A stretch of 64,000 bases of DNA from Vicugna vicugna. Its lineage: Eukaryota. The first letter of the stretch is position 1, and each line of letters begins with the position of its first letter. The position numbers and the translations under genes are program-made. The notes below the pieces were generated by a model, which saw nothing but the letters and a program-made list of their open reading frames with translations, made no database searches and was not told where the DNA came from. The DNA lies in contig MU057560.1 of NCBI GenBank assembly GCA_013265495.1, positions 3,160,909 through 3,224,908 on the forward strand, given 5' to 3'. Positions 1-64,000 of this stretch are shown piece after piece.

Positions 1-1289
1 CAACCGACCCAGCCAGCTTCCCAGGCAGCTTCGTCCCGCGACCCTGTGGCTCTCCCCAGCCCGAGGGACACTTCACCAGCGTGGTCTCGCCCGACCACAC
101 GGCGTGAAGTGATAGCCACCACCTCGCCCAGACGCGCTGTGTGTCGCTGTGCTTCTCCAGGAGGTCGTCACCTTCTGACACAGTAAAGCACCCGCTTCTC
201 TCCTGACTGTGCCCTGTAGAGGATGAACACCGTCCCAGTTCCCGCATCAGCGGGCGGGAGTGCGGTCAGGTGTTACTTTATTCACCTCTCCCTGCCTCAC
301 CCGTGTAGCGCACCTGGACTCTTTAATAAGGAACAACAAAACAGTGAGCCAGATGTCCATTCCCTTTTATGCAATCTAATGACAATACTTGACACTTTGT
401 GCTAAAAATATGTGCATATGAAACAAAATCGCAGTTTCCAATGCATAAGGGAAAAGTGAGTTTTACGAGTACAGGTGGCCAAGAACTTTGTTTTCTTACC
501 TTCGTGAATGTGGTCGAGACAACACAGCTGGTAGCAATTACTGCAGCAAACTGAATACCCGGTTATTTTATTGGCCCGAATTTTGAATACATTTACCCTG
601 GCACCCTTAACAGTCTTGTCCACTGGAGGTCCTGCCCCCCCAGGAGTCAGACGCAATTTTGCCAGCTGGAGTATGTGGACGTTCTGTTTTCTGCCGGTGG
701 AGTTTGCACCCCACAAACTGACAGGTGATGTGCAGGACAGGGGGCCTTCTTTACAGCATCACTTGCCACATATTGGGCTCAATCTGGAACGTCCACCCCA
801 AGGATGCCGGGGTGACAAGCCCCGGGGGGTCTGCTGGCTGGGGGGCAACACACCCTCGGAGGGGACCTGCGGAGCCAGCCTCTAAATCCACAGTCTGTCA
901 GCCGTGCCGGGAGCTTCCAGCACCGACAGCCACTCGAGCTCGCTGGCCCCAGGTGCCCCGTGACCTCCCGCGCTGTTGTCCATCTGCCCACAAAACGGGC
1001 CCCCCACCAAGTCTCCCTTCTCTTCATTCCACTTCTGTGTTCCAGAACATTGTGTTTCTTCTAAGAAAACTTCTCAGACTGAGGGCAGCGGCCTTTCCAC
1101 TGGCTCACACTTCTGTTCGGGAGAGAAAAGCCAACAACCCCTCAGGGTCCGTGTGGCATGTTCCTGGGCTCGGCGCTGGGATGCGTCTCCCAAACCTGCA
1201 CGACTCTCCCCCGAGGTTTCGGCAGCATTTGAGAAAGGACTTGTCCCCCTTTACTTGAATTTCACAGGGAAATAATTTGTACTGTCAGC

Positions 1290-2760
1290 CGGACTCTCCG
1301 CAGAGGCACGTGTGACGTCAGGCCCGGGTTCTAGACAATTCGAGGCTTACTTCCTGGCCTGCGTCCCCGCGCCGAGCACGCTGGGCCAGAGGCCTCGCTC
1401 CCCGAACCTCCCTGTCCCCCCAGCAACGCGCAGGCAGCGTAACGGCCCCTCCCCGCGCGTGCGGCAGGCGGGGCCCGACGACCCGGCCTCCGCGGGAGGG
1501 CCGTGCTGGATCTTCTCCAGTCCCGGGGCGGCACAGGGACTATCCGCCGGCCCGGGGTCCTGCACAGCTACCTGCAAGAATGAGGGAACAGCAGAGGCGT
1601 CAGGAACCTGGGGGGAGAAGAGGATGTCACAGTGGCTCCGTCTCTGGGGCCCTGCGGCGGCCCGCGGCGGCAGGAGGGAGAGGAGCGCACCCCGCTCCGG
1701 TGTCAGCGGCCCCGAGCGCCCTCTCACGGGCCGGCGTCGGCCTGCACCCTCCCGGGCCTCCCCTCAGGTCAGGAGCAGGAGGGGTCCTCACCCGGCCCCC
1801 CCCCAGCTCCCAGCGGCTCCTCCCTGCCCCCCCCCGGGGGCTGGGTCTGTGGTCCCGCACGCACAGGAGCGCTGCTGTGACGACAGGACAGCGTCCACGT
1901 GAGAAGCTCGGGGGAAACACAGTTACAAGCATCGTCTCCTCCCAAACCAGAGCACCTGCCCCCAAAAGCAGGAGAGAAGGAAGCAGAGTACGCGAATCTG
2001 CACCGACCCAGCCCGCGGTGCGCGCTGCGGCGCGGAACCACCGGGAGGCGGTCAGAACGGAAGGAATCGCCGCCTCAGCCACCGGGCTCCGCCCAGCACG
2101 CCTGCTCCCAGGGGAGCACGGCCCGGTCCTCCGGGGACGGGCCGGGCCGGTCCGGTCGGCACCACTGGCCGCGCAGCTCACCCCCAGCCCCAGTCAGCTG
2201 GGGGACCCCCGCGCGAGCTCGTGGCCTCCACGCGAAGGACGCGGAGACCCCGCCCTCACAGCAGGAGGCGGACGCGCATCTGCCCGCGGGCTCCTCCCTC
2301 CCAGGACGGAGACGCCCCCCGCCCCCAGCCCCGTCTCAGAGACGGTTCCAGCCCCGGGAAAGGCGCTCCTGGCTGCAAAGCTGGCCGAAGTCGCAGCTGC
2401 TTCCTCACGGGTCCACGTGGGTCTCAAAGAGAAGGAGCGGAACTGCAATCCCCAGCCTTTCCTTTCAACAGTCCACGTGCTCCGAGCATGTGTTGTCGGG
2501 GAGGTGCGCGGGTTTGGTTTACCTCGAGTGCAGGCGCTGGAACTGAGCCCAGGGCCCCGTGTGTGCCGAGCCCTGAGCTGCGCCCCGCCCGGGACCCCTG
2601 CTCAGAGCCGGAATCCGAGCCCCGACACGACACGCAGGAGCGACTCGCCCGGCTAGGCCCCGCCCCCGGACCACGGGAGCCCGGATGCACCTGCGGCCAG
2701 GTGCGCGCTCGAGCTGGCGCACGGACGCCGGCACCTGCGAGCTTTCCTAAAAGTACAGCG
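1290..2760. promoter_or_regulatory. CpG island / candidate promoter downstream of SNTG2
   Basis: Very high GC and CpG density; GC boxes (e.g. ggccccgcccc near 2656-2666); E-box CACGTG at 1307-1312 abutting CRE TGACGTCA at 1313-1320. Confidence 0.75.
1351..1571 (-). other. Candidate non-coding internal exon (221 nt) inside the CpG island
   Basis: Acceptor cctcattcttgcag|G and donor GAA|gtaagc; no recognisable protein; an upstream donor GAG|gtaaac lies at 2523/2522. Confidence 0.3.
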
Positions 2761-4502
2761 ATCACAGGGGACCCCTCGCGTGTAATTGAAACAAACGCTG
2801 AGAAGGTTTGGGGATGAACTGTGAATCCTCCCACCAAAATTTTCTTTTTTCCAACCAGCTCCCATCCCAGGAGAAGCCAATGCCAGGACAGGTTTCGTTT
2901 TCAAAATGGGGTGATAATTGGGGGCCCTGCCACCCTGTCACGCCCCCCCATCCACACTGCAGGAGCCCGAGGAACACGGCTCAGCGTGCCGTCCACCGGC
3001 CCGCAGCCCTTCTGGGACACCGTGGACGGGGGACAGCCCCAGCCCCCAGGGGCAGACCAGTGGGCACTTGGCTGTTTCTTCCTCATAAGAAAGGACTTCT
3101 GTTGTTTTTTTTTAAAGCTATGCATCTTTCCAAAAAACTATATTAATACAAATATCCAAGTAAACTTTAGTATCAAATCCTCCTGGGAAAGTATTATCCT
3201 CTTCATTATCATCCAGGAAAGGTACTTAATTTAGAACTGCGTTTTCCATGAAAACAAACAAAACGTCTTCACCGTTCCTTCCCTCCTTCAGTGCAGCACT
3301 CCTTCCACTTCTGAGTGCGGCTGGCTCCTTGGTACAAGGGAAGGAAATGAGAACTCACTCACTCAGAGATCAAAGCACCCACGCCACGGAACCTGGAGCT
3401 CAGGACGCCTGTAACTTGCCTTTCCCAGCTGGTGACTGTTTCATACAATCCTAACTCCTACTGCCTTTACTGCCGACGTGAACGGGAAGCTTCGGCTAAA
3501 ACAAGAGGATGCGCCCCTACAGAGAGGAACGTCCCAGGTGCTCTGTGAAGCTACCCGCTTGGAATATTATTTAAAAGTCGCCTTTAATGCTCCGTTCGTG
3601 TTGGTCTTCCACGGAAGTCATGAAAATGTAAGTGAGAATGTCTTAAATAATAAATAACACACATACTATACACAGCATCCTCTAAGAAGGAGGATGTATT
3701 TTCAAACACATAAAAACCACCCATTATAAACATTTGCTATATTATAAATCAAAATAATTGCTTCTTCCCAAACGTCAGGTCAGCAAGGGCGGGAGGGCTT
3801 CAGGGAAGCAGGGACAATCACTGAAGCGTTGTCACCTCCCGGGACATCAGGTGTCAGTGTCACCCCTGAGCCTTCGCACAGACGCTGACGGAGGCAGCCT
3901 CTCCCTCTGCTTTTCGGTCCGAGGCCCCAATTTGCTCCTGTGCTGTCGGCCTGGAGAAACGGGTGCATGACCTCGACTGCTAACTCCGGCCAGTGCTGCT
4001 ACAAGAAAATCCAAAACGGCTCTAACGTCCAGAGCAGAAAGCGGCGTCTTAGACGCGGTGACCTGAGGGATGAGGAAGCAGAGATTCAGGCTCTAGGCCG
4101 TGAGTGAGACAACGCGAGGCAGCATGTAAATGCGCGATTCGGGTACAGCAGCTCCCTGGTGACGACGTGACATCAGACAGGGCTGTGTTCCTCCTCCCAC
4201 AGAGCCTCCTGCTCACCTCTCACCCTCCTCCTCGAGAGAAAGGGCAAGGTAACAAGCAGAATGCAAAGGAAAGCTTCTCATTTCTGGGGAAGATAAACAG
4301 GGGAGCTCCAGGATTTTACGTCGTGTGTTTCATGAAAATGAACTGCGGCTCCCCCCGTGGCGGGTGGAGTGCGTGCTGCTGCACCGCCTGTGCTCCGCGG
4401 GGCGGCGGGCTGGGACCCACTTCGGGGTGAGCTTTCGGCAGCTTCGCTGCACGCCCCGTCAGACTGAACGAGGCTGCGCCGTCTCTGGAAACTAGTGACA
4501 TA

Positions 4503-4508
4503 TTTACT
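4503..4508 (-). terminator. Candidate variant polyadenylation signal AGTAAA for SNTG2
   Basis: About 110 nt 3' of the stop codon; I saw no canonical AATAAA on the minus strand nearby. Confidence 0.35.
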
Positions 4509-4615
4509 GGTGTCACAACTATGGGATCATCATAAAGTCACACAAAGGGGCAACAGTGTGCAGGAAACAGTCCTTTCTGAAGAAAATAATTTTGAGCCCT
4601 CAACAGAAGCACTGG

Positions 4616-4747
4616 TTAAGTGCTGTTCATGTATTTTCTTGCGATGCTCTGACTGTCTATAAATACGGGGTCCAGCGAGGCCACCTTTGCTGCTATGAAG
4701 GCGTGGATGCAATGCAGAACAGCCGTCAGGTCCTGAAACTCGAGTTC
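4616..4747 (-). CDS. SNTG2: SNTG2 terminal coding exon 17 equivalent (132 nt incl. TAA): ELEFQDLTAVLHCIHAFIAAKVASLDPVFIDSQSIARKYMNST*
   Basis: Strong acceptor gtgttttttcttacag|GAA; 35/43 identical to the recalled human C-terminus, with the stop at the same position. Confidence 0.95.
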   Translation of the reverse strand, partial: ELEFQDLTAVLHCIHAFIAAKVASLDPVFIDSQSIARKYMNST

Positions 4748-5949
4748 CTGTAAGAAAAAACACAGTGTGTACGTAAAATGTTAGAAAAACACATTACAAA
4801 AAATTCAACAGATGCTCTGCTCTCTGAATTACAAGCAAGTTACTCAAGTACAAACACCCATGAAATAAGGAAGGTTTTAAGGTGAGGTTAAAATATTTTG
4901 TTAAATTCAGCCACCATTAGAATTGCTTTTGGTATTCCCTGAACATTACAAATTATGAATAAAACAAATATATATTTAAAAAAGCAGCCAACACGATCGA
5001 AGGTGGTAACACCAACAGTGCCGGTATCTGTCTCCTTCCGCTGACAACCTGACGGTTGCTCTGAACCCCTTGTTTTCTGTCACCAGGGTCGGCTAATGCT
5101 CCTGCCCTCTGCTGGGCATCCTGGCTCCGCCTGTGCTTGGTGTCCAGTCACCCGACCAGCAGAGTCAGGGCAGGACTCCAGCCTCCCCTGAGGAAGCTGC
5201 AGAGGTCGGTCCCTGAGGTCCATGGAGAGCAGCCGTCTCCATCACATAGAAGTGCAGGGGCAGGGGCAGGGGCTCCAGAGAATGGAGGTGAGGCCATTCA
5301 CGACGGCGGCTCCACTCAACTGCAGGTTGTCAGTGTAGACGGAACGGCTTCTGTTGGAAGAAGATGCCACCTAGGGCTTTCCTGGCTGCAGAGGAGGAGT
5401 CAGCGCCTGGCAGCACAGCGTCACAGGACAAGCGGCTCTCTTGATGGAGGAAATGTTCACACACCGAGGTACAGGCAAGCCCTTCCGGATCACACGTGGA
5501 TTAACTTCAACTCTGTGCTGACGACAGTGGTCTGCCGTGTGCCCTGTTAACACACACGGCACATCTGATACAACCGTGAAAGAAAAGGGTGCGCTGACCA
5601 GAAGCAGCAAAAAGGACCCATTCTCAGGATGAACGCTGACTGTCTCCCTTCCGGGGACGCCGGGGCTGGCGGTCCCACCACGAGATGGTTCCCTTCCCAG
5701 GCGCCAAGGCCACACTGGCTCGAGGGGCATGTGCTGCTCCGCCTTCCGGCCAACCTGGAAGGAACAGCCCCCGTCCTGGCTGGTGTGTGTTCTTGGTCCT
5801 GACGAGGCGGGAAACTGTGCTGAGAACCACACTTCTCCGGAGCAGCTCCTCAGAACCCCCGAGAGGCTGTCTCTCCAGCTACGGCCTCAGTCTGGCTCGA
5901 GTGAAATCTTTTCTGTTCCTTTCATAGATTGTTTATTGATTGTTTCCAT

Positions 5950-6815
5950 CAGCACTCTTGTCGGGGCCAATGCAGCTGGTGACTTTAAGCTGAAGCCAAC
6001 GCTCCGTTGCCATCAGACCACCCTAGGGCCCTTAAGAAGGGTGCTAAGTCCACACTGCCTGAGCTCTAGCAGAGGGAACACAAAACCTGGATGGCAGCAC
6101 CTCTGTTCACAGCAGGTTTACTGAGTATTTTCCGCCCGCTGTTGAGACCCACTGCGCAGAGGATAAAGACTCCTTTCCAAATGCGACTGCGCACTGACAG
6201 TGGACCCGGCCCCCGGGCCCTGACAGAGACAGGCGGTGAGACTCAGGTTGTTCTCAGACCCGTGGATCGAGGAGTCGTTTTGCCTTCAAAGGCTCATTAT
6301 TTAAGAAATACGTTTTGTAAGGCTGTAGCTGCCACAGGGAGGGGTTCCTCTGATGGATCCGGGCAAAGTCAGCGGAAAACCTGGAAAGGATTCACTGTTT
6401 TCAACACCATGAACACTCACGATTCATGGGGAGAGGAGCTTGGAAGAAGTCGACTCTGGTCCACGTGGGTGACTCTGAGGGCATCCACACTTGCAGAGAG
6501 GAGGTGGCTGCCGGTGCGGTGGAAACAGGACACCCAGAACTGGAGTGGAGCCTGAAGACGTGTGAGCTGCTGCCACCTCAGGACAAAACCCGGACAGGTG
6601 AGGAGCTGCTTCTCACAGGTGAGCCAGGAAAGTGGCTTCCTGAGGTGGTGTGCGCTCCTGGAGGAGATGCTGCGAAGACCGTTGAAATGACAATAAGGGT
6701 TGAGGGTGTGACATAAGCCGAGCTGACGAAGCATCGTGGTTTGAGAGGATGGACTCCGCCTCCAGTGACCACCACCTGATTCGTCCGCAGCCAGCAGCAA
6801 CGGGGGCTGCGTCCA
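5950..6815 (+). mobile_element. Tigger1 (pogo/mariner DNA transposon) remnant, degraded transposase DDE region and C-terminus
   Basis: Fragments in three track ORFs: GANAAGDFKLKP, HYLRNTFCKAVAA..SDGSGQS..WKGFT, EELLLTGEPGKWLPEV..PGGDAAKTVEMT, all matching Tigger1 transposase with frameshifts. Confidence 0.9.
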
Positions 6816-7177
6816 GGGGGCTCAGGCCTGGACGTGCGGGGAGACTGGGCACTGCTGCCCTCGCTCCTCAGGGCGAGGCCACGGGGCTTCACAGGCAGCA
6901 ACCCCGGGCCCAGCCCCAGGGCCCGACGCTGCTGACGGAGCTGAGAGCCATTCGTCCTGGGTCCCCCAAACCTGCGCCCAGAGGGTGTGCAGACTGGGGT
7001 CCCAGCGAGTGGCCCCTGGACTCACTGGCCTCTGTGCTGGCCCTGCCGCCAGGGCTGTGACGGGGCGCGTCCCCGCGGTCCCGCCCAGCTCTGCGCCCCC
7101 AGAGCTCGGACGCTCAGGGCTTGCTCCTGCCGCTGCAGAGGCTCCGATCAGCTCCACGCCTGTCGGTGTGACAGGGC

Positions 7178-7837
7178 GCCTCCCTCCGCACCGCCCCTCC
7201 TCCGGGAACCCCTTTCTCAGCACTGTCCGTTCACATCTGGCCACCGGCTGACTCGCGGTGGCTGAGGAGCAGTCTCCAGGGGAGTTTAACCTCCAGATCG
7301 TCAGAGAGGGGAAATGGCCGCCTCGTTCCTCCCAGTGGCAGCGTCTGCGTCACGCACACTTAAGTGGGCCGTCAGAATCGTGCACGTGCAGGTGCGTACA
7401 CCATCAGGGTTTAAGAGGAGAGAAGGGACAGCTCTGTTTCTGTCCCGGTTTCCTGGAGAACAGATGAGAAACCAGGCTCAGAGCCGTCCCTGGGGGGGCT
7501 GCACTGCGAGTCCCTCACTCTCTGTCAGGCCCTTGGTCAGCTCCATCCTCAGGAGGAACGGGGGCCCTCAGGATGCTCCCCTGAAGATCCTGCCCAGGCC
7601 CGGCCTCCCTCCGCACCGCCCCTCCTCTGGGAACCCCTTTCTCAGCACTGTCCGTCCACATCTGGCCACCGGCCGACTCGCGGTGGCTGAGGAGCAGTCT
7701 CCAGGGGAGTTTAACCTCCAGATCGTCAGAGAGGGGAAATGGCCGCCTCGTTCCTCCCAGTGGCAGCGTCTGCGTCACGCACACTTAAGTGGGCCGTCAG
7801 AATCGTGCACGTGCAGGTGCGTACACCATCAGGGTTT
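7178..7837. repeat. 235-bp direct repeat: copies 7178-7412 and 7603-7837, period 425, 190-bp unique spacer
   Basis: Copies identical apart from three substitutions in the first ~75 bp. Confidence 0.95.
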
Positions 7838-7950
7838 TCATTTGCAAGAGACTTACTAAGTCTGAAGATAAAAAGCTAAAATAGCTGCCCTTTGGTGGCT
7901 CAGTCTAGAAGCAGAAATGAAATCACAAAGAAACATGTAAAATACAAGCG

Positions 7951-8823
7951 AAGCTGGGGGTGGAGGGGACACCATCCCTCCCCGCAGCGAACCCCGGCTT
8001 CCGTCCTTGCACTTCACCTGTACTTCACTTAAACCGCACATCGCCAGTTAGCAGAACAGTAGGAAAGTAAGTCCTTCATTTCATAAAGCTTGTCTTAAAG
8101 TACAAAGAAGATAAAAAATGCTGTGAAGCCGAACCTGCAGCCATCGGCATCATTCTGGGGTCAGCCCCCGCTCCTGGAATGACCCAGGCTCTGTGAGCCG
8201 CGGGTGGCGGGAGTCGCTCCCACCCCATGCTCTGGGCTCTCCCCTGGGGCTCGGGAAGCTCAGCGCTTTCGCTCTCATCCCCACGGCGGCGCTGTGGCTG
8301 CTCGCCCCAGGAAGAGCTTCGGTAAAACATGAAAGATTAATTGCTCCGTGGGTATTACTCCTTTAACTAAAAACTCAGTAAAAGCTGGGGGTGGAGGGGA
8401 CACCATCCCTCCCTGCAGCAAACCCCGGCTTCCATCCTTGCACTTCACCTGTACTTCACTTAAACCGCACATCGCCAGTTAGCAGAACAGTAGGAAAGTA
8501 AGTCCTTCATTTCATAAAGCTTGTCTTAAAGTACAAAGAAGAAAAACAAATATTTTCTATAAAAAATGCTGTGAAGCCGAACCTGCAGCCATCGGCATCA
8601 TTCTGGGGTCAGCCCCCGCTCCTGGACTGACCCAGGCTCTGTGAGCCGTGGGTGGCGGGAGTCGCTCCCACCCCATGCTCTGGGCTCTCTCCTGGGGCTC
8701 GGGAAGCTCAGCGCTTTCGCTCTCATCCCCACGGCGGCGCTGTGGCTGCTCGCCCCAGGAAGAGCTTCGGTAAAACATGAAAGATTAATTGCTCCGTGGG
8801 TATTACTCCTTTAACTAAAAACT
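7951..8823. repeat. Near head-to-tail tandem duplication: copies 7951-8375 and 8382-8823
   Basis: About 425-bp unit; copies differ by a few substitutions and a 17-bp insertion (aaaaacaaatattttct) in the second copy. Confidence 0.95.
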
Positions 8824-9439
8824 AAGTCAACGGAACATAGTTTTCCCCGAAACTCCTGGTTACCTGGCGTGAAGTGCCCTCTCCCTCCAGCCCTGGCAAG
8901 GCTCCGGGTCCCACTTCAGAATCCTGTCCCCAGCTCTCTGTCTGAACCGAGCATTCACTCCAGAAATTCTCACAGATTGAGATTCCCTGACTGGCATTTG
9001 CCATCTCGTAAGTTGTCATAAACACAGAACAGCAGCTGAAAGGCAGTTTCTCAAAACCGCCAAGCGTGTTTCCTTGAGGCTGTGCACAGGCACGCGTCCC
9101 ACTCCGTGGGGCTCACTACTAGGACGTGGGAACTACGTTTGTCCTGCTTCACTCCCACCTGCGAGGCCCTGGGAGGGCCCAGGTGCGGTGCCCCGGCCCT
9201 TGCGTCACCTGTGGCTGGCCGAGACCCTGCCCGCGGGCCCGGGGCAGGCGCGGGTGGGGGGCTGCGGCAGCTCTGGGACCGGGGAGGGAGCTGAGGTGGG
9301 CACGTGTTTAGTCTGGGTCTCCTCGGATGTACGTGCGTCTCGCCCTCACTTCTGTGTGGTTGGGTCGTCGCATTTGCAACTCTGTCTCTATTTCGTCAAG
9401 AGACACCTACACACCACTCAGGCTGCAAGCCTGCAAACC

Positions 9440-9545
9440 CTGTACCCCTCCCTGTGGCTCCACAACTTTCCAGGCCTTTCTCTTTTCCTGAAAATGGAAA
9501 CTGATGCCATCTAAACCAAGGGCCACGAAGAAATTGAGTCCGCTT
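9440..9545 (+). mobile_element. MIR SINE remnant (degraded)
   Basis: ...ttttcctgaaaatggaaactgatgcc... resembles the MIR core motif. Confidence 0.4.
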
Positions 9546-10240
9546 CAACACATATGCCCCCAAATCAACGTCATGTGCAGGAGGGGTGCTGTTACCCACG
9601 ATCGGTGCAAAGTACCAAAGACCAGGTTAAGTCACTCAAGACTCCCTCCCTCTCCGCTGGGCGCAGCCCCAGTCCTGCCCCGGCCAGCACTGCTGGCTGT
9701 GGCTGCCCACCGTGCAGCTCGCGCCCCGACAGCCCCGACGGAGGTTACTGTGGGTTTGATTCTATCCGTCCCCCAAACATTAGGATATTAAGCATTTCTG
9801 CACAATTTCAACTGCACTGCCGAAGTAGGTATGAAGCATTATCTCATTAAACTCAGAAGAGATGTTAACAGTGGACACTGGACATTCAGATACAGCCATG
9901 TCACGTGAGGTGTGTCCTCGGGTTAATTTCATCCGAAAAAGCACACAGAGCTGACCATCTGTTCCAGCAGCAGGTGTCTGCGTTCTCTCATTTTTTCTTT
10001 CTTTTTTTTTCTTTTGTGTAACTGAATTTTTCTTCAGTTTCTTTCGTTTATATTAAAACTGGGTTGTAGACAACACCATTATTCATAAAATATGGAGCAA
10101 ATCAGTACCTGCTAACAGTACAATGACAGCCAATTTGTAAGTTATGGCAGATCCTCGGAATTAACACTACAGACAATTCACCACACATGCAGCTTGTAAA
10201 ACTCTGCCTTTAACTATTGACTTCTTTCTGTTTTCTTTCT

Positions 10241-10323
10241 TTTTAAATGGAGGTCCTGGGATGGAACCCAGGGCCTCCTGTGTGCTAAGCACGCCCCTGA
10301 CTGCTGAGCCGTGCCCCCTCCCC
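10241..10323 (-). mobile_element. tRNA-Ala-derived SINE (camelid-type)
   Basis: Reverse strand reads GGGGAGGGGGCACGGCTCAG..GTGCTTAGCACACAGGAGGCCCTGGGTTCCATCCCAGGACCTCCATTTAAAA, with degenerate A and B boxes. Confidence 0.85.
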
Positions 10324-10499
10324 TTTGTGAGCTGTGCCCCCCTCCTCCTTTCTGAGCTGTGCCCCCCCCTTTATGAGCTGAGCCCCCCTCCCCTTTGTGA
10401 GCTGTGCCCCCCTCCCCTTTGTGAGCTGTGCCTCCCTCCCCTTTGTGAGCTGTGCCTCCCTCCCCTTCGTGAGCTGTGCCCCCTTCCCCTTCGTGAGCT
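10306..10499. repeat. 24-bp minisatellite (GAGCTGTGCCCCCCTCCCCTTTGT)n; 8 full units plus a partial unit, running into the gap
   Basis: Units start at 10306, 10329, 10354, 10375, 10399, 10423, 10447, 10471, 10495. Confidence 0.95.
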
Positions 10500-11080
10500 N
10501 NNNNNNNNNNNNNNNNNNNNNNNNNNNNNNNNNNNNNNNNNNNNNNNNNNNNNNNNNNNNNNNNNNNNNNNNNNNNNNNNNNNNNNNNNNNNNNNNNNNN
10601 NNNNNNNNNNNNNNNNNNNNNNNNNNNNNNNNNNNNNNNNNNNNNNNNNNNNNNNNNNNNNNNNNNNNNNNNNNNNNNNNNNNNNNNNNNNNNNNNNNNN
10701 NNNNNNNNNNNNNNNNNNNNNNNNNNNNNNNNNNNNNNNNNNNNNNNNNNNNNNNNNNNNNNNNNNNNNNNNNNNNNNNNNNNNNNNNNNNNNNNNNNNN
10801 NNNNNNNNNNNNNNNNNNNNNNNNNNNNNNNNNNNNNNNNNNNNNNNNNNNNNNNNNNNNNNNNNNNNNNNNNNNNNNNNNNNNNNNNNNNNNNNNNNNN
10901 NNNNNNNNNNNNNNNNNNNNNNNNNNNNNNNNNNNNNNNNNNNNNNNNNNNNNNNNNNNNNNNNNNNNNNNNNNNNNNNNNNNNNNNNNNNNNNNNNNNN
11001 NNNNNNNNNNNNNNNNNNNNNNNNNNNNNNNNNNNNNNNNNNNNNNNNNNNNNNNNNNNNNNNNNNNNNNNNNNNNNNNT
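10500..11080. other. Assembly gap (581 N)
   Basis: Run of N directly after the minisatellite. Confidence 1.
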
Positions 11081-11320
11081 TAATTTTTAAATACTTGTGA
11101 CTTGGAGTGAAGTCAAATAATGCGTGTCAGTGATCACAACTTTAGGATCAAGCGCCTGTAGCAGGAGGCAGCGTGCGTGCACTCGAGGGACACCCTGCTG
11201 ACTCTGAGCGGGGCTCACACTGGGAGACCAGTCCTCTGTCCCCCGGCCGGGGGAAGGGAACGTCCCCCTCGGGCACGGGGCTTCCCTCGGGCGGGCTGGG
11301 CTCGGGGGCACAAGGCCTAC

Positions 11321-11431
11321 CTTCATCTCGATCTGCCTGGTGCCCAGATTCTCAAACAGCAGCTTTACCCAGGTTTTCCCGTCGTCCGAAGATCCCCTCA
11401 GCTGAGAGAACTTAAATCTCCAGAGCACGTC
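11321..11431 (-). CDS. SNTG2: SNTG2 exon 16 equivalent (111 nt, intact): DVLWRFKFSQLRGSSDDGKTWVKLLFENLGTRQIEMK
   Basis: Acceptor ccttcctttacag|GAC, donor AAG|gtaggc; 30/37 identical to recalled human exon (syntrophin-unique region). Confidence 0.95.
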
Positions 11432-14199
11432 CTGTAAAGGAAGGAACCAGTGAGCGGTTTAGACACCAGCGCTCCTTTGTCCAGTTAGCGTCTGTCACGA
11501 GTCACAGAATCTTGTGAAACGCTGCAGACACTTGCCTGTTACGTTGTGCAGCTGAGGGCCTGGTCACGACTCAGAATCCGCACCTTCTCTCTCTGGGTCT
11601 AAGGCACGGAACCCCTCAAACACCAGGCTTCCTGGGGGTCCCTCCAGCCAGGCTCCCAGTGGCCGGTCGGGGTCCTGGGAGCCCGGGCCTCCACCGTGCC
11701 CCCTCCCGCCCCACTCCACCCTCGCCGGCTTTCTCTCGGCTTCTCCTGGACATCGTCCCAAAGCATCGGAAGAGCACTGCTCCTTTCTCTGCTTGTAAAC
11801 CTTGGAAAACCCACTCCAAGGCCTGAGTGAACGCGGTCGAGATTGCAGATAAAATGAAGACCTTTCTCCCGACAGGCACGTGCCCGCCTGAGGCCACATC
11901 CAGATCCCTCAGCGTTGGGTTCCCCAGAACCAAGCCAAGAAGCATAGACAACATTAACTCCTCTGCGCTCTGCTGGTGCAGGAGTCACTGCGTGCTCGCC
12001 ACGGTCCTGGAGAGATGAGTATACTCCGTAAACGCCTGCTCTCTAATAGAAAGGGAGGCTGCGCCAGAATAAAGACTTAGCGGCTGCCCTTCACAGAAGA
12101 CAGCCTGTGACTGTCGACTCTTCATGGTAATACACCTTCGTCTTCCAGGGAAAACCCCAGGAGAGAGCAGCAGTTATTTTTCAGCAAGTTACATGCTGCG
12201 TTTGTATTAAAAGCGTCTATTTTGAAATAATGCACATATTTTTCTCTCAGTCTCACGGAAGGCCAGGAGGCTGGGAGGTGGGGACCCTGAGGGCATGGTG
12301 ACGCCGTGTGCCCCTGGGCGGCAGATTCCACCCTCGCCACCCGCAAGGCTCCGGGCACGGCTTTGTTTTGTTTTGAACCTCGAAGCCCAAGAGTCTCCAG
12401 GTTTCACGGCCCAGGTCAAAGCACATGTTCCTTCTGGTTTCGAGAGACCTGGAACTCCGCAAGTCCGAGGCCGTGACCCCACATCTTCCACGTCCTCGGT
12501 GGGAAGCCGAGTCCACGCCCCCGGCTTGGGCCCCAGGGCCCTTTCAGGCTGGGATTGCTGGACTCGACCTAGAGCGCAGACTTTCGGAGGCCACGTCAAT
12601 CGCCACCAGGGTATGGGTTCCAGAAGGGCCGCTGGCCCACGGAATAAACTGAAGGAACCAACCAGAGCACCGGCAGCCCGGCCGGGAGGGCCAGGGACAG
12701 TGGGGAGATCCCTGAAGCGCCTCCCCCCACCCTCCCCGGGGCTCCCAGCGTCGGGGCATCGCCTCGCCTACTGCCCACCCTCCGAGGGCTGGGGAGGGCC
12801 GCTGTGGTTTCAGCCTCTAGGTTTCATGAAAACAGCTCAAATCTCAGCTGCCTTTAAACTACCCGCCCTTAAGCTGTCCTATGAGGAACCTGCAGTCACT
12901 TAAGGACGGGCGTCCAAGAAGCCAGAGGAATCATGGTTTTGCCAAATTCCTCACAAAATAAGCAAGACCCAAACGTCTCTAGGAACACCACCACTCAGTG
13001 TTTGCTCAAATCTCATTAAAAAGAGGTCAAGGAACATTCTGGGAATGACCTTCATAATTATCATTACATAGAATCATAAATGGCTGTTAAAACAGTATAG
13101 ACAAAAAAGAGCCAAAATCCCCACTTGAGAGTCCTGCTTGCTGTTCAGAGAATTCTCGAGGGTCCTTACGGCCAAGTCCGTGTGGAACGCTCCTTGTGCA
13201 CTGGCATCCTGTGTGCGCTGATCGGAGAGCAGTGCTGGCGTCTGAAACAGACACACAGTTCCTTTGCTTAAAGCCGTGCTCTGACTCCCCGTGAGGGCCC
13301 CCGAGTGGGTCAGGCAGGACAGCTGCCACGGGGCGGGGCTGGCGGGCACCTCCGCCCTCCCTCGCTGGCGAGCGGGACGGGAAACAGGCTAAGGCCAGGC
13401 TTCATCTTCCGAGGGCAGGCGGTTAGTGGCGGTGACCTCTGCCCACTTCCTTTGCAGCAGACATGAGCGATCAGAACGCGGGCGACGGGCAGCACACCCG
13501 CTAACGGCCCGGCTGGCTGGACCCCAGACTGGGGGAGGGGCCGAGCTGCAGGCTCACTGGTTGGCGTTCTTCTGTGTGGTCCGGCCGAGCCTGGCTCCTC
13601 TCCCGTCAGGTCGGAGCCAAATCTTCACCTCCCACTGCGAGAAAGGCAACTTCCTGTCTGGTTTCCCCCCAGACCACGGTTCCACCTCCGTCTCAGCTCA
13701 GCCCGGAGCTTTATCCGATCTCAGGCTGGGAACTGGCCACTGGGTGACGAGGTCTGTCCTGAAGCCCCCTCTGACGGCCCTGACACAGAAACGCTACTTT
13801 TCTGCTCTGAGTGGAGAGCATCACTGGTAAAAGAAAACGTGGGTGCAAGTTAACATTTAGGGACAAGGCGGTGCCCCAAAGTAACAAGCAAATAAGGAGA
13901 AAAGTTCCCTTTGGTTCCCGGTCCCAGACCCTTGACGACACGGGTGTGGGCAGCCCCAGAGGACACGCAGCCTAGAGGAGGGCAGGTCCGAGCCCCACGC
14001 CTGTGCCGGGATGTCCACACCGTTTCCTAAGCCATGTTGTGTCCTCTCCCCTCCTGCTTAACGACAGAACTGGGCATTGGTCAGCCCTAAACCCAGGGGT
14101 CAGTAAACATGCGGGGCCTCTGCCGTGTCCAGCAGGGGGCGGGGGCGGGCAGCTGGATGGAGGTTTAGCTGACTCTGGTTTCATATTTCCATTCTCTCT

Positions 14200-14320
14200 C
14201 TTTTTTTTCTAGGGGGAGAGACAATTAGGTCTTATTTATTTTCTAGTTGGCGGTGCTGGGGATTGAACCCAGGACCTTGTGTGCGCCAAGCATGTGCTTT
14301 ACCCTGAGCAAGCCCTCCCC
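14200..14320 (-). mobile_element. tRNA-Ala-derived SINE (camelid-type, with tail)
   Basis: ggggattgaacccaggaccttgtgtgcgccaagcatgtgctttaccctgagcaagccctcccc preceded by a T-rich tail. Confidence 0.85.
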
Positions 14321-15007
14321 ACCCTTAGTTTAATATTTTCAAAATCGTCTAGAAACGTAGAAGTACTGGAGACGGTCTTCTTATCCACTTTGTCAGGCGC
14401 AGAAGACGCTTCCTGCTCAGACGCATGTCTTTCCCGTGCATCTCAGACCTTCTCAGCGTACCGCGCCTTTATTAATGTCGGGAAAGGAGGACTGAGGGTG
14501 AACGGATTCACGCCGAGAAACAGCTGCTCACCTGCTCCCTGTCCGGCGCGGGGAGCGGGGACTAAGAAATCCGACCACGCGGATGCTCCGGAGGGGGCGC
14601 CGTGCAGACGCCCAGCGTTGAAGTTTGCTGTGTCGTCGAGTCCAGGGTTTTGTTCTTACAGCGTTCGGCTAATAAGTAGCACTGCCACGCTGGGGGTCCC
14701 GCTTTACCAGGAGATCACACACACGCGGTCCTCTCACAGGGTGATGTCGCAGAGAAGCGCCAGTTATCGTGCAGCGATAAGCTCCCCCTCCCCCCGGCCC
14801 CTGCGACTGGAGGTCGGCCCGCCTGGCGCTGGGGCTCCTGAAATCTGGGACCTGAGCCTTCACAGGGGGGTCAGCCGGGGAGGACAACTCGCTCCCGCAC
14901 GCCGGTCGGGGCTGGTGATGGCCGCAGACGCGCGTGGGCTCTCACGTCCCTGCAGCGCCACAAAGCGCCCGGCCGAGGGGCTCCTTGCTCTACTGCCGGA
15001 TGCTCAT

Positions 15008-15091
15008 CTTTGGGAAGCAGGTGAATCCCAGCGCGAAGTCCAGCGTGAAGCACAGGGCGTCTCCCCGCCAGCTGCACAGGTACGTTTTGGA
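15008..15091 (-). pseudogene. SNTG2: SNTG2 exon 15 equivalent (84 nt, 9 nt short) with AT donor: SKTYLCSWRGDALCFTLDFALGFTCFPK
   Basis: Acceptor catacttttttag|TCC; matches recalled human SRTYMCSWQGEMLCFTVDFALGFTCF; followed by AAG|atgagc (gtgagc-like). Read-through meets an in-frame TAG at 14992-14990. The 3' boundary is inferred. Confidence 0.85.
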
Positions 15092-18000
15092 CTAAAAAAG
15101 TATGAATTGGGAGAAAACGTTATTTAATAATGCCGTCTTTTACTATTTTTAATTAAAAACGAAATACAAAGAGCATCACACGGAGGAGGGATAAATTAGG
15201 ATTTGGGGATCAGCAGACACAACTACAAAATGTAAAACAGACCAGCAGCAGGGAGCTACATTCAACGCGCTGCGGTACCCGCCAGTGAGGAAGGGTGCAT
15301 ACGTGTACAGCCGAGGCACCGTGCTGCACACCAGAAACAAACTCAGCCCTGTAAATCAACGCGACATCCATCAGAAAAGCTACTACGAACAGGAAAAAGG
15401 CAGAGACACCCCACCACACGGGTCTTCCGCCGCCCGGCCCTCCCTGCCCCCTCCTTCTCCGGCCTCTGCTTCTCCTCCTCTCACCCCTTTGCAGTTTGTA
15501 GCATGGACGGAGGCCCACACAAATGCTGCTCAGTTTTGCCTATTTCTGAGATTCGTGGAAATGGACTCAGAACTGCTGTGCCAGCCCAGACCCTCTGCAA
15601 GCCGTGCTGACGGGCCCAACCCGTCCCCTCCGCTTGCTGACTTTGCCCTTCTAGTGAGTGCAAACATCTCACTGTGACGGGAGCGGACGTTTCCCTGACA
15701 CTTGGGGGCTCCCCCTCCGGGTGGCCCACCCTCCACGGTCCCTCCCAGGCTCCTGTCCCGGGAGCCCCTGGCCCACATCCCTCCTCTGAGCATCTCCAGG
15801 TGGAGGTGGGGACCCGGGGGGCAGCCCTCGGAGGAGACATGTGTTCGAGCCCTGGGCACCCTCCCTGTCTGGGATGGGGTCGGTCACGTGTGTGTGTCAC
15901 ACAGTTCACTCAGGAAATACCTGGCCTGGGACACATTCAACATGCTGGACGTGTGCAAAACGTCACGAGGCGGGGAAATCCTACGTGTTTTCCCTCGAGA
16001 ATAAATGTCTGCATGGCTCTGTTTCTGCACCGCCCTTCAGGGTGGGTTCTCCCTGAACACGGCGGCTTGGACTCCGCAGGTGTGCCGGGACGTGGGGCCC
16101 CAGGTGGGCGGTGGGTCACGGACCCTTTGACTAGGGAGGCAGAACTCTGTCCATCCTGGTGGAACAGGACAGGCCAGAGCACCTGACACCACTGCCCCGC
16201 GGGGAAACGCGGAGGGAAGTGTGACAAATGACTGATTTCCAGGGAGCTGCTGCTGCTGGAGACACGACAGGCCGGGCCAGGTGCGGGAGGGCTGGCGGGG
16301 AGGCCGGGCTCTGATCTGCTTCTGGGCGAGTGCCCACCACCTTCCACGTCCTGCACCCCCCAGGCTCGAAGCAGGAGGGTGGGGGCAGGCCCCTCACCCC
16401 ACAGGGCCCGCCCACCGTGAGGGCGGCCGTCTCTTCGGAAGCGAGGCCCAGTGCGCAGGGAAGCTCTTCGAAGGCCCTGCTTTCCTGGGGGCTGTGACCG
16501 GGCTCCACGCCCCGCGCTAAGACAGTCCGCGTCCCGCGGGCCCTCCCTCTGAAGCCGCCCCACCGACGGACGGCAGTGTGCCCGGGGAGGGTGCGGGGCG
16601 GTGAGGGAAGAACTGTAAGGCGCACAGGATTCTGGAACCTCGGGCCGTCCAGGGGAGCAGGAAGCCCGCGTCCTGCTGCGTTTGTAGCTGTTGGTCTGTC
16701 AGATTTTGAGATACGCAGACAGAGACTAAGGCAGCAGGGGGTGACGTCACGCACCACCCAGACTCACTCAGCAGTGAGCCCCCCACCACATGTGTAACCC
16801 CGACCCTAACATGCCTCCTGTGACCCTCAGTTCCATTCCAGGAGAAACTTCCCCGTCCCGACATTTCCCGTGTCCTTATGTAAACCCTTGGGGAACAGGG
16901 TTAAAACTAAGGAATGCTTGAGGCACTGAGACGGACTAGCTCATCAAAGAGGACATCTTCTACTAACAGAGTCATTCTCCCCATAAGCTTCTGCCCCTTT
17001 GGGGAAGTTATTCTGGGGAGATGATGTTATCTGAGTAAACAGGGAGCGGAATCTGCCGTGCTGGCTGTGCACACACTGCCCTATGTGCTGTGACATCCAC
17101 TTGACGCCTGGACCACTGGTCTTCAGCCTCGTGGCCACAGCTCTAGAGCTCACAGGGATGCGGGACCATGCCCAGCAGGAGGCGGGCACGGATGCTGCCC
17201 AGATGGACCCACGCTCCAGGGTCACCGAGCATCACTATCTTCCCAGCATTCCAGCTCGAGTCCGGGGGGATGTGGGATTTGATCCTCCAAGCTCCGATGA
17301 AACAGGAACAGCACAGACCCCAGACAAACCCCATGCCCGACTCAGAGCCAGAAGACCTGCTCACCTGCACCTCCTGCTTCTGGGACAGAGACGTGCACCG
17401 AGCACGAGCCCGGCCAGTGTCCTCCGGGCAGCAGGCGTGACTTCTCCTCCGGACGTTCCGGAACTTAAACACAGGCAGGGCGTTCACGTTCCTCCGACGC
17501 CCAAGGACGCAGACTTGTGATTCTTAAGACGCCGAGATACTTTGCTCATGATCTGTGCTGGAGTTTCTCCCCTTATTCTGACACCTGCGTCCTCAGGCGA
17601 CGCGGTTCTTCGCTGGTAGAATGTGCTGTGACTGCAGGCTGGAGGAAGCATCGTCTTGCCTAAACCACCGTGGCTGATCCATTTACAGTTAAAATTAGCA
17701 GAGACTGGAGTTCCTTCTTGCATTTCTGATGTTTTCATCAGAAGTACGTTACTTTCTAAATATAAGTCGGGTCAGCGGTCATTATAACCTAATCATTCTA
17801 GAAACTCCCATGATTTTCCCTCCGGTGACTCAGTGCATCTCTGCTCTGCAGATGACCTAAGGTTCTCTTATGAATTCCTCCATTTACCAACTATTGAGGT
17901 GCACAAAGTACCCCGTGCTGAGAGGAACTAGGGAAGTGGTCAAAACCTCACTCCTGGTAGGGGCGAGGCTGGGTTGGAGCACAGGGTCCGGCTGTAACAC

Positions 18001-18419
18001 CTGGATGGCTCTCGTTGCTGCACGCATCACCCTAGGTGCCTCCTCCAGGCAGAAAGGAGCCTCCGCAGTCTTCTGACGAGGGTGGCAGAGGCCAGCGGTG
18101 TTGAAGAGGACCAGACTGGCAGCAGCGTGTGCCACGTCGTGATAGAGGGGAGTCGTAAACACAGCGGCCAGCTAAGAGGTGATGGCTGCCCCCCAGCCTG
18201 AGCACACGCGAGGCCATCTGCACCAGGCCCCCGACTCTGGGGTGCTCAGGGAGTTCCAGAACGTTCTTAGCCCCCGGGCCTAGCGGGGTGTGGCTGGCGT
18301 CCAGCGTGGGGGTCGTCTAGGCGGCGCTCCTGCAGCTGCAGGACGGTCTTCCAGGCTGTCCTTCACTCTCCCAGCCATGCTGCCATCACTCAGTGCCGCT
18401 CCCCTTTAGGTGAAATCCT

Positions 18420-18720
18420 TCAAAAGCCCTCCACGGGTTGGGACACAAAGCAAGTCTTCACAATTCAAAAGAATGAAATCTCACGTTGGAACGAAGCGAG
18501 GAATCACTGAGAGAAGGAAAAGTGGAAAACAAGAAAATACATGGAAATTAAACATCCTCTTGACAGCAAATGTGTCAAATCAAAGGCCACAGAGACATCA
18601 GAAAATACCCTGAAGTAAATTAAAGTATAAACACGACCAACTGGAACTTCGGGGAGGCAGCGACACCAGTGGTGAGGCTGCCGCAGGGAGTCGCGCTGAC
18701 GAAGAAGAAAGCTTTCAAGT
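18420..18720 (+). mobile_element. L1 ORF2 fragment (region after the endonuclease domain)
   Basis: Track ORF 18410..18613 contains NTWKLNILL, an L1 ORF2 motif; A-rich L1 composition. Confidence 0.7.
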
Positions 18721-20289
18721 CAGCATCTCACTTGATGCCTCACAGGACTTGAAAAGGAACAGAGTAACCCCAAGGGCCCGAGGAAACAAGGACCGAGCCA
18801 GAGGCAAAGCAGAGGCTAGAGATGCGGGCGGGGCTGAGCGCCTTGAACCGGGTTGCCGGACACTGGCCGTGGAAACCGAGTAACAGGTTGAGAACCAGCT
18901 CACGGGAGCCGTGTCTGGAACACTGAAAGCTGGAGTGCGCCACGTTACACATTTCTGTCTTCTGGTCGGTTTCCATTCCTGATTAGGGCCCGACCTCCAT
19001 CTGCATTTTAACTCAGTCACGCTCCTCAAGGCCCGGGGCCTCCCTGACACCTCAGGGACCTACCCAGTGAACAGTGGCTCCCTGTGCGTGGGGATGGACA
19101 CTCCCCTGTGAGGCGCACACACCGCGGTGCACACAGCACAGGCCGGCTGCAGCCTGAGGCAAACACACACGCCGAGAGGACCAAGCATCGTCCTGCTCCT
19201 CCGAAGACACAGCACCGTGGGATGGACACCGTCAGCGGGACGTCGGCCACGAGACGTCCACGTCCTGGTCCCCGAGCTATGGGTGTGCTCCCTTCATGGA
19301 AAAGGGGGCTTTGCTCATGTGATCACGTTCAGGACTTTGAGGGGGTGGAGCCTGGGTCACCCTCATCAAGTTATGTGAGCCCTTACAAGTGGGGGCCGTG
19401 TTCCCCTTGGCCTGAGGGACGGGAGATGGCATGAGGGTGACGGGGGCACTGCTGGCGCCGAGGACGGAGGAGCCCCGGGGGCCCCAGAGGGAGAGCTCCG
19501 CCAGCAGCCTGGCGACCACCCTGAGCCGCAGGTCTGTGGGACAGCGGGAGGGGCGGCGTTTCCCCCACGGCGCTCGCGGTGCCCCTCACGCAGGAGCAGG
19601 GCGCCGACAGACGCTCCGGCTGCTCTGCTGCATCTGACTGTGTGCTTCTGGCATTCGGGTTTTCAGTGACCTTCAGCAGCTTCGCTGACTTCTTCCCCTT
19701 TCAAGGCCGCCTGGAGATAAACTGTCGTCTCAGCCTCGTCCTTGAACCAGCTCCCTTTCCTTTTCGTGTCACACCTGCCTTTTCTGAACAGCCTCCCAGG
19801 AGCCACCTTCCACCGGGTGGCTGTAACTCGGGCCACGGCCTCCCGTGTGAGGACCTGGCACAGCAGCAGCCCCTTCGCAGGCGGAGCCTCACGTCCCCAG
19901 GCTCCTCGGCCCCGAGACGGAGCAGGGGCGGCGCCCCCTCTCCTGCCCTCACTGCACCAGGACCCTCGAGTTTCTCACACTCAGGAGGTCACCTGGCCGA
20001 CCCTGTGGGGTCTCCCCAGTGCAACACCCCCCACTCCCACGTCCTCCTCCTGCCTCCTGTCTGTGAAAACTTCAGCCAAAGAATAAATTTAATCAGAGGA
20101 AGAAAAAATACAGAAACAAAGGAAAACAGCCAAACGAGACAAAATAACGGCTGAGCCATCACACAAAGGCAAAGACCCGCAGCTCCTTCTCGAGGGCTGT
20201 GTGTCCTGAGCCCTGTCCTTCGAGCTGTTTGCAGGCGCTGAAGCCCCCACCAGGTGGAAGAAGTTGCCTGCGTGCCGACCAGGCTGCAG

Positions 20290-20659
20290 CCACGACAGAA
20301 GCTGCCACAGTTCTGAGCACTGGCCTCAAGGAAGTGGGAACCAACCAGCCCTGGGACTGAAGATCAGCTGCACTTAAAAAACAGTCAAGGTGACGCTGGT
20401 CAGACCCCGCACGGCCGATTCCAAGGTGCCTGTCAGAGCTGACCGTGCTGCTCCACCTGCCACCCCCGCCTGGCACCCCAAAACCCCCGTTAGAAGCTCT
20501 TGCCCCTGATCGGCAGTGGGGAGTGGCTCTTTGGGGCGTGAGTCCCCCTTCTCCCCAGGAGGCCAGCCTCCTGAATAAAGCAACCTTTCCTTCCTACCCA
20601 CACCCGTCTCTCGGTTTGGGGCTCTTAGGTGTGGAGCAGCTGGACCTGAGTGGGTAACG
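20290..20659 (+). mobile_element. ERV1-class solo LTR
   Basis: Internal gactgaagatcagctgcacttaaaa..gacgctggtcagacc, polyA signal aataaagcaacctttcc, 3' end gagcagctggacctgagtgggtaac. Confidence 0.7.
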
Positions 20660-23354
20660 AGGACCCACCCTTGGCTTGGAGACAAGCACGACTGAGCAGG
20701 AAACCACTCGAGGGGCGGGGTGGTCGCATCTTCGCCGTCGGCCTCAGTGGGTGTTGCGTGTCTGCACACACACTGGGGCCACACGGCTGCTGCTGGTGAG
20801 GGTCTGCGCATGAGCACGCAAAGTGCCAGACTCGGACTCGCGAAGCTTGCCCAACCACAGCACCCACAAGGGGAGCAATGCTGGTGCTGGGATGGAAGCA
20901 CCTGCTGGGTGTTTCTAGGAGGCTGGGAAACGAACACATCGAAGGCGCTGACTGTGAGCTCCTCTGTGAGGTCACTGAACTGCGTACCTTCCTTCAGTGG
21001 CGAGGAAGTCCTAGAGAGGGTGTGCAGACAAACACATGGCCATTACAGGAACCACCAGGTTTAACGTGCATTCAGACAAGGCTCCAGCTCGGTGAGGAGC
21101 CCACAGGACCAGCCTCAGAGCTGCGACGCCCTCGCCTGTGGGAGTGTGTGGACGCGGGGAAGATGCAGCACGAACAGGGTGTCAACAGAAGCATCCCAGT
21201 TGCGCTGAGGGTTTTCACGTCACACAGCCCTGGCTGCAAAGCCACATCCACAAACGCCCAGGTGAGTCAGAGCCGCGACAAGCGTGCTGTCGTAATGAGC
21301 ACAACCTAACTCTTAACCGGGTCGTGAAGCCGGTGCTTCTGGTAAGAAAGTCAGTGACCGCGTAAGTCTAGCCCGAGTGTCCTTCAGGGTTTCACGTGAC
21401 CCTCCGTTAGGAGCGCTTGGTTCATTTCTCGCAGGGGAGCAATGAAGCGTCTCCGCAGCAGTCCACGTGGTGTCACAAAACCTCCCACTACAGGGGTGTC
21501 GTTTTTTTAATAACTCGGCCTGAAATTAATTACAAATTTATCTGAAAAATCTAAGCATTTAAGGAAATGCTGTTTTCATATTTTAATGCCGGGGGCTTTA
21601 TAAACGTCAATTAATTAATTTTCATAGCACGCACTCATGAACTGTATTCATATGAAATGATGGGTGTTCACTAAGTTTAGTGATTATTGTGATAGTCATC
21701 TCGTGACGCGTGTCAGTTGTCACTGCGCTGCACACCCTGACCTCGTGCGGTGCTGCGTGCCAGTCACATCTTGGTAAAACTGGAAGGAAAAACCACATTC
21801 TTGGCCATGCCTTTCTCCGCTTGTTTCTGCCGTGAACTGTCTACCCCCCGCTTTATCTACTTACTTATTTGTGTTGTTTCAGAGTCGTTTGTTTGCTCTT
21901 TCGTTGCAGGAAAGTCAGCCTGCGACTTTCCGTGTCGGTGTCCGGTGTTCGGTGTAGCCGTCCTGGGCGTTTCTTGCCGGTGCCTGCAGGCTCCTCAGCG
22001 ACCCCGGCTCGTTGGGTCTGACCTCACTTTTCCTTTCGAGCTGAACTCTGATTCTTTCACTGCACCCATCCCTCTTCTGCTTTAGAGGAAGCCGCCCCCG
22101 TCCCAGGCCACACTGCGGACGCTGGTCAGCAGAGGGCGGCCCCTGGACAGGCCTTTCTTCCATCCAACAGGTTCACGACCTAATCTGGCAGGATCAGAGC
22201 CCGACTCCCTGGGGAGCTGTGCCCCCTCCGTGAGCGCGGGGAGAGGGCCGGCTGCACCCTTGCGTCTGGCAGAGGTCCTGCAGCAAGAGGGAGGCATTCA
22301 GGGAAATCCAGACCTCGGCACCCAACCGGGGGTGCGCGAGGAGCCACTGCCCGGCAGGCACCTGTTCTCACGATGCTGACGGTCGCTGAGTAAAGAGTCC
22401 TGTGACTTGTGGCCAAAGGCAGCCTGTCTGATGCGCATTCTTCACGCTGCGTGCTGCTGTAGGAAAGAGATCCTTTTGGAAAAAACTTCAAATTCTATCA
22501 GGGCATCCCTGGTATAAACAAAAATGTTGTGAGCTGATGTGAAAAAATGCACAGAATTTTGCGCACTGCAGCGCAGCACGCACATATGAGTACACGTTTA
22601 AGAAGGAAGAGAAGGACCACCGAGATGGGAAAGGCGCCTGACAAACACGCGCCCTGACGCCTGCGTCTGCGCCTGAGCTCGGCAGCGGGTCGGGGAGAAG
22701 CTGGGCCTCGCGGGGCTTCGATGCGTTCCGGTGCAAATACGACACTGAATTCTGGCCCCCTCCGTGTGCCACCTGCAACACAGATGCTGTTTAAATACAA
22801 CAAGCCAAGCAAGTGCTCTTGAGACGGGAGGGCCGCGTGACAAGCGCCAAACGGGCGGCTAACTCGGACTTAGGATTTTGCTGTGAAATGTACTGACCCA
22901 GATAAGACGCAGAGCGAGATTCCTGCGAAGACAAGTGTGTTTAAATCCAGAGCCAGGGACGGGCTCGGGGACGACCTGCAGGACCCTCTGAGAGGAGGAG
23001 GGGAGCAAGGAACGCGGGAGAAGCGCTGCCCACGGCCGCCGCGCTCAGGGTGGAGGGCCGGCTGCCCCACAGGGACGGGGCCTCTGGGGACGTGGAGCTG
23101 GGCGTCGGGCCGGGCAAACCCGCGTGAAGACGGAGCGCCAGACACGCCCGGAACCACAGAGCCAGACACGGGGCGGGGGCAGCGAGCTCGGCTGGCATCT
23201 GCAGCGTCCCTGCACTTTCTGGGCTCTTCCCCGCGTTCCCTCTTGTCTCAGGGAGGCGGTGTGTTTAGCAGAGAGAACGTGCCTCCCAAGACCGAAGTGC
23301 GCAGGGCGGGATCGCAGGGTGTGGCTGCCCTTCTCCGGGTGACCGTGGAGAAGC

Positions 23355-23485
23355 CCCCAGCCTTTCTGAACCTGTTTTTCTCTTCAGTGAAATGAGAGGA
23401 GGAACCATGATGGCTGCGTCTCAGGCGTGTTTGGAAAAGTAAATACCGTGTTAAATGCACCTGGTCTGGCACAGGGTGCACTAAA
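23355..23485 (+). mobile_element. MIR SINE remnant
   Basis: ctgaacctgtttttctcttcagtgaaatgag...gttaaatgcacctggtctggcacagggtgcact resembles the MIR core and 3' end. Confidence 0.55.
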
Positions 23486-24627
23486 CTAACACAACTTGAA
23501 ACGGCTCATGGTGCCTCTGTGATAACCCTTGGTTTGCAGATTTGCTAATGGTGTTCTGGAGAAATCACTGGTCTGAGTTCATGGTCAGGCCAGGACTTGA
23601 GCCCTTCTGACTAATTCCTTCTACCTCCTGAGTCTAGAAAACCGAGAAGTCAGGGACCGACTCTCTGGCGCCGAGGTTGCTCCCGACCGGGAGTGGGGGT
23701 GCTGCAGGGCCTTCCTCGGACACAGGCATCCTGAGTGAGAAGTCAGAGCTGCAGATCGGGGACCCCGCCCCCGAGAGGCCGGGACGGCCTTTCAGTCCTG
23801 CACAGTCGAGCCCCCGGGCTTCCTCCAGCCCTTGTGAGGCCCCGCACAGCTGGCGTGGCCCCTGGACCCTCCCCATCCCAGCTCTGCCCAGTCCTGGGAA
23901 AAGGACGGGGCCACCTACTGTCACAACAGAGCTGCAATGATGACACGGAACCTTTTCACACTCAAAACAGCGCTCAGTAACAGGGCCGCCGCCCTTGGTG
24001 ACCAAGTCCACACCGAGGACGTCAGAGCCAGGCCGGGGGAGCCCAGAGCCGTGCTGTGGGGGTCAGTCAGCTCCGTGGTGCCCCACTGCCTTCCCTCCAC
24101 GCATGTCCCCCCGAGAAGGGCTCTGCCATTCTGCGAGGATTCTTGCGCACTCTTCCTCCTCCATTCAGTCCAAGCACACTCACTCCAGTCCAGAGAGACA
24201 CCTGCTGCTGTGAGGGGGCAGAGCCATCCAGATGCACAGGCTGTCCGCATTCTCACTGCGTCATTAAGTCGTCAGGGGGCCCACTAAGCGCCTTAAAGTG
24301 TGACAAATGTCCAGGTAGCATCACCGTACACCCACCGGCGGACGGACCCCAGGGAGGCGGGGTGCGGTGGGCTTAGACGCTAAGTGTCGTGGTCCCTCCC
24401 CACATTAAGCATAACGACTGAAGTGGGTGGGACGGAAGCGTCTCACCTGTCCCTGTAACCCCGCACCCACCTGCTGCGCATGCCGAGCACAAGACCATTT
24501 GACCTGGTGACTGGACGGAAACACTCAACCTGTGAGGTTCATTTTCACGGAATGATTGTCACACATGCTCTCATTTGTGCTTCAGGCCCCGAGCAGGTTT
24601 CCGCAGAGAACAGTGTGTGGCACTTAC

Positions 24628-24834
24628 CCAGGCCCTCTGCACCTCCAGGAAGGCGGCCCTCTGGAAGGACCTCTCCCACGCGGCCAGCTCGCTCCCCAGC
24701 CCCACGCTGAACACGTGGCTTGCGCCGTGGCCACCGAGGATGCTGAAGCAGTAGGGCCCGTGGTCCTGGCCATCAGGGCCCCCAAGGCCCAGGGAGAGGG
24801 CAGCCGGTGCCCAGCTGTCGTCCGGAAGCCAGAG
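24628..24834 (-). CDS. SNTG2: SNTG2 exon 14 equivalent (207 nt, intact frame): LWLPDDSW...PYCFSILGGHGASHVFSVGLGSELAAWERSFQRAAFLEVQRAW
   Basis: Acceptor cacctgtttcag|CTC, donor TGG|gtaagt; 69 codons, same as human; lies within track ORF 24571..24906. Confidence 0.93.
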
Positions 24835-25447
24835 CTGAAACAGGTGGGGAGACGTGGTGGGGGAACCCGAGGGAGCGGGGAGGGCCCCGGGCCAAGGTGA
24901 CCACATCCAGTCGCCTCCTAACTCAGGAGTGCAGTACCCTCGGACACGGCTGCTGTGGACACGGCCCCATAAAGAAATACTTGTAAGTCAGTTACGTCAC
25001 AGGGTACGGTGAGGCGGCAGGACTCCGCTCCGCCCGGAGGGGCCCCCGCGGAGTGACTGGCCCCCTTGCCGCACGCTCAGGAGGCCGTGTGGGACACTCG
25101 GCTCCCAGACTTGGGGATGCGAACCCAGAGGGCCTGACCACACGGGAGACAAGTTTCAGCAACAGCATCAAAGCAAAGGTTAAAACAGCAGAAAGCAGCT
25201 GTTGCTTCTGGTTAAAAATTGAAGCAGAAACCGTGGACCGGCCAGTGTGTCTGTGACCACAGGCGCCCTGAACGGGGTCCTGGCTGCTCTGACCTCTCAG
25301 GGTCTCCACCCTCTTCTCCCTGAGCTGAGCGCACCCCCACCCAGGGAGGAGCCCGACGTCAGAGCTTCTGGGCCCGGGGAGCCGCCGCCGGGGCCGCGGA
25401 TGAGTCAGCGTCTCAGCCGGGGCCGTGCCTGCGCCCACCCCTTGGCG

Positions 25448-25507
25448 TCTCTCCCTCTGTCTCTCTGTCTCTGTCTCTGTTTCTCTCTGTCTCTGTCTCT
25501 CTCTCCC
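25448..25507. repeat. Compound (TC)/(TCTG) microsatellite
   Basis: tctctccctctgtctctctgtctctgtctctgtttctctctgtctctgtctctctctcc. Confidence 0.9.
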
Positions 25508-28144
25508 CTCGAGGTTCATGGCCATCCTCCATCTCCTGCTCACCCTCTCTCTGTGCAGACCCACACGAAGAGCCCCCACAGCCTCTAGGGCAGGAGGAGG
25601 GGGCTGGATGGCTGATGGACGTGACGTGACCACAGCCCTGCGTGGATCCGAGCTGCCCAGAGGCTGGGTCTTCACATCCTGATTCCGAGCTACCCGAATC
25701 CCCTGGACCATCCAGCCCAGCCCCCGCCACTCATATGGGGCTCGGAGTTCATTCCCCGAATCCGCATGAACTTCCTTGTTGGCCAAACGGTTCTATTTGA
25801 AAAATGCTTGTTTTCTGGGCTCCGGCTGGTACGTACAGTGACTGCTGCCGAGGGCAGGGGCCCGGGGGATCCCGGGGCTGAGGGACGGCTCTGTGGGACC
25901 CCACTCTCTCCATCTCCCCGCTCCGTCACCCAGGGAGTCCATCCTCGTGCGTCATGTAGAGACACTTGCTGCCCATGGGTGTGTGTGTGTGCGAGGTGTG
26001 GCGTCGTGTGTCCAGTGCTCTGTCCCCGACCTGGGACGAACCTGCACACAGGTGCACCTTGACCTGGGAGCCCCCGGGTCCTTGACCTCAGACTGCGATG
26101 CACAGAAACCACCGACTGACAGGACTGTGGGCCGTAAAGCGAGAAGAGAAAGGCGTGTCCCTGACCTGAGCTCCCAGACTCGACGGCACAAGGACTGAGC
26201 TTGCGGTGGCGGCTCCCTTGCAGGGAGGGGAGCCCGTCTGCAGGTGGCCCCGCCGTCTACTGGCTGGGGGTGGGGCTGCGCATCTCAGCAGAAGAGAAGC
26301 AGCTCTGAGAACCCTCCTCGCCAGTTACCAGCTGCCGCCCTGAGTGCTTTGCTTCCCTCTGAGCCTCCGTTTCGCACAAGACCAGGCGTCCGAGAAAGGT
26401 CGTCAAGGACAGCGCAGACAAGGTGTGCGGCCCACGGAGCCCGTCATGGAACCGCGCGTCCTGCTTACACGACGCGCGGTCATTAAGCAGAGCTGCGTCT
26501 CAGCGACCGCTCAGGTTTGATGTCCAGTATGCAGCTTACTGGTCCCCACAAAATCATCACCACACATGCCGGCACCCGCTCTCCAGCCAGCACCCGCTCA
26601 TAGGGCCTCGCCCCACCCCGGACCACGGAGCCGGAAACCATCTCGGCATCATCCAGGAAACAAAAGCAACGACTATTTCAGAAAATTATCTGCATTTTTC
26701 CTGCTTCTATTTGTGCCTGTGAAACAATTACTGCAGCAGCCCAGGGCACGTAACAGATAAATAATTCTGCTCTGTCCTCTAATGTGTTTTATATTCCCTT
26801 CCACGCAAGGTCTCTCTGTAAACGCAGCTCTATAAACGTGTGACAGGATTTTAACGGAGTTCTTCAAATACACGATCACCGTGGGTCTTCACTTCTCAGT
26901 GGGCTTTGATGGTCCTTCCAGCGCCACTAACTGAAGAGCATCGCTATGTCTCCACGCACACAGCCGCTGACTCTCGGGAGCGCCCTGTGTAGAGTCCGAG
27001 CTGACGAGTGAGCGCACTCGATCGGGCGCGGGGGCCAGGGGTCCTGCTGTGAATCGACACGCCTGGGCTCCACGCTCAAGAACAAACAGAGGACGTGAAA
27101 CGCGCCTTGGGACCTCCTGAGAAAGCCCATGAAGGGCGCCGAGGGCCTTCACAGAAGCTGCCGCGCTGTGGAACTCACACTGCTTAGCCTCATAAAAACA
27201 ACATGGAGTAAATGCCGCAGAAGTGAGAGCAAGGACCCACACAGCTCCCTCCCCAGACCCTGCAGCCCCAGTAACTCAGGAACACACTGTGACGATGACT
27301 CAGACACTGGGGACACCGGGGACAATCACCCCATCAAAGGTCCTGAGCTGCCGCAAAGACAGTGAGTGAGTGACACCCCCCCCTGCCCCCGCGGCCTCAC
27401 TGACGGTGCACAGGCCCTCCCGGCCCCGGGCCTGGCCGCTGTCCTGAGCACTTATGTTAGAAAGCTCATCCTCCTCAGCCCCATCGGGGCCCCTTTGACA
27501 CTTGGATCTGCCTCCCCGTTCACAGGCGGGCCTGGGAGCCGCCCTGCCCTCGGGGTGTGCATCCAGGGAACTGGGCATCTTCAGTCTCTGTGCCTGCGGG
27601 AGCCTCGCCTACTTGGGGCAGCTCCACCTTCCAAGACTTACCCCACCGTGAAGCTGCGAGAGAGGTTACTTTCCCCTTGGGTGGGGTCCACGCCCCCACC
27701 CCCAGCTGGTCGGGGCCCCGCCCTGGGCGCCAGAGGCACTGGGCTCGATCCCTGCCCGTTAGCCGCGGCCCGAGCGCCGTCGTTGTCCATCTAACTTGGG
27801 TGGTTCAATTTCTGCTGCGGCAGGACTTCGGAGAATCACTCAGGCACTCTCTCCCCCGAGCGCTAGTCAATCCCACAGCTCCGCTTGCTGTCTCTGAAGC
27901 TACACCCAGGGAGACGCCCGCACACCTGTGCTGACGGTGAACAGAACAGCCCTGAGATGAGCTTCCAGGACGCGGCCGGCCCGCCTCCCGCGAGGCTTCT
28001 GGAAGAGACCCCCCTCTGCGTGCTTGACTTCCCAGCTGATGGAGGTAATAAGGGTCAGCTCCCGGGGAGCAGGGTTAGCGCAGGGTGCAGACAGAGCAGG
28101 GAGCTCGGCCCCGGGAGCCCCAGTCCTCGAGGGGGAGATGTCAT

Positions 28145-28231
28145 GGGCGGGCGGGCACAGCTCAGGGATGGGGCACGTGCTTAGTGTGCACGAGGCCCTG
28201 GGCTCCATCCTGGTGCCGCCACTAAAATAAA
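28145..28231 (+). mobile_element. tRNA-Ala-derived SINE (camelid-type, GC-shifted copy)
   Basis: gggcgggcgggcacagctcaggg..gtgcttagtgtgcacgaggccctgggctccatcctgg..ctaaaataaa. Confidence 0.8.
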
Positions 28232-29334
28232 CAGAGAGGGACTATGATCAACACCCTTTGCCAAACGCCTGCGCAGCTTCACGACCCGGAGAGTTCCCGT
28301 GCTGGACGGACTGTGGCGCCGGCGCCTCACCGCCGGGTGGGGTGCTTATTGTTCACCCTGTGGAGGCTGAGAGGCCGTTTACAATTCAAGTCACGATCGC
28401 AATCAAGCCAGATGACGCAATTTTCTCATCTGTTTCGTGGTGACTGTGAAATACAGACACACGATGTTAAGACCTGGAAAAGGAATTTTTGGAGAGGAGA
28501 ACCTCCCCCGCAGCTGCCACGCTGGGTTTCTGGGCTAGATATTAATGGCTCTGCTTCGAAATGGTGATTATGAAAACAAATCATTAAAAAATGCTGTACT
28601 GACGTGCTGGGCCTTATGATAACCCCACATTTATTTCGGTTTTTGAAAAATGAATGAACTCTTACCAAGAACTTTAAATTCACGTGTGTGAAATAACCAA
28701 CATCGAGGGTTAAAGGACGTGAGAAAAGGGGAGATTCTGAAAGGTCACTGTCAGGGACACCCGGCAGGACACTCAGCCCACAGGACAGTCTCCTTTCTAA
28801 AAACGTCCAACTTTGTGACTTTATTGTGTTTATTGTTATCGGTCCTGTGCTGAGTTTAGGACGTTTGCTGCACCCATTCTCCTGGGCAAGTTCATGATCT
28901 CATAATTACTTCACTGCACGTGTGTTTATCAAATTCTTTTCAATCTTTGTGGGAAGATACGCTGGATAAACATAGGAGCGTGTCTCTATCTGTTAATAGA
29001 AGAGGCTCCACAGTGTATTTGTCGCACATAAGGTGCGACGGCCCTGTGGCGACACCCCAACCCCAGGCGCACGTCTCAGACGCAGGAAGAGCCACGGAAG
29101 CACGTGGGAACACCAGCCAGGAGGAAATCACGAGGAGCCTGCGTGACGAGACAGAGACAGATGGTCCCCCGGGTGCTCTTCGGTGGCACTTCGGCGAATG
29201 GCGGGAGGACGGACCTGGACTTTCAGCTTATGTTACTGCTTCAGCAGACGGCGCTGAACAACGTTCTCCTCACTCTTTAAGCCCAAAGGGACACCCTGTT
29301 AAGACGAAAGCGTCTAATGTGCCAGGACACTCAC

Positions 29335-29406
29335 CTGGTGAACTTTAAATAGCACCTCACAGAGGTCATAGGTTTTTGCCGCTCGGCCCCAGTCTAACAT
29401 GCTCAC
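29335..29406 (-). CDS. SNTG2: SNTG2 exon 13 equivalent (72 nt, intact): VSMLDWGRAAKTYDLCEVLFKVHQ
   Basis: Acceptor ctctgtcctcacag|GTG, donor CAG|gtgagt; 17/24 identical to recalled human exon. Confidence 0.93.
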
Positions 29407-29439
29407 CTGTGAGGACAGAGGGCAGACACATAAACCCCG

Positions 29440-29600
29440 TGGGTTCTCACCCAAAACAGGGACCGTGCGAGGGGGCGGGGGTGCCGACTAGCTGACTGTG
29501 GGAATCACGTGCTAATGTACGCGTGTATCAAATCACCACATTGTTCACGTTAAATACATGATGACTCGGTCAATTACACCTCAATACAACTGGGAAAAAG
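29440..29600 (+). mobile_element. Old L1M 3' end
   Basis: gtatcaaatcaccacattgttcacgttaaatac...gtcaattacacctcaatacaactgggaaaaa resembles the L1MA/MB 3' terminus. Confidence 0.65.
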
Positions 29601-30199
29601 TTTAAGCACGCCTGAAAGATGGATGCCGTTTGCAGTGTGAGAACTCAGACATTTACAGCAATGGCGCGACTCACGGAGTCTTTACCTTCATTAAATTCTA
29701 AACCCGGGGTAGGGCGCCTAGAAGACTGACCCAGGCACTGCGGCAGGCCTTCATGCGTAACCTGTGCGCCCTCATGCTGCAGGCGTGCGGACGACGTGTG
29801 CAGACACGTTTCTGACACAGGAACGTGGTCACGCAGGGACGTGCCCACTGTACACAGCGGGCGTAACTGTAGGAACTCACTCTGGATTCCTCTTACTTTC
29901 AATCAACGACTAATTTCAGGTCAGAGCTTTTGGGAGGGTGACGGGTTTGCAGGTGGAGGCTGCGCGTCTGCCGGGGCCCCTGCCGCCTCGCCCCTGCCGG
30001 CTCCTGTACCAGCGAAGGCCCCGCTCTCCGAGCTGCGGCCACACCCGCGGCTTGAGCTGCTCCTTCCGCTTTACTTTTCTTGCTGGTGGTCACGTTTCCT
30101 TCCCCCAGCGAAGGCCCCATCTCCATGCCCAGCTCTGCCAGGGTGGGAGACGCCATCCGGGGCGGGAGTCGGTCCTGCATCTCATCCTCTGGGCCCGGG

Positions 30200-30770
30200 G
30201 ACTGTTTCAAGTGCCACCCAGCACCGTCCACGTGCCTCACGGACCATGAGGCCGAACGGAAACGCTGGAGTTTGGAGCAGAGGAAGGGTTAGCGCAGAGC
30301 CAGGCAAGGGGAGGGGCGGCTCATTCCCAGGAATCCCTGAGCTCCCCAATGGTTCCGTGGAGTTTTTATAGGCAAAATTTGGGGTGAGGGCTGCAGGGGT
30401 GTGACTGTCTTCTGACTGGCTGGTGGGGAGGAACAGGGTGGGGCTGCAGGGCTCCTGTGCTTGGCCTGAAGCTGCCGTCCTCCACCTGGGGTGGGGGGCC
30501 TTAGTTCCTGTAGAAGAGCTCAGAGACACTGCTATGTCTGTTGCTGGAGGAGGAGCCAGGACCTGCACCGAGGCCGCACCCTTGCTCCTCAACCACTCCT
30601 CCTGTCTCTGCACCCCTCCCTTCCCTGATAACAGCTGTTGGAATCTGCCCGTTGGAACTCGGAAGGTCTGGGAGGCTCCTTCCTACGAACAAGAAACGGG
30701 GGATGTGGGAAGGATTCATATCTGGGAGGACCCCCGGGCGCTGGCTTGGCTTCCCCCACTCCTGTTTCAG
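30200..30770 (-). mobile_element. ERV1-class solo LTR, reverse orientation
   Basis: tttataggcaaaatttggggtgagggctgcagg...ccttagttcctgtagaagagctc...tctgcccgttggaactc matches a recalled laurasiatherian LTR. Confidence 0.7.
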
Positions 30771-32049
30771 TCTCCCCAGGTCTTTCAGAGGAGCGGGCGA
30801 TGACCACTCTGGCTGCTTCCTGCTGAGACGGGGCGGAGTCCGCCCTTGATCTGGGCAGCGGACGCTGAATGGGAAACGCTCCCGAGTTCTCGGATGCGAC
30901 CGTGTGATTAAGGTCTCGGTCCCGTCAGCTACCATCTTGGCGCAGCAGACCCAGTCAGGAGGAGAAGGCTTCGCAACCGGACTTTCATGATAAAATAGCC
31001 CTCGTTCCCCGAGGAGTTCAGGACAGGCCTGGGACCAGCGTGGACCCGGCCTTCAGGGAGGCGTGCGGCCAGGCAGCCGGCTGCCTGACTTCAGCTAGGA
31101 AGGTCGTGACTTCTGATGTGGCGTCTACCACACAGCGCAGTGTCTCCGGGCCCTTCTGCAGGAGCCAAGGCCCCCTCCAGGTGCATGCAGGTAACGTCAG
31201 GCTGAGCACAGGAGCCCCGTCGGAGGAAGGGCACACACTTGCAGGCCTCCCCCCCGATTTTGCCTGTAATAACTGCCTGGTGGTTTGCGGGGAGTTCGGG
31301 GCTTCTGAGCACAGGTCACCCCTTCTCCCTGCTTGACCCTGCGACAAATGCTTCTCGGCTCCAAACTGATGTTTCGGTTTGTTTGGCCTCACTGTGTGTC
31401 AGCCACGTGGACTTGCACTCAGTAATGGAACCGAGCAGGACCCTGCGGGCCTCCCCCAACCCCTCCACCAAGTACAGAATTCCCCCACATCCCCTGCATC
31501 TTGTCTGCAGGGAGCTGAAGTGTCCCGGGCCTCCCTGAGCCCCAGACGAGCAGGTCATGACTACGGAGCCACAGGCTCGTGTCTGAGGCACCTTCCTGTG
31601 TTGTTTCACAGGCACCGTAACTGCCAGCAGGACACCTGCACGGTGACTGGACTGCAGCCATGACGTCAGCTGCTCCGCCTTGAGCGGGACTGAGCCTGTG
31701 GTCAGCACAAGTCCAAGAACTGGCCTCGAGAGAGTGGGACTAACGCTCATAATAACCCACATCTCCGTGGGCGTCAGAACGTGTAGCTTGCTCTGCCTGG
31801 GGGTGTAAGCGGGCACCTACAACTGTCAGCAGGGAGAGGCTGCAGGCCCAGGCAGACGTCCTCCCCCTGGGAGCATGGCGCCCGGCGTCAGCAGCAGGAA
31901 GTCACGGAAGATGACCCCCGGCCCAATCCCGCAGAGACGGGATGGTGTCGGACAAGCGGGCGCTCGTAAGCAGCTTTCGGCGGGACGGAGCTCTCAGCAG
32001 GAGGCCCCTCTGCCTTGTCACCTCAGCTGCACTGTCGCCAACCTTGAGC

Positions 32050-32495
32050 CAGGCGTCCCGCCTCCATCGTCTCTGGCCCAGACGCACTTCAGGACTTCTG
32101 CTCACATGGCCCCTTGCCTAACCTGCTGGTCTGTCCACAGATCAGAGCAGCAGAGACGGAGAGGAGGCGGCTCACAGACGGCAGATCGCCTCCCCAGCCT
32201 CCCCCTCAGTCATCTCGCAAACAGACTGCATGAATGGGCAGCGTCCAGAAAAAGCACGAGGCGTCCGCGAGCCGGCACGTGGGGGTGTGGCCGCGAGCCC
32301 GACCCCCACCTCCACGGGTAACTGAGACCACGTCCCCTCTCCCCTTCAAAACCTCGGAGACGCGTTTGCGGACGTGAGTCCACCTTCTCCCAGGCTGCTG
32401 GCTTTTGTGATTCGAGCCGCCGTCCTTCCTACCAGCGCTTGCCTCCCGAGTACCGATTTCCGAGCGGCGAGCAGGCAGGCCTGAGTTTGGCAACA
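32050..32495 (+). mobile_element. ERV1-class solo LTR related to the 20290-20659 element
   Basis: 3' end gagcggcgagcaggcaggcctgagtttggcaaca; 5' boundary approximate. Confidence 0.6.
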
Positions 32496-32666
32496 GTACT
32501 ATGAATACTTTCTCCAAATGGTAGTTGATTTTTTTATCTGACCACATCTGACTTGAAATAAAGCAGAAATTTTAGACAAGGTGTAATAACTTGGCATATT
32601 TTAATATTGTGGAACGCTCACATAGCCCCAGGGGAAATATTCTAAGTTAGATACATGCTGGGTCTG

Positions 32667-32798
32667 TTTTTTTTAACATTTTATTTTATTTCTTGTTAGG
32701 GGGAGATTAGGTTATTCATTTACTGGAGGCACTGGGGATTGAACCTAGGACCTTGTGCACGCTAAGCACACGCTCCACCACCGAGCTACACCCTCCCC
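32667..32798 (-). mobile_element. tRNA-Ala-derived SINE (camelid-type, with tail)
   Basis: Reverse strand reads GGGGAGGGTGTAGCTCGGTGGTGGAGCGTGTGCTTAGCGTGCACAAGGTCCTAGGTTCAATCCCCAGTGCCTCCA plus an A-rich tail; best-preserved copy. Confidence 0.9.
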
Positions 32799-35700
32799 AA
32801 TACATAACGTCTAATATGTGTTCAGTCTACAGATCTTCACTTACAATATTTCTTTCCCAGTAAACACTTTTTGTGACAATAGAATACACTTGCCTAAGTG
32901 ACATCCTTAAAACTGCTTCTAATATTTCTTTCATATTCATAGGCAACTGCTAAATTTATAGCTATAAGATGCTGTAAAATTGATTCCATAAGTGTTATTT
33001 AACACATTTTAATGGTGTTTAGAAACATGAGTAGCTGAAACATTATTTCCCAGATTCCAGTTTGCAAATCAGAGATAACTGCTCACACCGAGGAGGGACA
33101 GCACAGCACCCTGGTTTAACGCAGCTTTCCCAGCGTCGCTCAGCGCACGGGGCAGACGGGGCCGCACCGCCGCCGCTGGCTGCTGCTCTTCAGGAGGCGC
33201 TCAGACCCTGCCCTCTCAGCCCCACGTTGCTCCCGTCCTGCCCCATCCCTCCCGCTTCTGTTTGCTCTTTCCTTCAGCACCATCCCTCTCCCTCATCGTG
33301 AGGAGCTCAGAAACTGTCCTGAAGACAGGACTTTCTCTGTAATTTCTCCTCAATTATTTGCCACCAAATCTCTGGGCCTTTTAAAAATTCATTTAAACAT
33401 TCTGACACGAAGTGCTAGAAACAGGCTGCGTGAATGTGGTCAGGGAAGACCGCCGCCCCTGGGACAGGGGTGAGTGCGTGCTGACCAAGATGGGGTCTGA
33501 GAGCAAATCACAGGGGCACTGGGAAACTCACGCCCTGGAGCCATTCGCTCTCATTCCAAAGAGAAACGGACCAGAGACCCTCCTCCTCTCCCAGGAGAGC
33601 TGTGTGTGTTGTCTGAGCTCAGACGGGCATGACAACCTTGAGACCCTCCCCAGTGACCCAGCCTCCACCTTCGCAGAGCACGCCAGCCTCACCCGCCCGC
33701 CTGCAGGGACAGCGGTGAGATGCCCTGTGAGTAATTAACAGGGCGCCTCAGATCCACAGCCTCACACTTCATGTCAACAAAACAAATAAGTAAATGTCAA
33801 TATTAAAAACTTAACATAAAGTTGCTTTTGATTTGGGCAAAGCAGAATTTGTTATTGGCAACTTGCCTCCAGCTCTGGGATATCAAATCCAAGGTCAGAC
33901 AAAAACACATGTAAATATTTAGGAGTAAATAAATTCACTCACCATATTTCATTATTGCTTTGACAATAAGGTAGCTGAATATTAAGAGTAAACTCACTTA
34001 TAAATGTGTAAATAAAGTCCCTCGTGTTCGGCGTGAGCCAGGCATATTTCAGCTGGCATTTATTGTCCCGCCATAAAATGGAGGAAAGTGCTGAACAGAT
34101 GGTGAGTGAGGGGCCTGGGACCCACAGCCAGGGACCCACAGCCAGGAAACGGAAGGATTCTGTGTGGAGCCCAAAGCTTCCAACCATTAACTTACAACTT
34201 TTCCATGGAGCCTCCCTGCCTCATATTTTGCAGAGTAAACATTTCCACTGCCTTATAACATCCTTCAGTCCCCATTTGAAAACATGCTTCTGTTAGTTCA
34301 GACAGTACATGAATGTGATTTAAAACCTTTGGTTTTAAACCAGCATAACGCCATGATGTAATGGCAACATTTGCTTTTTCTTTCTATTTAGAAAAATGAT
34401 CGTAGTTCTGGGTCTGCGTGTGAGGAGCTGAACATCACCCTCCCACATAACAAGCAGGTTGAAGCTGACGGATGGACGATTCAACAACTCCTTCTGGATC
34501 TGCAGGACAAGGGAGGATGCAGGGCAAACCACCGCCCACGCCCGGGGGCAGCAGACCAACACGGGGCATCTCCTGTTTCTGGAGCAGGGACTCCTGAGCA
34601 GAAACAAGGCAGGAACCAGCGCCGGGGCCAGAAACCCTGCCCTGTAATCAGGGAATTGCTGGAGGCTCAGAGTGGACAAGTCTGAGCTAAAAACTCCAGG
34701 GGGCCCAGTCACTGGGTGACCCGCGCAACACTGTGAGGTTCGCCTCCAGAAGCTCATCCAGGTTCTCATGGAAAACACTGGGGAAGAACCCCGAGTCTCC
34801 GGCAGGGGGAGGGTAAGGGGGTCACTCTGGACTCCCCAGAGCATCCTGTTCTCCCCAGGGGAACCCGTGAGCCGGAGCCTCACCTGCTGGGGTTTTCACA
34901 GCCTAACTGGCCTGGGGAGGGGAAGCTCTCAATTCCAGCCCCCTCCAGCCGTCCTGTTCCACCCTAAGCGGGGAGAAGAAACTGAGAAACACGTGTGACA
35001 TCCACCGTCCAGAAGCAGAGGCTTCACTAAGAGGCTGAGACCTGGTCTCAGGACCACAGGCAGCTTGTCCCCTGTCCCCCCCCCAGCACGGCACTGAGGG
35101 ACCATTTACAGCTGATATTCTAACCCGTGCCTCATGTCCAGGTGGTGAGAAAGATAAACGCAAAAAAAAACACCACATCTTGGCATATCATTTTCAATTA
35201 TGTAAAATTAAAGATTAAAAAAACCCCAACTGAAGCCAGAGTGGGGAAAGTCTTAACTACAGAGGAACAAGACAAGAATTACTGCAACGTCTCCTCACCA
35301 GAGGAGACAGACGACGGCCAATAATCACATGAAGCGTGCTCCGTGTCCTGCGTCGTCAGGGGAGGAAGATTAAGACAAGGCGCCACAGCCACACGGCTGT
35401 TCGAGTGGCTGAAGCCCCACCTGGCCGCACAGAAGGCTGGCGAGGCCGCGGCGCAGCGGGAACGCGCCCCGCTGCGGGGAAGGCGGGTGGCGCAGCCCCT
35501 CGGGAGGCAGTTGCTCACCAACCTAAGCACGCTCCCACCGTCCGATCCGGCGGTCCTGCTCCTTGGTGTCTGCCCACAGGAGCGGAAAGTGCACGTCCAC
35601 GCAGAGACCTGCACGTGGAGGTGCCTCCCACACGTGGCCTCACCCCGCCTTTTCCTTTCAACTGCAAAGCCCGGGAAGACGCCGCGTCGTCTGCTTCCTG

Positions 35701-38700
35701 CAGAGTTTGCTCAGCGCCTTTTGAGGTTCAGCCGCTAAACGCTTTGAGACTTGTTGGCTTGCTGCCTCCACCCACCAAAAAACAATCTGAAGGGTTGATT
35801 TTTCCTCTGTGCAGTCGACCTTGGAACAGCGTGGGGTTGAACTGCGAGGCCCCACTGCCACGTGGACTGCTTTCTATAGTAAGTACGTGTAGAAAATGCT
35901 ACGTGGCCTAAGGGCGGTCGGGCCCTGGGTGCAGAACTGCAGGCACAGGGGAACCACGCCAGGGGGCCGCCGCCGCCGAGTCCTGCTGGGCCCCCACCGG
36001 GTGGAGGGCCAGGGTTCCCACTGTTGCTCAGGGTCAGCCGTCTCCTCCTCAGGGGGCACTGGATGGCATTTCCAAATCACGCAGCTCCACCCCAAAGCTA
36101 CGACACTCATCATCACGTATTTATATGAACAGATGCGCTACATGTTTATTTACATGCTCAATATTTACTTTAGAGATTATACAACCGACCACCAAGGATG
36201 TCTTCTGCATCTTAGGTCTGACGCTAGATGTGAAGGAATCAAAGTTGGACACAACATTAAAGGAGCCCCCGGACCAGCGGAAAATAAGCAAATTGGATCT
36301 GTAGCGCTTTACCAATACAGAGGAGCTCCCCCAAAGTCATCCCCAGTCTCACAGCACCTCTCAAGCAGGCCCTGACTTGGTCTCACTTGTAGGTGACATT
36401 TAGCAACAACAGTTCAGATGACCAGACGGAAAAGCTACATGAAGCCGTTAGGAGGTGGACAAACACATCAGGTGAATGAGTCTGGATTTCGGGCTGACCG
36501 TTCATGACGCTCCTGCCTTCGTCCCTGCGCTTCTTCCTGTGCCTCACTAGTGCCGAGTGCCCTGGAAGACGGAAGTGATGTGGACCCAGGAGGAACAGGC
36601 AGCTCCTCCATCCTGTAAGCCTGAAGAATCCAGCGACACGAACACGCAGGCTGAGCTGGCGCTGTGGAATCGGAGACCTTCTATGCTGAGGCTGCCAAAG
36701 TTCATACCGCGAGACAGACCCCATGGCTGCCCGGGAGCAGGCCCGTCTCAGTCTCCGGGGAGGCCTCCTCCTGGTGTCTCTAGGTGGTCCTCATTCAGGA
36801 TCACCAGCACTGACGGCTGCTCTCCGCCCGCAGGCCCGTCCCGGTCAGCGGCAGCGGCGGCGGCGGCGGGCCCCTGCCAGCTCCTCCTCCCGCAGCCATG
36901 ACAGCCCACACCGAGCGTCCGTGTCCGGGCATCAGCGCGCACACAGGCCCCGCTGTGCTCCTGGGCCGCAGAGGATGTGCGGTGCTCTTCTGATGTGATC
37001 GGTGAGCTCATGTTTACACTCAAAAAAATCGAGCTGTGAAACGAAGCACTTTCTCCAGGAGAATGAACTCCATGTTCCAGTGACCTGAGGTCTGGGCTGC
37101 CGGCAGGAGTGCTGGGCGGATGTGACGTCGGCAGCAGCGTCGGGCCCCTGAATCCGGTGCCGTTGGTGTGGGCGTGGGGCTGATTCAGGCTCCCAGGGCG
37201 GCGCCCTGAACCGGCCTCTGGGCCCATCCGGGGTCTTGCTTTTCCTGCACAAGCAACCGCACGGAGCAGACACACCCACTCACTCTTCTCGATGTCGATG
37301 GAGCCGTAATTACCAAACGATGCTGCTGCTGCTCAGCTGGAGGGCGGGGAGGGGGGAAGTGTCTCCCGCAGAAACTGTTCCAAATGGCAGCTAATGAAAG
37401 GAGCGCCTGCCAGGAGGTGCCTTCGCCGGGCAAGAGCGAGGCGCCAGTTACAGGGGATGGTGAGGCGGCAGGTATGTCATTACCACAGGGTCGCGCAGTC
37501 CTTCCTACAGCAAACACGCAGCCCCGTCTCGGAGAAACCAGAAACCAGGGAGGGAGGGCACCCTGGTCAGAGAGAAGAGTGGGTGGAGACAGAGACAGGG
37601 TGGCGGACAGACAGACAGACAAGCACTCCTGCGAAGCACCTGCTCTCTGCAGACGCCCTCTGAATGGGCCCCACAGAAGGGAGGACACGCTGCCTGACCC
37701 CCAAATGCCCAGAACCTGGTTTCTGGAGCATTAGCGACACAGGGCTCTGATGACCGGTGGTGGCCATCGGCTCGTGTGGGACATTAATGACCAGCTGTAA
37801 GGGAGCGAGGCAGCTCTGCTAGGATTCTGGGCAAAGAAAGTGACATCTCTCAGGGAGCAGACTGGTTGTGGGGACGGAGCAGGGATTTCCTGTAGCTCTG
37901 GTGCGGCCGCAGGCCCAGCACGGGGTCACCAGGTGCAGAACTGGGCCAGCTCACCTCACTGGGCGGAGCAGCCGGGCTCTCAGGGAGAGCCTGAACCCCG
38001 CCCAGCCCTTTCCATCTCTTAGCTCAGATGAGTGCCTTCCCCAGCTCGGTTCAGGATTGGGGGGGCACGAGGTGTCCGTGAAAAGCCGCAGTGCACCCCA
38101 CATTCTCCGAAAACACCTGTGATTTAGAAGGCGTTGTAGCCAAACCCAGGGAGAGGGAGGAGGAGGGCCTGAGGGCTGCCCACTGGGCTCGGAAGCGGGT
38201 CGGGAAGGCGCGGTGTCCTGCTCCGCCTGGGGACCCGGCCCCAAGGGGCTGCACACGGAGGGGCCCAGGCCGCAGCAGGCCTCACCCCCAGAGCAGCGAT
38301 CTGGGAGGATGCCAAACCCCTGAGCACGCTATTTGCTATTTACATGGAAGGAGACGTGCTTCGGGACAATCCCAACAGCTGAGGTCAGGGATTCAGTCCC
38401 ACGATGTGCTGTTCTGACGCCACCACCGCCAAGAAAACCGGCCACGGAATTTCCCAACAAACAAGCAAAGCCTGGCGCTGATAGGAAGCGACCTTCTCCA
38501 CCTGCTGGTCAGGGAGCCCCTGCACCCCCAGAGCAGAATTTCCGTCCATGAAATTGAGATTGGCCCCGGGAAGTAGATTAAACCGTCCGCTACTGCAACA
38601 GGTAGAGCACTGTGATCACGTACTTAAAGCGTCCCTCGCGCTTTAGAACGCTGTGCGTGGGGAGACCCAAACCTTGAGAGTCTTAATTAAGAAGGACTTT

Positions 38701-39419
38701 CAGACCTGGGTCCTGGGACATCTAGGCACATCCCCCGGTTCTGGGGGTGGGGACCCTGCTCGGGGGGAAGGGGCTGACCTCGGGGAGGCTGGTTCTCCCT
38801 TAGTCGCAGGGAGTGGGAGGCACCTCGGCCCGAGCCTGACTGTCGTGGCCCCTTCCCAGGTCCTCAGCCTCCCCCCGCCCCACCCGCTTCTCCACCCGCA
38901 TTGAGGCCGGCAGGGTTACCTGCAGTTATCTTAGTGTTTCCTTCATATCAAAGTACACCTAGGAACAAGTGTCAAGAGCAACTGAAGAACATCACTGCAT
39001 CTGGGGAGAATTCGGTGATTGTGCAGCTGTGGCGCGAACTCTCCAGCACCCGTAACTCACAGCTTTGGTTTATGGAAAACAGGGGTCCCCAGGGGAGCCC
39101 GGGCCTGGGTCCTGGGATGGAAAAGGGCTCGGTGGAGAGGCCGATGGGGTCTGATGGAGCCTGTGGCTTAGTCACCAGAGCTGGACCTCCCTTAACCGTT
39201 CAGTTTCAGCGATCAGACCAGTCAGTTACGGGGTCGACGCTGGGGGAACCTGGAGGGAGGGCATGGAGAAACCCTACCACGGCCCAGCTTTCCTGTAAAC
39301 CCACAGTTATTCAAAAATAAAACACTCGCTAAAGAACAGCTCATTACCAATGAAAAGAAGACACGCATTCGTGTCTAGATGTCTGAGGGCGAAACTTGAT
39401 TTGACCTTTATTATTTTCA

Positions 39420-39530
39420 GGTTTTTAAATCGACTTATTGAGGTATGACTGCCATTCAAAAAGCTGTGTAAATGTAATGGCTACAACTTGATGGGCTGAA
39501 GATGAGACACTGGTGAAACCGACGGTATTT
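39420..39530 (-). mobile_element. Old L1M 3' end, reverse orientation
   Basis: ttttaaatcgacttattgaggtatgactg...tacaacttgatg. Confidence 0.55.
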
Positions 39531-39649
39531 GCCCCGAAGGCCCTCAGCCCTCCCACGTCAGGGCTGGCAGATGCCGGCGAGGAGGGGAGGAGAGGGAGCC
39601 CCTCTGTGCTGCTGGGGGGAACGTGAAAGGGGCAGCAGCTCCTCAGAGA

Positions 39650-39890
39650 AATAAAAACTGAGCCACGCTGTGATCCGGCAATTCCACTCCTGCCTATTTA
39701 TCCCAAAGAAACGGGACCTGGGCCTGCAGATACCTGCACCCCCGTTCAGGACAGCAGCACGCAGCCGGCCACGGCTGGGAGGCAGTCGCATGGCCCGCTG
39801 ATGGGCGATGGGACAGCGAGAACGGCCGCCTGCACACAGGGACCAGCACTTGGCCTCAAAGGAAGGAGCCCCTCTATCCACTTCAATGGC
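39650..39890 (+). mobile_element. L1 ORF2 end / 3' UTR fragment, strongly GC-shifted
   Basis: tgatccggcaattccactcctgcctatttatcccaaagaa...agatacctgcacccccgttca. Confidence 0.75.
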
Positions 39891-40557
39891 AGAAAGGTCA
39901 CGACACTGAGGGGGCTGCATACAGATTGTTAGGTTTCCCGAAGCCGTCAGGTTTTGTCTGTGGTTCTGACGTTCAGACTCACAGAAAGTTCACTGACGAA
40001 CTTATAGGCCAGGCATCCACATTATATGCAGCCGATTTTGGGAAAATGGTGCAGGTGGGAATTGGAAAGTAAATTGCAAACTGTAGTGCGCAGCATTAAA
40101 TTTCTATTAGGGCCCAACAAGATTGGACTGTTCGGCTCTTCTGATAAAACTTGGAAGAGCTGAGGGGAAACAGCTTTTTAAGTTCCGTTCTTTGCCCATT
40201 AAATCAGAATGAGGAGAGGGCGCCCTTCTGTCTTGTTTGCTGTCCGGACTCTTCAGCCGTATAACTGGTGCTCTAAGACAGCCAAGCTCCGGCACCCCCA
40301 CCTCAAGCCAGCTGGCCCTGTAAGCACGAGGACATCCCAGTGTCCTGATGGTTGTTCGAGCTGAAGGACGAGCACGGTGGGTTAGTTTAGGACTTTAAGA
40401 AAAGCCAGCGGGCCCCGCAGACCCCTTCCTGCCTTGGGGTTGGAGGAGGGCACCACGGCCGTGCCTGCTCTGGCCTCGGCCGAACAGCGGAGCTGGTCTT
40501 CGCTGCTCTTACAGGAGGGCCGGTCAGCACCTCCCAGGCCCTCCAGGGCATGCTTTC

Positions 40558-40674
40558 AGGAGGAGCCACGAAGACGCGGAAGGACGAGCCCTTCAGGGCC
40601 AGGAACTTGGGTCTGAAGGTCTGAGAGGAGCCGGCCCCGTCCAGCCTCTCGCTGGCCCATCCCATGTGCACAAC
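40558..40674 (-). pseudogene. SNTG2: SNTG2 exon 12 equivalent (117 nt, PH domain start) with non-canonical GA donor: VVHMGWASERLDGAGSSQTFRPKFLALKGSSFRVFVAPP
   Basis: Acceptor ttttcccctgcag|GTT; 30/39 identical to recalled human exon; the expected donor position reads CCT|gaaagc rather than gtaag. Confidence 0.9.
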
Positions 40675-40954
40675 CTGCAGGGGAAAAGCTGCACGTTAAC
40701 CGCCAGATCTCAGCAGGAGCGCAGGGTCGGGGTGGGGGGACCGTGTCCAGCACGCTCGTGTCCGCAGACCGGACACCGGGAGGGCTGGCTCGGCCAATGT
40801 CCGACTGGCACCAAGCAGACACAGCACAAATGTGCCACGTCTGGGGTCGCTCGCCCACAGCTCTGCGAGGGGCCAGGCTCCGCGCGTGAGCTCCTGTGTG
40901 GCCTCAGTCTTGGCCCGTGCCGGGCTTCTCCGCTCCGTCAGAACTGTGCCTTCC

Positions 40955-41118
40955 ATATTTATTTTTTTACTTTTTTACTTATTTATTATTTTCTTTTTTA
41001 GGAGGAGGTAATTAGATTTTGTTATCTACTTATTTATTTTTTTAATGGCTGCACAGAGGATTGAACGCAGGAGCCTGTGCAGGGAAAGCCGGCGCCCTGC
41101 CACGAGCTACACCCTCCC
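40955..41118 (-). mobile_element. tRNA-Ala-derived SINE (camelid-type, long tail)
   Basis: T-rich tail, then gaggattgaacgcaggagcctgtgc..gagctacaccctccc. Confidence 0.8.
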
Positions 41119-42419
41119 TTCTGCGTGTTTTTTAAAACATAGTATTTCCTTACACTCTCTTAGGGGTTAGTATTCCAGATTTGTCTACGCAGTTGCAGAA
41201 AGGCCTAAGTGTAATCTCCACACCTGTGTGAACGTTAGTTAACACACACGGGCGAAGCGGTCGTTCCTTCATAGTTCAGCTTCCTAACAACAGTGAACAT
41301 AATACTGGGCATTGAGCCTTCCAAACCTGGAGACACAAAATGCAAACTGCAGCGATCAGAACACGACCTTAAAAGTTAATGAAGACAGAAGCATGGAATC
41401 CAGCGCGTGAACTGAAGTTGGCTTCCCCGAGGTTCTGACGTGATGCGCTCGCAGGAGGTGGGAAGAGGAATTTCGTTTTAATTTTCCCGTTTCCGCATTT
41501 TGCTACGTTAACAACAACAAAAATCCTGCACAGTGAACATTAAAACATGCTGCACGTTTAAACAAAACGAGGAGTACGTCATCACAGACATGCCGACCGC
41601 TTTATGGACCGAAACGTCTGAAGGCGGGCGTGCCCTCGGGGTCGGAGGCCCGGGAGCTCGCAGGAGAGCCCTCCCGGCAGCGGCAGCCGCGGGCTCGAGC
41701 TAGGTCGCCTCCTTCCCATCTTCGCCGGTCCCGCCTCTGCCTGGTGAGAGGCTGCCTGGGTCAGGGCGCCAGGGGACATTTTACAGAAATGCCATTTTCA
41801 CAAACAGTGTTCCTAGCAACGGACAAGCAGAAATCACGTCTCCTGTTTACGGAGAGTGGCGGCCACAGCCCAGCGGGCACCACGCTGCTGGGCCTGGGTG
41901 CTGAAGCCGGGAGCTAGGGCGTCAGGCCGGCCTAGACGCAGGAGCCTTGCAGAGTGGCCCGCTGGTTCCCTGGCTCGTGAGCCTGCCCGTTCCCTCTGGG
42001 CCTAGCCAGCGTCTCCCGAGGACGTAGGAACCACGCCACCGTGGTGAGGTTCCAGTGCTAAAACAGGCTGTCTACTGTGAGCAGACAAGAAAGTCATTTC
42101 ATACGTGTCTCGGAGCCGTGTAACGTCGCTGGCCTCCGTTTTCTGTGATTAGCTCCCGTGGGAATTCCGAGAATCTGACGCTGAGCCTCGGGAGCCCCTC
42201 CCACAGCACTGGCAGGCCCAAGGTCGGGGGAGTCAGGGCTCTGGAAAGCACGCCGATGCAGCTGACCCCCTGAGCGTCTAGTGGCCTTGAAGCTGACCAC
42301 ACGGATTACCTAGAGCACCTCGGATCGACTGACTCTCCCCCTTTTTGTCTGGTTGGGTCACACAGATACACTTTCTAACACGAGCGGTGATACGGCTGTA
42401 AGTCGTAAGACGCGCTCAG

Positions 42420-42510
42420 TTTCCATTGTTAACCCCTGCTCCGTTGTAACCGCGTTGTTTGTGTTCTTACCCTTTGAGTTTTAAGAGTTCTTTGTATATT
42501 CTGCATAAGG
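42420..42510 (-). mobile_element. L1 ORF2 fragment, reverse orientation
   Basis: gttgtttgtgttcttaccctttgagttttaagagttctttgtatattctg. Confidence 0.55.
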
Positions 42511-43209
42511 AGAACTTCATTTTCTCTCTGCAAGTCTAGCAGACCCTTGATATTTCTAAATGAATTCAAGGCGTGATTACTGAATCCCAGCTCACTGCTG
42601 TGCGAGCGCGATGATTTGTACAACTTACGTAACACAGGACTCGTTCTGGGTACGGTTACCAAAACCAATGAACTGCAGATACACTGAGTGAAAACACACA
42701 CAGTGAAGGAACATACGGAGCTGCAAACACACACAGTAAAAAGCGGGTTTGCTCAGAAGTCAGCCTCCGGTCCGTGAAGTCTGGGTGTGTGGTGTTAAGG
42801 AAGCTGCCTTGGTTATTTTAAGCTGGTGCCTGTGATCATCCTTCTGAACGTCTTTGAGGGGCCGGTGTTTGGATACTTTTTCCTTAGTTCAAATTCATCA
42901 GAGCCAATGAGCTGCCCTGTGGTTTGGGACAATATCCACCCCATTATGCTATTTGATGATAGGGCTGCCTTCTTAGCAGTGGGCCGGGGGCCACTGGGTG
43001 ACACTGGGGCAGGGACTCTGGACGTGGAGCCAGAGTTACTCGGAGCCCTGTGTCCCCGTCCTCACCCTCAGAACAGGACTGACAGCCAGGCACACGCCTG
43101 TTCTGGGCGCAGGAGCAGCGGTCTGCACGCGGGTGCTGGCATCGCACAATGCCAGATCGTCTCAGCACCCTTCTGGGTACACTCTTCTGGGACTCTGCTC
43201 CCCTCTGGG

Positions 43210-43328
43210 TCCGCGTCACACCCCACGCTCTCTGAGGGCGAGGCTGTGTGCCCCGCCATCTGCCCCGCATCCGCATCACACCCCACGCTCTTCGAGGGCG
43301 AGGCTGCACGCCCCGCCATCTGCCCCGC
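43210..43328. repeat. 60-bp tandem repeat, 2 copies
   Basis: Lines 43201 and 43261 align column for column (tccgc..tcacaccccacgctc..gagggcgaggctg..ccccgccatctgccccgc). Confidence 0.9.
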
Positions 43329-46300
43329 GGCGCAGGACTGGCCGAGGGGCCTGGTGCCTGCTCCCTGAAGGAAGGGGTGTCGTCCTCCCTCTGTCACTGT
43401 GCGTGTCTGCACGAGCAGCGGAAGGGGCACGCAGTAGGGCGTGCTGACGGGGGCATCAGGTCGGCCGGCTGGGAGGCCTCGGTTTTACTGACGACTGTCA
43501 AAGCCTGGAGCCAGAATTTTTAGAAAACATAGAAAACTGTTTCAACTCTAAATTGCTGCAAGTTTTCGAGGCAGCAGCTCAAAACTGTGCTTTGATGCGC
43601 CATCTGTCACCAGGAACCACACCGAGCTCCTCCTCCTGCCCCTGCGTCGGTGCGGCCGGTGGGGACACAGAATCATCACGGCCCAGGAGGAAAGTAAGCG
43701 GCGGGAAGCAAGCAGCCCCCACAGGCCCCCAGCAGCGCCGTGCGAGGCCCTGGGCCCCCAGACAGGCCCCCCTGCTGAGAACCCCGGCAGACAGGGCCTG
43801 CAGCCTGGGGTCCTGGGGGGCGGGGGTGGGGACACAGTAATTCTTTTGTCTGCAATGGGGAAAACTCTGCTGGCATCTCCCTTCATTTTTAAAATCGCAC
43901 ATTCCAGTGCTGCCACGTCGCCCCGTCCTCTCTCTCTTCATGAACTACTTGGTCACGCACTGCAGTTCAGACGCCACGAGGGAAGAATGACGCACTGGGA
44001 CCTGACTTGAGGGAACTTAAGACGGCTGTAACCCCCACAGACGTAAAAGTGTAGATTAATGGCAGGCAGAGAGATGCTGATAGACAGACAGACAGGAACA
44101 CAGAGTCGCATCACAGACGGTCCGGCTGAGCGGAGAGCTGAGGGCATGAGTTCTGGCTGAAGCGGGGAAGCCGGGCTCTCTAGCACAGCGCAGCCTGTGC
44201 TGTCCCCGTGCGAGCCCTTCGGGGACAGAGGTACCGTCGATTCCAGCTTAGCCTGAGAGTCACTCTTTCTCTGGAGACCCGGGTGCCAGCTGGGACCCCA
44301 GAACCACATCGCCCAGAGCAGGACCGAGCGTGCTGGTCTCCCCACCGCCCCCCACCCCAGTCGGGCCGCCTCCCCCCCGGGGCTGGGCCGGCGTTGGGTT
44401 TGCTGTTTCCCCTCCCGGGTCTGGTTGACACAGGGCTGGGCACAGCCCTCGACAAGAGTTAGACGCTGAGGAGCCAACTGGGGGCTCCTTTCCTGGCCAA
44501 GGGGTCGACGCACAAATTGTCAATAATCTGAATCGTCTAAACATTGGATGTGAAGTTGATGAAATTCCGTATGTGACTGAAGTCTGCCTACGTTAATTAG
44601 CAAAGAAATACGTCACTGCTTAGCTATCACTGGAAACACTTGCAGCTTTACCAGCCTTTTTTAGGTATATGCAGCTCACAGTTTCAAGGGAAGCTGATCT
44701 TACCTTTTATGGCTTATTACATAATCCAAGAAGTGTCTGTTGTAATTTAGTGAACACGTACCTGACTATATTGAATCAAGGGGATCTAACCATTAAAATA
44801 AAAGAGCATATTTTCATTTATCTTTTCTGATTCATTTCTATAGAAAAGTCCTTTTACTTTGTTTCACCCGAATGAGTCAAAATAATTCGTTTAGCATCTA
44901 CGAGATAATGACTGTACAACTGGTCTGTTCCTTGTCACAGGAAAAGCTAAAAAACGCGAGCTATTTAGGCTTCTTTTAAATTTGGTGATTAAGGAGCCGT
45001 GTCTCCCTTTAATTCAGGTTTTCAGGAAGTTCATTTTGGAAAACAGGTTCTTGCTATTTTCGTAGGGTGAACACGTGTCCTGGTTCTGCTGGGGCAATTC
45101 TAAATCTGCTCCTGTGGTCTCAGCGTTACCGTCAGGTTGCTCTGCACCCCAGAAAGAAGCAGAATTACAGTCACGTTACGCAGCAGACGCGACAGCCTGA
45201 AACTCTACGCCCAGGCCTCTGCATTGTCCTCCTGACTCTGTTCGCTTCTGCTTTTGTTTGCCAGTCTCAGTGGCTGTCGAGCATCTTTATTTTTCATATT
45301 TATTCAGATATTATTCTTGCTACACACCAAGATCAGCAATTAATTGTTCAAAGTGAGAAAAAATCCTTTTTTTTAAACAGGGTGCAACACCATGGAACTA
45401 ACCTCCTACGATGCAGGCAAAGTGTCTAGTGTTTAGAGAAGATGGGGAACAATCTAATTCTTTCTTAACCCTCCACAGCGAGGCTCCTCTGCAATATTTC
45501 CTTCCAAAAACCTAATTCAAGCCCTTCAGTAAATTCAAAGTTACATAGACATTTTAGGGTTAAAAAACGACTTTAGATTAGCCATGCCAGCTTTCCTATT
45601 TTCTAGATAAGAAACCAGGAATCAAGTGTTAATTTGCTCAAACGGCACCACCAGAGAAGGGATCGCGTGGGACCAGAATCCAGGTTTTATTCATACAGAG
45701 CCACCCAGACTGGCATCACACGAACATGGTTAACAGGAGGCGATAAATTTCACTAAGACAAAACCGAAGCAAAACTATTGCATGGCCTCGGAGGGTTTTG
45801 AACCATAATTCATTTAATGTCCTCCGTGCTGGGAGTCAGGTCCTCAGACTCCGTTCAGGGCTCTCTCCTGGGGCTCAGTTTTAAGCAAAACAAAACCCAT
45901 CTTGACCTCCAGGCCGGTGCCCTTCCCAACCTGCCAGGTGACTCAAGTACAGCCATGAACCCCGGGGTCCTCAAACCCATGAGGTCCAAGTCCCGGGAGG
46001 TCCGCACGTCAGCAGGGCGCCTTCTCAGCACAAGGGGTGCTCATGGGCGTGGACTTGACCGGTTCCAGGCTACTGAGTGTGAGCGATGTGTTTGGAAAGT
46101 CCCGGGGGGGTGACTCCCCAGCAAGGACCCTAGAGAAGCCGGAAGGAAGGGGCTCTGGCCGCGGGCGCTCCCCGTGGTTCGGGAAGAGCCTCTGACTCAG
46201 CAGAAAAAGGCTCACGGGACCTCGTGCCGCTACTGATTGTGCCGACAGAACCCTGACCTCAAATGGCAAGCCGTTGTCGGGGGCAAAGGCACCGACCTGG

Positions 46301-47583
46301 TCTGTTCTCCCTCCCGTCAGCTTTGGGAGATAAATCCAGAGAAGACACACGACGTGTGAACCACGGGGAGGTGTGTCCCCAGTGGAAAGTCCAAAAGAAG
46401 CATCTGTCTTAGGAACACGAGGTGTAGCAAGGAAAGTGTGTTTGTGTGTGAGCATGAAGACGAGTCCTCTGTTGTCTGAGGACGTTTGAGGGACGTTACT
46501 CATCAAACAGCCCACCTCCCTCGCTGCCCCATGTACACAGACACAGCTGTTCACAAGTTCAGAGAAACATTATAAAAGGAATAAAAGGTAGAGGAAGTTT
46601 TCCTAGTGTTTCTTTTCTAATTTAAAAACGTCGACTAGAAGGGTTTACTTTAAAACATGGCTCTAATTTCCTGTAAACGTTTGATTGGCAGACACTTTCC
46701 TGAATGTCTTCCACTTTGAATCAAATTTTATCACTAAGCACTATTTGGAGTATTTATACACACTATTTAAAGCAAACTGAACGATTCTTTGGTTTTTTTA
46801 ACTTGAGGCTGCAATGGTGCTTCCTCAAACCTATGGAATTAGAATCAGAAAGCTAATGGGCTATGAAGTTTTAAAGGTTCACGCCTGCAGCTTTGGTTTT
46901 GACTTTATCAGAAAGGAAACAGGGAGTAACACAGGGACTTCAAAGCTCGCTCCCCTGACACACAGCCGAGGACTTGTACCCCTAGTCAGCACGCACCCCT
47001 CGAGCCAGGAAGTCGGGCGTGTTCAGGGCCGGCCTCTGCTCTCAGAAGGAAGAACTGAGGGTTCCTCACGGGGCAGGGAACCTGGGTCGAGGTAGGGGCC
47101 CCCCAAAGTGAACACACCATTTGCGTCAGGGGGCGCTCTTCCCCAGGAACAGGATCTGCGGCGTCAAAGGCCTCCCCAGAGCGAAACTTCCCAAACGAGG
47201 GCACCATCTGAGAAAACGACAGGAATCCAGAAGCTACCTGCTGTAACTGACTACGCTTCAATGAAAAACATTCCGAATTACACAGGCGTGTCTCCGCCAT
47301 CTATCCTCTCTAAGCTTAAAGGATCACACCCAGTTACCTTGTGACCACGGCCCCCTACAGAACGCGGCTGCCCACAGCACCGAGATCCGGCTCTCAGGGC
47401 AGAGCGGCTCCCGGCGCCACTCCCAGCACAAGGGACAGTTTTACGCGGCGGCACTGAGGGCGCGGCCCCGACTTGGGTCTGACGTGTGCTGGGGCTTTCA
47501 CATCCACGTGTCCGAATCCAGCTTCAGAAACAGGAAGAGGCTACTGTTGGAGACTTGCACGATCCACACAAACGCAGTCCTAC

Positions 47584-47622
47584 CTGGTCACCAGGAGAAC
47601 AGCACGCATTCACCATTCTCAC
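47584..47622 (-). CDS. SNTG2: SNTG2 exon 11 equivalent (39 nt, intact): VRMVNACCSPGDQ
   Basis: Acceptor cccctctctctgcag|GTG, donor CAG|gtagga; 8/13 identical to recalled human MKMANKCCSPSDQ; expected size and position. Confidence 0.88.
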
Positions 47623-49148
47623 CTGCAGAGAGAGGGGAGCAAGGAGTCATTGTGACACGTGTATTAAAGCCGTAATTTCCCACCCTGTCGAGTTGACAGC
47701 TGAAGTTAATCAGCTGCATGAAGTGCCCTTGGAAACAAGTGTCTTTTAGGAAGCTTTTCCCCCCAAAACAAGAGCAGAAACAAATGCATGGTAGCAGCTC
47801 GCATCACAGAAAACCCAAGACGAGCACTCGGTCTGCTCTGTTTCTGGCATCAGCATTTTGTGAAGTGAGGCAGTGGGGCAGCTGCTGCTCAGAGCTCAGC
47901 CCCTGAGGGTCCGGGGACGTGGTCGCTGCCCTAGGTGATCAAGGTTGTTACAGTTCCCACATCTCACACCGCTCCTTCCTGGGTCCCCCAGCCATCCTGC
48001 ACGGTGGACCTCACTCCCCCGGATTTACAGCACGGCCACGACTACGCAGCTGGAAAGTGGCTCTGAGCCCGCAGTTCTGGCTCTAGAGCGCTCATGTCTC
48101 CTCCCCCGCTCTGCCTACGAGCTGCTCTGTGTGCGAACCATCGGCCTGAAGGGCTCTCGTGGTCACGCGCATTCTCAAGTGTCCGCCCACCACCACCTGG
48201 GTGTTCCTTTCCTCCCATCCACCAGGATACCTTTGGAAGTCAAAATGTCAGGTAGGAGAACTGAGGTCCTAGAGAGGAGCAGGTACCCCCAGTGCAACAG
48301 AGAGCCCCACGGTCTGTGGAATAGAAACCTCACAGGGTCTGAAAGTGCTCCAGCAGCCCCCGGAAGGTGGCGGCATGTGAGAAGAGGGGGTGGCGGGCTG
48401 CTGCCGGGGCCGTGACTGGCTGGCCAGAGGGCGTCCAAGGACACCAGGCCCCTCCTCCACAGCGGCCCGGGGATGGAGCCGGCTCTGGGATGCCAGCGTG
48501 GCCAGCGGGGCACGGCACTGGCCGGGAATGAGAACCAGCAAACCGTGCCCGGCCACCTCCGGCCGAGCACTGGTCCTCCCACGAGCCCCGCACTGCGGAC
48601 GCCAGGAATCGCCTCGGGGACCTTAATGCTGCACGGATGCTCGCCTCCCGCCACACCTCAACCTGCCAGCTATTTTATGTTTTAACTTCGTGCTGACTTT
48701 GATCGCAAGATGGTTCTCTCAAGGAGACAGAGCACACTTCCTTCCTGGGTACCTGCAGTGAACCAGGACTATTCTTGGTAGCTGGGCGTCTTTGAAAGTT
48801 TCCTCAGTGTTTTGGGAAATGACATCTTGAACCCGATTAGGTTCCCCAAATAAAAACGCCACATCACACCGACGCGCTTGGGTAAAACGCACATAAAGGC
48901 ATCTGCGCCCAAGCGTTTCTGTGCAGGCGGGAGGGGAGCGACCAGCGCGAAGAATCCAGACACTTGGTTCTGCCGCTGCTCTTACATCAGTCATTACAGC
49001 TTTGCAATGACTCAGTTGTTTAACTTTTTTTAGTCAGAGATTCGACATGTTCTTCTGTTTAATGTTCTTACCAGTGTGTTAGGCCCAACTGCAAGTAACA
49101 AAAAAGTCTTAATTGCTTTTGTGGACACGGCGGGAGGTCCGCACTCAC

Positions 49149-49276
49149 GTCCTGCAGCGTCCGGTGGCTGATGTTTGCTGACACGGCCCTGAGCCAGTCA
49201 GCGCCGTCCTGGGCTGTGTGAAACTGCAGGAGCCCGTGCTGCCCTGTCTGGGGCCAGCACCTTGAATGCGCCGGAC
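49149..49276 (-). pseudogene. SNTG2: SNTG2 exon 10 equivalent (128 nt) with 2-nt deletion frameshift
   Basis: Acceptor ctcttcccgcag|G, donor GAC|gtgagt. The 5' part reads SGAFKVLAPD in one frame and the 3' part reads GLLQFHTAQDGADWLRAVSANISHRTLQD in another. Confidence 0.9.
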
Positions 49277-49845
49277 CTGCGGGAAGAGCGGAGACGCTGG
49301 AGGGGGCCCCTCGGATCCAGAGGGGGCGACCGGAGGGGGCGGAGGTGACCCCGTCCGCAGTCACCAGGGCAAACCCAGCGCTCAGCCAGCCCGTGTCAGG
49401 ACCTCGGGTAGGTCTGCTGAAAGCGAGCTCAAGGCCCTGACATCCGCCACCAAGAGCCAGTCCTATTTACTAAACACGTGGAAGGCAATTCGGACAGGAA
49501 GTGCGCCCTGCTCTCGCGGGAATGGTGGCGTGCCTGTCTGACGGGGTCCTGAGCCCAGCTTTTTGAAGACCGTTCATCGTGGTGTTTGAAGCTCCTGACA
49601 CAGGGAGACGGCGCAGGTCAAGCAGCACCGCCACTCAGCGTGAGGCGCGCCTGTGACCACGCACGCACTTCTGATTTACAAAAGGGCTTTCGAAGAAGTT
49701 GGTTCTCCTTTATTTTCACCATAAAAACCTCCTTCCCCAAACCTACCGTGACAGTTCTCGTAACAGCAACATAACTGTAACTAACTCAGTAGTTCTTTCC
49801 TACCCTGCACAGCCTTTCTTTCCAAGGGGATGTACACACATCTAC

Positions 49846-50195
49846 TGTCACAGGCTGACGTGTGTCCCCCCAGGATCTGTATGTGGAAGCCCAGACCCCA
49901 GGGCGGCGTCTCTGCAGACGGGCCTCCAAGGAGAGAAGCCTGAGCGAGATCGGACGGGGGGCCCTGACCCGACAGGACTGCTGTCCCTGTGAGATGCGGC
50001 CCCGAGCTGGTCTCCACCCGAGGACGAGCTGCAGAGCCGGCCACTGGGCAGTCAGGAGGAGAGTCCTCACCAGGCACTGAACCCCCCGGAGCTTTGATCC
50101 TGCACATCCCGCCTCCAGAACTCTGAGAACATACGTTTCTGTTGTTTAAGCCCCAGCCTATGGTACTTTGTTACTGCAGCCTGAACTAACGTAAT
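49846..50195 (+). mobile_element. MLT1 (MaLR) solo LTR
   Basis: tgtcacaggctga..gtgtcccccc.. start and cctccagaactctgaga..tttctgttgtttaagcc..tggtactttgttactgcagcc end. Confidence 0.85.
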
Positions 50196-51317
50196 TATTA
50201 CAATAAAGGAGTGTCATTCATACCGCTGTTCCTTTTTTAAAGAAACCATGTATCTAATCCATGCAGTTTGCATTCATGTCCTTAAGGAGACAATTGAAAG
50301 GTTAAAAAAATAACAAAACAAAACAAACCTTTTTTTTTAAAAAAAAACAAGGTTTGCACTAAATTACACTTTAATAATCTTTCAGACATGGGTTTAATCA
50401 TGGTTTCATTAAACAGACAGAAGGATGTGACGGAAGGGAAGGAACCGGAGACGACATAAAACAGCCCTGCACATTCAGGGCCGAAGCCGCCAGAGCAGGG
50501 TCCCTGACCGCACAGCCCTGTCTTTCCGTGAGCACACATCCCGGCCAGGTGTCAGTCCCGCCTTGGGGAGGCTGCCTGGGTCAGAACACAGGGGCCTTTA
50601 CAGCCACGTGCGTCCCCGTCTCCACGTCCTGCTCCAGAGCCCTGGCTCAGAGATCCCACCTGGGGGTCGGGGGGCCGGGGAAACAGGGCATAAAGTCTAC
50701 AGCTCCTGCCCTCCTTCCAAAGGAACTCACTCCGTTTCCAACAGAACTTGGAGCAGTCCAAGGTCGTGGGCCCAGAACAACGGATGTTTTGGTAAAAGAC
50801 CACCGAAGGAGCGTCCCGGGGTGGACACAGGCTGAGCTGTCGGCCGGCTCGCTCTCAGGAGAAACCCCGGGAGCGATGCAGCCAGAAGGGGCCCCCTGGG
50901 CTCGGCTCAGAGCTCGGACGCTGGCCCAGGAGCCGGGGCTGGTCTGGCCTTCTCACCGCAGGGTTTCAGTGACGTCTCTGCAGGTTGGACAGCAATGCCT
51001 CTTATTTCCAGTCTAGTTCTGTTCACATTTAGAACTGAAAACAGCATTTCTCCTTCTAGTGACTGACCCTTCGCGGAGGCCCGACGGACACCTTTCCACA
51101 GTCAGAACCACTCCCGGCGGCAAACCAGCTCTCCTCTGACCACGGACTTCTCCCGGTGCTTACCTCGTGTTGCCGTCATCACTGACTGTTGCTGCTTTTG
51201 CACACGCGGAACCCGCCTGGACGGAGGGCCTGCACTTTGGGGAGGCCAAGGGGGCGTCACCGGCTGGTGAGGCTGCAGGGTTTCTCAGCGACTCCATGTC
51301 GGACGAGGGACACACAC

Positions 51318-51438
51318 CTCAGCCCTTCTGCCCCCGCTCTGCACCGCGAGATCCGGACGGGGGCAGCGACAGGGCGTCCAGCCAGCGCTTCTCGTACTTT
51401 GGTTCATCACCTGCGAGCGAGGGAGGTGAGGACGGGGC
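51318..51438 (-). pseudogene. SNTG2: SNTG2 exon 9 equivalent (121 nt) with 7-nt deletion frameshift and premature TGA at 51321-51319
   Basis: Acceptor tcttgcacag|GCC, donor GAG|gtgtgt. The first 28 codons read APSSPPSLAGDEPKYEKRWLDALSLPPS. The homologous tail RISRCRAGAEGL(R) lies in a different frame. Confidence 0.9.
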
Positions 51439-52574
51439 CTGTGCAAGACGGACGGGAAGCGACAGGCACAGAGTCGGTGGAGAGCAGGCCGGGCCCCCAG
51501 CCCCCAGACACACATTAAACACGTTTCAGCTGCTGCAAGAGCAGGTGCGGCCGTGTGCCCAGAGATCCGGGAAGAAATACGTCCTCTTCTACCTGAATTT
51601 AAATGATGTTCTTCCTCTAGTTTTAAAAACAAAATGCTGCCCCAAAGAGAGGAGAGTCACGAGGGAGGGGAGGGAGAGAGACTACAGCTGGAAGGAATTT
51701 CAGGGACGTGACGAAGGCTCTGGGTCCAGGGAAGCCGTGAGCCACCTCCCCGACCTGGAAGGTCAAACTGGAGAGAGCTCGAAGCCAGGACACAGCACAC
51801 AGTGATACACAGAAACACTGACAACGTGCTGATGTCGCCCAGGCCACACAACCGGGCTTATGCACGAACGGCAAAGACCTCAATGTCCACCCGATGGACG
51901 TGAGCAGCAGGGAAGCCGCTGGGGATGGGGAGCCAGGTCCCTCCCCAGCAGGGCCTGCAGGTGCGAGGAAGGTGTGTGGAAATGTGAATGAAGCCACGCA
52001 AACAGCCCCATTTCCAGACAAACAACCCGCAGGTGCCCAGTCAGCAAACTGCCGGGTCCTGGGCCTGAGGGAGGACACAGCCCTGGGCCCAGGTGGCTGC
52101 ACCTCGCCGGACGCCAGATACTGAGTCTGCTTCACAGGGAAGCGTCCTCACAGCAGCCGGGCCAGGAGTGAGAAAGGCAGGTTTTCCCGGAACCTTCCAT
52201 CCAGGAACAGAGCAGAACAGGGTACGAATCCCCAACATACAGCAAACACACTAATGAAGACGGCGAAACCGATCGGCCCCGAGGGCTCCACCAGAGAGGC
52301 TCACGCCCGGGGAGGCCGCACAGACTTCGGTCCCTGTGTGCCGACCCCCAGTGCCCAGAACGCGGGAAACGGTCTCACGGATGAAAACAGGGGCCTGCGG
52401 GGCGGCGGTGCTGGCAGCGTGCTCCTCTCAGAAGAGTAAGGCCGTTCAGGATGCGTGGGTGTGAGAATACCCCAGAGCTCCCACCTCGGGAATCCAGCAG
52501 GGCCCGAGAACTGCCCTGACAGCCAGGATGCCCTCCTCAGACCAGACTTCCCACGAGTCTGTGTTGGACAGTCT

Positions 52575-52870
52575 CTGGCTGGACAGCGCCCCTACCCCAG
52601 GATGAACATATTGGGTCCCAATCCCTGGAACCTGGCACCTCATTTAGACAAAGGGTCCTGGCCACGTGATTAAATTAAGGACATGGAGCTTGGCATTGAC
52701 CCCGGATTACCTGGGTGCCCCCGAAAAGCTACTGCAGCCATCCTCACAAGAGGGAAACAGACGGAGACCACAGAGCGGGAGAGCAGGGCCCCGTGAGGAC
52801 AGAGGCTGAGTCAGGAGCAGTGTGGACACACCACAGGGGGCCTCCTGCCGCCTGATTTCAAGCCCTGGAG
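52575..52870 (+). mobile_element. MLT1C/D-like MaLR LTR fragment
   Basis: tccctggaacctg..gtgattaaattaaggacatggag..ggattacctgggtgcccc..atcctcacaagaggga. Confidence 0.7.
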
Positions 52871-54774
52871 GCTGGATTTGGGTCCCCCCCAACATTCTTT
52901 ATTTAAGTGTATTTATTAATTCCATGGCCCGTAGCTCGGAAGCAAAGGCATTGCAACAGACGTCTAAGCGAGATTTTACGACTGCTCCTCCGTTGCCATC
53001 TTTCTGCAGCTGCGTTCTAACGCCTGCTGTGGGATTTGCTGGTGCACACATGAGCACGGAAGACTCAGAGCCAGCACTCAGGGTGGACTTCCTACTGGCC
53101 TTCCTGAGCGACCGTCTGTCTACACCACGGCTGCCCCAGGTAAGGACTCATCATTCACGACACGCCGCGGCCCGTCTCCAGCCACCAGCTTCATCACCGT
53201 CAGCTGCAGTCACCACACCACGTCCACGGTGCGAGGGTTCTTCACACACAGTTTCCCTGAGGTTTGCGGAGCGCGGTGGGCTGCGCGCTGACTCACACCT
53301 GTGACCACAGCGTGCGTCCTCACCAGAGTTATTGGAATCCTGCTGCAGCACCACCACTGAGGTCATAATGATTCCAGGACACAATAAACATTATTTAAAT
53401 GAGCAAAATAATACGGATTGTTTTATAAAATCATTTAAGTTTACTCTTCAAAACATACCAGAAGAAGCAATTTCCTACTACGAAAAACAACTTTTCTTCT
53501 ATAAAATCAGGCTGCACTTCGTAAGCCCTGGGCGCATTTTAGCATCAGACTGTGAGGTTTTAAAGGAAGCTTCCGGTTCCCTCTCCCTGGGAGCTCTTCT
53601 GCCCCAGGGGCCCCTGCCCAGCCCAGAGTTTCAGGTCAGACCTGATGCAACTTTCCTCTAGAATATTTTGTAGAACCCAGAGGCTGAAGGGGGCCGCCAG
53701 GTCTCCGCAGGGCAGACGAGTCCTCTTGACGGCAGGTCCAGGGCCACGGGGGAGGAGGGCAGAGCCTGGCTGGGGTCACCTCCCAGCTCGCTCCACCCCT
53801 GCATCCCTGCGGGACCCACGCTGCCCGCCCTCTGCCTCTGCAAGGCCCGAGGTCTGGGGGAAGCATCTCGGGAAGGAGCCCGAGCTTCCCCTCCCGACGG
53901 GACACCAGCAAAGCGGGCCGGGACAGGCCTTCCAGAACCGGCAGTCACGGCTCCGTAAGCTCAAGTCCTGGCGGCTTCACCTCTGGGGGCGGGTCCCAGG
54001 CTGAGGGACGGTCACCTCCTGCAGAAAGCAGAGATCACGATTCTAATTTCAGCCCCAAATGGCACATCCGCTGAACAGCCTGCGGAGGTGACGAGGTGTG
54101 TTCCTCCCAGCGGGGTTGGACCTGTCAGCTCCCCTGAAGGACCCGCCACGGAGCAGAGCTCGGGGAACTCGGGGTGACACCCCCCATCGACTCCAGAGGA
54201 GGGGCACCAGAACACGTTTCCCTGTATGTGACTCACGATGCAGCCGAAAGGTGCCAAGGAAATAGAGGAGACAGGCCGTCCTGGTTCTGAAACACTCACA
54301 CGTGCCCGACCACCTCACGGAGCCTTGACTCCGAGGGGCCTTGGTTCTGGGATGAAAGTTCTGAGTCGGAGCCCGTAGTAGTGTCAGTCTTTGCTGGAAG
54401 AGGATACACCGATTTTCCGGGTTCCCCCGCCGGCCAGGAAGCTTGTCTGGGACCTTCTGCCTGCAGGGCTGGGCACCACAGTGCAGGAGGAAGAGGGGAT
54501 CCCGCCGGCGGGAGTGCTAGCCCAGGACGCTGCAGGACAGCCACGCCCCACGCTGCCCCGAATTCTCCGAGATGAAGGTGAGCTGCAAACCGCCGAGCGC
54601 GCCTCCTGCTCAAATGCTCCAACTGTGCCCTCCGCCCGCACCTTCTGTGCTGGTGGAGAAGTCAGCCTCTTCTAGGAAAATCTTCAGTGCTTTGATACTT
54701 GACGTTCAAATGAGAAATCTGAAGCCGACTTCTGCGGTCTTACAGTCTTCGTGAGTGGTTGGGGGTGCCCCACT

Positions 54775-54960
54775 TTCTTCTTATATTTTTTAACTGAACT
54801 ATATTGAGGCATAAATTACAGAGTGATGAGGACTGACTAGCGCAGTTTGGTGAGGCCTGACATTCGTGTACACCTCCTGCGACCGAGCCCTGAATTACAA
54901 GAAAGGTTGACTCCACCCAGACACACAGCGTTCCCCACGAGGGACGCTCCCTGAGCCGGT
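54775..54960 (-). mobile_element. Old L1M 3' end, reverse orientation
   Basis: tatattgaggcataaattaca..cagtttggtgaggcctgacattcgtgtacacc. Confidence 0.55.
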
Positions 54961-57900
54961 GGGCAGGCACCTCCCCGGCAGCTCAGGTGGTCCCCGAGCT
55001 GACCTCCATCACACGTGACGCCTGCGTCCTCCTCACTTTAACGACGAGCTGGTCACCCTGACTCGTGTGGGCCCAGTGCTCACTTCGGGGACAGAGGTTG
55101 TGACTGCACTGTGACGTCCACGTGGCAGTTTTCCCTTCTTGCTGTCGTGACTCCCACGTGGTAACTTTTACTCCCTTTGGGGGTTTGGTCTCTGGCGTGG
55201 GTGACAGTCCAGGCCTCGCCCGTCCCTCCTCACTTGCTAAGCCCCCAGCCGGGTCCCTACTTCCCTGCCGCATCCCCACCGCATGTCCCCACGGAGGGTC
55301 TGAGAGACGGATCCGCTTCCAGAGGCCCCCATGCCACCCGTCCAACCCCTCGCTCGGCCCGAGAACCAGGCCCCCAGGATGGAGGGGACTCTCTGGGCTT
55401 TGTCCCAGGTGCAGCCTGTGGTCTCAGGCTCTGAACACAAAACAAACAAATATTTATTTAATATGACAGCACCTTAAGACATTAAAGCAAAGTATGTTTA
55501 GTCCCTTTTCACATGAAAATAAACGAGGGTTAAGACAGGCTCAGAGGAGCAACCCAGGGTTCCTACAGGATTTGACTTTTCGCCCAGAATGCTTATAATT
55601 TTCTCAGTTAAATAAATCACTGCTCAGTATTTTTATAGGAGTTTTAAAATACATGCATTCCTGCAAACCACAGCTTTCACGGTGCTGAACCTGCACGTCC
55701 GTCTCTGGGGGCAGCCTGGTCTCGCGTTGGCGCTGGCCGTCTCTGAAGGGACACAAGTGTGTTCTGTGCAGACACCACCCCCCAGCCAGCCCCGGCCCTG
55801 GTCTGAGCCGAGGGGCCACGTACAAGCGCATCTGAGCAAAGGAGTTCAAGAAGATGTGCCGCTTTGCGCAAATGAGGTTTACATGTTCTACGAAGCGTCC
55901 TGTCAGCTTTTAACCAAGTGTGTTTCTCACTAAAATAATTTTTGCCTGTTTTCCCTCCAAAGAGCAGCTCTTAAAGGCTCGATTAGCCATCAAATGCTAA
56001 CCATGACTGAGGGAGAAGCTTCATTCCACCCTCTTTCTGCAGCTAAACGAGGACATGCGTCTCAGGAGCAAAGCAGCAGAGCTGGGCCCCGTGGTTTTAG
56101 CCACAAAAATGTGTCAGTGATTTTTCTATTTGAACTTAATATATTTTTAGTGGAAAAGTTTAGTTTGTTATTTTAATGAAGTTAATTCATTAATTTTCTG
56201 AAGACAGCTAAGTACCTAAATGACTGAAGTTGTATAAATTTTTTATTATTACAGCAGTTAAGTAATTTAAAAGCAAATGAACCGATCTGACAACATACCA
56301 TTGTTATATTCTTCAAATTGAAATCATTGTTACGGTGATAAGATTGAAATCTTATAACATGAATGACGGGAAAAACAGGGCTTGATCTTAAACTCTGGGT
56401 GGTCGTGAATCAGGCCTGTTTGGAAGCCAGGTGAAGTCTTCACAGCCATCAGGCTCGATTTAAGCTGCAGGTGAACGAAACACTGAAGCACAGGGCGAGA
56501 AGAAGAGGGTGCAAATACTATCTTTAGAGAAACATGGTATTATTGAACAGGACGGGGGGCTCCCGAGGCGGAGCGGCGCTCTGGCGAGACTGGACCCGCA
56601 GAGTGCGGCACCGACGCCAGCAGAGGTGGGTCACTTTCTGTGTCAGGACTGTTGGGAACAGACCCGGTTCCCGAGAAAAAGACGGCACAAAAATTGTCGG
56701 AGAGAAAAACTGCTTCGCATTACGAGAGAAAAACAAGCATTTTGTGACGACAGTAATGGAGAAAAACAGGCGCATTTCAGACACAGACACTGAGCGGCTC
56801 CGCCAGGAGTGAGCGGGGTCCAGGACCAGGTCACCAGGCTCGGATTCCGACGCAGGTGCGCACTGGCTGTGCCCTGGTGTGCGAGCAGGCACGGCCGTGT
56901 CCCCCTGCTCAGCAAACTAAATTCCGGTGCCTCGGAGTTCACCCTCCTCCAGACAAAGAAGGTGACCGTGACGGATGTATGACATTGGAGGGGTTCCTGT
57001 AAAATGACTGCTGTGGAAAATGCGGCTCTTGTAACGAATTCTATCACGAAATGCAGCTACACACGTGAGGAGAAAGGTGCAGTCGTCCATGCCCTTTCCT
57101 TCCACGGATCGTCATTCCAGCACCTGGCGTGTAGGATTTACTTTTCCATGCCTTTGTAAATGATCGTGTTTCTCGGCACAGACGCTTTTGAAAATTAGTA
57201 TCATGCCAGTACGTTCCAGTCATTAAACAACCTTACTAAAACCCATTTTAAAACACTGGAAAGTCTCATCCCGTGAATCGCTCACCGTGGAACTCATTAC
57301 TTCCCCGCTCCTGAGAAGCTGGGTGGACTCACTCCTCCTCAAGCACATGTTGAATGTCCTGTCGTTCATTCCTGATGTGGCATTGCTACGTCGAAGGTGA
57401 AAGGACCCAGAACAGTCTCAGCGCCAGCGGCCGGACGCCCTCCCGACACACGGCCGCCCCGCGCTGGACGGCCCGGCCGCCCCTCCAGGAGGACGGCATC
57501 GGGGACCACCGCCCAGCGCCCTCCGCGGAGCCTCCCGGTCAGGGTCTCTCGTCACCTCTGCGCTGCCGTGTCCCCGAGCCGTAGGCCCCGCTGACCGGCT
57601 GGGGCTCGGATGCCTCCCGGGAGACCAGCCTCTGTCTCCCCAGCCCCGGTGGTCTGTAACAGGCTTACCGTTTCTACGTAGCTATGTGACGTTTTTCTAA
57701 ATTCCTTAGCAGTAAGGTAGCTATGCACTGTCTTCTGCCAAGTAAGCCTTCTTCAGTCCAAGGTGATTCTAAGTGATTTATTTAAATTTCTGGCAGCTTT
57801 TTCCCTTCTAGCTGCTGTATGAAAGTTTGAAACACACAGTCAGCGTGACACACACACTCCTGTGCACACGTATCTACGCTTGCTTGTGAAGCAGAAACTA

Positions 57901-58539
57901 CCTGCAGCCCGTGATCTCCCAGGGGACTCACGACTCAGAACACTCCTGATGCCCCCGGCTCCATGGGCCCCGCCTCCCCCACAGCAGCACCCTGAATTCT
58001 CAGCAGATGCAGGTTCCATGCAACACGGATGATAAAATGCAGGGGCCTCTTTAAGCAGCAGAACACAGAGTGAGTGTGCAGCCAGACGCTGCGACCGGCT
58101 GCCAAACCCACCCCAGCAGGCCCGCCCTTGGCTGGAACACAAAACGCCCACCCCATGTGGCCCCAAGTGCGGTGCTGGGGAACCACCGACGCTGCAGAAA
58201 CGGGCGGCCAGTGAGGACGTGTCGCTGCCCCGGCCCCGCAGAGCCGAGTCCTTGCCCGTCTTCTCCTCCTGACCAACACTTCAAGCCATTTCCAGGCTTC
58301 TGCCTCAGAGAACATTCTTGCGCGCATCCCCCAGGGCACAGGCAAGTGGCGCTCTGGTCTGCCCCGGAGGGCACTTCCAGCGGGTTACCCGGCGCGCCAG
58401 GCTGTTTCCAAGGGGTCACACCTGCAGGGGGCCGTCGGTCAGTCCCCCTGCGGGCGGCCTTCCTGCCAGGCTCCGCCACAGGGGACGGACGTCGTCGTGA
58501 TGTGTGCGTTTCTTCTGCAGTCGTGAGCCTGAGAATCTC

Positions 58540-59330
58540 TTCGTATGGTCGTTACTCGTCTCCTTTTATGGAAATGCCTAACGGTACTTTGGTACATACT
58601 TCTATTGCGCTGCCTTCTATTTCAAATGGCAACTGTTCTTCTATTCTGAACAATAATTAATAATAATAAGTAGTTAAAACAAGTGTTGAGCTGCCTTTTC
58701 ACATTATTACAGTGTTTAACGAACAGAAGTCTTTAATGTCGTCAAATTCAGCTTTTTTAAAAGACGGACATTTCCAGTCCTCATTCTGAGGCCACAAAAG
58801 TATTCTGATTTACTTTCTAGGTGTTTACAGATTTGGCCTCATACACGAGCCTTTGGTCCACCTGAGACTGGTGTGCAGTTCAGGCGTCCATCTGGGTAAC
58901 ACGTTCATAGTTTTGAACAATCCACCTTCTCCCCCGCCGATCTCCAAAGCGCCCTCTGCGACACTCAGTTTTCTGCATACACTAAGGCCCGTTTACAGTC
59001 CCTCCGCTGCGTCCATCTTTCCTTGACGCTCTCACAGCCTTACTTGCCACATCTCCACCGTGAACACTGCTCTGGGGGACAAACCCCCAACTTCCTCAAT
59101 ACTACCCTGACTCGCCTGGCTCCCTGGTCCTTCAGAAATGTGGTGAATTTTCTTGTTCACGTCCACAAAGTGTCCTGGTGTAACGCGCACTGACGCTGCT
59201 TGGGACACACACACGTTTGGGAACCAGATCCTAAAGCCACAGACGCTACCAGGAAGAAATGGACACACCTGGCTATACTGAAAGTAACCTCTATTTATCA
59301 GGAGTTGGTGTAAATACAGTGGAAACACCA
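58540..59330 (-). mobile_element. Old L1M ORF2 fragment, reverse orientation
   Basis: gagctgccttttcacattattacagtgtttaacgaacagaagtctttaatg and ttgaacaatccaccttctcc motifs; boundaries approximate. Confidence 0.55.
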
Positions 59331-59639
59331 GCTGTGAACTGTGAGCAGAGAGCTGAGACCAAGAACCCATGAGGCATTAGCTCCCAGCGTACATGGGGAA
59401 CCCCAGTGCGTCAGGCAGGAGAAGACAGACAGGTAGGGGTGACGCCCCCCCCCAGGGAGGGGAAGGCAAAGCGAGCATCAGCAGGACCGGCCAACACGCC
59501 TCCTCAGTGACAGCCCGGGGGAAGCCGCTTCACACCCGCCTGCTCAGAAACCCGAGCCCACAGCACAGCCTGGAGAAGCCGGGTCACCTGGAGCCCCCTC
59601 CCCCTGCCTCTGGGAAGGCAGCCGGGACGCCGCTGTGAA

Positions 59640-60095
59640 GAGATGCTGTCATTACTTTGGAAACCAGGCCCTGGCATCCCAGGTCGGGGTCTGCAGTCGA
59701 GAGGTATTTATGAGCATGTTCACGGCAGCTCTGGGCTCAGCGACAGCAGGCTAGGAAAAAAGCAAGGAACACAGGCCAAATGCCTGGTGACGAGCGAGGA
59801 TCGGCAAATGACCCGCAGCACAGTCACACGATCACACACCACGGCCGGAGAAAACACGCGCACGCAGCCAGGCGCGCGCACGACAGCGGCCATGGGGCTG
59901 TGGGTGACGGCGGGTGCAGGCGCGAGTCCCCGACGGCCAGGCCAGAACGGCATTTCCCACGGCTCAAACAACACGGAACGGGGTACTCTTAGGGACCTAT
60001 ACATATGGATGAAGCACTGTTTTATCAAGGGGGTGACGACCTCAAGATCCAGGATGCAGTTTATTTCGGGCAGGCCGGAACACGGGGCGCGGGAG
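59640..60095 (+). mobile_element. L1ME/MC-like 3' end, GC-shifted
   Basis: gcatgttcacggcagctctg..ccaaatgcctggtgac..actcttagggacctatacatat. Confidence 0.5.
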
Positions 60096-60845
60096 TGACA
60101 CAAAAGCCGTGACAATGTTCCAGCTACCTGTTGTGTTGTGAGTCCGTGGTTGTCCGTTTTATTATTTGCTTCATAACTCACACAGGCCTGATGTCAAGAA
60201 CTACTGCAAAGGGTCAAACTGAAAGAGAGCGGCCTTTGTGCCAACACGAGGCTCCCTCTCTGGCTCTGCCTGCAGGTGAGGTAGCTGGCCGTCTGCCAGT
60301 CGAGTGGGTACAATTTCCCACAAAACATCTGTCCTGCTGCTTACGGGATTCCAATCCGTATCCGCCAACCGCCCAGTGGACGATGAGGTCCCACCCAGCA
60401 GGGTCTGGGTCAGGCCAGGTCTCCCTGGGGGGGCACCAGCCTGGGCTCCTCTGTGGCCCCCCATCCCCACCCCCGTTTTTGCTCAGCTCCGTTTTTCTCG
60501 GGAAGGTGAAGATTTGGAGCCCGATGGGAACTCACTGCAAGCACGCAGCCTCACACTTCCTAGGTAGTTTCTGTTAATTCTGGAATAAACTGCTTTCTCG
60601 AGAGTCTGGTGGAAGCCTGCTGAACAGAACCCCTGCAGTCAGGCTTCCCAGGAGAAGCAGAACCGGGACCCAGAGCAAGGACCCCTACCTGCTCACGAGA
60701 CACTATGACGCACGAGCTTAAGGTGCCCTGCGAGGGCGGCCCAGGCGGCCCCGGTGGGAATCATGCCCACGGAGGCGCATCCTGGACCCTGTCTCTGGAA
60801 GAGGGGGGACTCGGTTAAGCCAAAGGTCAGGAGGGGCGCACTTAC

Positions 60846-60946
60846 TGTGGGGCCAGAGTTTCCGTTCAGATGCAAACCGCTGTCAAAGAGGGGTGAGGAG
60901 GTCCCACTGCCACCGGCGTCAGGGTCGCTGGGTGGTCCCGTGGGCC
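60846..60946 (-). CDS. SNTG2: SNTG2 exon 8 equivalent (101 nt, intact): (G)PTGPPSDPDAGGSGTSSPLFDSGLHLNGNSGPT
   Basis: Acceptor tattctgcttgcag|GG, donor ACA|gtaagt; matches recalled human SSPLFDSGLHLNGNS; three codons longer than the human exon. Confidence 0.93.
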
Positions 60947-63765
60947 CTGCAAGCAGAATAGAGATGTCGCTGCAGACAGCGTTCCAGCACGAGTCCCAGC
61001 CATTATGGCGCCTTCAGTCCCACCAAGCGTGTCCCCAGAGAAGCCGGGTCCCTCACCGGGCAGCAGGGGCATGTTGCTGGCTGTGCGGCCACGCTGGCCC
61101 CTCCTGCCCCGTCTGCATCCCGCAGGGGGAGGGCACCGGCCTCTCACGGTCCCACCAGCCTGTCACCCGCCCCCGGGGTTCACATATCTGCACTCTCCAC
61201 CTCGAAAAGGTGGCTCAGTTTCTCAAAGTTATTCCTGAGCTTCTGATTTTAATTTCAGTGCTATTTATTTGTCTGACATTTTCTGGGTATCTTTGCGCTG
61301 CAAGTTGTTTTAGTGAAAAATGTAAAGACAAATCTGGAAAGTTTGTAAGAAAAGAGGAAGCAGCTAGAGACTCAGCAGGGGGCCGGGGTCGGGCCTGGCT
61401 CCTGCTTCCCGGGGTGAACTGGGGATCCAAGTCCAGTGTCCCGTCTCAGGCAAGTCAGGACCCGTCCTGAGCTCGGTCCCCATTTTGGGAAATAGAGGGA
61501 CAGGAAAGGGACCTCGGTCCTGTTCCCCACGGCCCCCACCACCGGGGAGCAGACACCTGCCGACCTGGGGGCCCAGGTGAGGTGGGACAGGTGCTGGCAG
61601 GGCACCTCCCCCATCCAGAGACCAGCCTTCCAGAAGCCCACAGGGGCGGCTGCGCCCCCGGCTCCTGTCAGCTCTGATCCCCGCCCGGGACGCCTTGCTG
61701 GGCGCTGGACGGGCACTGGGGCCACGGGCAGTGAGGAGGCCCCCGAGCAGGGGGCACATCTCCTGAACTCTCCGCAGCAGCGAGACCGACCCGAGGCCAG
61801 GACGCGGCGTCCCTGCAGTCAGGTGATCAGCCACGGCCCTTCCAACCCACTCGGCAGTTCCAGAGAGAAGCCACAGACCCTGCGTGTCCTGTCACCAGGA
61901 TGGGTGATGGGCGGGCCCTGGTGGACGTCAGGGCCAGGCTGTCCGGCCAGAGCTGGCAGCGGCCTGGCACACGCGCCCTGGTTTCTTTTGGCTTGAACAT
62001 TTTCAAAGCCAACATTAGCCTTCAAAGCCTGTTTCTAGGGGGACACATCACGTCAGGCAGGGGTACCAGAGCAGCAGGTGAAGCTGAATCTGACCTGGAA
62101 ATCGGGTTCATTTGATCAAAACCGACACTGCATTAAAGTCCAGATTTCTCACTTTCTTGGAAAATGACAGAAATGTGACTCTTCTGGGGTAAAGTTCCCA
62201 AGTGGCAGTAAGTGTCGGGGTGGAGTGGGGCTGCCCGCTCCACAGGGACCCCACCTGCCACCCACCGGGTCTGCGGGCATGAGCGTCCCCTGCAGGGAGG
62301 CAGGGCGGCCCCATCACTCAGGTGGCCCGAATCCCCGTCGCTCACGAGGACAGAGCCGAGAGCCAGCGGGTGTGGCCGTGTTTGCCACTGGGCCCCAGGG
62401 CCCCAGGGTGCAAGGTGTTCATTGTATCACCAGTGCGCGGACGAGGAAGTCAGCAGGCTGGTGCTCACTGCTGCTGTGACCTCCGGCTTCTCCTCGAGAA
62501 GCACAGACCGTTTACAGGATCACGTCCACAGTGCCCGGCACAGCCCGGGAAGCAGCGGACCTCCTTCTGGACTCGAGCAGCAGGAGCGGAGCCGGCGAAC
62601 CACCCCGAGAAATCACGGTAAATTGCAGGTCTGCATGCTGACGGCCGGCGCCAGCCTTGGAGTGGAGCTCCCAGGAGGGAGGCTGGGCTCCTTTACGACC
62701 TCACGGCCCCGCCGAATGTTTCCTGGCCAGAATCGGGTGCGGGCAGCTCCCAGAGACGCAGGTTCCCATCCGCTGGCTCCAGGCGAGGCAGCACACCGGT
62801 GTCCTGGCCCCACGAAGGCCGGGCCGTGGGAATCAGACGCTGCTGGATGTGATGGCGAAGGAGACCCTGACAGATGCCCGAGCAAAATGTGCGGCCTGTT
62901 TGTCAGCGGATGACCTGCGTGCTCGGAGAGGGGAAGGACACTGAGGGTGGCCCAGCAGCAGGGCCTGTCCCCAGGCCTAACGACCGTGCGGGGCTGCCCG
63001 CAGCACACGCAGGGGCCTCCCGACCCAAGCTCCTGCAGGAGCGAGGCCGTAAGCCTGGCCAACCCAGACCGAGTCTGTGCACCTGTGGTGGCACTGCCTC
63101 GTCTGCGTCCTGGGACCGGAACCAGGCCAACAACATCACGCACAAAGTCCCGCTGCTCGACCAGGGATTCTCTTGCAGGCGAGCAGGCAGAGCACCACGC
63201 GGACGGGCTCCGAGAAGGCTCGGGAAAGTGAGGACCATCCACTTTTGCTTAAACCGTAGCTCCCGACCACATCCGGCAACCAGGCCTTCTTCCTGTTTCC
63301 CTCGACCCTGTAACCAGCTTCCAAGGCACGGACTGGCCGTGGACCTTGAGTCTGTTTCGTCCACCGCTCTGCCCACTTCTTCCTGTGGCTTCTGTCCGCA
63401 GTGCTTCCCCGACACCACAGGGGTCATTCCCCAGGGGCTTATCAGTGACTGGGAGCAAATCTAAACATCCCTGACTTTCTTCTTTCTTTCTCCAAGTGCT
63501 GTCACTGGGGGAGCCTGGGACTAGCGGTGCTGGATAAGTGCTGAGTGAAAGAGCCGATGAGTGGGTGGGTGGGTTTTAATTTCATGTCATCTGTAAGCTC
63601 TAGGTTTCTATTAATTCACTCCTGATAAATGAGTAACTTTTCATCTATATCCTCAAAGAGAAATTTGAACAGCTGTAATATTTTTTCTGCTTACCTCTAA
63701 TTAAACCTATTATTTTAAAATGATCAATGCCAATAATTATTAATAATAAAATCAGTTGGTGTCAG

Positions 63766-64000
63766 TATGATCCAGCAATCCCACTCCTGGGCATATATCC
63801 AGAGGAAACTCTAATTTGAAAAGACACCTGCACCCCAGTGTTCATANNNNNNNNNNNNNNNNNNNNNNNNNNNNNNNNNNNNNNNNNNNNNNNNNNNNNN
63901 NNNNNNNNNNNNNNNNNNNNNNNNNNNNNNNNNNNNNNNNNNNNNNNNNNNNNNNNNNNNNNNNNNNNNNNNNNNNNNNTCTGCAACATGGATGGGCCTG
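63766..64000 (+). mobile_element. Younger L1 ORF2 end / 3' UTR, interrupted by a gap
   Basis: tatgatccagcaatcccactcctgggcatatatccagag..aaagacacctgcaccccagtgttcata..gcaacatggatgggcctg. Confidence 0.9.
63847..63979. other. Assembly gap (133 N)
   Basis: Run of N inside the L1 fragment. Confidence 1.

Follow-up and report, generated by a model that had tools for sequence, protein, structure and literature searches.

Exons 8 to 17 of SNTG2 in the window

Searches by tblastn with the Orcinus, Bos and Equus gamma-2-syntrophins, combined with splice-site reading, placed exons 8 to 17 of SNTG2 as ten minus-strand exons running from 60946 to 4616 of the 64-kb stretch of DNA analysed here (the window). 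The ten collinear HSPs, all on the minus strand, span Orcinus residues 167–539, with exon E-values down to 5e-28. The window holds the 3′ two-thirds of the gene, which encode the latter half of PH1, then PH2 and the C-terminal syntrophin domain. All ten acceptors read AG, seven of the nine donors read GT, and exons 11 to 17 are all phase 0-0. The features, in gene order, are:

60846..60946, minus strand: exon 8, 101 nt, intact, AG/GT, with a 3-codon insertion relative to orthologs
51318..51438, minus strand: exon 9, 121 nt (intact form 128 nt), 7-nt deletion, TGA at 51321-51319
49149..49276, minus strand: exon 10, 128 nt vs 130, net 2-nt loss within 49245-49230
47584..47622, minus strand: exon 11, 39 nt, intact, AG/GT
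40558..40674, minus strand: exon 12, 117 nt, frame open, donor GA at 40557-40556
29335..29406, minus strand: exon 13, 72 nt, intact, AG/GT
24628..24834, minus strand: exon 14, 207 nt, frame intact, AG/GT, strongly diverged
15008..15091, minus strand: exon 15, 84 nt vs 93, donor AT at 15007-15006, read-through TAG at 14992-14990
11321..11431, minus strand: exon 16, 111 nt, intact, AG/GT, weak match to the Pfam domain Syntrophin_4th
10305..11079, no strand: minisatellite and assembly gap, both in intron 16, no coding exon missing
4616..4747, minus strand: exon 17, 129 nt plus TAA at 4618-4616, intact, stop at the orthologous position

The exons match SNTG2 proteins collinearly from PH1b through PH2 to the C-terminal region, both in the HSPs and in the alignment. 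The cetartiodactyl genes (Orcinus orca P0093, Bos indicus P0144, and Hippopotamus P0138) share all ten exons with the window, their order and phases unchanged and the stop at the same position, and the lineage-shared residues ISRCRAGA and WLPDD occur in the window too. The conceptual translation of the window is 74% identical to its best match (Balaenoptera). Against the C-terminal PH domain of syntrophins (Pfam PF23012, cut-off 27 bits), exon 16 alone, a very short piece, scored 22.8 bits, compared with 48.3 bits for the Orcinus protein. The paralogue SNTG1 (gamma-1-syntrophin) shares the domain plan of gamma-2-syntrophin; every named match among the best 120 is a gamma-2-syntrophin, and the distinction rests on these names together with tree position. 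A tree built from SNTG2 sequences only joins the window to a clade of Bos, hippo, and whales as its sister (SH-aLRT 97). This position agrees with a host from a basal cetartiodactyl group, probably camelids, as the earlier note proposed, with a suine origin as a less likely alternative. Judged by sequence and exon structure, the locus is the orthologue of gamma-2-syntrophin. No flanking gene was identified within the 64-kb window.

The assembly gap (N, 10500-11079) is within intron 16, at a distance of 241 nt from the GT donor of exon 16, and adjoins a 24-nt minisatellite (10305-10499). Exon 16 and exon 17 are both complete and in phase 0 and match Orcinus residues 459–496 and then 495–539 with no residues lost, so the reading frame is independent of the gap.

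Four lesions in the reading frame and splice donors

An earlier note on this DNA, made from the sequence alone, had described four inactivating lesions and six otherwise intact exons. Both parts hold: tblastn and splice-site reading recovered all four lesions on the minus strand at the positions it gave, and exons 8, 11, 13, 14, 16, and 17 keep their frame and AG/GT sites. Unlike cetartiodactyl SNTG2, the window has a frame broken in exons 9 and 10, two lost donors, and in-frame indels in exons 8 and 15.

Relative to orthologs, exon 9 switches frame at about 51355/51352. A deletion of 7 nt falls at the 51354/51353 junction, and translation past it first meets an in-frame stop at 51321-51319 (TGA). 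Within exon 10, the segments ‘SGAFKVLAPD’ (49275-49246) and ‘GLLQFHTAQDGADWLRAVSANISHRTLQD’ (49235-49149) are in different frames, and the exon measures 128 nt vs 130 nt in all aligned orthologs. On haplotypes with an intact exon 9, this second frameshift leads to a TGA at 49200-49198, inside exon 10 itself. Rescue by a cryptic acceptor was considered and rejected, as the AGs at 49249-48, 49245-44, and 49240-39 all give the wrong frame.

The donor of exon 12 reads GAAAGC (40557-40556), whereas the orthologous contig of a distant relative, used as outgroup, reads GTAAGC. A weak in-frame cryptic GT (GAG|GTGCTG) lies at 40530-40529, 27 nt past the exon. The read-through open reading frame of exon 12 had no record in an exact look-up of the protein collection and a single distant match in a homology search of the same collection, and exon 12 patterns returned nothing in metagenome scans.

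The donor of exon 15 reads ATGAGC (15007-15006), and read-through meets a TAG at 14992-14990. The exon has also lost 9 nt in frame, three codons, so that ‘CFDSKTK’ becomes ‘CFPK’. Splicing at the following GT (GTAGAG, after CGGCA) would make the exon 98 nt long and put it out of frame. An intron of the AT-AC class is improbable, since the acceptor is CAG and ATGAGC does not fit the U12 donor consensus. With a stop in exon 9 or 10 and donors of GA (exon 12) and AT (exon 15), the locus does not read as a functional gene.

Recurrence of the lesions in independent DNA

The exon 10 frameshift recurs, identical, in an independent contig from organism B (X3, 29 kb), which bears out the earlier claim. 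This contig covers 46900-52400 and is 99.6% identical to the window over 5.5 kb, with 24 substitutions, none of them in exon 10; apart from the 7 nt of exon 9, the sole indel is a single base in an intron. For exon 15, the mutated donor allele was found in at least 20 independent runs of public DNA from organisms A, D, E, and F, spanning 6 studies. Every 31-mer of the interval tested (14977-15037) includes the mutated donor base, and both of the two sampled words matched. The loss of this donor, proposed from the window, is thus confirmed, and the TAG downstream is in the window as described. Every readable run shows the lesions of exons 10 and 15, where contigs show the presence of an allele and not its fixation. 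The six organism labels fall within about 0.5% divergence, which would suit either camelid tribe.

Exon 9 presents a different picture. An intact, in-frame exon of 128 nt occurs in public DNA runs of organisms B and D, and X19 also carries the intact allele. The X12 individual has both alleles (records 8 and 9), with record 9 showing the deletion in a second individual. In exon 9 the deletion is thus one of two segregating alleles and no fixed lesion; the frameshift with its TGA is real, as the earlier note held, but polymorphic. The exon 12 donor change, correctly read as GA by that note and GT in the outgroup contig, is seen so far in the window alone. The argument that the lesions are not sequencing errors is accordingly upheld by independent DNA for exons 9, 10, and 15; for exon 12 the support comes from the window and the outgroup comparison. 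Since exon 9 is intact in organisms B and D, the count of four independent inactivating lesions becomes one segregating, two shared, and one (exon 12) confined to the window, although all four are present.

Accelerated protein divergence

The terminal branch of the window measures 0.30, compared with 0.09–0.16 in the sister lineages from the same node (2–3 times longer). Pinnipeds and caviomorphs, whose genes are annotated, are also fast (about 0.2), and rate alone therefore proves little. Among 127 positions conserved in at least 97% of 92 vertebrate SNTG2 proteins, 11 are changed in the window, against a median of 0 in the others. Unlike the SNTG2 of 14 reference mammals, the window contains 63 private residues found in none of them, 34 of which are replacements towards G/A/R/P and 7 away. 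The replacements are GC-biased, and GC-biased substitution could contribute to the excess change. GC content is 57% in the window, and exon 14, with 55–69% identity to orthologs, has a GC3 of 0.88. Across 367 codons of conserved frame there is no nonsense substitution, and six exons have stayed entirely intact; therefore, most of the divergence may be earlier than the loss of the gene. A branch this long does not bear out the earlier note's description of the gene as recently lost.

Probable loss of SNTG2 and alternative readings

Together, these results suggest that SNTG2 is here probably a non-processed pseudogene that yields no full-length protein and combines older, shared lesions with a younger, segregating exon 9 allele. 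The gene is most likely dead, and we infer its loss of function from the lesions described above. The older events would be the two that close relatives share, namely the net loss of 2 nt from exon 10 and the G>A substitution at the first position of the exon 15 donor; the T>A substitution at the exon 12 donor would be a further lesion. The 7-nt deletion in exon 9 would be a younger allele that still segregates, as expected in sequence already drifting neutrally; we infer this order of events. With a TGA in exon 9 or exon 10 on either haplotype, a normally spliced transcript would be removed by nonsense-mediated decay, leaving no full-length protein. On conceptual splicing, the stop has seven or eight junctions downstream of it and precedes the final junction by more than the roughly 55 nt that mark a decay target, in agreement with the earlier note, so that any such transcript is predicted to be degraded.

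The locus, a candidate unitary pseudogene, resembles the mammalian unitary pseudogenes of gene-loss screens, in which introns are kept and several independent lesions of different kinds have accumulated. It also resembles them in that the lesions are partly shared among close relatives, one being polymorphic, and that protein change is accelerated. A more far-reaching version, which we regard as possible but doubtful, is that SNTG2 was lost in the ancestor of all camelids after a prolonged phase of GC-biased substitution in a high-recombination, subtelomere-like region had worn away conserved residues, or else that its PDZ-bearing N-terminal part survives by exon skipping.

A related reading, on its own unlikely, is that a shortened protein persists, with skipping of exons 9 and 10, of 12, and of 15, or truncation, keeping the N-terminal PH1a-PDZ portion and losing the PH and C-terminal domains. 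If exons 9 and 10 are skipped, whether or not 12 and 15 are skipped as well, the frame stays open as far as the normal TAA; exons 11 to 17 are phase 0-0, the six unbroken exons contain no stop, and an in-frame cryptic donor lies 27 nt past exon 12. However, such a protein would have only half of PH1, an incomplete PH2, and a Syntrophin_4th domain (Orcinus 430–520) that lacks its beginning, the cryptic donor GAG|GTGCTG is weak, and the retained exons also show changes at conserved residues.

It is also improbable, at about the same level, that the lesions mark high-frequency null haplotypes rather than a fixed loss, with functional alleles persisting in populations. The exon 9 deletion is indeed polymorphic and heterozygous in X12, contigs document presence only, and in X19 the contigs are interrupted across the 5′ portion of exon 10 (49242-49279). 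Yet the window and organism B share the exon 10 frameshift although their exon 9 haplotypes differ, and every one of the at least 20 runs containing the site, under four labels, shows the mutated exon 15 donor.

That the window holds a decayed segmental duplicate, with a functional SNTG2 elsewhere in the genome, is very improbable. The evidence base is one 64-kb window, but no second contig set appeared on exons 9 to 11 in 4 runs at a threshold of 90% likeness, the tree position is the place expected for the orthologue of the species, and exon order and introns are as in the SNTG2 gene. An intact gene disguised by assembly or sequencing errors in a GC-rich region is barely credible and already refuted for three of the four lesions (exons 9, 10, and 15): the window has 57% GC, an unresolved gap, and an exon 12 donor change known from it alone, but the organism B contig carries the same exon 10 at 99.6% over 5.5 kb, the 7-nt deletion recurs in X12, and the exon 15 donor allele appears in at least 20 runs.

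Gamma-2-syntrophin is described as a neuroligin-binding scaffold (neuroligins 3 and 4X) within the dystrophin glycoprotein complex, and SNTG2 is a candidate gene in autism-linked 2p25.3 copy-number variants (PMC3276563). A literature search on SNTG2 with pseudogene, camel or gene loss found no report of the present loss. The case would be an ordinary one of a gene lost in a particular lineage, and SNTG2 may already appear in catalogues from comparative gene-loss work. If the pseudogene reading is true, a healthy large mammal without gamma-2-syntrophin would constitute a natural knockout of a neuroligin-binding synaptic scaffold and autism candidate, which would argue that some lineages can do without the gene or have SNTG1 as a substitute. 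The locus also illustrates that what a reference assembly shows as a lesion may be one segregating allele and not a fixed loss, and that seemingly compensating frameshifts (−7 and −2) can occur by chance in a dead gene.

Exon structure of SNTG2

A TBLASTN search of the window, proposed in an earlier note that read SNTG2 here as a recently lost gene, placed ten collinear minus-strand exons covering residues 167–539 (Orcinus, Bos and Equus proteins as queries), and exon boundaries were then read off the sequence. Gene identity is supported by a phmmer search with the 39-residue exon 12 translation, which returned gamma-2-syntrophins, and by a full-length search, which matched named SNTG2 orthologues of many vertebrates. 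The SNTG2 protein has been described as a scaffold that binds neuroligins 3 and 4X within the dystrophin glycoprotein complex, and its gene as a candidate in 2p25.3 variants linked to autism (PMC3276563).

Exons of SNTG2 in the window
60946-60846, minus, exon 8, 101 nt
51438-51318, minus, exon 9, 121 nt
49276-49149, minus, exon 10, 128 nt
47622-47584, minus, exon 11, 39 nt
40674-40558, minus, exon 12, 117 nt
29406-29335, minus, exon 13, 72 nt
24834-24628, minus, exon 14, 207 nt
15091-15008, minus, exon 15, 84 nt
11431-11321, minus, exon 16, 111 nt
4747-4616, minus, exon 17, 132 nt, TAA included

Every acceptor of exons 8–17 has AG, and all donors have GT except those of exons 12 (GAAAGC) and 15 (ATGAGC).

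Inactivating lesions and their alleles

All four lesions listed in the earlier note were recovered. In exon 9, the frame that matches orthologues changes between ‘...LSLPPS’ and ‘RISRCRAGAEGL’; the exon lacks 7 nt and first meets a stop at the TGA 51321-51319. In exon 10, ‘SGAFKVLAPD’ and ‘GLLQFHTAQDG...TLQD’ lie in different frames, and the exon measures 128 nt against the 130 implied by all aligned orthologues, which could be one 2-nt loss, two 1-nt losses or a +1/−3 combination. The exon 12 frame is open, while its donor reads CCTCCT|GAAAGCA in the window and CCTCCG|GTAAGCA in the orthologous contig L001 from a distant relative (78% identical), indicating a T>A change at +2. Exon 15 has lost three codons (‘CFDSKTK’ to ‘CFPK’), its donor is AT, and reading through it meets a TAG at 14992-14990. 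The exon 12 and exon 15 donors are dead.

Logan contigs of four public DNA runs, from four organisms, were aligned to 46900-52400. A single 29-kb contig of run X3 (organism B) spans this interval with 24 substitutions (0.44%), none of them in exons 10 and 11, and just two indels: one intronic base and 7 extra nt behind 51353. The assembly is accurate at this locus. The same 7 nt occur in run X19 (organism D), and run X12 (organism C) yielded a pair of short contigs, of which one carries the 7 nt and the other is identical to the window. Restoring them gives an in-frame 128-nt exon 9 (‘...PPSVA(R/Q)ISRCRAGAEGL’). Because the two forms are split across and within runs, the deletion is a true allele, still segregating. 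Between the window and X3, the exon 9 haplotypes show 5 differences over 121 nt; each is a CpG to TpG/CpA transition, and four are synonymous in the ancestral frame. The surrounding 5.5 kb differ by 0.44%.

The exon 10 frameshift is common to the window and X3; combined with an intact exon 9 it leads to a TGA at 49200-49198. Mutual rescue of the frame by the two deletions (−7 and −2, summing to −9) was rejected, because a TGA sits between them and the −7 is unfixed. Contigs of X19 break exactly at 49242-49279, in the 5′ part of exon 10, which could reflect low depth or a heterozygous bubble and leaves the frameshift only partly read in this individual. For the exon 15 donor, a 61-nt stretch (14977-15037) whose 31-mers all include the mutated base was searched, and both sampled words were found in at least 20 DNA runs from organisms A, D, E and F in six studies. 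Lesions common to these organisms, which are about 0.5% apart, must be older than their radiation.

Fate of the gene

SNTG2 in the window is best read as a non-processed pseudogene. With normal splicing, translation of any transcript would end in either exon 9 or exon 10; NMD would be expected under the standard rule, because seven or eight junctions separate that premature stop from the last exon. The earlier note's claim of an NMD target holds for the stop position, and decay itself would follow from the rule. Skipping of exons 9 and 10 together, of exon 12, or of exon 15 is frame-neutral, and such transcripts reach the normal TAA, but the shortened protein would be missing half of PH1, some of PH2 and the beginning of the C-terminal syntrophin domain, and we consider its production unlikely. 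Slightly less probable still is that the lesions mark null haplotypes that are unfixed, as the exon 9 deletion is. A decayed duplicate is improbable, since none of the four runs has a second contig set on exons 9–11 at ≥90% likeness. Assembly error, refuted for every lesion but the exon 12 donor, is the least credible reading: the earlier argument that they are not all sequencing errors is borne out in independent runs for exons 9, 10 and 15, and for exon 12 draws on the window and the outgroup contig.

As a pseudogene, SNTG2 would exemplify lineage-specific gene loss, a well-known kind of event. Literature text searches on SNTG2 as a pseudogene, in camels or as a gene loss turned up no relevant report; existing gene-loss catalogues may already include it.

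Protein divergence and phylogeny

Of 127 positions with at least 97% conservation across 92 vertebrate SNTG2 proteins, 11 are changed in a conceptual translation of the window with X at breaks. In the other SNTG2 proteins the median is 0, and the few with comparable counts look like faulty gene models. A maximum-likelihood tree places the window as the sister of Bos, hippo and whales (SH-aLRT 97), a position that fits Tylopoda, in line with the earlier note, although a suine origin may also be compatible with the data; its terminal branch is 0.30 against 0.09–0.16 in sister lineages from the same node. Long branches (~0.2) also occur in pinnipeds and caviomorphs with annotated genes, so substitution rate alone is weak evidence for loss. 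Among 63 residues absent from 14 reference mammals, 34 changed towards G, A, R or P and 7 away; together with a GC3 of 0.76, this excess suggests that substitution was GC-biased in a region of high GC. The 367 conserved-frame codons contain no nonsense substitution, so the loss may have come after much of the divergence.

In two Ursus arctos SNTG2 isoforms, X3 (P0007) and X2 (P0145), conserved sequence ends after exon 14 (‘...EVQRTG’) and continues with unrelated residues; either alternative 3′ exons or a faulty gene model might account for this.

Gaps and repeats

GC content of the window is 57%.

Gaps and adjoining repeat
10500-11079, N run, intron 16, 241 nt past the exon 16 donor
10305-10499, 24-nt minisatellite, 8.3 copies, 88% matches, adjoining the N run 10500-11079
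63847-63979, N run, intron 7, 133 nt, outside the finding

The gap at 10500-11079 is probably the unresolved remainder of the adjoining minisatellite array. Both exon 16 and exon 17 are complete with phase 0, and the tblastn matches run on through them with no loss of orthologue residues, so the gap hides no coding sequence and the reading frame is independent of it. Intron 16 also holds a tandem duplication of ~440 nt (7951-8382 and 8382-8830, copies 97–98% identical), and intron 11 a 60-nt unit present twice at 43210-43328 (89% matches). In each of the four runs, a short interspersed repeat at 50114-50153 draws additional contigs whose flanks are unrelated.

What the first reader, a model, noticed from the sequence alone, without database searches (positions are those of the whole stretch)
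49149..51438. Frameshifts in exons 9 and 10 compensate each other (-7 and -2 = -9 nt), with one TGA between them
Seen: if exon 9 is spliced to exon 10, the shifted frame reads ..PPS-GSRGAERGQKG-TGA-GPAHSRCWPQTGQH- and then rejoins the native frame at GLLQFHTAQDGADWLRAVSANI. A single stop, 1 nt before the donor, is all that blocks a full-length frame. A weak internal donor (CGCG|gtgcag near 51345) has the right phase to bypass it. Inference: chance (about one in three for two indels), or a compensated intermediate that stayed translatable until the TGA arose or was bypassed.
Basis: partly seen in the sequence, partly recalled or inferred. Interest (0 to 1): 0.7.

Follow-up and report, generated by a model that had tools for sequence, protein, structure and literature searches.

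The report
Chance frame-restoring deletions in dead SNTG2
Two neighbouring exons of a decaying gamma-2-syntrophin (SNTG2) gene carry deletions that add up to nine bases, but this is ordinary pseudogene decay: the stop codon between them is older than the deletions, and the newest deletion is still only one allele among close relatives.

Summary
On the minus strand, exon 9 (51438-51318) joined to exon 10 (49276-49149) of SNTG2 reads ...PPSGSRGAERGQKG-TGA-GPAHSRCWPQTGQH and then returns to the native frame at GLLQFHTAQDGADWLRAVSANI. An in-phase GT lies 27 nt upstream of the normal donor.

Reads from other animals give the order of events:
- The "-2" in exon 10 is two separate 1-nt losses in G runs. 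A close relative (organism C) shares them. A more distant relative, about 94% identical in intron 9, lacks them, and its RNA splices exons 9-10-11 normally.
- The 7-nt deletion in exon 9 is the youngest event. It is absent from the organism C contig and heterozygous in an organism D animal.
- The TGA comes from Leu CTG plus AG of the split Arg codon. CTGAG is present in the undeleted allele and in the distant relative, so the stop predates the deletion.

The gene was therefore already frameshifted when the -7 arose, and no open frame existed with normal splicing. Exons 12 and 15 also have dead donors. Compensation by chance has odds of about 1/2, and one stop in 26 codons is about what chance gives (0.6 expected). 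The scan also flagged this gene as lost (s1-213987). Interest is low.

The parts
51318..51438 (-). SNTG2 exon 9 (121 nt; 128 nt in the undeleted allele and in outgroups)
   Evidence: tblastn of Bos, Orcinus and Equus gamma-2-syntrophin; alignment to outgroup exon 9 DNA; acceptor cacag|GCCCCG and donor CTGAG|gtgtgt read
51353..51354 (-). Site of the 7-nt deletion. It is flanked by a CCG microhomology and removes the Met/Val-Ala codons plus one base of ..PLSMARISR..
   Evidence: Outgroups have 7 more bases here. The organism C contig has CGGGCCA put in behind 51353. The organism D sample has both a 124-nt and a 117-nt contig across 51267-51383. Allele rebuilt.
51319..51321 (-). TGA in the shifted frame. 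It is made of bases 2-3 of Leu CTG plus the A of the split Arg codon AG|G.
   Evidence: The same CTGAG is in the undeleted allele (none of X18's 19 differences lies at 51318-51322) and in the relative's spliced contig (loose end).
51316..51317 (-). Canonical exon 9 donor GT (GAG|GTGTGT)
   Evidence: It is used in the relative's RNA: the spliced and unspliced unitigs both begin 28 nt inside exon 9.
51343..51344 (-). Internal GT (GCG|GTGCAG), 27 nt upstream of the donor and in phase. It lies at the place of an annotated alternative donor in other mammals.
   Evidence: P0055 (Choloepus X2) and P0105 (Pan paniscus X2) lack exactly the 9 residues YKAGTEKLR. Amniote DNA has AG|GTAYAA at this place.
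49149..49276 (-). SNTG2 exon 10 (128 nt; 130 nt in the relative and in outgroups)
   Evidence: The spliced RNA contig of the relative joins it to exon 11 with GT..AG ends.
49241..49242 (-). First 1-nt deletion (one G lost from a G run)
   Evidence: alignment gap. The relative has one letter put in behind 49241, and organism C has none.
49232..49233 (-). Second 1-nt deletion (one G lost from GGGG). The native frame resumes after it.
   Evidence: alignment gap. The relative has one letter put in behind 49232, and organism C has none.
49198..49200 (-). TGA met in exon 10 when exon 9 is undeleted. This is the state of organism C, where the frame is shifted by the two 1-nt losses.
   Evidence: Translations (..FKVLAPDRAARAPAVSHSPGRR*)
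47584..47622 (-). SNTG2 exon 11 (39 nt, open; 5 of 13 residues differ from the vertebrate consensus MKMANKCCSPCDQ)
40556..40557 (-). Exon 12 donor GT>GA
15006..15007 (-). Exon 15 donor GT>AT, next to a 9-nt loss (..GFTCFPK instead of ..GFTCFDSKTK)

Best explanation
The locus is the 3' half (exons 8-17) of the gamma-2-syntrophin gene SNTG2 on the minus strand. In this lineage it is a decaying unitary pseudogene.

The order of events is as follows:
1. CTGAG at the end of exon 9 is ancestral, so TGA has always been present in the frame later opened by the deletion.
2. After the split from a more distant relative, two single G losses in exon 10 shifted the frame and created a premature stop in exon 10.
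3. Much later, a 7-nt microhomology deletion arose in exon 9 on one haplotype. It is still segregating.

The 7-nt deletion happens to bring the frame back after exon 10's second deletion. With normal splicing, however, it only moves the premature stop forward to the last codon of exon 9. The compensation is arithmetic coincidence in a gene that was already broken.

The sequence states and their distribution among samples are shown by tool results. That the losses are neutral decay is inferred.
For: - Gene identity: the last exon retrieves gamma-2-syntrophins. tblastn maps exons 8-17 in order.
- The -7 is derived: two outgroup exon 9 sequences aligned here and three further exon 9 stretches from metagenome contigs all encode the full ..PLSMAR.. 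or ..PLLMAR... Organism C's 29-kb contig carries the 7 letters.
- The -7 is polymorphic: the organism D sample has a two-allele bubble, 124 nt at depth 4.7 and 117 nt at depth 6.2, with linked SNPs at 51297 and 51329.
- Exon 10: organism C shows no indel at 49232 or 49241. The relative's RNA has one extra letter at each place, and its exon 10 then reads an open native frame.
- TGA is ancestral: CTGAG is unchanged in organism C, whose 19 differences are all listed and none lies at 51318-51322. It is also present in the relative's spliced contig.
- Other lesions: the exon 12 donor is GA, the exon 15 donor is AT, and exon 15 has lost 9 nt.
- Relaxed constraint: 17 changes at 153 columns invariant in 17 other mammals, against 0-10 (median 4) for the other lineages. 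Identity to horse is 72%, against 78-91% for the others.
- Chance: 0.6 stops are expected in the 26 out-of-frame codons. A frameshifting indel is of the compensating class with probability about 1/2.
- TOGA counts compensating frameshifts as harmless only if no stop lies in the new frame (10.1101/2022.09.08.507143). That condition fails here.
Against: - No RNA from this species was available for this gene, so use of the internal donor is untested.
- That donor is homologous to one annotated in sloth and bonobo, and with it the -7 allele gives an open exon 9-10 frame.
- The relative still transcribes and splices the gene, so the locus is not silent in the family.
- Exons 1-7 lie outside the window.
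- Whether the exon 12 and exon 15 lesions are shared with relatives is unknown.
- The frequency of the -7 allele in the window's own species is unknown. The one organism A run that was laid gave no contig over the exons.
- Organism names are coded, so 'close' and 'distant' rest only on divergence: 0.44% for organism C and about 6% for the RNA relative.
Confidence: 0.88

Rival explanations
1. Frame-restoring allele. The 7-nt deletion is a partial rescue. Together with the internal donor 27 nt upstream, it yields an open exon 9-10 frame and a translatable, shortened SNTG2 in carriers.
For: - The internal GT is in phase, and the join is open.
- Sloth and bonobo have annotated isoforms lacking exactly these 9 residues.
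- Amniote DNA has AG|GTAYAA at that place.
- The -7 is the last event and arose on a background already shifted by -2.
Against: - The site here is GCG|GTGCAG. It matches the consensus CAG|GTAAGT only at -1, +1 and +2 (plus a purine at +3). The normal donor matches at -2, -1, +1, +2, +5 and +6.
- The only junction observed, in the relative's RNA, uses the normal donor.
- Twenty native residues (VARISR of exon 9 and the first 14 residues of exon 10, which in orthologs hold the conserved AFEVLALDG), predicted strands before the DWLRAVSANI helix, would be replaced by 17 out-of-frame residues.
- The exon 12 and 15 donors are dead.
- A compensating class is expected half the time by chance.
Confidence: 0.05
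2. Assembly or sequencing artefact. The indels are errors of the assembly, for example in homopolymer runs.
For: Both 1-nt losses lie in G runs, which is a typical error site.
Against: - An independent contig of another species label has the same exon 10 letters.
- A 117-nt contig from a third label is identical to the window across the 7-nt deletion.
Confidence: 0.01
3. Recoding. The TGA is read through, or read as selenocysteine, so the compensated frame is translated with normal splicing.
For: None beyond there being a single TGA.
Against: - No Rfam element was found in the window apart from a tRNA-like hit.
- The TGA is a by-product of a Leu-Arg codon pair and is present long before the frame was opened.
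- The stop lies one base before an exon junction with eight exons downstream. From general knowledge, this position should trigger nonsense-mediated decay.
Confidence: 0.01

Closest known systems
Lineage-specific unitary pseudogenes of conserved mammalian genes, as catalogued by gene-loss screens such as TOGA
   Same: The locus is orthologous with exon order kept. It has several independent inactivating mutations (frameshifts and splice-site losses), an excess of changes at otherwise invariant residues, and the lesions are confirmed in independent reads.
   Different: One lesion is not fixed: it is absent from one close relative and heterozygous in another. A more distant relative still has an open, spliced exon 9-10-11. 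I found no paper that names SNTG2 loss in camelids.
Compensating frameshifts as defined in TOGA (10.1101/2022.09.08.507143, section 'Gene-inactivating mutations')
   Same: Three deletions (-7, -1, -1) sum to -9 and the native frame resumes.
   Different: TOGA's rule requires that no stop codon lies in the new frame. Here a TGA lies in it, so the events count as inactivating.
Alternative 5' splice site of SNTG2 exon 9 (the 530-residue isoforms annotated in Choloepus didactylus and Pan paniscus)
   Same: The GT is at the homologous place, 27 nt upstream of the donor and in phase. It removes the 9 codons that hold the TGA.
   Different: The flank here is GCG|GTGCAG instead of AG|GTAYAA. Its use in this species is untested. 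The isoforms in other species are automatic annotations, and I inferred the donor from the protein alone.

Membership tests
SNTG2 (gamma-2-syntrophin) orthologue | Exons similar to gamma-2-syntrophin, in the same order and on the same strand | tested here: met
   The last exon retrieves proteins that their sources name gamma-2-syntrophin. tblastn maps exons 8-17 collinearly. Exon 16 hits Pfam Syntrophin_4th below the cutoff, as expected for a 37-residue piece.
SNTG2 (gamma-2-syntrophin) orthologue | Orthologous chromosomal position (synteny), and not the paralogue SNTG1 | not tested
   No neighbouring genes lie in the window. The best matches are all SNTG2, and introns align to other mammals' SNTG2 introns.
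Unitary pseudogene | Inactivating mutations that are real and not assembly errors | tested here: met
   Independent contigs of two other species labels reproduce the exon 10 state and the 7-nt deletion allele. The exon 12 and 15 donor changes were read in the window only.
Unitary pseudogene | Relaxed constraint on the coding sequence | tested here: inconclusive
   There are 17 private changes at 153 invariant columns against 0-10 in 17 other lineages. No dN/dS test was possible without codon alignments of close outgroups.
Unitary pseudogene | No intact copy elsewhere in the genome | not testable with these tools
   Only this window of the genome can be read.
Harmless compensated frameshifts (TOGA rule) | Indel lengths sum to a multiple of three | tested here: met
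   -7, -1 and -1 sum to -9
Harmless compensated frameshifts (TOGA rule) | No stop codon in the intermediate frame | tested here: not met
   TGA at 51321-51319; the rule is quoted
Programmed stop-codon read-through or selenocysteine | A recoding signal and conservation of the stop in the translated frame | tested here: not met
   No Rfam family reached its threshold apart from a tRNA-like hit. In relatives, the TGA lies out of the translated frame.

The most novel reading that the evidence does not exclude
The 7-nt deletion is a segregating frame-restoring allele. Combined with the old alternative donor 27 nt upstream, and possibly with the exon 11-to-16 splice seen in a relative, it would let carriers translate a shortened gamma-2-syntrophin from a gene that was already frameshifted. 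That would be a natural partial resurrection of a pseudogene caught while still polymorphic.
Probability: 0.04. Interest if true: 0.6.

Novelty: new member of a known kind. Interest (0 to 1): 0.2.

Why it matters
The finding itself is ordinary pseudogene decay, and its most interesting reading is refuted: no translatable intermediate existed.

Two things are still useful:
- It is a worked example of why compensating frameshifts must be checked for stops in the intermediate frame, and dated, before being called harmless.
- SNTG2, a brain and testis scaffold protein conserved from fish to mammals, appears to be lost in one camelid lineage. One lesion is still polymorphic, and a relative still splices the gene. 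I found no paper reporting this.

Tried and rejected
- PDB sequence search and Pfam on the short exon pieces gave nothing useful.
- The look-up of encoding contigs for the Orcinus orthologue returned no DNA because the gene spans 200 kb. Close artiodactyl codon data could therefore not be had.
- A protein search with the window's own exon 9 ORF, meant to fish out other camelid contigs, found nothing.
- The metagenome scan for the conserved exon 9 core returned three stretches that are, by their protein sequence, not mammalian. All three have TTA AGG, which gives TAA in the shifted frame.
- One Logan contig, most like mammalian SNTG2 by its protein, has CTC AGG and so no stop. The stop is therefore not universal among vertebrates, and the question had to be settled within the camelid group.
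- No RNA run of the window's own species covered this gene. The listed ones are targeted or PCR libraries.
- The AlphaFold model of horse SNTG2 is of low confidence (mean pLDDT 49.6). I use it only for secondary structure around exons 9-10.
- I first placed the exon 9 acceptor at 51411.

Full report
**What is there.** The window carries the 3' half of a gene on the minus strand.
- Its last exon, searched against 1.8 billion representative proteins, retrieved a 540-residue protein. The sources name that protein and its relatives gamma-2-syntrophin, SNTG2.
- tblastn of the Bos, Orcinus and Equus proteins maps exons 8 to 17 in order along the minus strand.
- Exon 9 is 51438-51318 and exon 10 is 49276-49149.
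- Joined, the two exons read APSSPPSLAGDEPKYEKRWLDALSLPPS, then GSRGAERGQKG, TGA, GPAHSRCWPQTGQH, and then the native GLLQFHTAQDGADWLRAVSANISHRTLQD.
- The TGA is at 51321-51319, one base before the donor.
- The literal observation is therefore correct.

**The indels.**
- Aligned to exon 9 DNA from two Logan contigs of other vertebrates, the window lacks 7 bases between ..CCGTCC and GGATCTC... These bases are the Met-Ala codons plus one base of the conserved ..PLSMARISR...
- Aligned to exon 10 DNA from two other contigs, the window lacks one base in each of two G runs 9 nt apart, not two adjacent bases.
- There are thus three frameshifting events: -7, -1 and -1.

**Order of events, from reads of other animals.**
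- *Organism C.* A 29-kb contig, 0.44% different from the window over 4.3 kb, has seven letters put in behind 51353. It has no indel at 49232 or 49241. That animal therefore has an unshifted exon 9 (..PPSVARISRCRAGAEGLR). It has the same doubly deleted exon 10, which then runs into a TGA at 49200-49198.
- *Organism D.* Two contigs span 51267-51383. One is 124 nt (depth 4.7, seven gap letters, C at 51297 and 51329). The other is 117 nt (depth 6.2, identical to the window). Both are flanked by a contig of depth 11.6. This is the bubble of a heterozygote, so the 7-nt deletion is a segregating allele.
- *The RNA relative.* An RNA run holds a 224-nt contig that joins the end of exon 9, exon 10 and exon 11 with GT..AG ends. 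Its intron 9 is about 94% identical to the window (59 substitutions and 11 gap letters in 960 nt). It has one extra letter behind 49241 and one behind 49232. With the differences that were listed, its exon 10 reads RSGAFKVLAPDGGSTGLLQCHTAQDGADWLRAVSANISHRTLQD, open and in the native frame.
- *Conclusion.* The two exon 10 losses arose after the split from this relative and before the window's species and organism C separated. The exon 9 deletion came last.
- *Caveat.* Species names are coded. That the relative belongs to the other camelid tribe is my inference from the divergence.

**The stop codon.**
- TGA in the shifted frame is made of bases 2-3 of the Leu codon CTG and the first base of the split Arg codon AG|G.
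- All 19 differences of the organism C contig are listed, and none falls at 51318-51322. The undeleted allele therefore has the same CTGAG.
- The 26 loose letters upstream of exon 10 in the relative's spliced contig end in ..GGAAGAGCTG, followed by AG. CTGAG is therefore present there too.
- The TGA is older than the 7-nt deletion.
- Outside the group the codon varies. It is CTC in one contig that looks mammalian by its protein, which gives no stop. It is TTA in four non-mammalian contigs, which gives TAA.

**Chance.**
- Given a frame already shifted by two, a new frameshifting indel is of the compensating class about half the time.
- The 26 out-of-frame codons (69% G+C) are expected to hold 0.6 stops. 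Of the shuffles, 53% give none and 35% give exactly one.
- Nothing here exceeds chance.
- The TOGA gene-loss method treats compensating frameshifts as harmless only if the new frame has no stop (10.1101/2022.09.08.507143). By that rule these events are inactivating.

**The bypass donor.**
- The GT at 51344-51343 removes 27 nt, is in phase, and gives an open join ..PPSGSR-GPAHSRCWPQTGQH-GLLQF...
- The site has precedent. Two of 104 SNTG2 proteins examined (Choloepus isoform X2 and Pan paniscus isoform X2) lack exactly the nine residues YKAGTEKLR.
- Amniote DNA has AG|GTAYAA at that place.
- In the window the site is GCG|GTGCAG, which is much poorer than the normal GAG|GTGTGT.
- In the relative's RNA, the spliced and the unspliced contigs both begin 28 nt inside exon 9. 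This is where a 31-mer graph branches at the normal donor, because intron 9 and exon 10 both begin with GT. The normal donor is therefore the one used there.
- The bypass product would replace 20 native residues (VARISR of exon 9 plus the first 14 residues of exon 10, which in orthologs hold the almost invariant AFEVLALDG) with 17 unrelated ones.
- A low-confidence model of the horse protein (mean pLDDT 49.6) places two strands there (227-234 and 238-248), before a strand at 254-258 and the helix 262-289.

**The rest of the gene.**
- The exon 12 donor is GA instead of GT (40557-40556).
- The exon 15 donor is AT (15007-15006), and exon 15 has lost 9 nt.
- Exon 11 differs at 5 of 13 conserved residues.
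- Over 358 aligned positions the window differs at 17 of 153 columns invariant in 17 other mammals. The other lineages show 0-10, with a median of 4. Identity to horse is 72%, against 78-91% for the others.
- This fits relaxed constraint. It is not a formal test.

**Verdict.** SNTG2 in this lineage is a decaying unitary pseudogene. The 'compensation' is the coincidence of a young, still polymorphic 7-nt deletion with two older 1-nt deletions, across a stop that was always there. I found no paper on SNTG2 loss in camelids. The scan's own notes on this window (and s1-213987) already list the lesions.

Noticed in passing
window 47584 joined to 11431 (relative's RNA contig, record 1): The relative's transcript joins exon 11 directly to exon 16. 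The 26 loose letters match window 11430-11405 exactly. The join skips exons 12-15 (480 nt here, in frame), the block that carries the two dead donors in the window. It is either an isoform lacking the second PH domain, or a sign that those donor lesions are older than the exon 9 and 10 deletions.
   Followed up: partly
window 50385-51345 (intron 9, minus strand): In the relative's RNA run, the first ~960 nt of intron 9 are covered at depth 16.2, about the same as the spliced contig (16.9). Intron 10 has depth 0. This suggests read-through or retention of the start of intron 9, or internal priming at the A/T run near 50300-50356.
   Followed up: no
window 51297-51416: Six of the 19 substitutions between the window and the organism C contig lie in these 120 nt (exon 9 and its donor flank, 9.9 CpG per 100 nt). 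Most are CpG transitions. The deletion haplotype also carries a Pro-to-Leu change at 51416, at a residue invariant in other mammals.
   Followed up: partly
window 32724-32795, minus strand: A tRNA-Ala(AGC)-like sequence (Rfam tRNA 40.5 bits; ARAGORN) inside an SNTG2 intron. It could be a tRNA gene, a pseudogene or a tRNA-derived repeat.
   Followed up: no
window about 50108-50154: A dispersed repeat in intron 9. Many unrelated contigs from every DNA run lie on these ~45 nt at under 90% likeness, with loose ends on both sides.
   Followed up: no
Its use is untested.
   Followed up: partly

What the first reader, a model, noticed from the sequence alone, without database searches (positions are those of the whole stretch)
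51318..51360. Exon 9: 7-nt deletion and premature stop
Seen: after CCG TCC the Met-Ala codons plus one base are missing. The remaining 37 nt align to the recalled human tail in another frame (RISRCRAGAEGLR versus RISRYKAGTEKLR), and the running frame stops at TGA 51321-51319. Inference: any protein would keep the PDZ domain (upstream of the window) but lose the PH and SU regions. A deletion flanked by CC suggests microhomology-mediated repair.
Basis: partly seen in the sequence, partly recalled or inferred. Interest (0 to 1): 0.75.

Follow-up and report, generated by a model that had tools for sequence, protein, structure and literature searches.

The report
Broken SNTG2 exon 9, dead gene
Exon 9 of the brain scaffold gene SNTG2 (gamma-2-syntrophin) in this camelid-like genome has lost 7 bases and runs into a stop codon, and it is one of several independent breaks showing that the gene, intact in other vertebrates examined, is a dead gene here.

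Summary
On the minus strand, 51438-51318 is a 121-nt exon with AG/GT splice sites. It matches exon 9 of gamma-2-syntrophin (SNTG2).

Against the 128-nt exon 9 of the takin (Budorcas) gene, the window has one clean 7-nt gap. The gap removes the conserved Met-Ala codons plus one base. The frame then reads 11 wrong codons and stops at TGA 51321-51319. The remaining 37 nt still encode the conserved RISRCRAGAEGLR in the old frame.

This is one of four lesions in exons 8-17:
- exon 9: -7 nt
- exon 10: -2 nt
- exon 12: donor GT>GA
- exon 15: -9 nt, donor GT>AT and a stop soon after

The conceptual protein departs from the consensus at 13 of 145 near-invariant SNTG2 positions. Eight other artiodactyls depart at 0-4.

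Best reading: SNTG2 is a unitary pseudogene in this animal, lost fairly late on its lineage. Any transcript should be degraded or encode only a PDZ stub.

I could not reach any second camelid sequence, so fixation and sharing among camelids are untested. The microhomology idea rests on 2 bases and is not diagnostic.

The scan's own notes on this window already listed the gene-level loss and the other three lesions. This is an ordinary kind of event, apparently unreported for this gene.

The parts
51318..51438 (-). SNTG2 exon 9, 121 nt instead of 128 nt
   Evidence: AG/GT sites, matches SNTG2 residues 180-222 of takin P0128; single 7-nt gap against takin exon 9
51353..51357 (-). Deletion junction (7 nt missing; placement ambiguous over a CC overlap). 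Removes the Met-Ala codons plus 1 nt
   Evidence: alignment: takin GTCCATGGCCCGAG against window GT-------CCGGAT
51319..51321 (-). Premature stop TGA in the shifted frame, last full codon of exon 9. In the ancestral frame these bases lie within CTG AG(G) = Leu-Arg
51320..51352 (-). Exon 9 tail, still encoding ISRCRAGAEGL in the ancestral frame
   Evidence: 11/13 identical to bear RISRCKAGAEKLR
49149..49276 (-). SNTG2 exon 10, 128 nt instead of 130 nt. The 2-nt loss lies within 49245-49236. The entry frame hits TGA at 49200-49198
40558..40674 (-). SNTG2 exon 12, coding part intact. Donor at 40557-40556 is GA instead of GT. A GT 27 nt downstream is in frame
   Evidence: CCTCCT|GAAAGC against takin CCTCCG|GTAAGC
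15008..15091 (-). SNTG2 exon 15, 84 nt instead of 93 nt. Donor at 15007-15006 is AT instead of GT. Read-through stop TAG at 14992-14990
60846..60946 (-). SNTG2 exon 8, intact, 9 nt longer than takin (in frame)
47584..47622 (-). SNTG2 exon 11, intact (39 nt)
29335..29406 (-). SNTG2 exon 13, intact (72 nt)
24628..24834 (-). SNTG2 exon 14, intact frame (207 nt) but with changes at conserved residues
11321..11431 (-). SNTG2 exon 16, intact (111 nt)
4616..4747 (-). SNTG2 exon 17 with the normal stop TAA at 4618-4616

Best explanation
The window carries exons 8-17 of the orthologue of SNTG2 (gamma-2-syntrophin) on the minus strand. SNTG2 is a neuronal PDZ-PH-SU scaffold of the dystrophin complex that binds neuroligins. 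Exon 9 has suffered a real germ-line 7-nt deletion that removes the conserved Met-Ala codons and one further base. Translation entering from exon 8 reads 28 correct codons, then 11 wrong ones, and stops at a TGA that is simply the old CTG-AGG read out of frame. This stop lies seven exon junctions upstream of the normal end, so by the standard 50-55 nt rule a spliced transcript should be degraded by nonsense-mediated decay. Any protein that escaped would be a stub of about 220 residues with the PDZ domain and no PH or SU domains, and so without the domains C-terminal to the PDZ. The deletion is not alone. Exon 10 has its own 2-nt frameshift, exon 15 has lost its donor site and 9 nt, and exon 12 has lost its donor site. 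Conserved residues are also being replaced at an elevated rate. The gene is therefore a unitary pseudogene in this genome, inactivated late relative to the split of camelids from other artiodactyls. Shown: the lesions, the orthology and the excess of changes at conserved sites. Inferred: nonsense-mediated decay, loss of function, timing, and fixation in the species.
For: Gene identity: the exon 12 peptide finds gamma-2-syntrophin of brown bear, mouse and marsupials. A profile search returns 996 hits, and the 120 listed carry SNTG2/gamma-2-syntrophin names (one has no name) and span sharks to mammals. Ten exons are colinear with takin SNTG2 exons 8-17. The lesion: one 7-nt gap in an 86%-identical DNA alignment with conserved splice sites and a stop at 51321-51319. 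Further lesions seen against takin: exon 10 -2 nt, exon 12 GT>GA, exon 15 -9 nt and GT>AT. Two of these are base substitutions and none is a homopolymer-length change (no run of one base lies at the gaps), so assembly error cannot explain the whole set. Relaxed constraint: 13 of 145 near-invariant columns are changed against 0-4 in eight other artiodactyls (Fisher p = 3.5e-7). There are 50 amino-acid changes on the window lineage against 27 on the takin lineage. Domain map. Function of SNTG2: PMC3276563 and PMC11967788.
Against: No second camelid sequence or read set could be reached. The 7-nt gap therefore rests on one assembly that has gaps (N runs at 10500-11079 and 63847-63979). Pairwise dN/dS against takin is still 0.26, and exons are far better conserved than introns (80% against 53-64%). 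Decay is therefore modest, and the loss could be very recent or even polymorphic. Six of ten exons are perfectly intact. The exon 12 lesion could be bypassed by an in-frame GT 27 nt downstream. Exons 1-7 and the promoter are outside the window, and an intact second copy elsewhere in the genome was not excluded. Carnivores also show raised counts at conserved columns (dog 8/150), so part of the excess could come from GC-biased substitution in this GC-rich region.
Confidence: 0.8

Rival explanations
1. The 7-nt gap is an assembly or sequencing artefact, and the animal's real exon 9 is 128 nt.
For: The window comes from a gapped assembly (N runs). The region is GC-rich, and a C5 run sits 8 nt upstream of the junction. 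No independent sequence was available.
Against: A 7-nt loss in non-repetitive sequence is not a typical error of any common platform (general knowledge). The flanks align cleanly. Three further lesions in the same gene, two of them substitutions at splice donors, and an excess of changes at conserved residues fit a gene that is truly no longer maintained.
Confidence: 0.07
2. The lesions are real but are carried on a loss-of-function haplotype that is still segregating. The species as a whole keeps a working SNTG2.
For: Decay is mild: dN/dS is 0.26 against takin and six exons are intact. Rough dating allows anything from about 1 to 16 million years.
Against: Four independent lesions plus 13 changes at near-invariant positions on a single haplotype would need a long period without selection. 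That is hard to reconcile with a functional allele persisting alongside it.
Confidence: 0.08
3. The gene still makes a useful protein through alternative splicing. Possible routes are skipping exons 9 and 10 together (121 + 128 = 249 nt, in frame) and using cryptic donors, or producing a selected PDZ-only isoform.
For: Exons 9 and 10 together remain a multiple of three. Exon 12 has an in-frame GT 27 nt downstream. Exons 11, 13, 14, 16 and 17 keep open frames and splice sites.
Against: Exon 15 has no in-frame substitute donor before the TAG at 14992-14990, and the nearest GT adds 14 nt. Skipping exons 9-10 would remove 83 codons conserved across vertebrates. Conserved residues are also being lost in the still-open exons (R>W in exon 16, E>G in exon 14).
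Confidence: 0.05

Closest known systems
SNTG2 / gamma-2-syntrophin of other mammals (e.g. Budorcas taxicolor P0128, Bos indicus P0125, Ursus arctos XP_057165241)
   Same: Same order and orientation of exons 8-17 and the same splice phases. 60-85% amino-acid identity per exon to Dromiciops (40% for a misaligned exon 8 piece), and 80% coding DNA identity to takin.
   Different: Exon 9 is 7 nt short, exon 10 is 2 nt short, the exon 12 and exon 15 donors are mutated, and exon 15 is 9 nt short. The reading frame cannot be followed from exon 8 to exon 17.
Lineage-specific unitary pseudogenes of mammals, i.e. genes lost in place with introns retained
   Same: The intron-containing orthologous locus is retained, with several independent frame and splice lesions and more replacement changes at conserved sites.
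   Different: Decay here is mild, with no large deletions, six of ten exons intact, and pairwise dN/dS still 0.26. Sharing with other camelids could not be shown.
Short deletions with junctional microhomology (replication slippage or microhomology-mediated end joining)
   Same: With takin as proxy for the ancestor, the deleted 7 nt begin with CC and are followed by CC.
   Different: Only 2 nt of overlap, which is expected often by chance in GC-rich sequence. The true ancestral camelid sequence is unknown, so the mechanism cannot be assigned.

Membership tests
SNTG2 (gamma-2-syntrophin) orthologue | Sequence similarity to named gamma-2-syntrophins rather than other syntrophins | tested here: met
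   the best hits are NCBI and UniProt gamma-2-syntrophins; ten exon-sized tblastn matches.
SNTG2 (gamma-2-syntrophin) orthologue | Conserved exon-intron structure, colinear with a known SNTG2 gene | tested here: met
   exons 8-17 match takin exon for exon, with the same boundaries and phases.
SNTG2 (gamma-2-syntrophin) orthologue | Conserved neighbourhood (TPO/PXDN side of the locus) | not tested
   Only 4.6 kb lies beyond exon 17 in the window, and no neighbouring gene was searched for.
SNTG2 (gamma-2-syntrophin) orthologue | PDZ domain in the N-terminal part | not testable with these tools
   Exons 1-7 are not in the readable window. The PDZ domain maps to residues 56-135 of takin.
Unitary (unprocessed) pseudogene | A frame-disrupting lesion relative to intact orthologues in related taxa | tested here: met
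   -7 nt and a TGA. Orthologues are intact in Bos, Ovis, Budorcas, Hippopotamus and cetaceans.
Unitary (unprocessed) pseudogene | Several independent lesions | tested here: met
   exon 10 -2 nt, exon 12 GT>GA, exon 15 -9 nt and GT>AT.
Unitary (unprocessed) pseudogene | Relaxed purifying selection | tested here: inconclusive
   There is an excess at conserved columns (13/145 against 0-4, p = 3.5e-7) and a 50-to-27 lineage asymmetry. Pairwise dN/dS is nevertheless 0.26, and no branch model could be run for lack of more orthologous DNA.
Unitary (unprocessed) pseudogene | No intact copy elsewhere in the same genome | not testable with these tools
   The rest of the genome is not searchable. The scan's notes list SNTG2 only on this window.
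Unitary (unprocessed) pseudogene | Lesion confirmed in independent sequence of the species or its relatives | not testable with these tools
   Searches found no camelid sequence for this locus.
Microhomology-mediated deletion | Shared bases at both deletion ends beyond chance | tested here: inconclusive
   a 2-nt CC overlap against the takin proxy.

The most novel reading that the evidence does not exclude
SNTG2, a neuroligin-binding synaptic scaffold kept intact from sharks to mammals, was lost in the common ancestor of llamas and camels (or at least of the South American camelids). These animals would then be healthy natural knock-outs of a gene linked to autism-spectrum copy-number variants.
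Probability: 0.4. Interest if true: 0.45.

Novelty: new member of a known kind. Interest (0 to 1): 0.35.

Why it matters
Gamma-2-syntrophin links dystrophin-family proteins to neuroligins 3 and 4X at synapses, and human copy-number changes of SNTG2 have been reported in autism (PMC3276563; PMC11967788). The 120 best database matches, which include eight other artiodactyl entries, show it intact across vertebrates. A large-brained, social mammal that lives without it would show that the gene is dispensable in at least one natural setting. It would also be a place to look for compensation, for example by SNTG1. For genome annotation, the practical point is that this locus should be labelled a pseudogene and not repaired into a "low-quality protein". 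As a type of event it is ordinary, since lineage-specific gene losses are common and other losses have been noted in this same genome.

Tried and rejected
(1) I looked for independent camelid sequence of exon 9.
- Protein searches with the two longest ORFs spanning the junction (212 aa on the plus strand; 67 aa in the coding frame) found nothing.
- Exact-pattern scans of metagenome contigs with the junction 30-mer and with a degenerate conserved exon 9 pattern found nothing.
- None of the 165 fetched proteins carries window-specific peptides.

(2) I tried to fetch more orthologous genomic DNA for a branch-specific dN/dS test.
- Bos, Hippopotamus, Orcinus and Equus genes exceed the 100-kb limit.
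- Three shorter isoforms are not on record.
- Only takin was obtained.

(3) Pfam on the exon 9 peptide alone found no match, because it is too short.

(4) Compensation between the exon 9 and exon 10 frameshifts (-7 and -2 = -9) is rejected as a rescue, because the TGA at 51321-51319 lies between them. Summing to a multiple of three has a one-in-three chance.

(5) Shifting the donor along the GTGTGTG run does not help, because the stop lies upstream of it.

(6) A 10-residue identity to bear SNTG2 at about 45990 in intron 11 is chance. There is no DNA similarity to exon 14.

(7) The literature searches found no report of SNTG2 loss in any mammal. Searches were badly designed and returned mostly irrelevant papers.

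Full report
**What is at the coordinates**

Read on the minus strand, 51438-51318 is a 121-nt segment. A polypyrimidine tract and TTGCACAG precede it, and GTGTGTG follows it. In the frame entering from upstream it reads APSSPPSLAGDEPKYEKRWLDALSLPPS, then GSRGAERGQKG, then TGA at 51321-51319. One base of the exon is left after the stop. In a different frame the last 37 nt read RISRCRAGAEGL(R).

**Which gene it is**

I did not rely on recalled human sequence.
- The peptide of the intact exon at 40674-40558 was searched against 1.84 billion representative proteins.
- The named hits are gamma-2-syntrophins: Ursus arctos XP_057165241, Mus musculus XP_011242175 and Dromiciops XP_043841209.
- A profile search returned 996 hits. 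The 120 listed carry SNTG2 or gamma-2-syntrophin names (one has no name) and run from sharks to mammals. They include Bos, Ovis, Budorcas, Hippopotamus and five cetaceans. No camelid appears among those 120, but the list is truncated, so that is not evidence.
- tblastn of five of these proteins against the window gives ten colinear minus-strand matches.

I fetched the 80.7-kb takin (Budorcas taxicolor) SNTG2 locus, L001, and mapped its 17 coding exons.

| Exon | Window coordinates | Length in window (nt) |
|---|---|---|
| 8 | 60946-60846 | 101 |
| 9 | 51438-51318 | 121 |
| 10 | 49276-49149 | 128 |
| 11 | 47622-47584 | 39 |
| 12 | 40674-40558 | 117 |
| 13 | 29406-29335 | 72 |
| 14 | 24834-24628 | 207 |
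| 15 | 15091-15008 | 84 |
| 16 | 11431-11321 | 111 |
| 17 | 4747-4616 | 132 (with stop) |

**The deletion**

A DNA alignment of the window exon with takin exon 9 (128 nt) is 86% identical over 191 columns. Both splice sites are conserved, and there is a single 7-nt gap: takin GTCCATGGCCCGAG against window GT-------CCGGAT. The gap removes the codons for Met and Ala and one base of the next codon.

The orthologous proteins I read over this stretch have S-M-A-R, or a close variant of it, at this point. The 11 codons downstream are still 11 of 13 identical to bear in the old frame.

The TGA is not a new mutation. It is the old CTG-AGG (Leu-Arg) read one base out of register, so the stop follows directly from the deletion. 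Which seven bases were lost is ambiguous over a CC/CC overlap. That 2-nt overlap is all the support there is for a microhomology mechanism. It is compatible with one but not diagnostic.

**It is not alone**

Compared with takin:

| Exon | Change against takin | Consequence |
|---|---|---|
| 10 | 2 nt short | Its own entry frame stops at TGA 49200-49198 |
| 12 | Donor is GA instead of GT | An in-frame GT lies 27 nt downstream |
| 15 | 9 nt short and donor is AT instead of GT | TAG six codons on, at 14992-14990 |

Exons 8, 11, 13, 14, 16 and 17 are intact with AG/GT sites.

The exon 9 and exon 10 shifts add up to -9. The TGA lies between them, so they do not rescue each other.

Two of the four lesions are base substitutions, and none is a homopolymer-length change. 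Assembly error therefore cannot account for the set.

**Is selection relaxed?**

I translated the exons in their ancestral frames, with X at the breaks, and aligned them with 53 vertebrate SNTG2 proteins.
- At columns where at least 95% of the others agree, the window differs at 13 of 145.
- The eight other artiodactyls differ at 0-4. The highest other mammal is dog, at 8 of 150.
- Fisher's test against the pooled artiodactyls gives p = 3.5e-7.
- Polarising window-takin differences with outgroups gives 50 changes on the window lineage, 27 on the takin lineage and 24 ambiguous.

The decay is still mild.
- Pairwise dS is 0.56, dN is 0.146 and dN/dS is 0.26 over 347 codons.
- Exons are 80% identical to takin, against 53-64% for intron flanks.

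A crude partition puts the neutral period at roughly 1 to 16 million years of an assumed 64-million-year branch. This is an inference with wide error. It depends on how dS is split between the two lineages, and I would not lean on the number. The qualitative conclusion is a loss that is late relative to the camelid-ruminant split.

**What the lesion does**

Pfam on the takin protein places the domains as follows:
- PDZ at residues 56-135
- PH at residues 279-401
- the C-terminal syntrophin domain at residues 413-502

Exon 9 encodes residues 180-222.

The stop lies far upstream of the last exon junction. By the established 50-55-nt rule, the transcript should be a substrate of nonsense-mediated decay. 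Both statements are inference, and no expression data were available.

**What is known about the gene**

SNTG2 is a brain-expressed scaffold of the dystrophin complex that binds neuroligins 3 and 4X (PMC3276563). Gamma-syntrophins bind Dp71 and Dp140 and are found in cortex and hippocampus (PMC11967788). Full-text searches found no report of SNTG2 loss in camelids or any other mammal.

**Limits**

- I could not obtain any second camelid sequence for this locus. Fixation in the species and sharing among camelids are therefore untested.
- Exons 1-7 are outside the readable window. Exon 7 was not found in the 3 kb upstream of exon 8.
- A second intact copy elsewhere in the genome was not excluded.
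- The N runs were left untouched.

**Verdict**

The wider reading is that SNTG2 is a unitary pseudogene here. That is an ordinary kind of event, apparently unreported for this gene, and of moderate interest. The scan's own notes on this window already listed the gene-level loss and the other three lesions, and I re-checked each of them here.

Noticed in passing
window:60947-64000: Exon 7 of SNTG2 (29 codons, the end of the PDZ region) was not found in the 3 kb upstream of exon 8 by tblastn or blastn, although intron 7 is only 1.9 kb in takin. It may lie beyond the window, under the N run at 63847-63979 (left untouched), or be lost.
   Followed up: partly
window:7178-8830: Two adjacent two-copy tandem duplications lie in intron 16. 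One has a unit of about 425 nt at 7178-7837 (99% identical). The other has a unit of about 431-448 nt at 7951-8830 (97-98% identical). Tandem Repeats Finder did not report them.
   Followed up: partly
window:40531-40557: After the mutated exon 12 donor (GA), an in-frame GT lies 27 nt downstream (GAG|GTGCTG). If it were used, nine residues (ESMPWRAWE) would be inserted into the PH domain, so this lesion taken alone is not necessarily inactivating.
   Followed up: partly
window:49277-51317 and 15092-24627: Intron sizes differ strongly from takin. Intron 9 is 2.0 kb here against 9.7 kb, and intron 14 is 9.5 kb here against 2.6 kb. Exon 8 carries 9 extra in-frame bases.
   Followed up: no
window:45964-45993: A 10-residue exact match (GLGPHGFEDP) to the brown bear SNTG2 exon 14 region sits in intron 11. 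No DNA similarity to exon 14 of the window or of takin was found, so it looks like chance in GC-rich sequence.
   Followed up: yes
L001:64387-64521 equivalent in Bos: The Bos indicus SNTG2 gene range contains a separately called 44-residue thymosin-family gene inside an intron. I did not look for it in the window.
   Followed up: no
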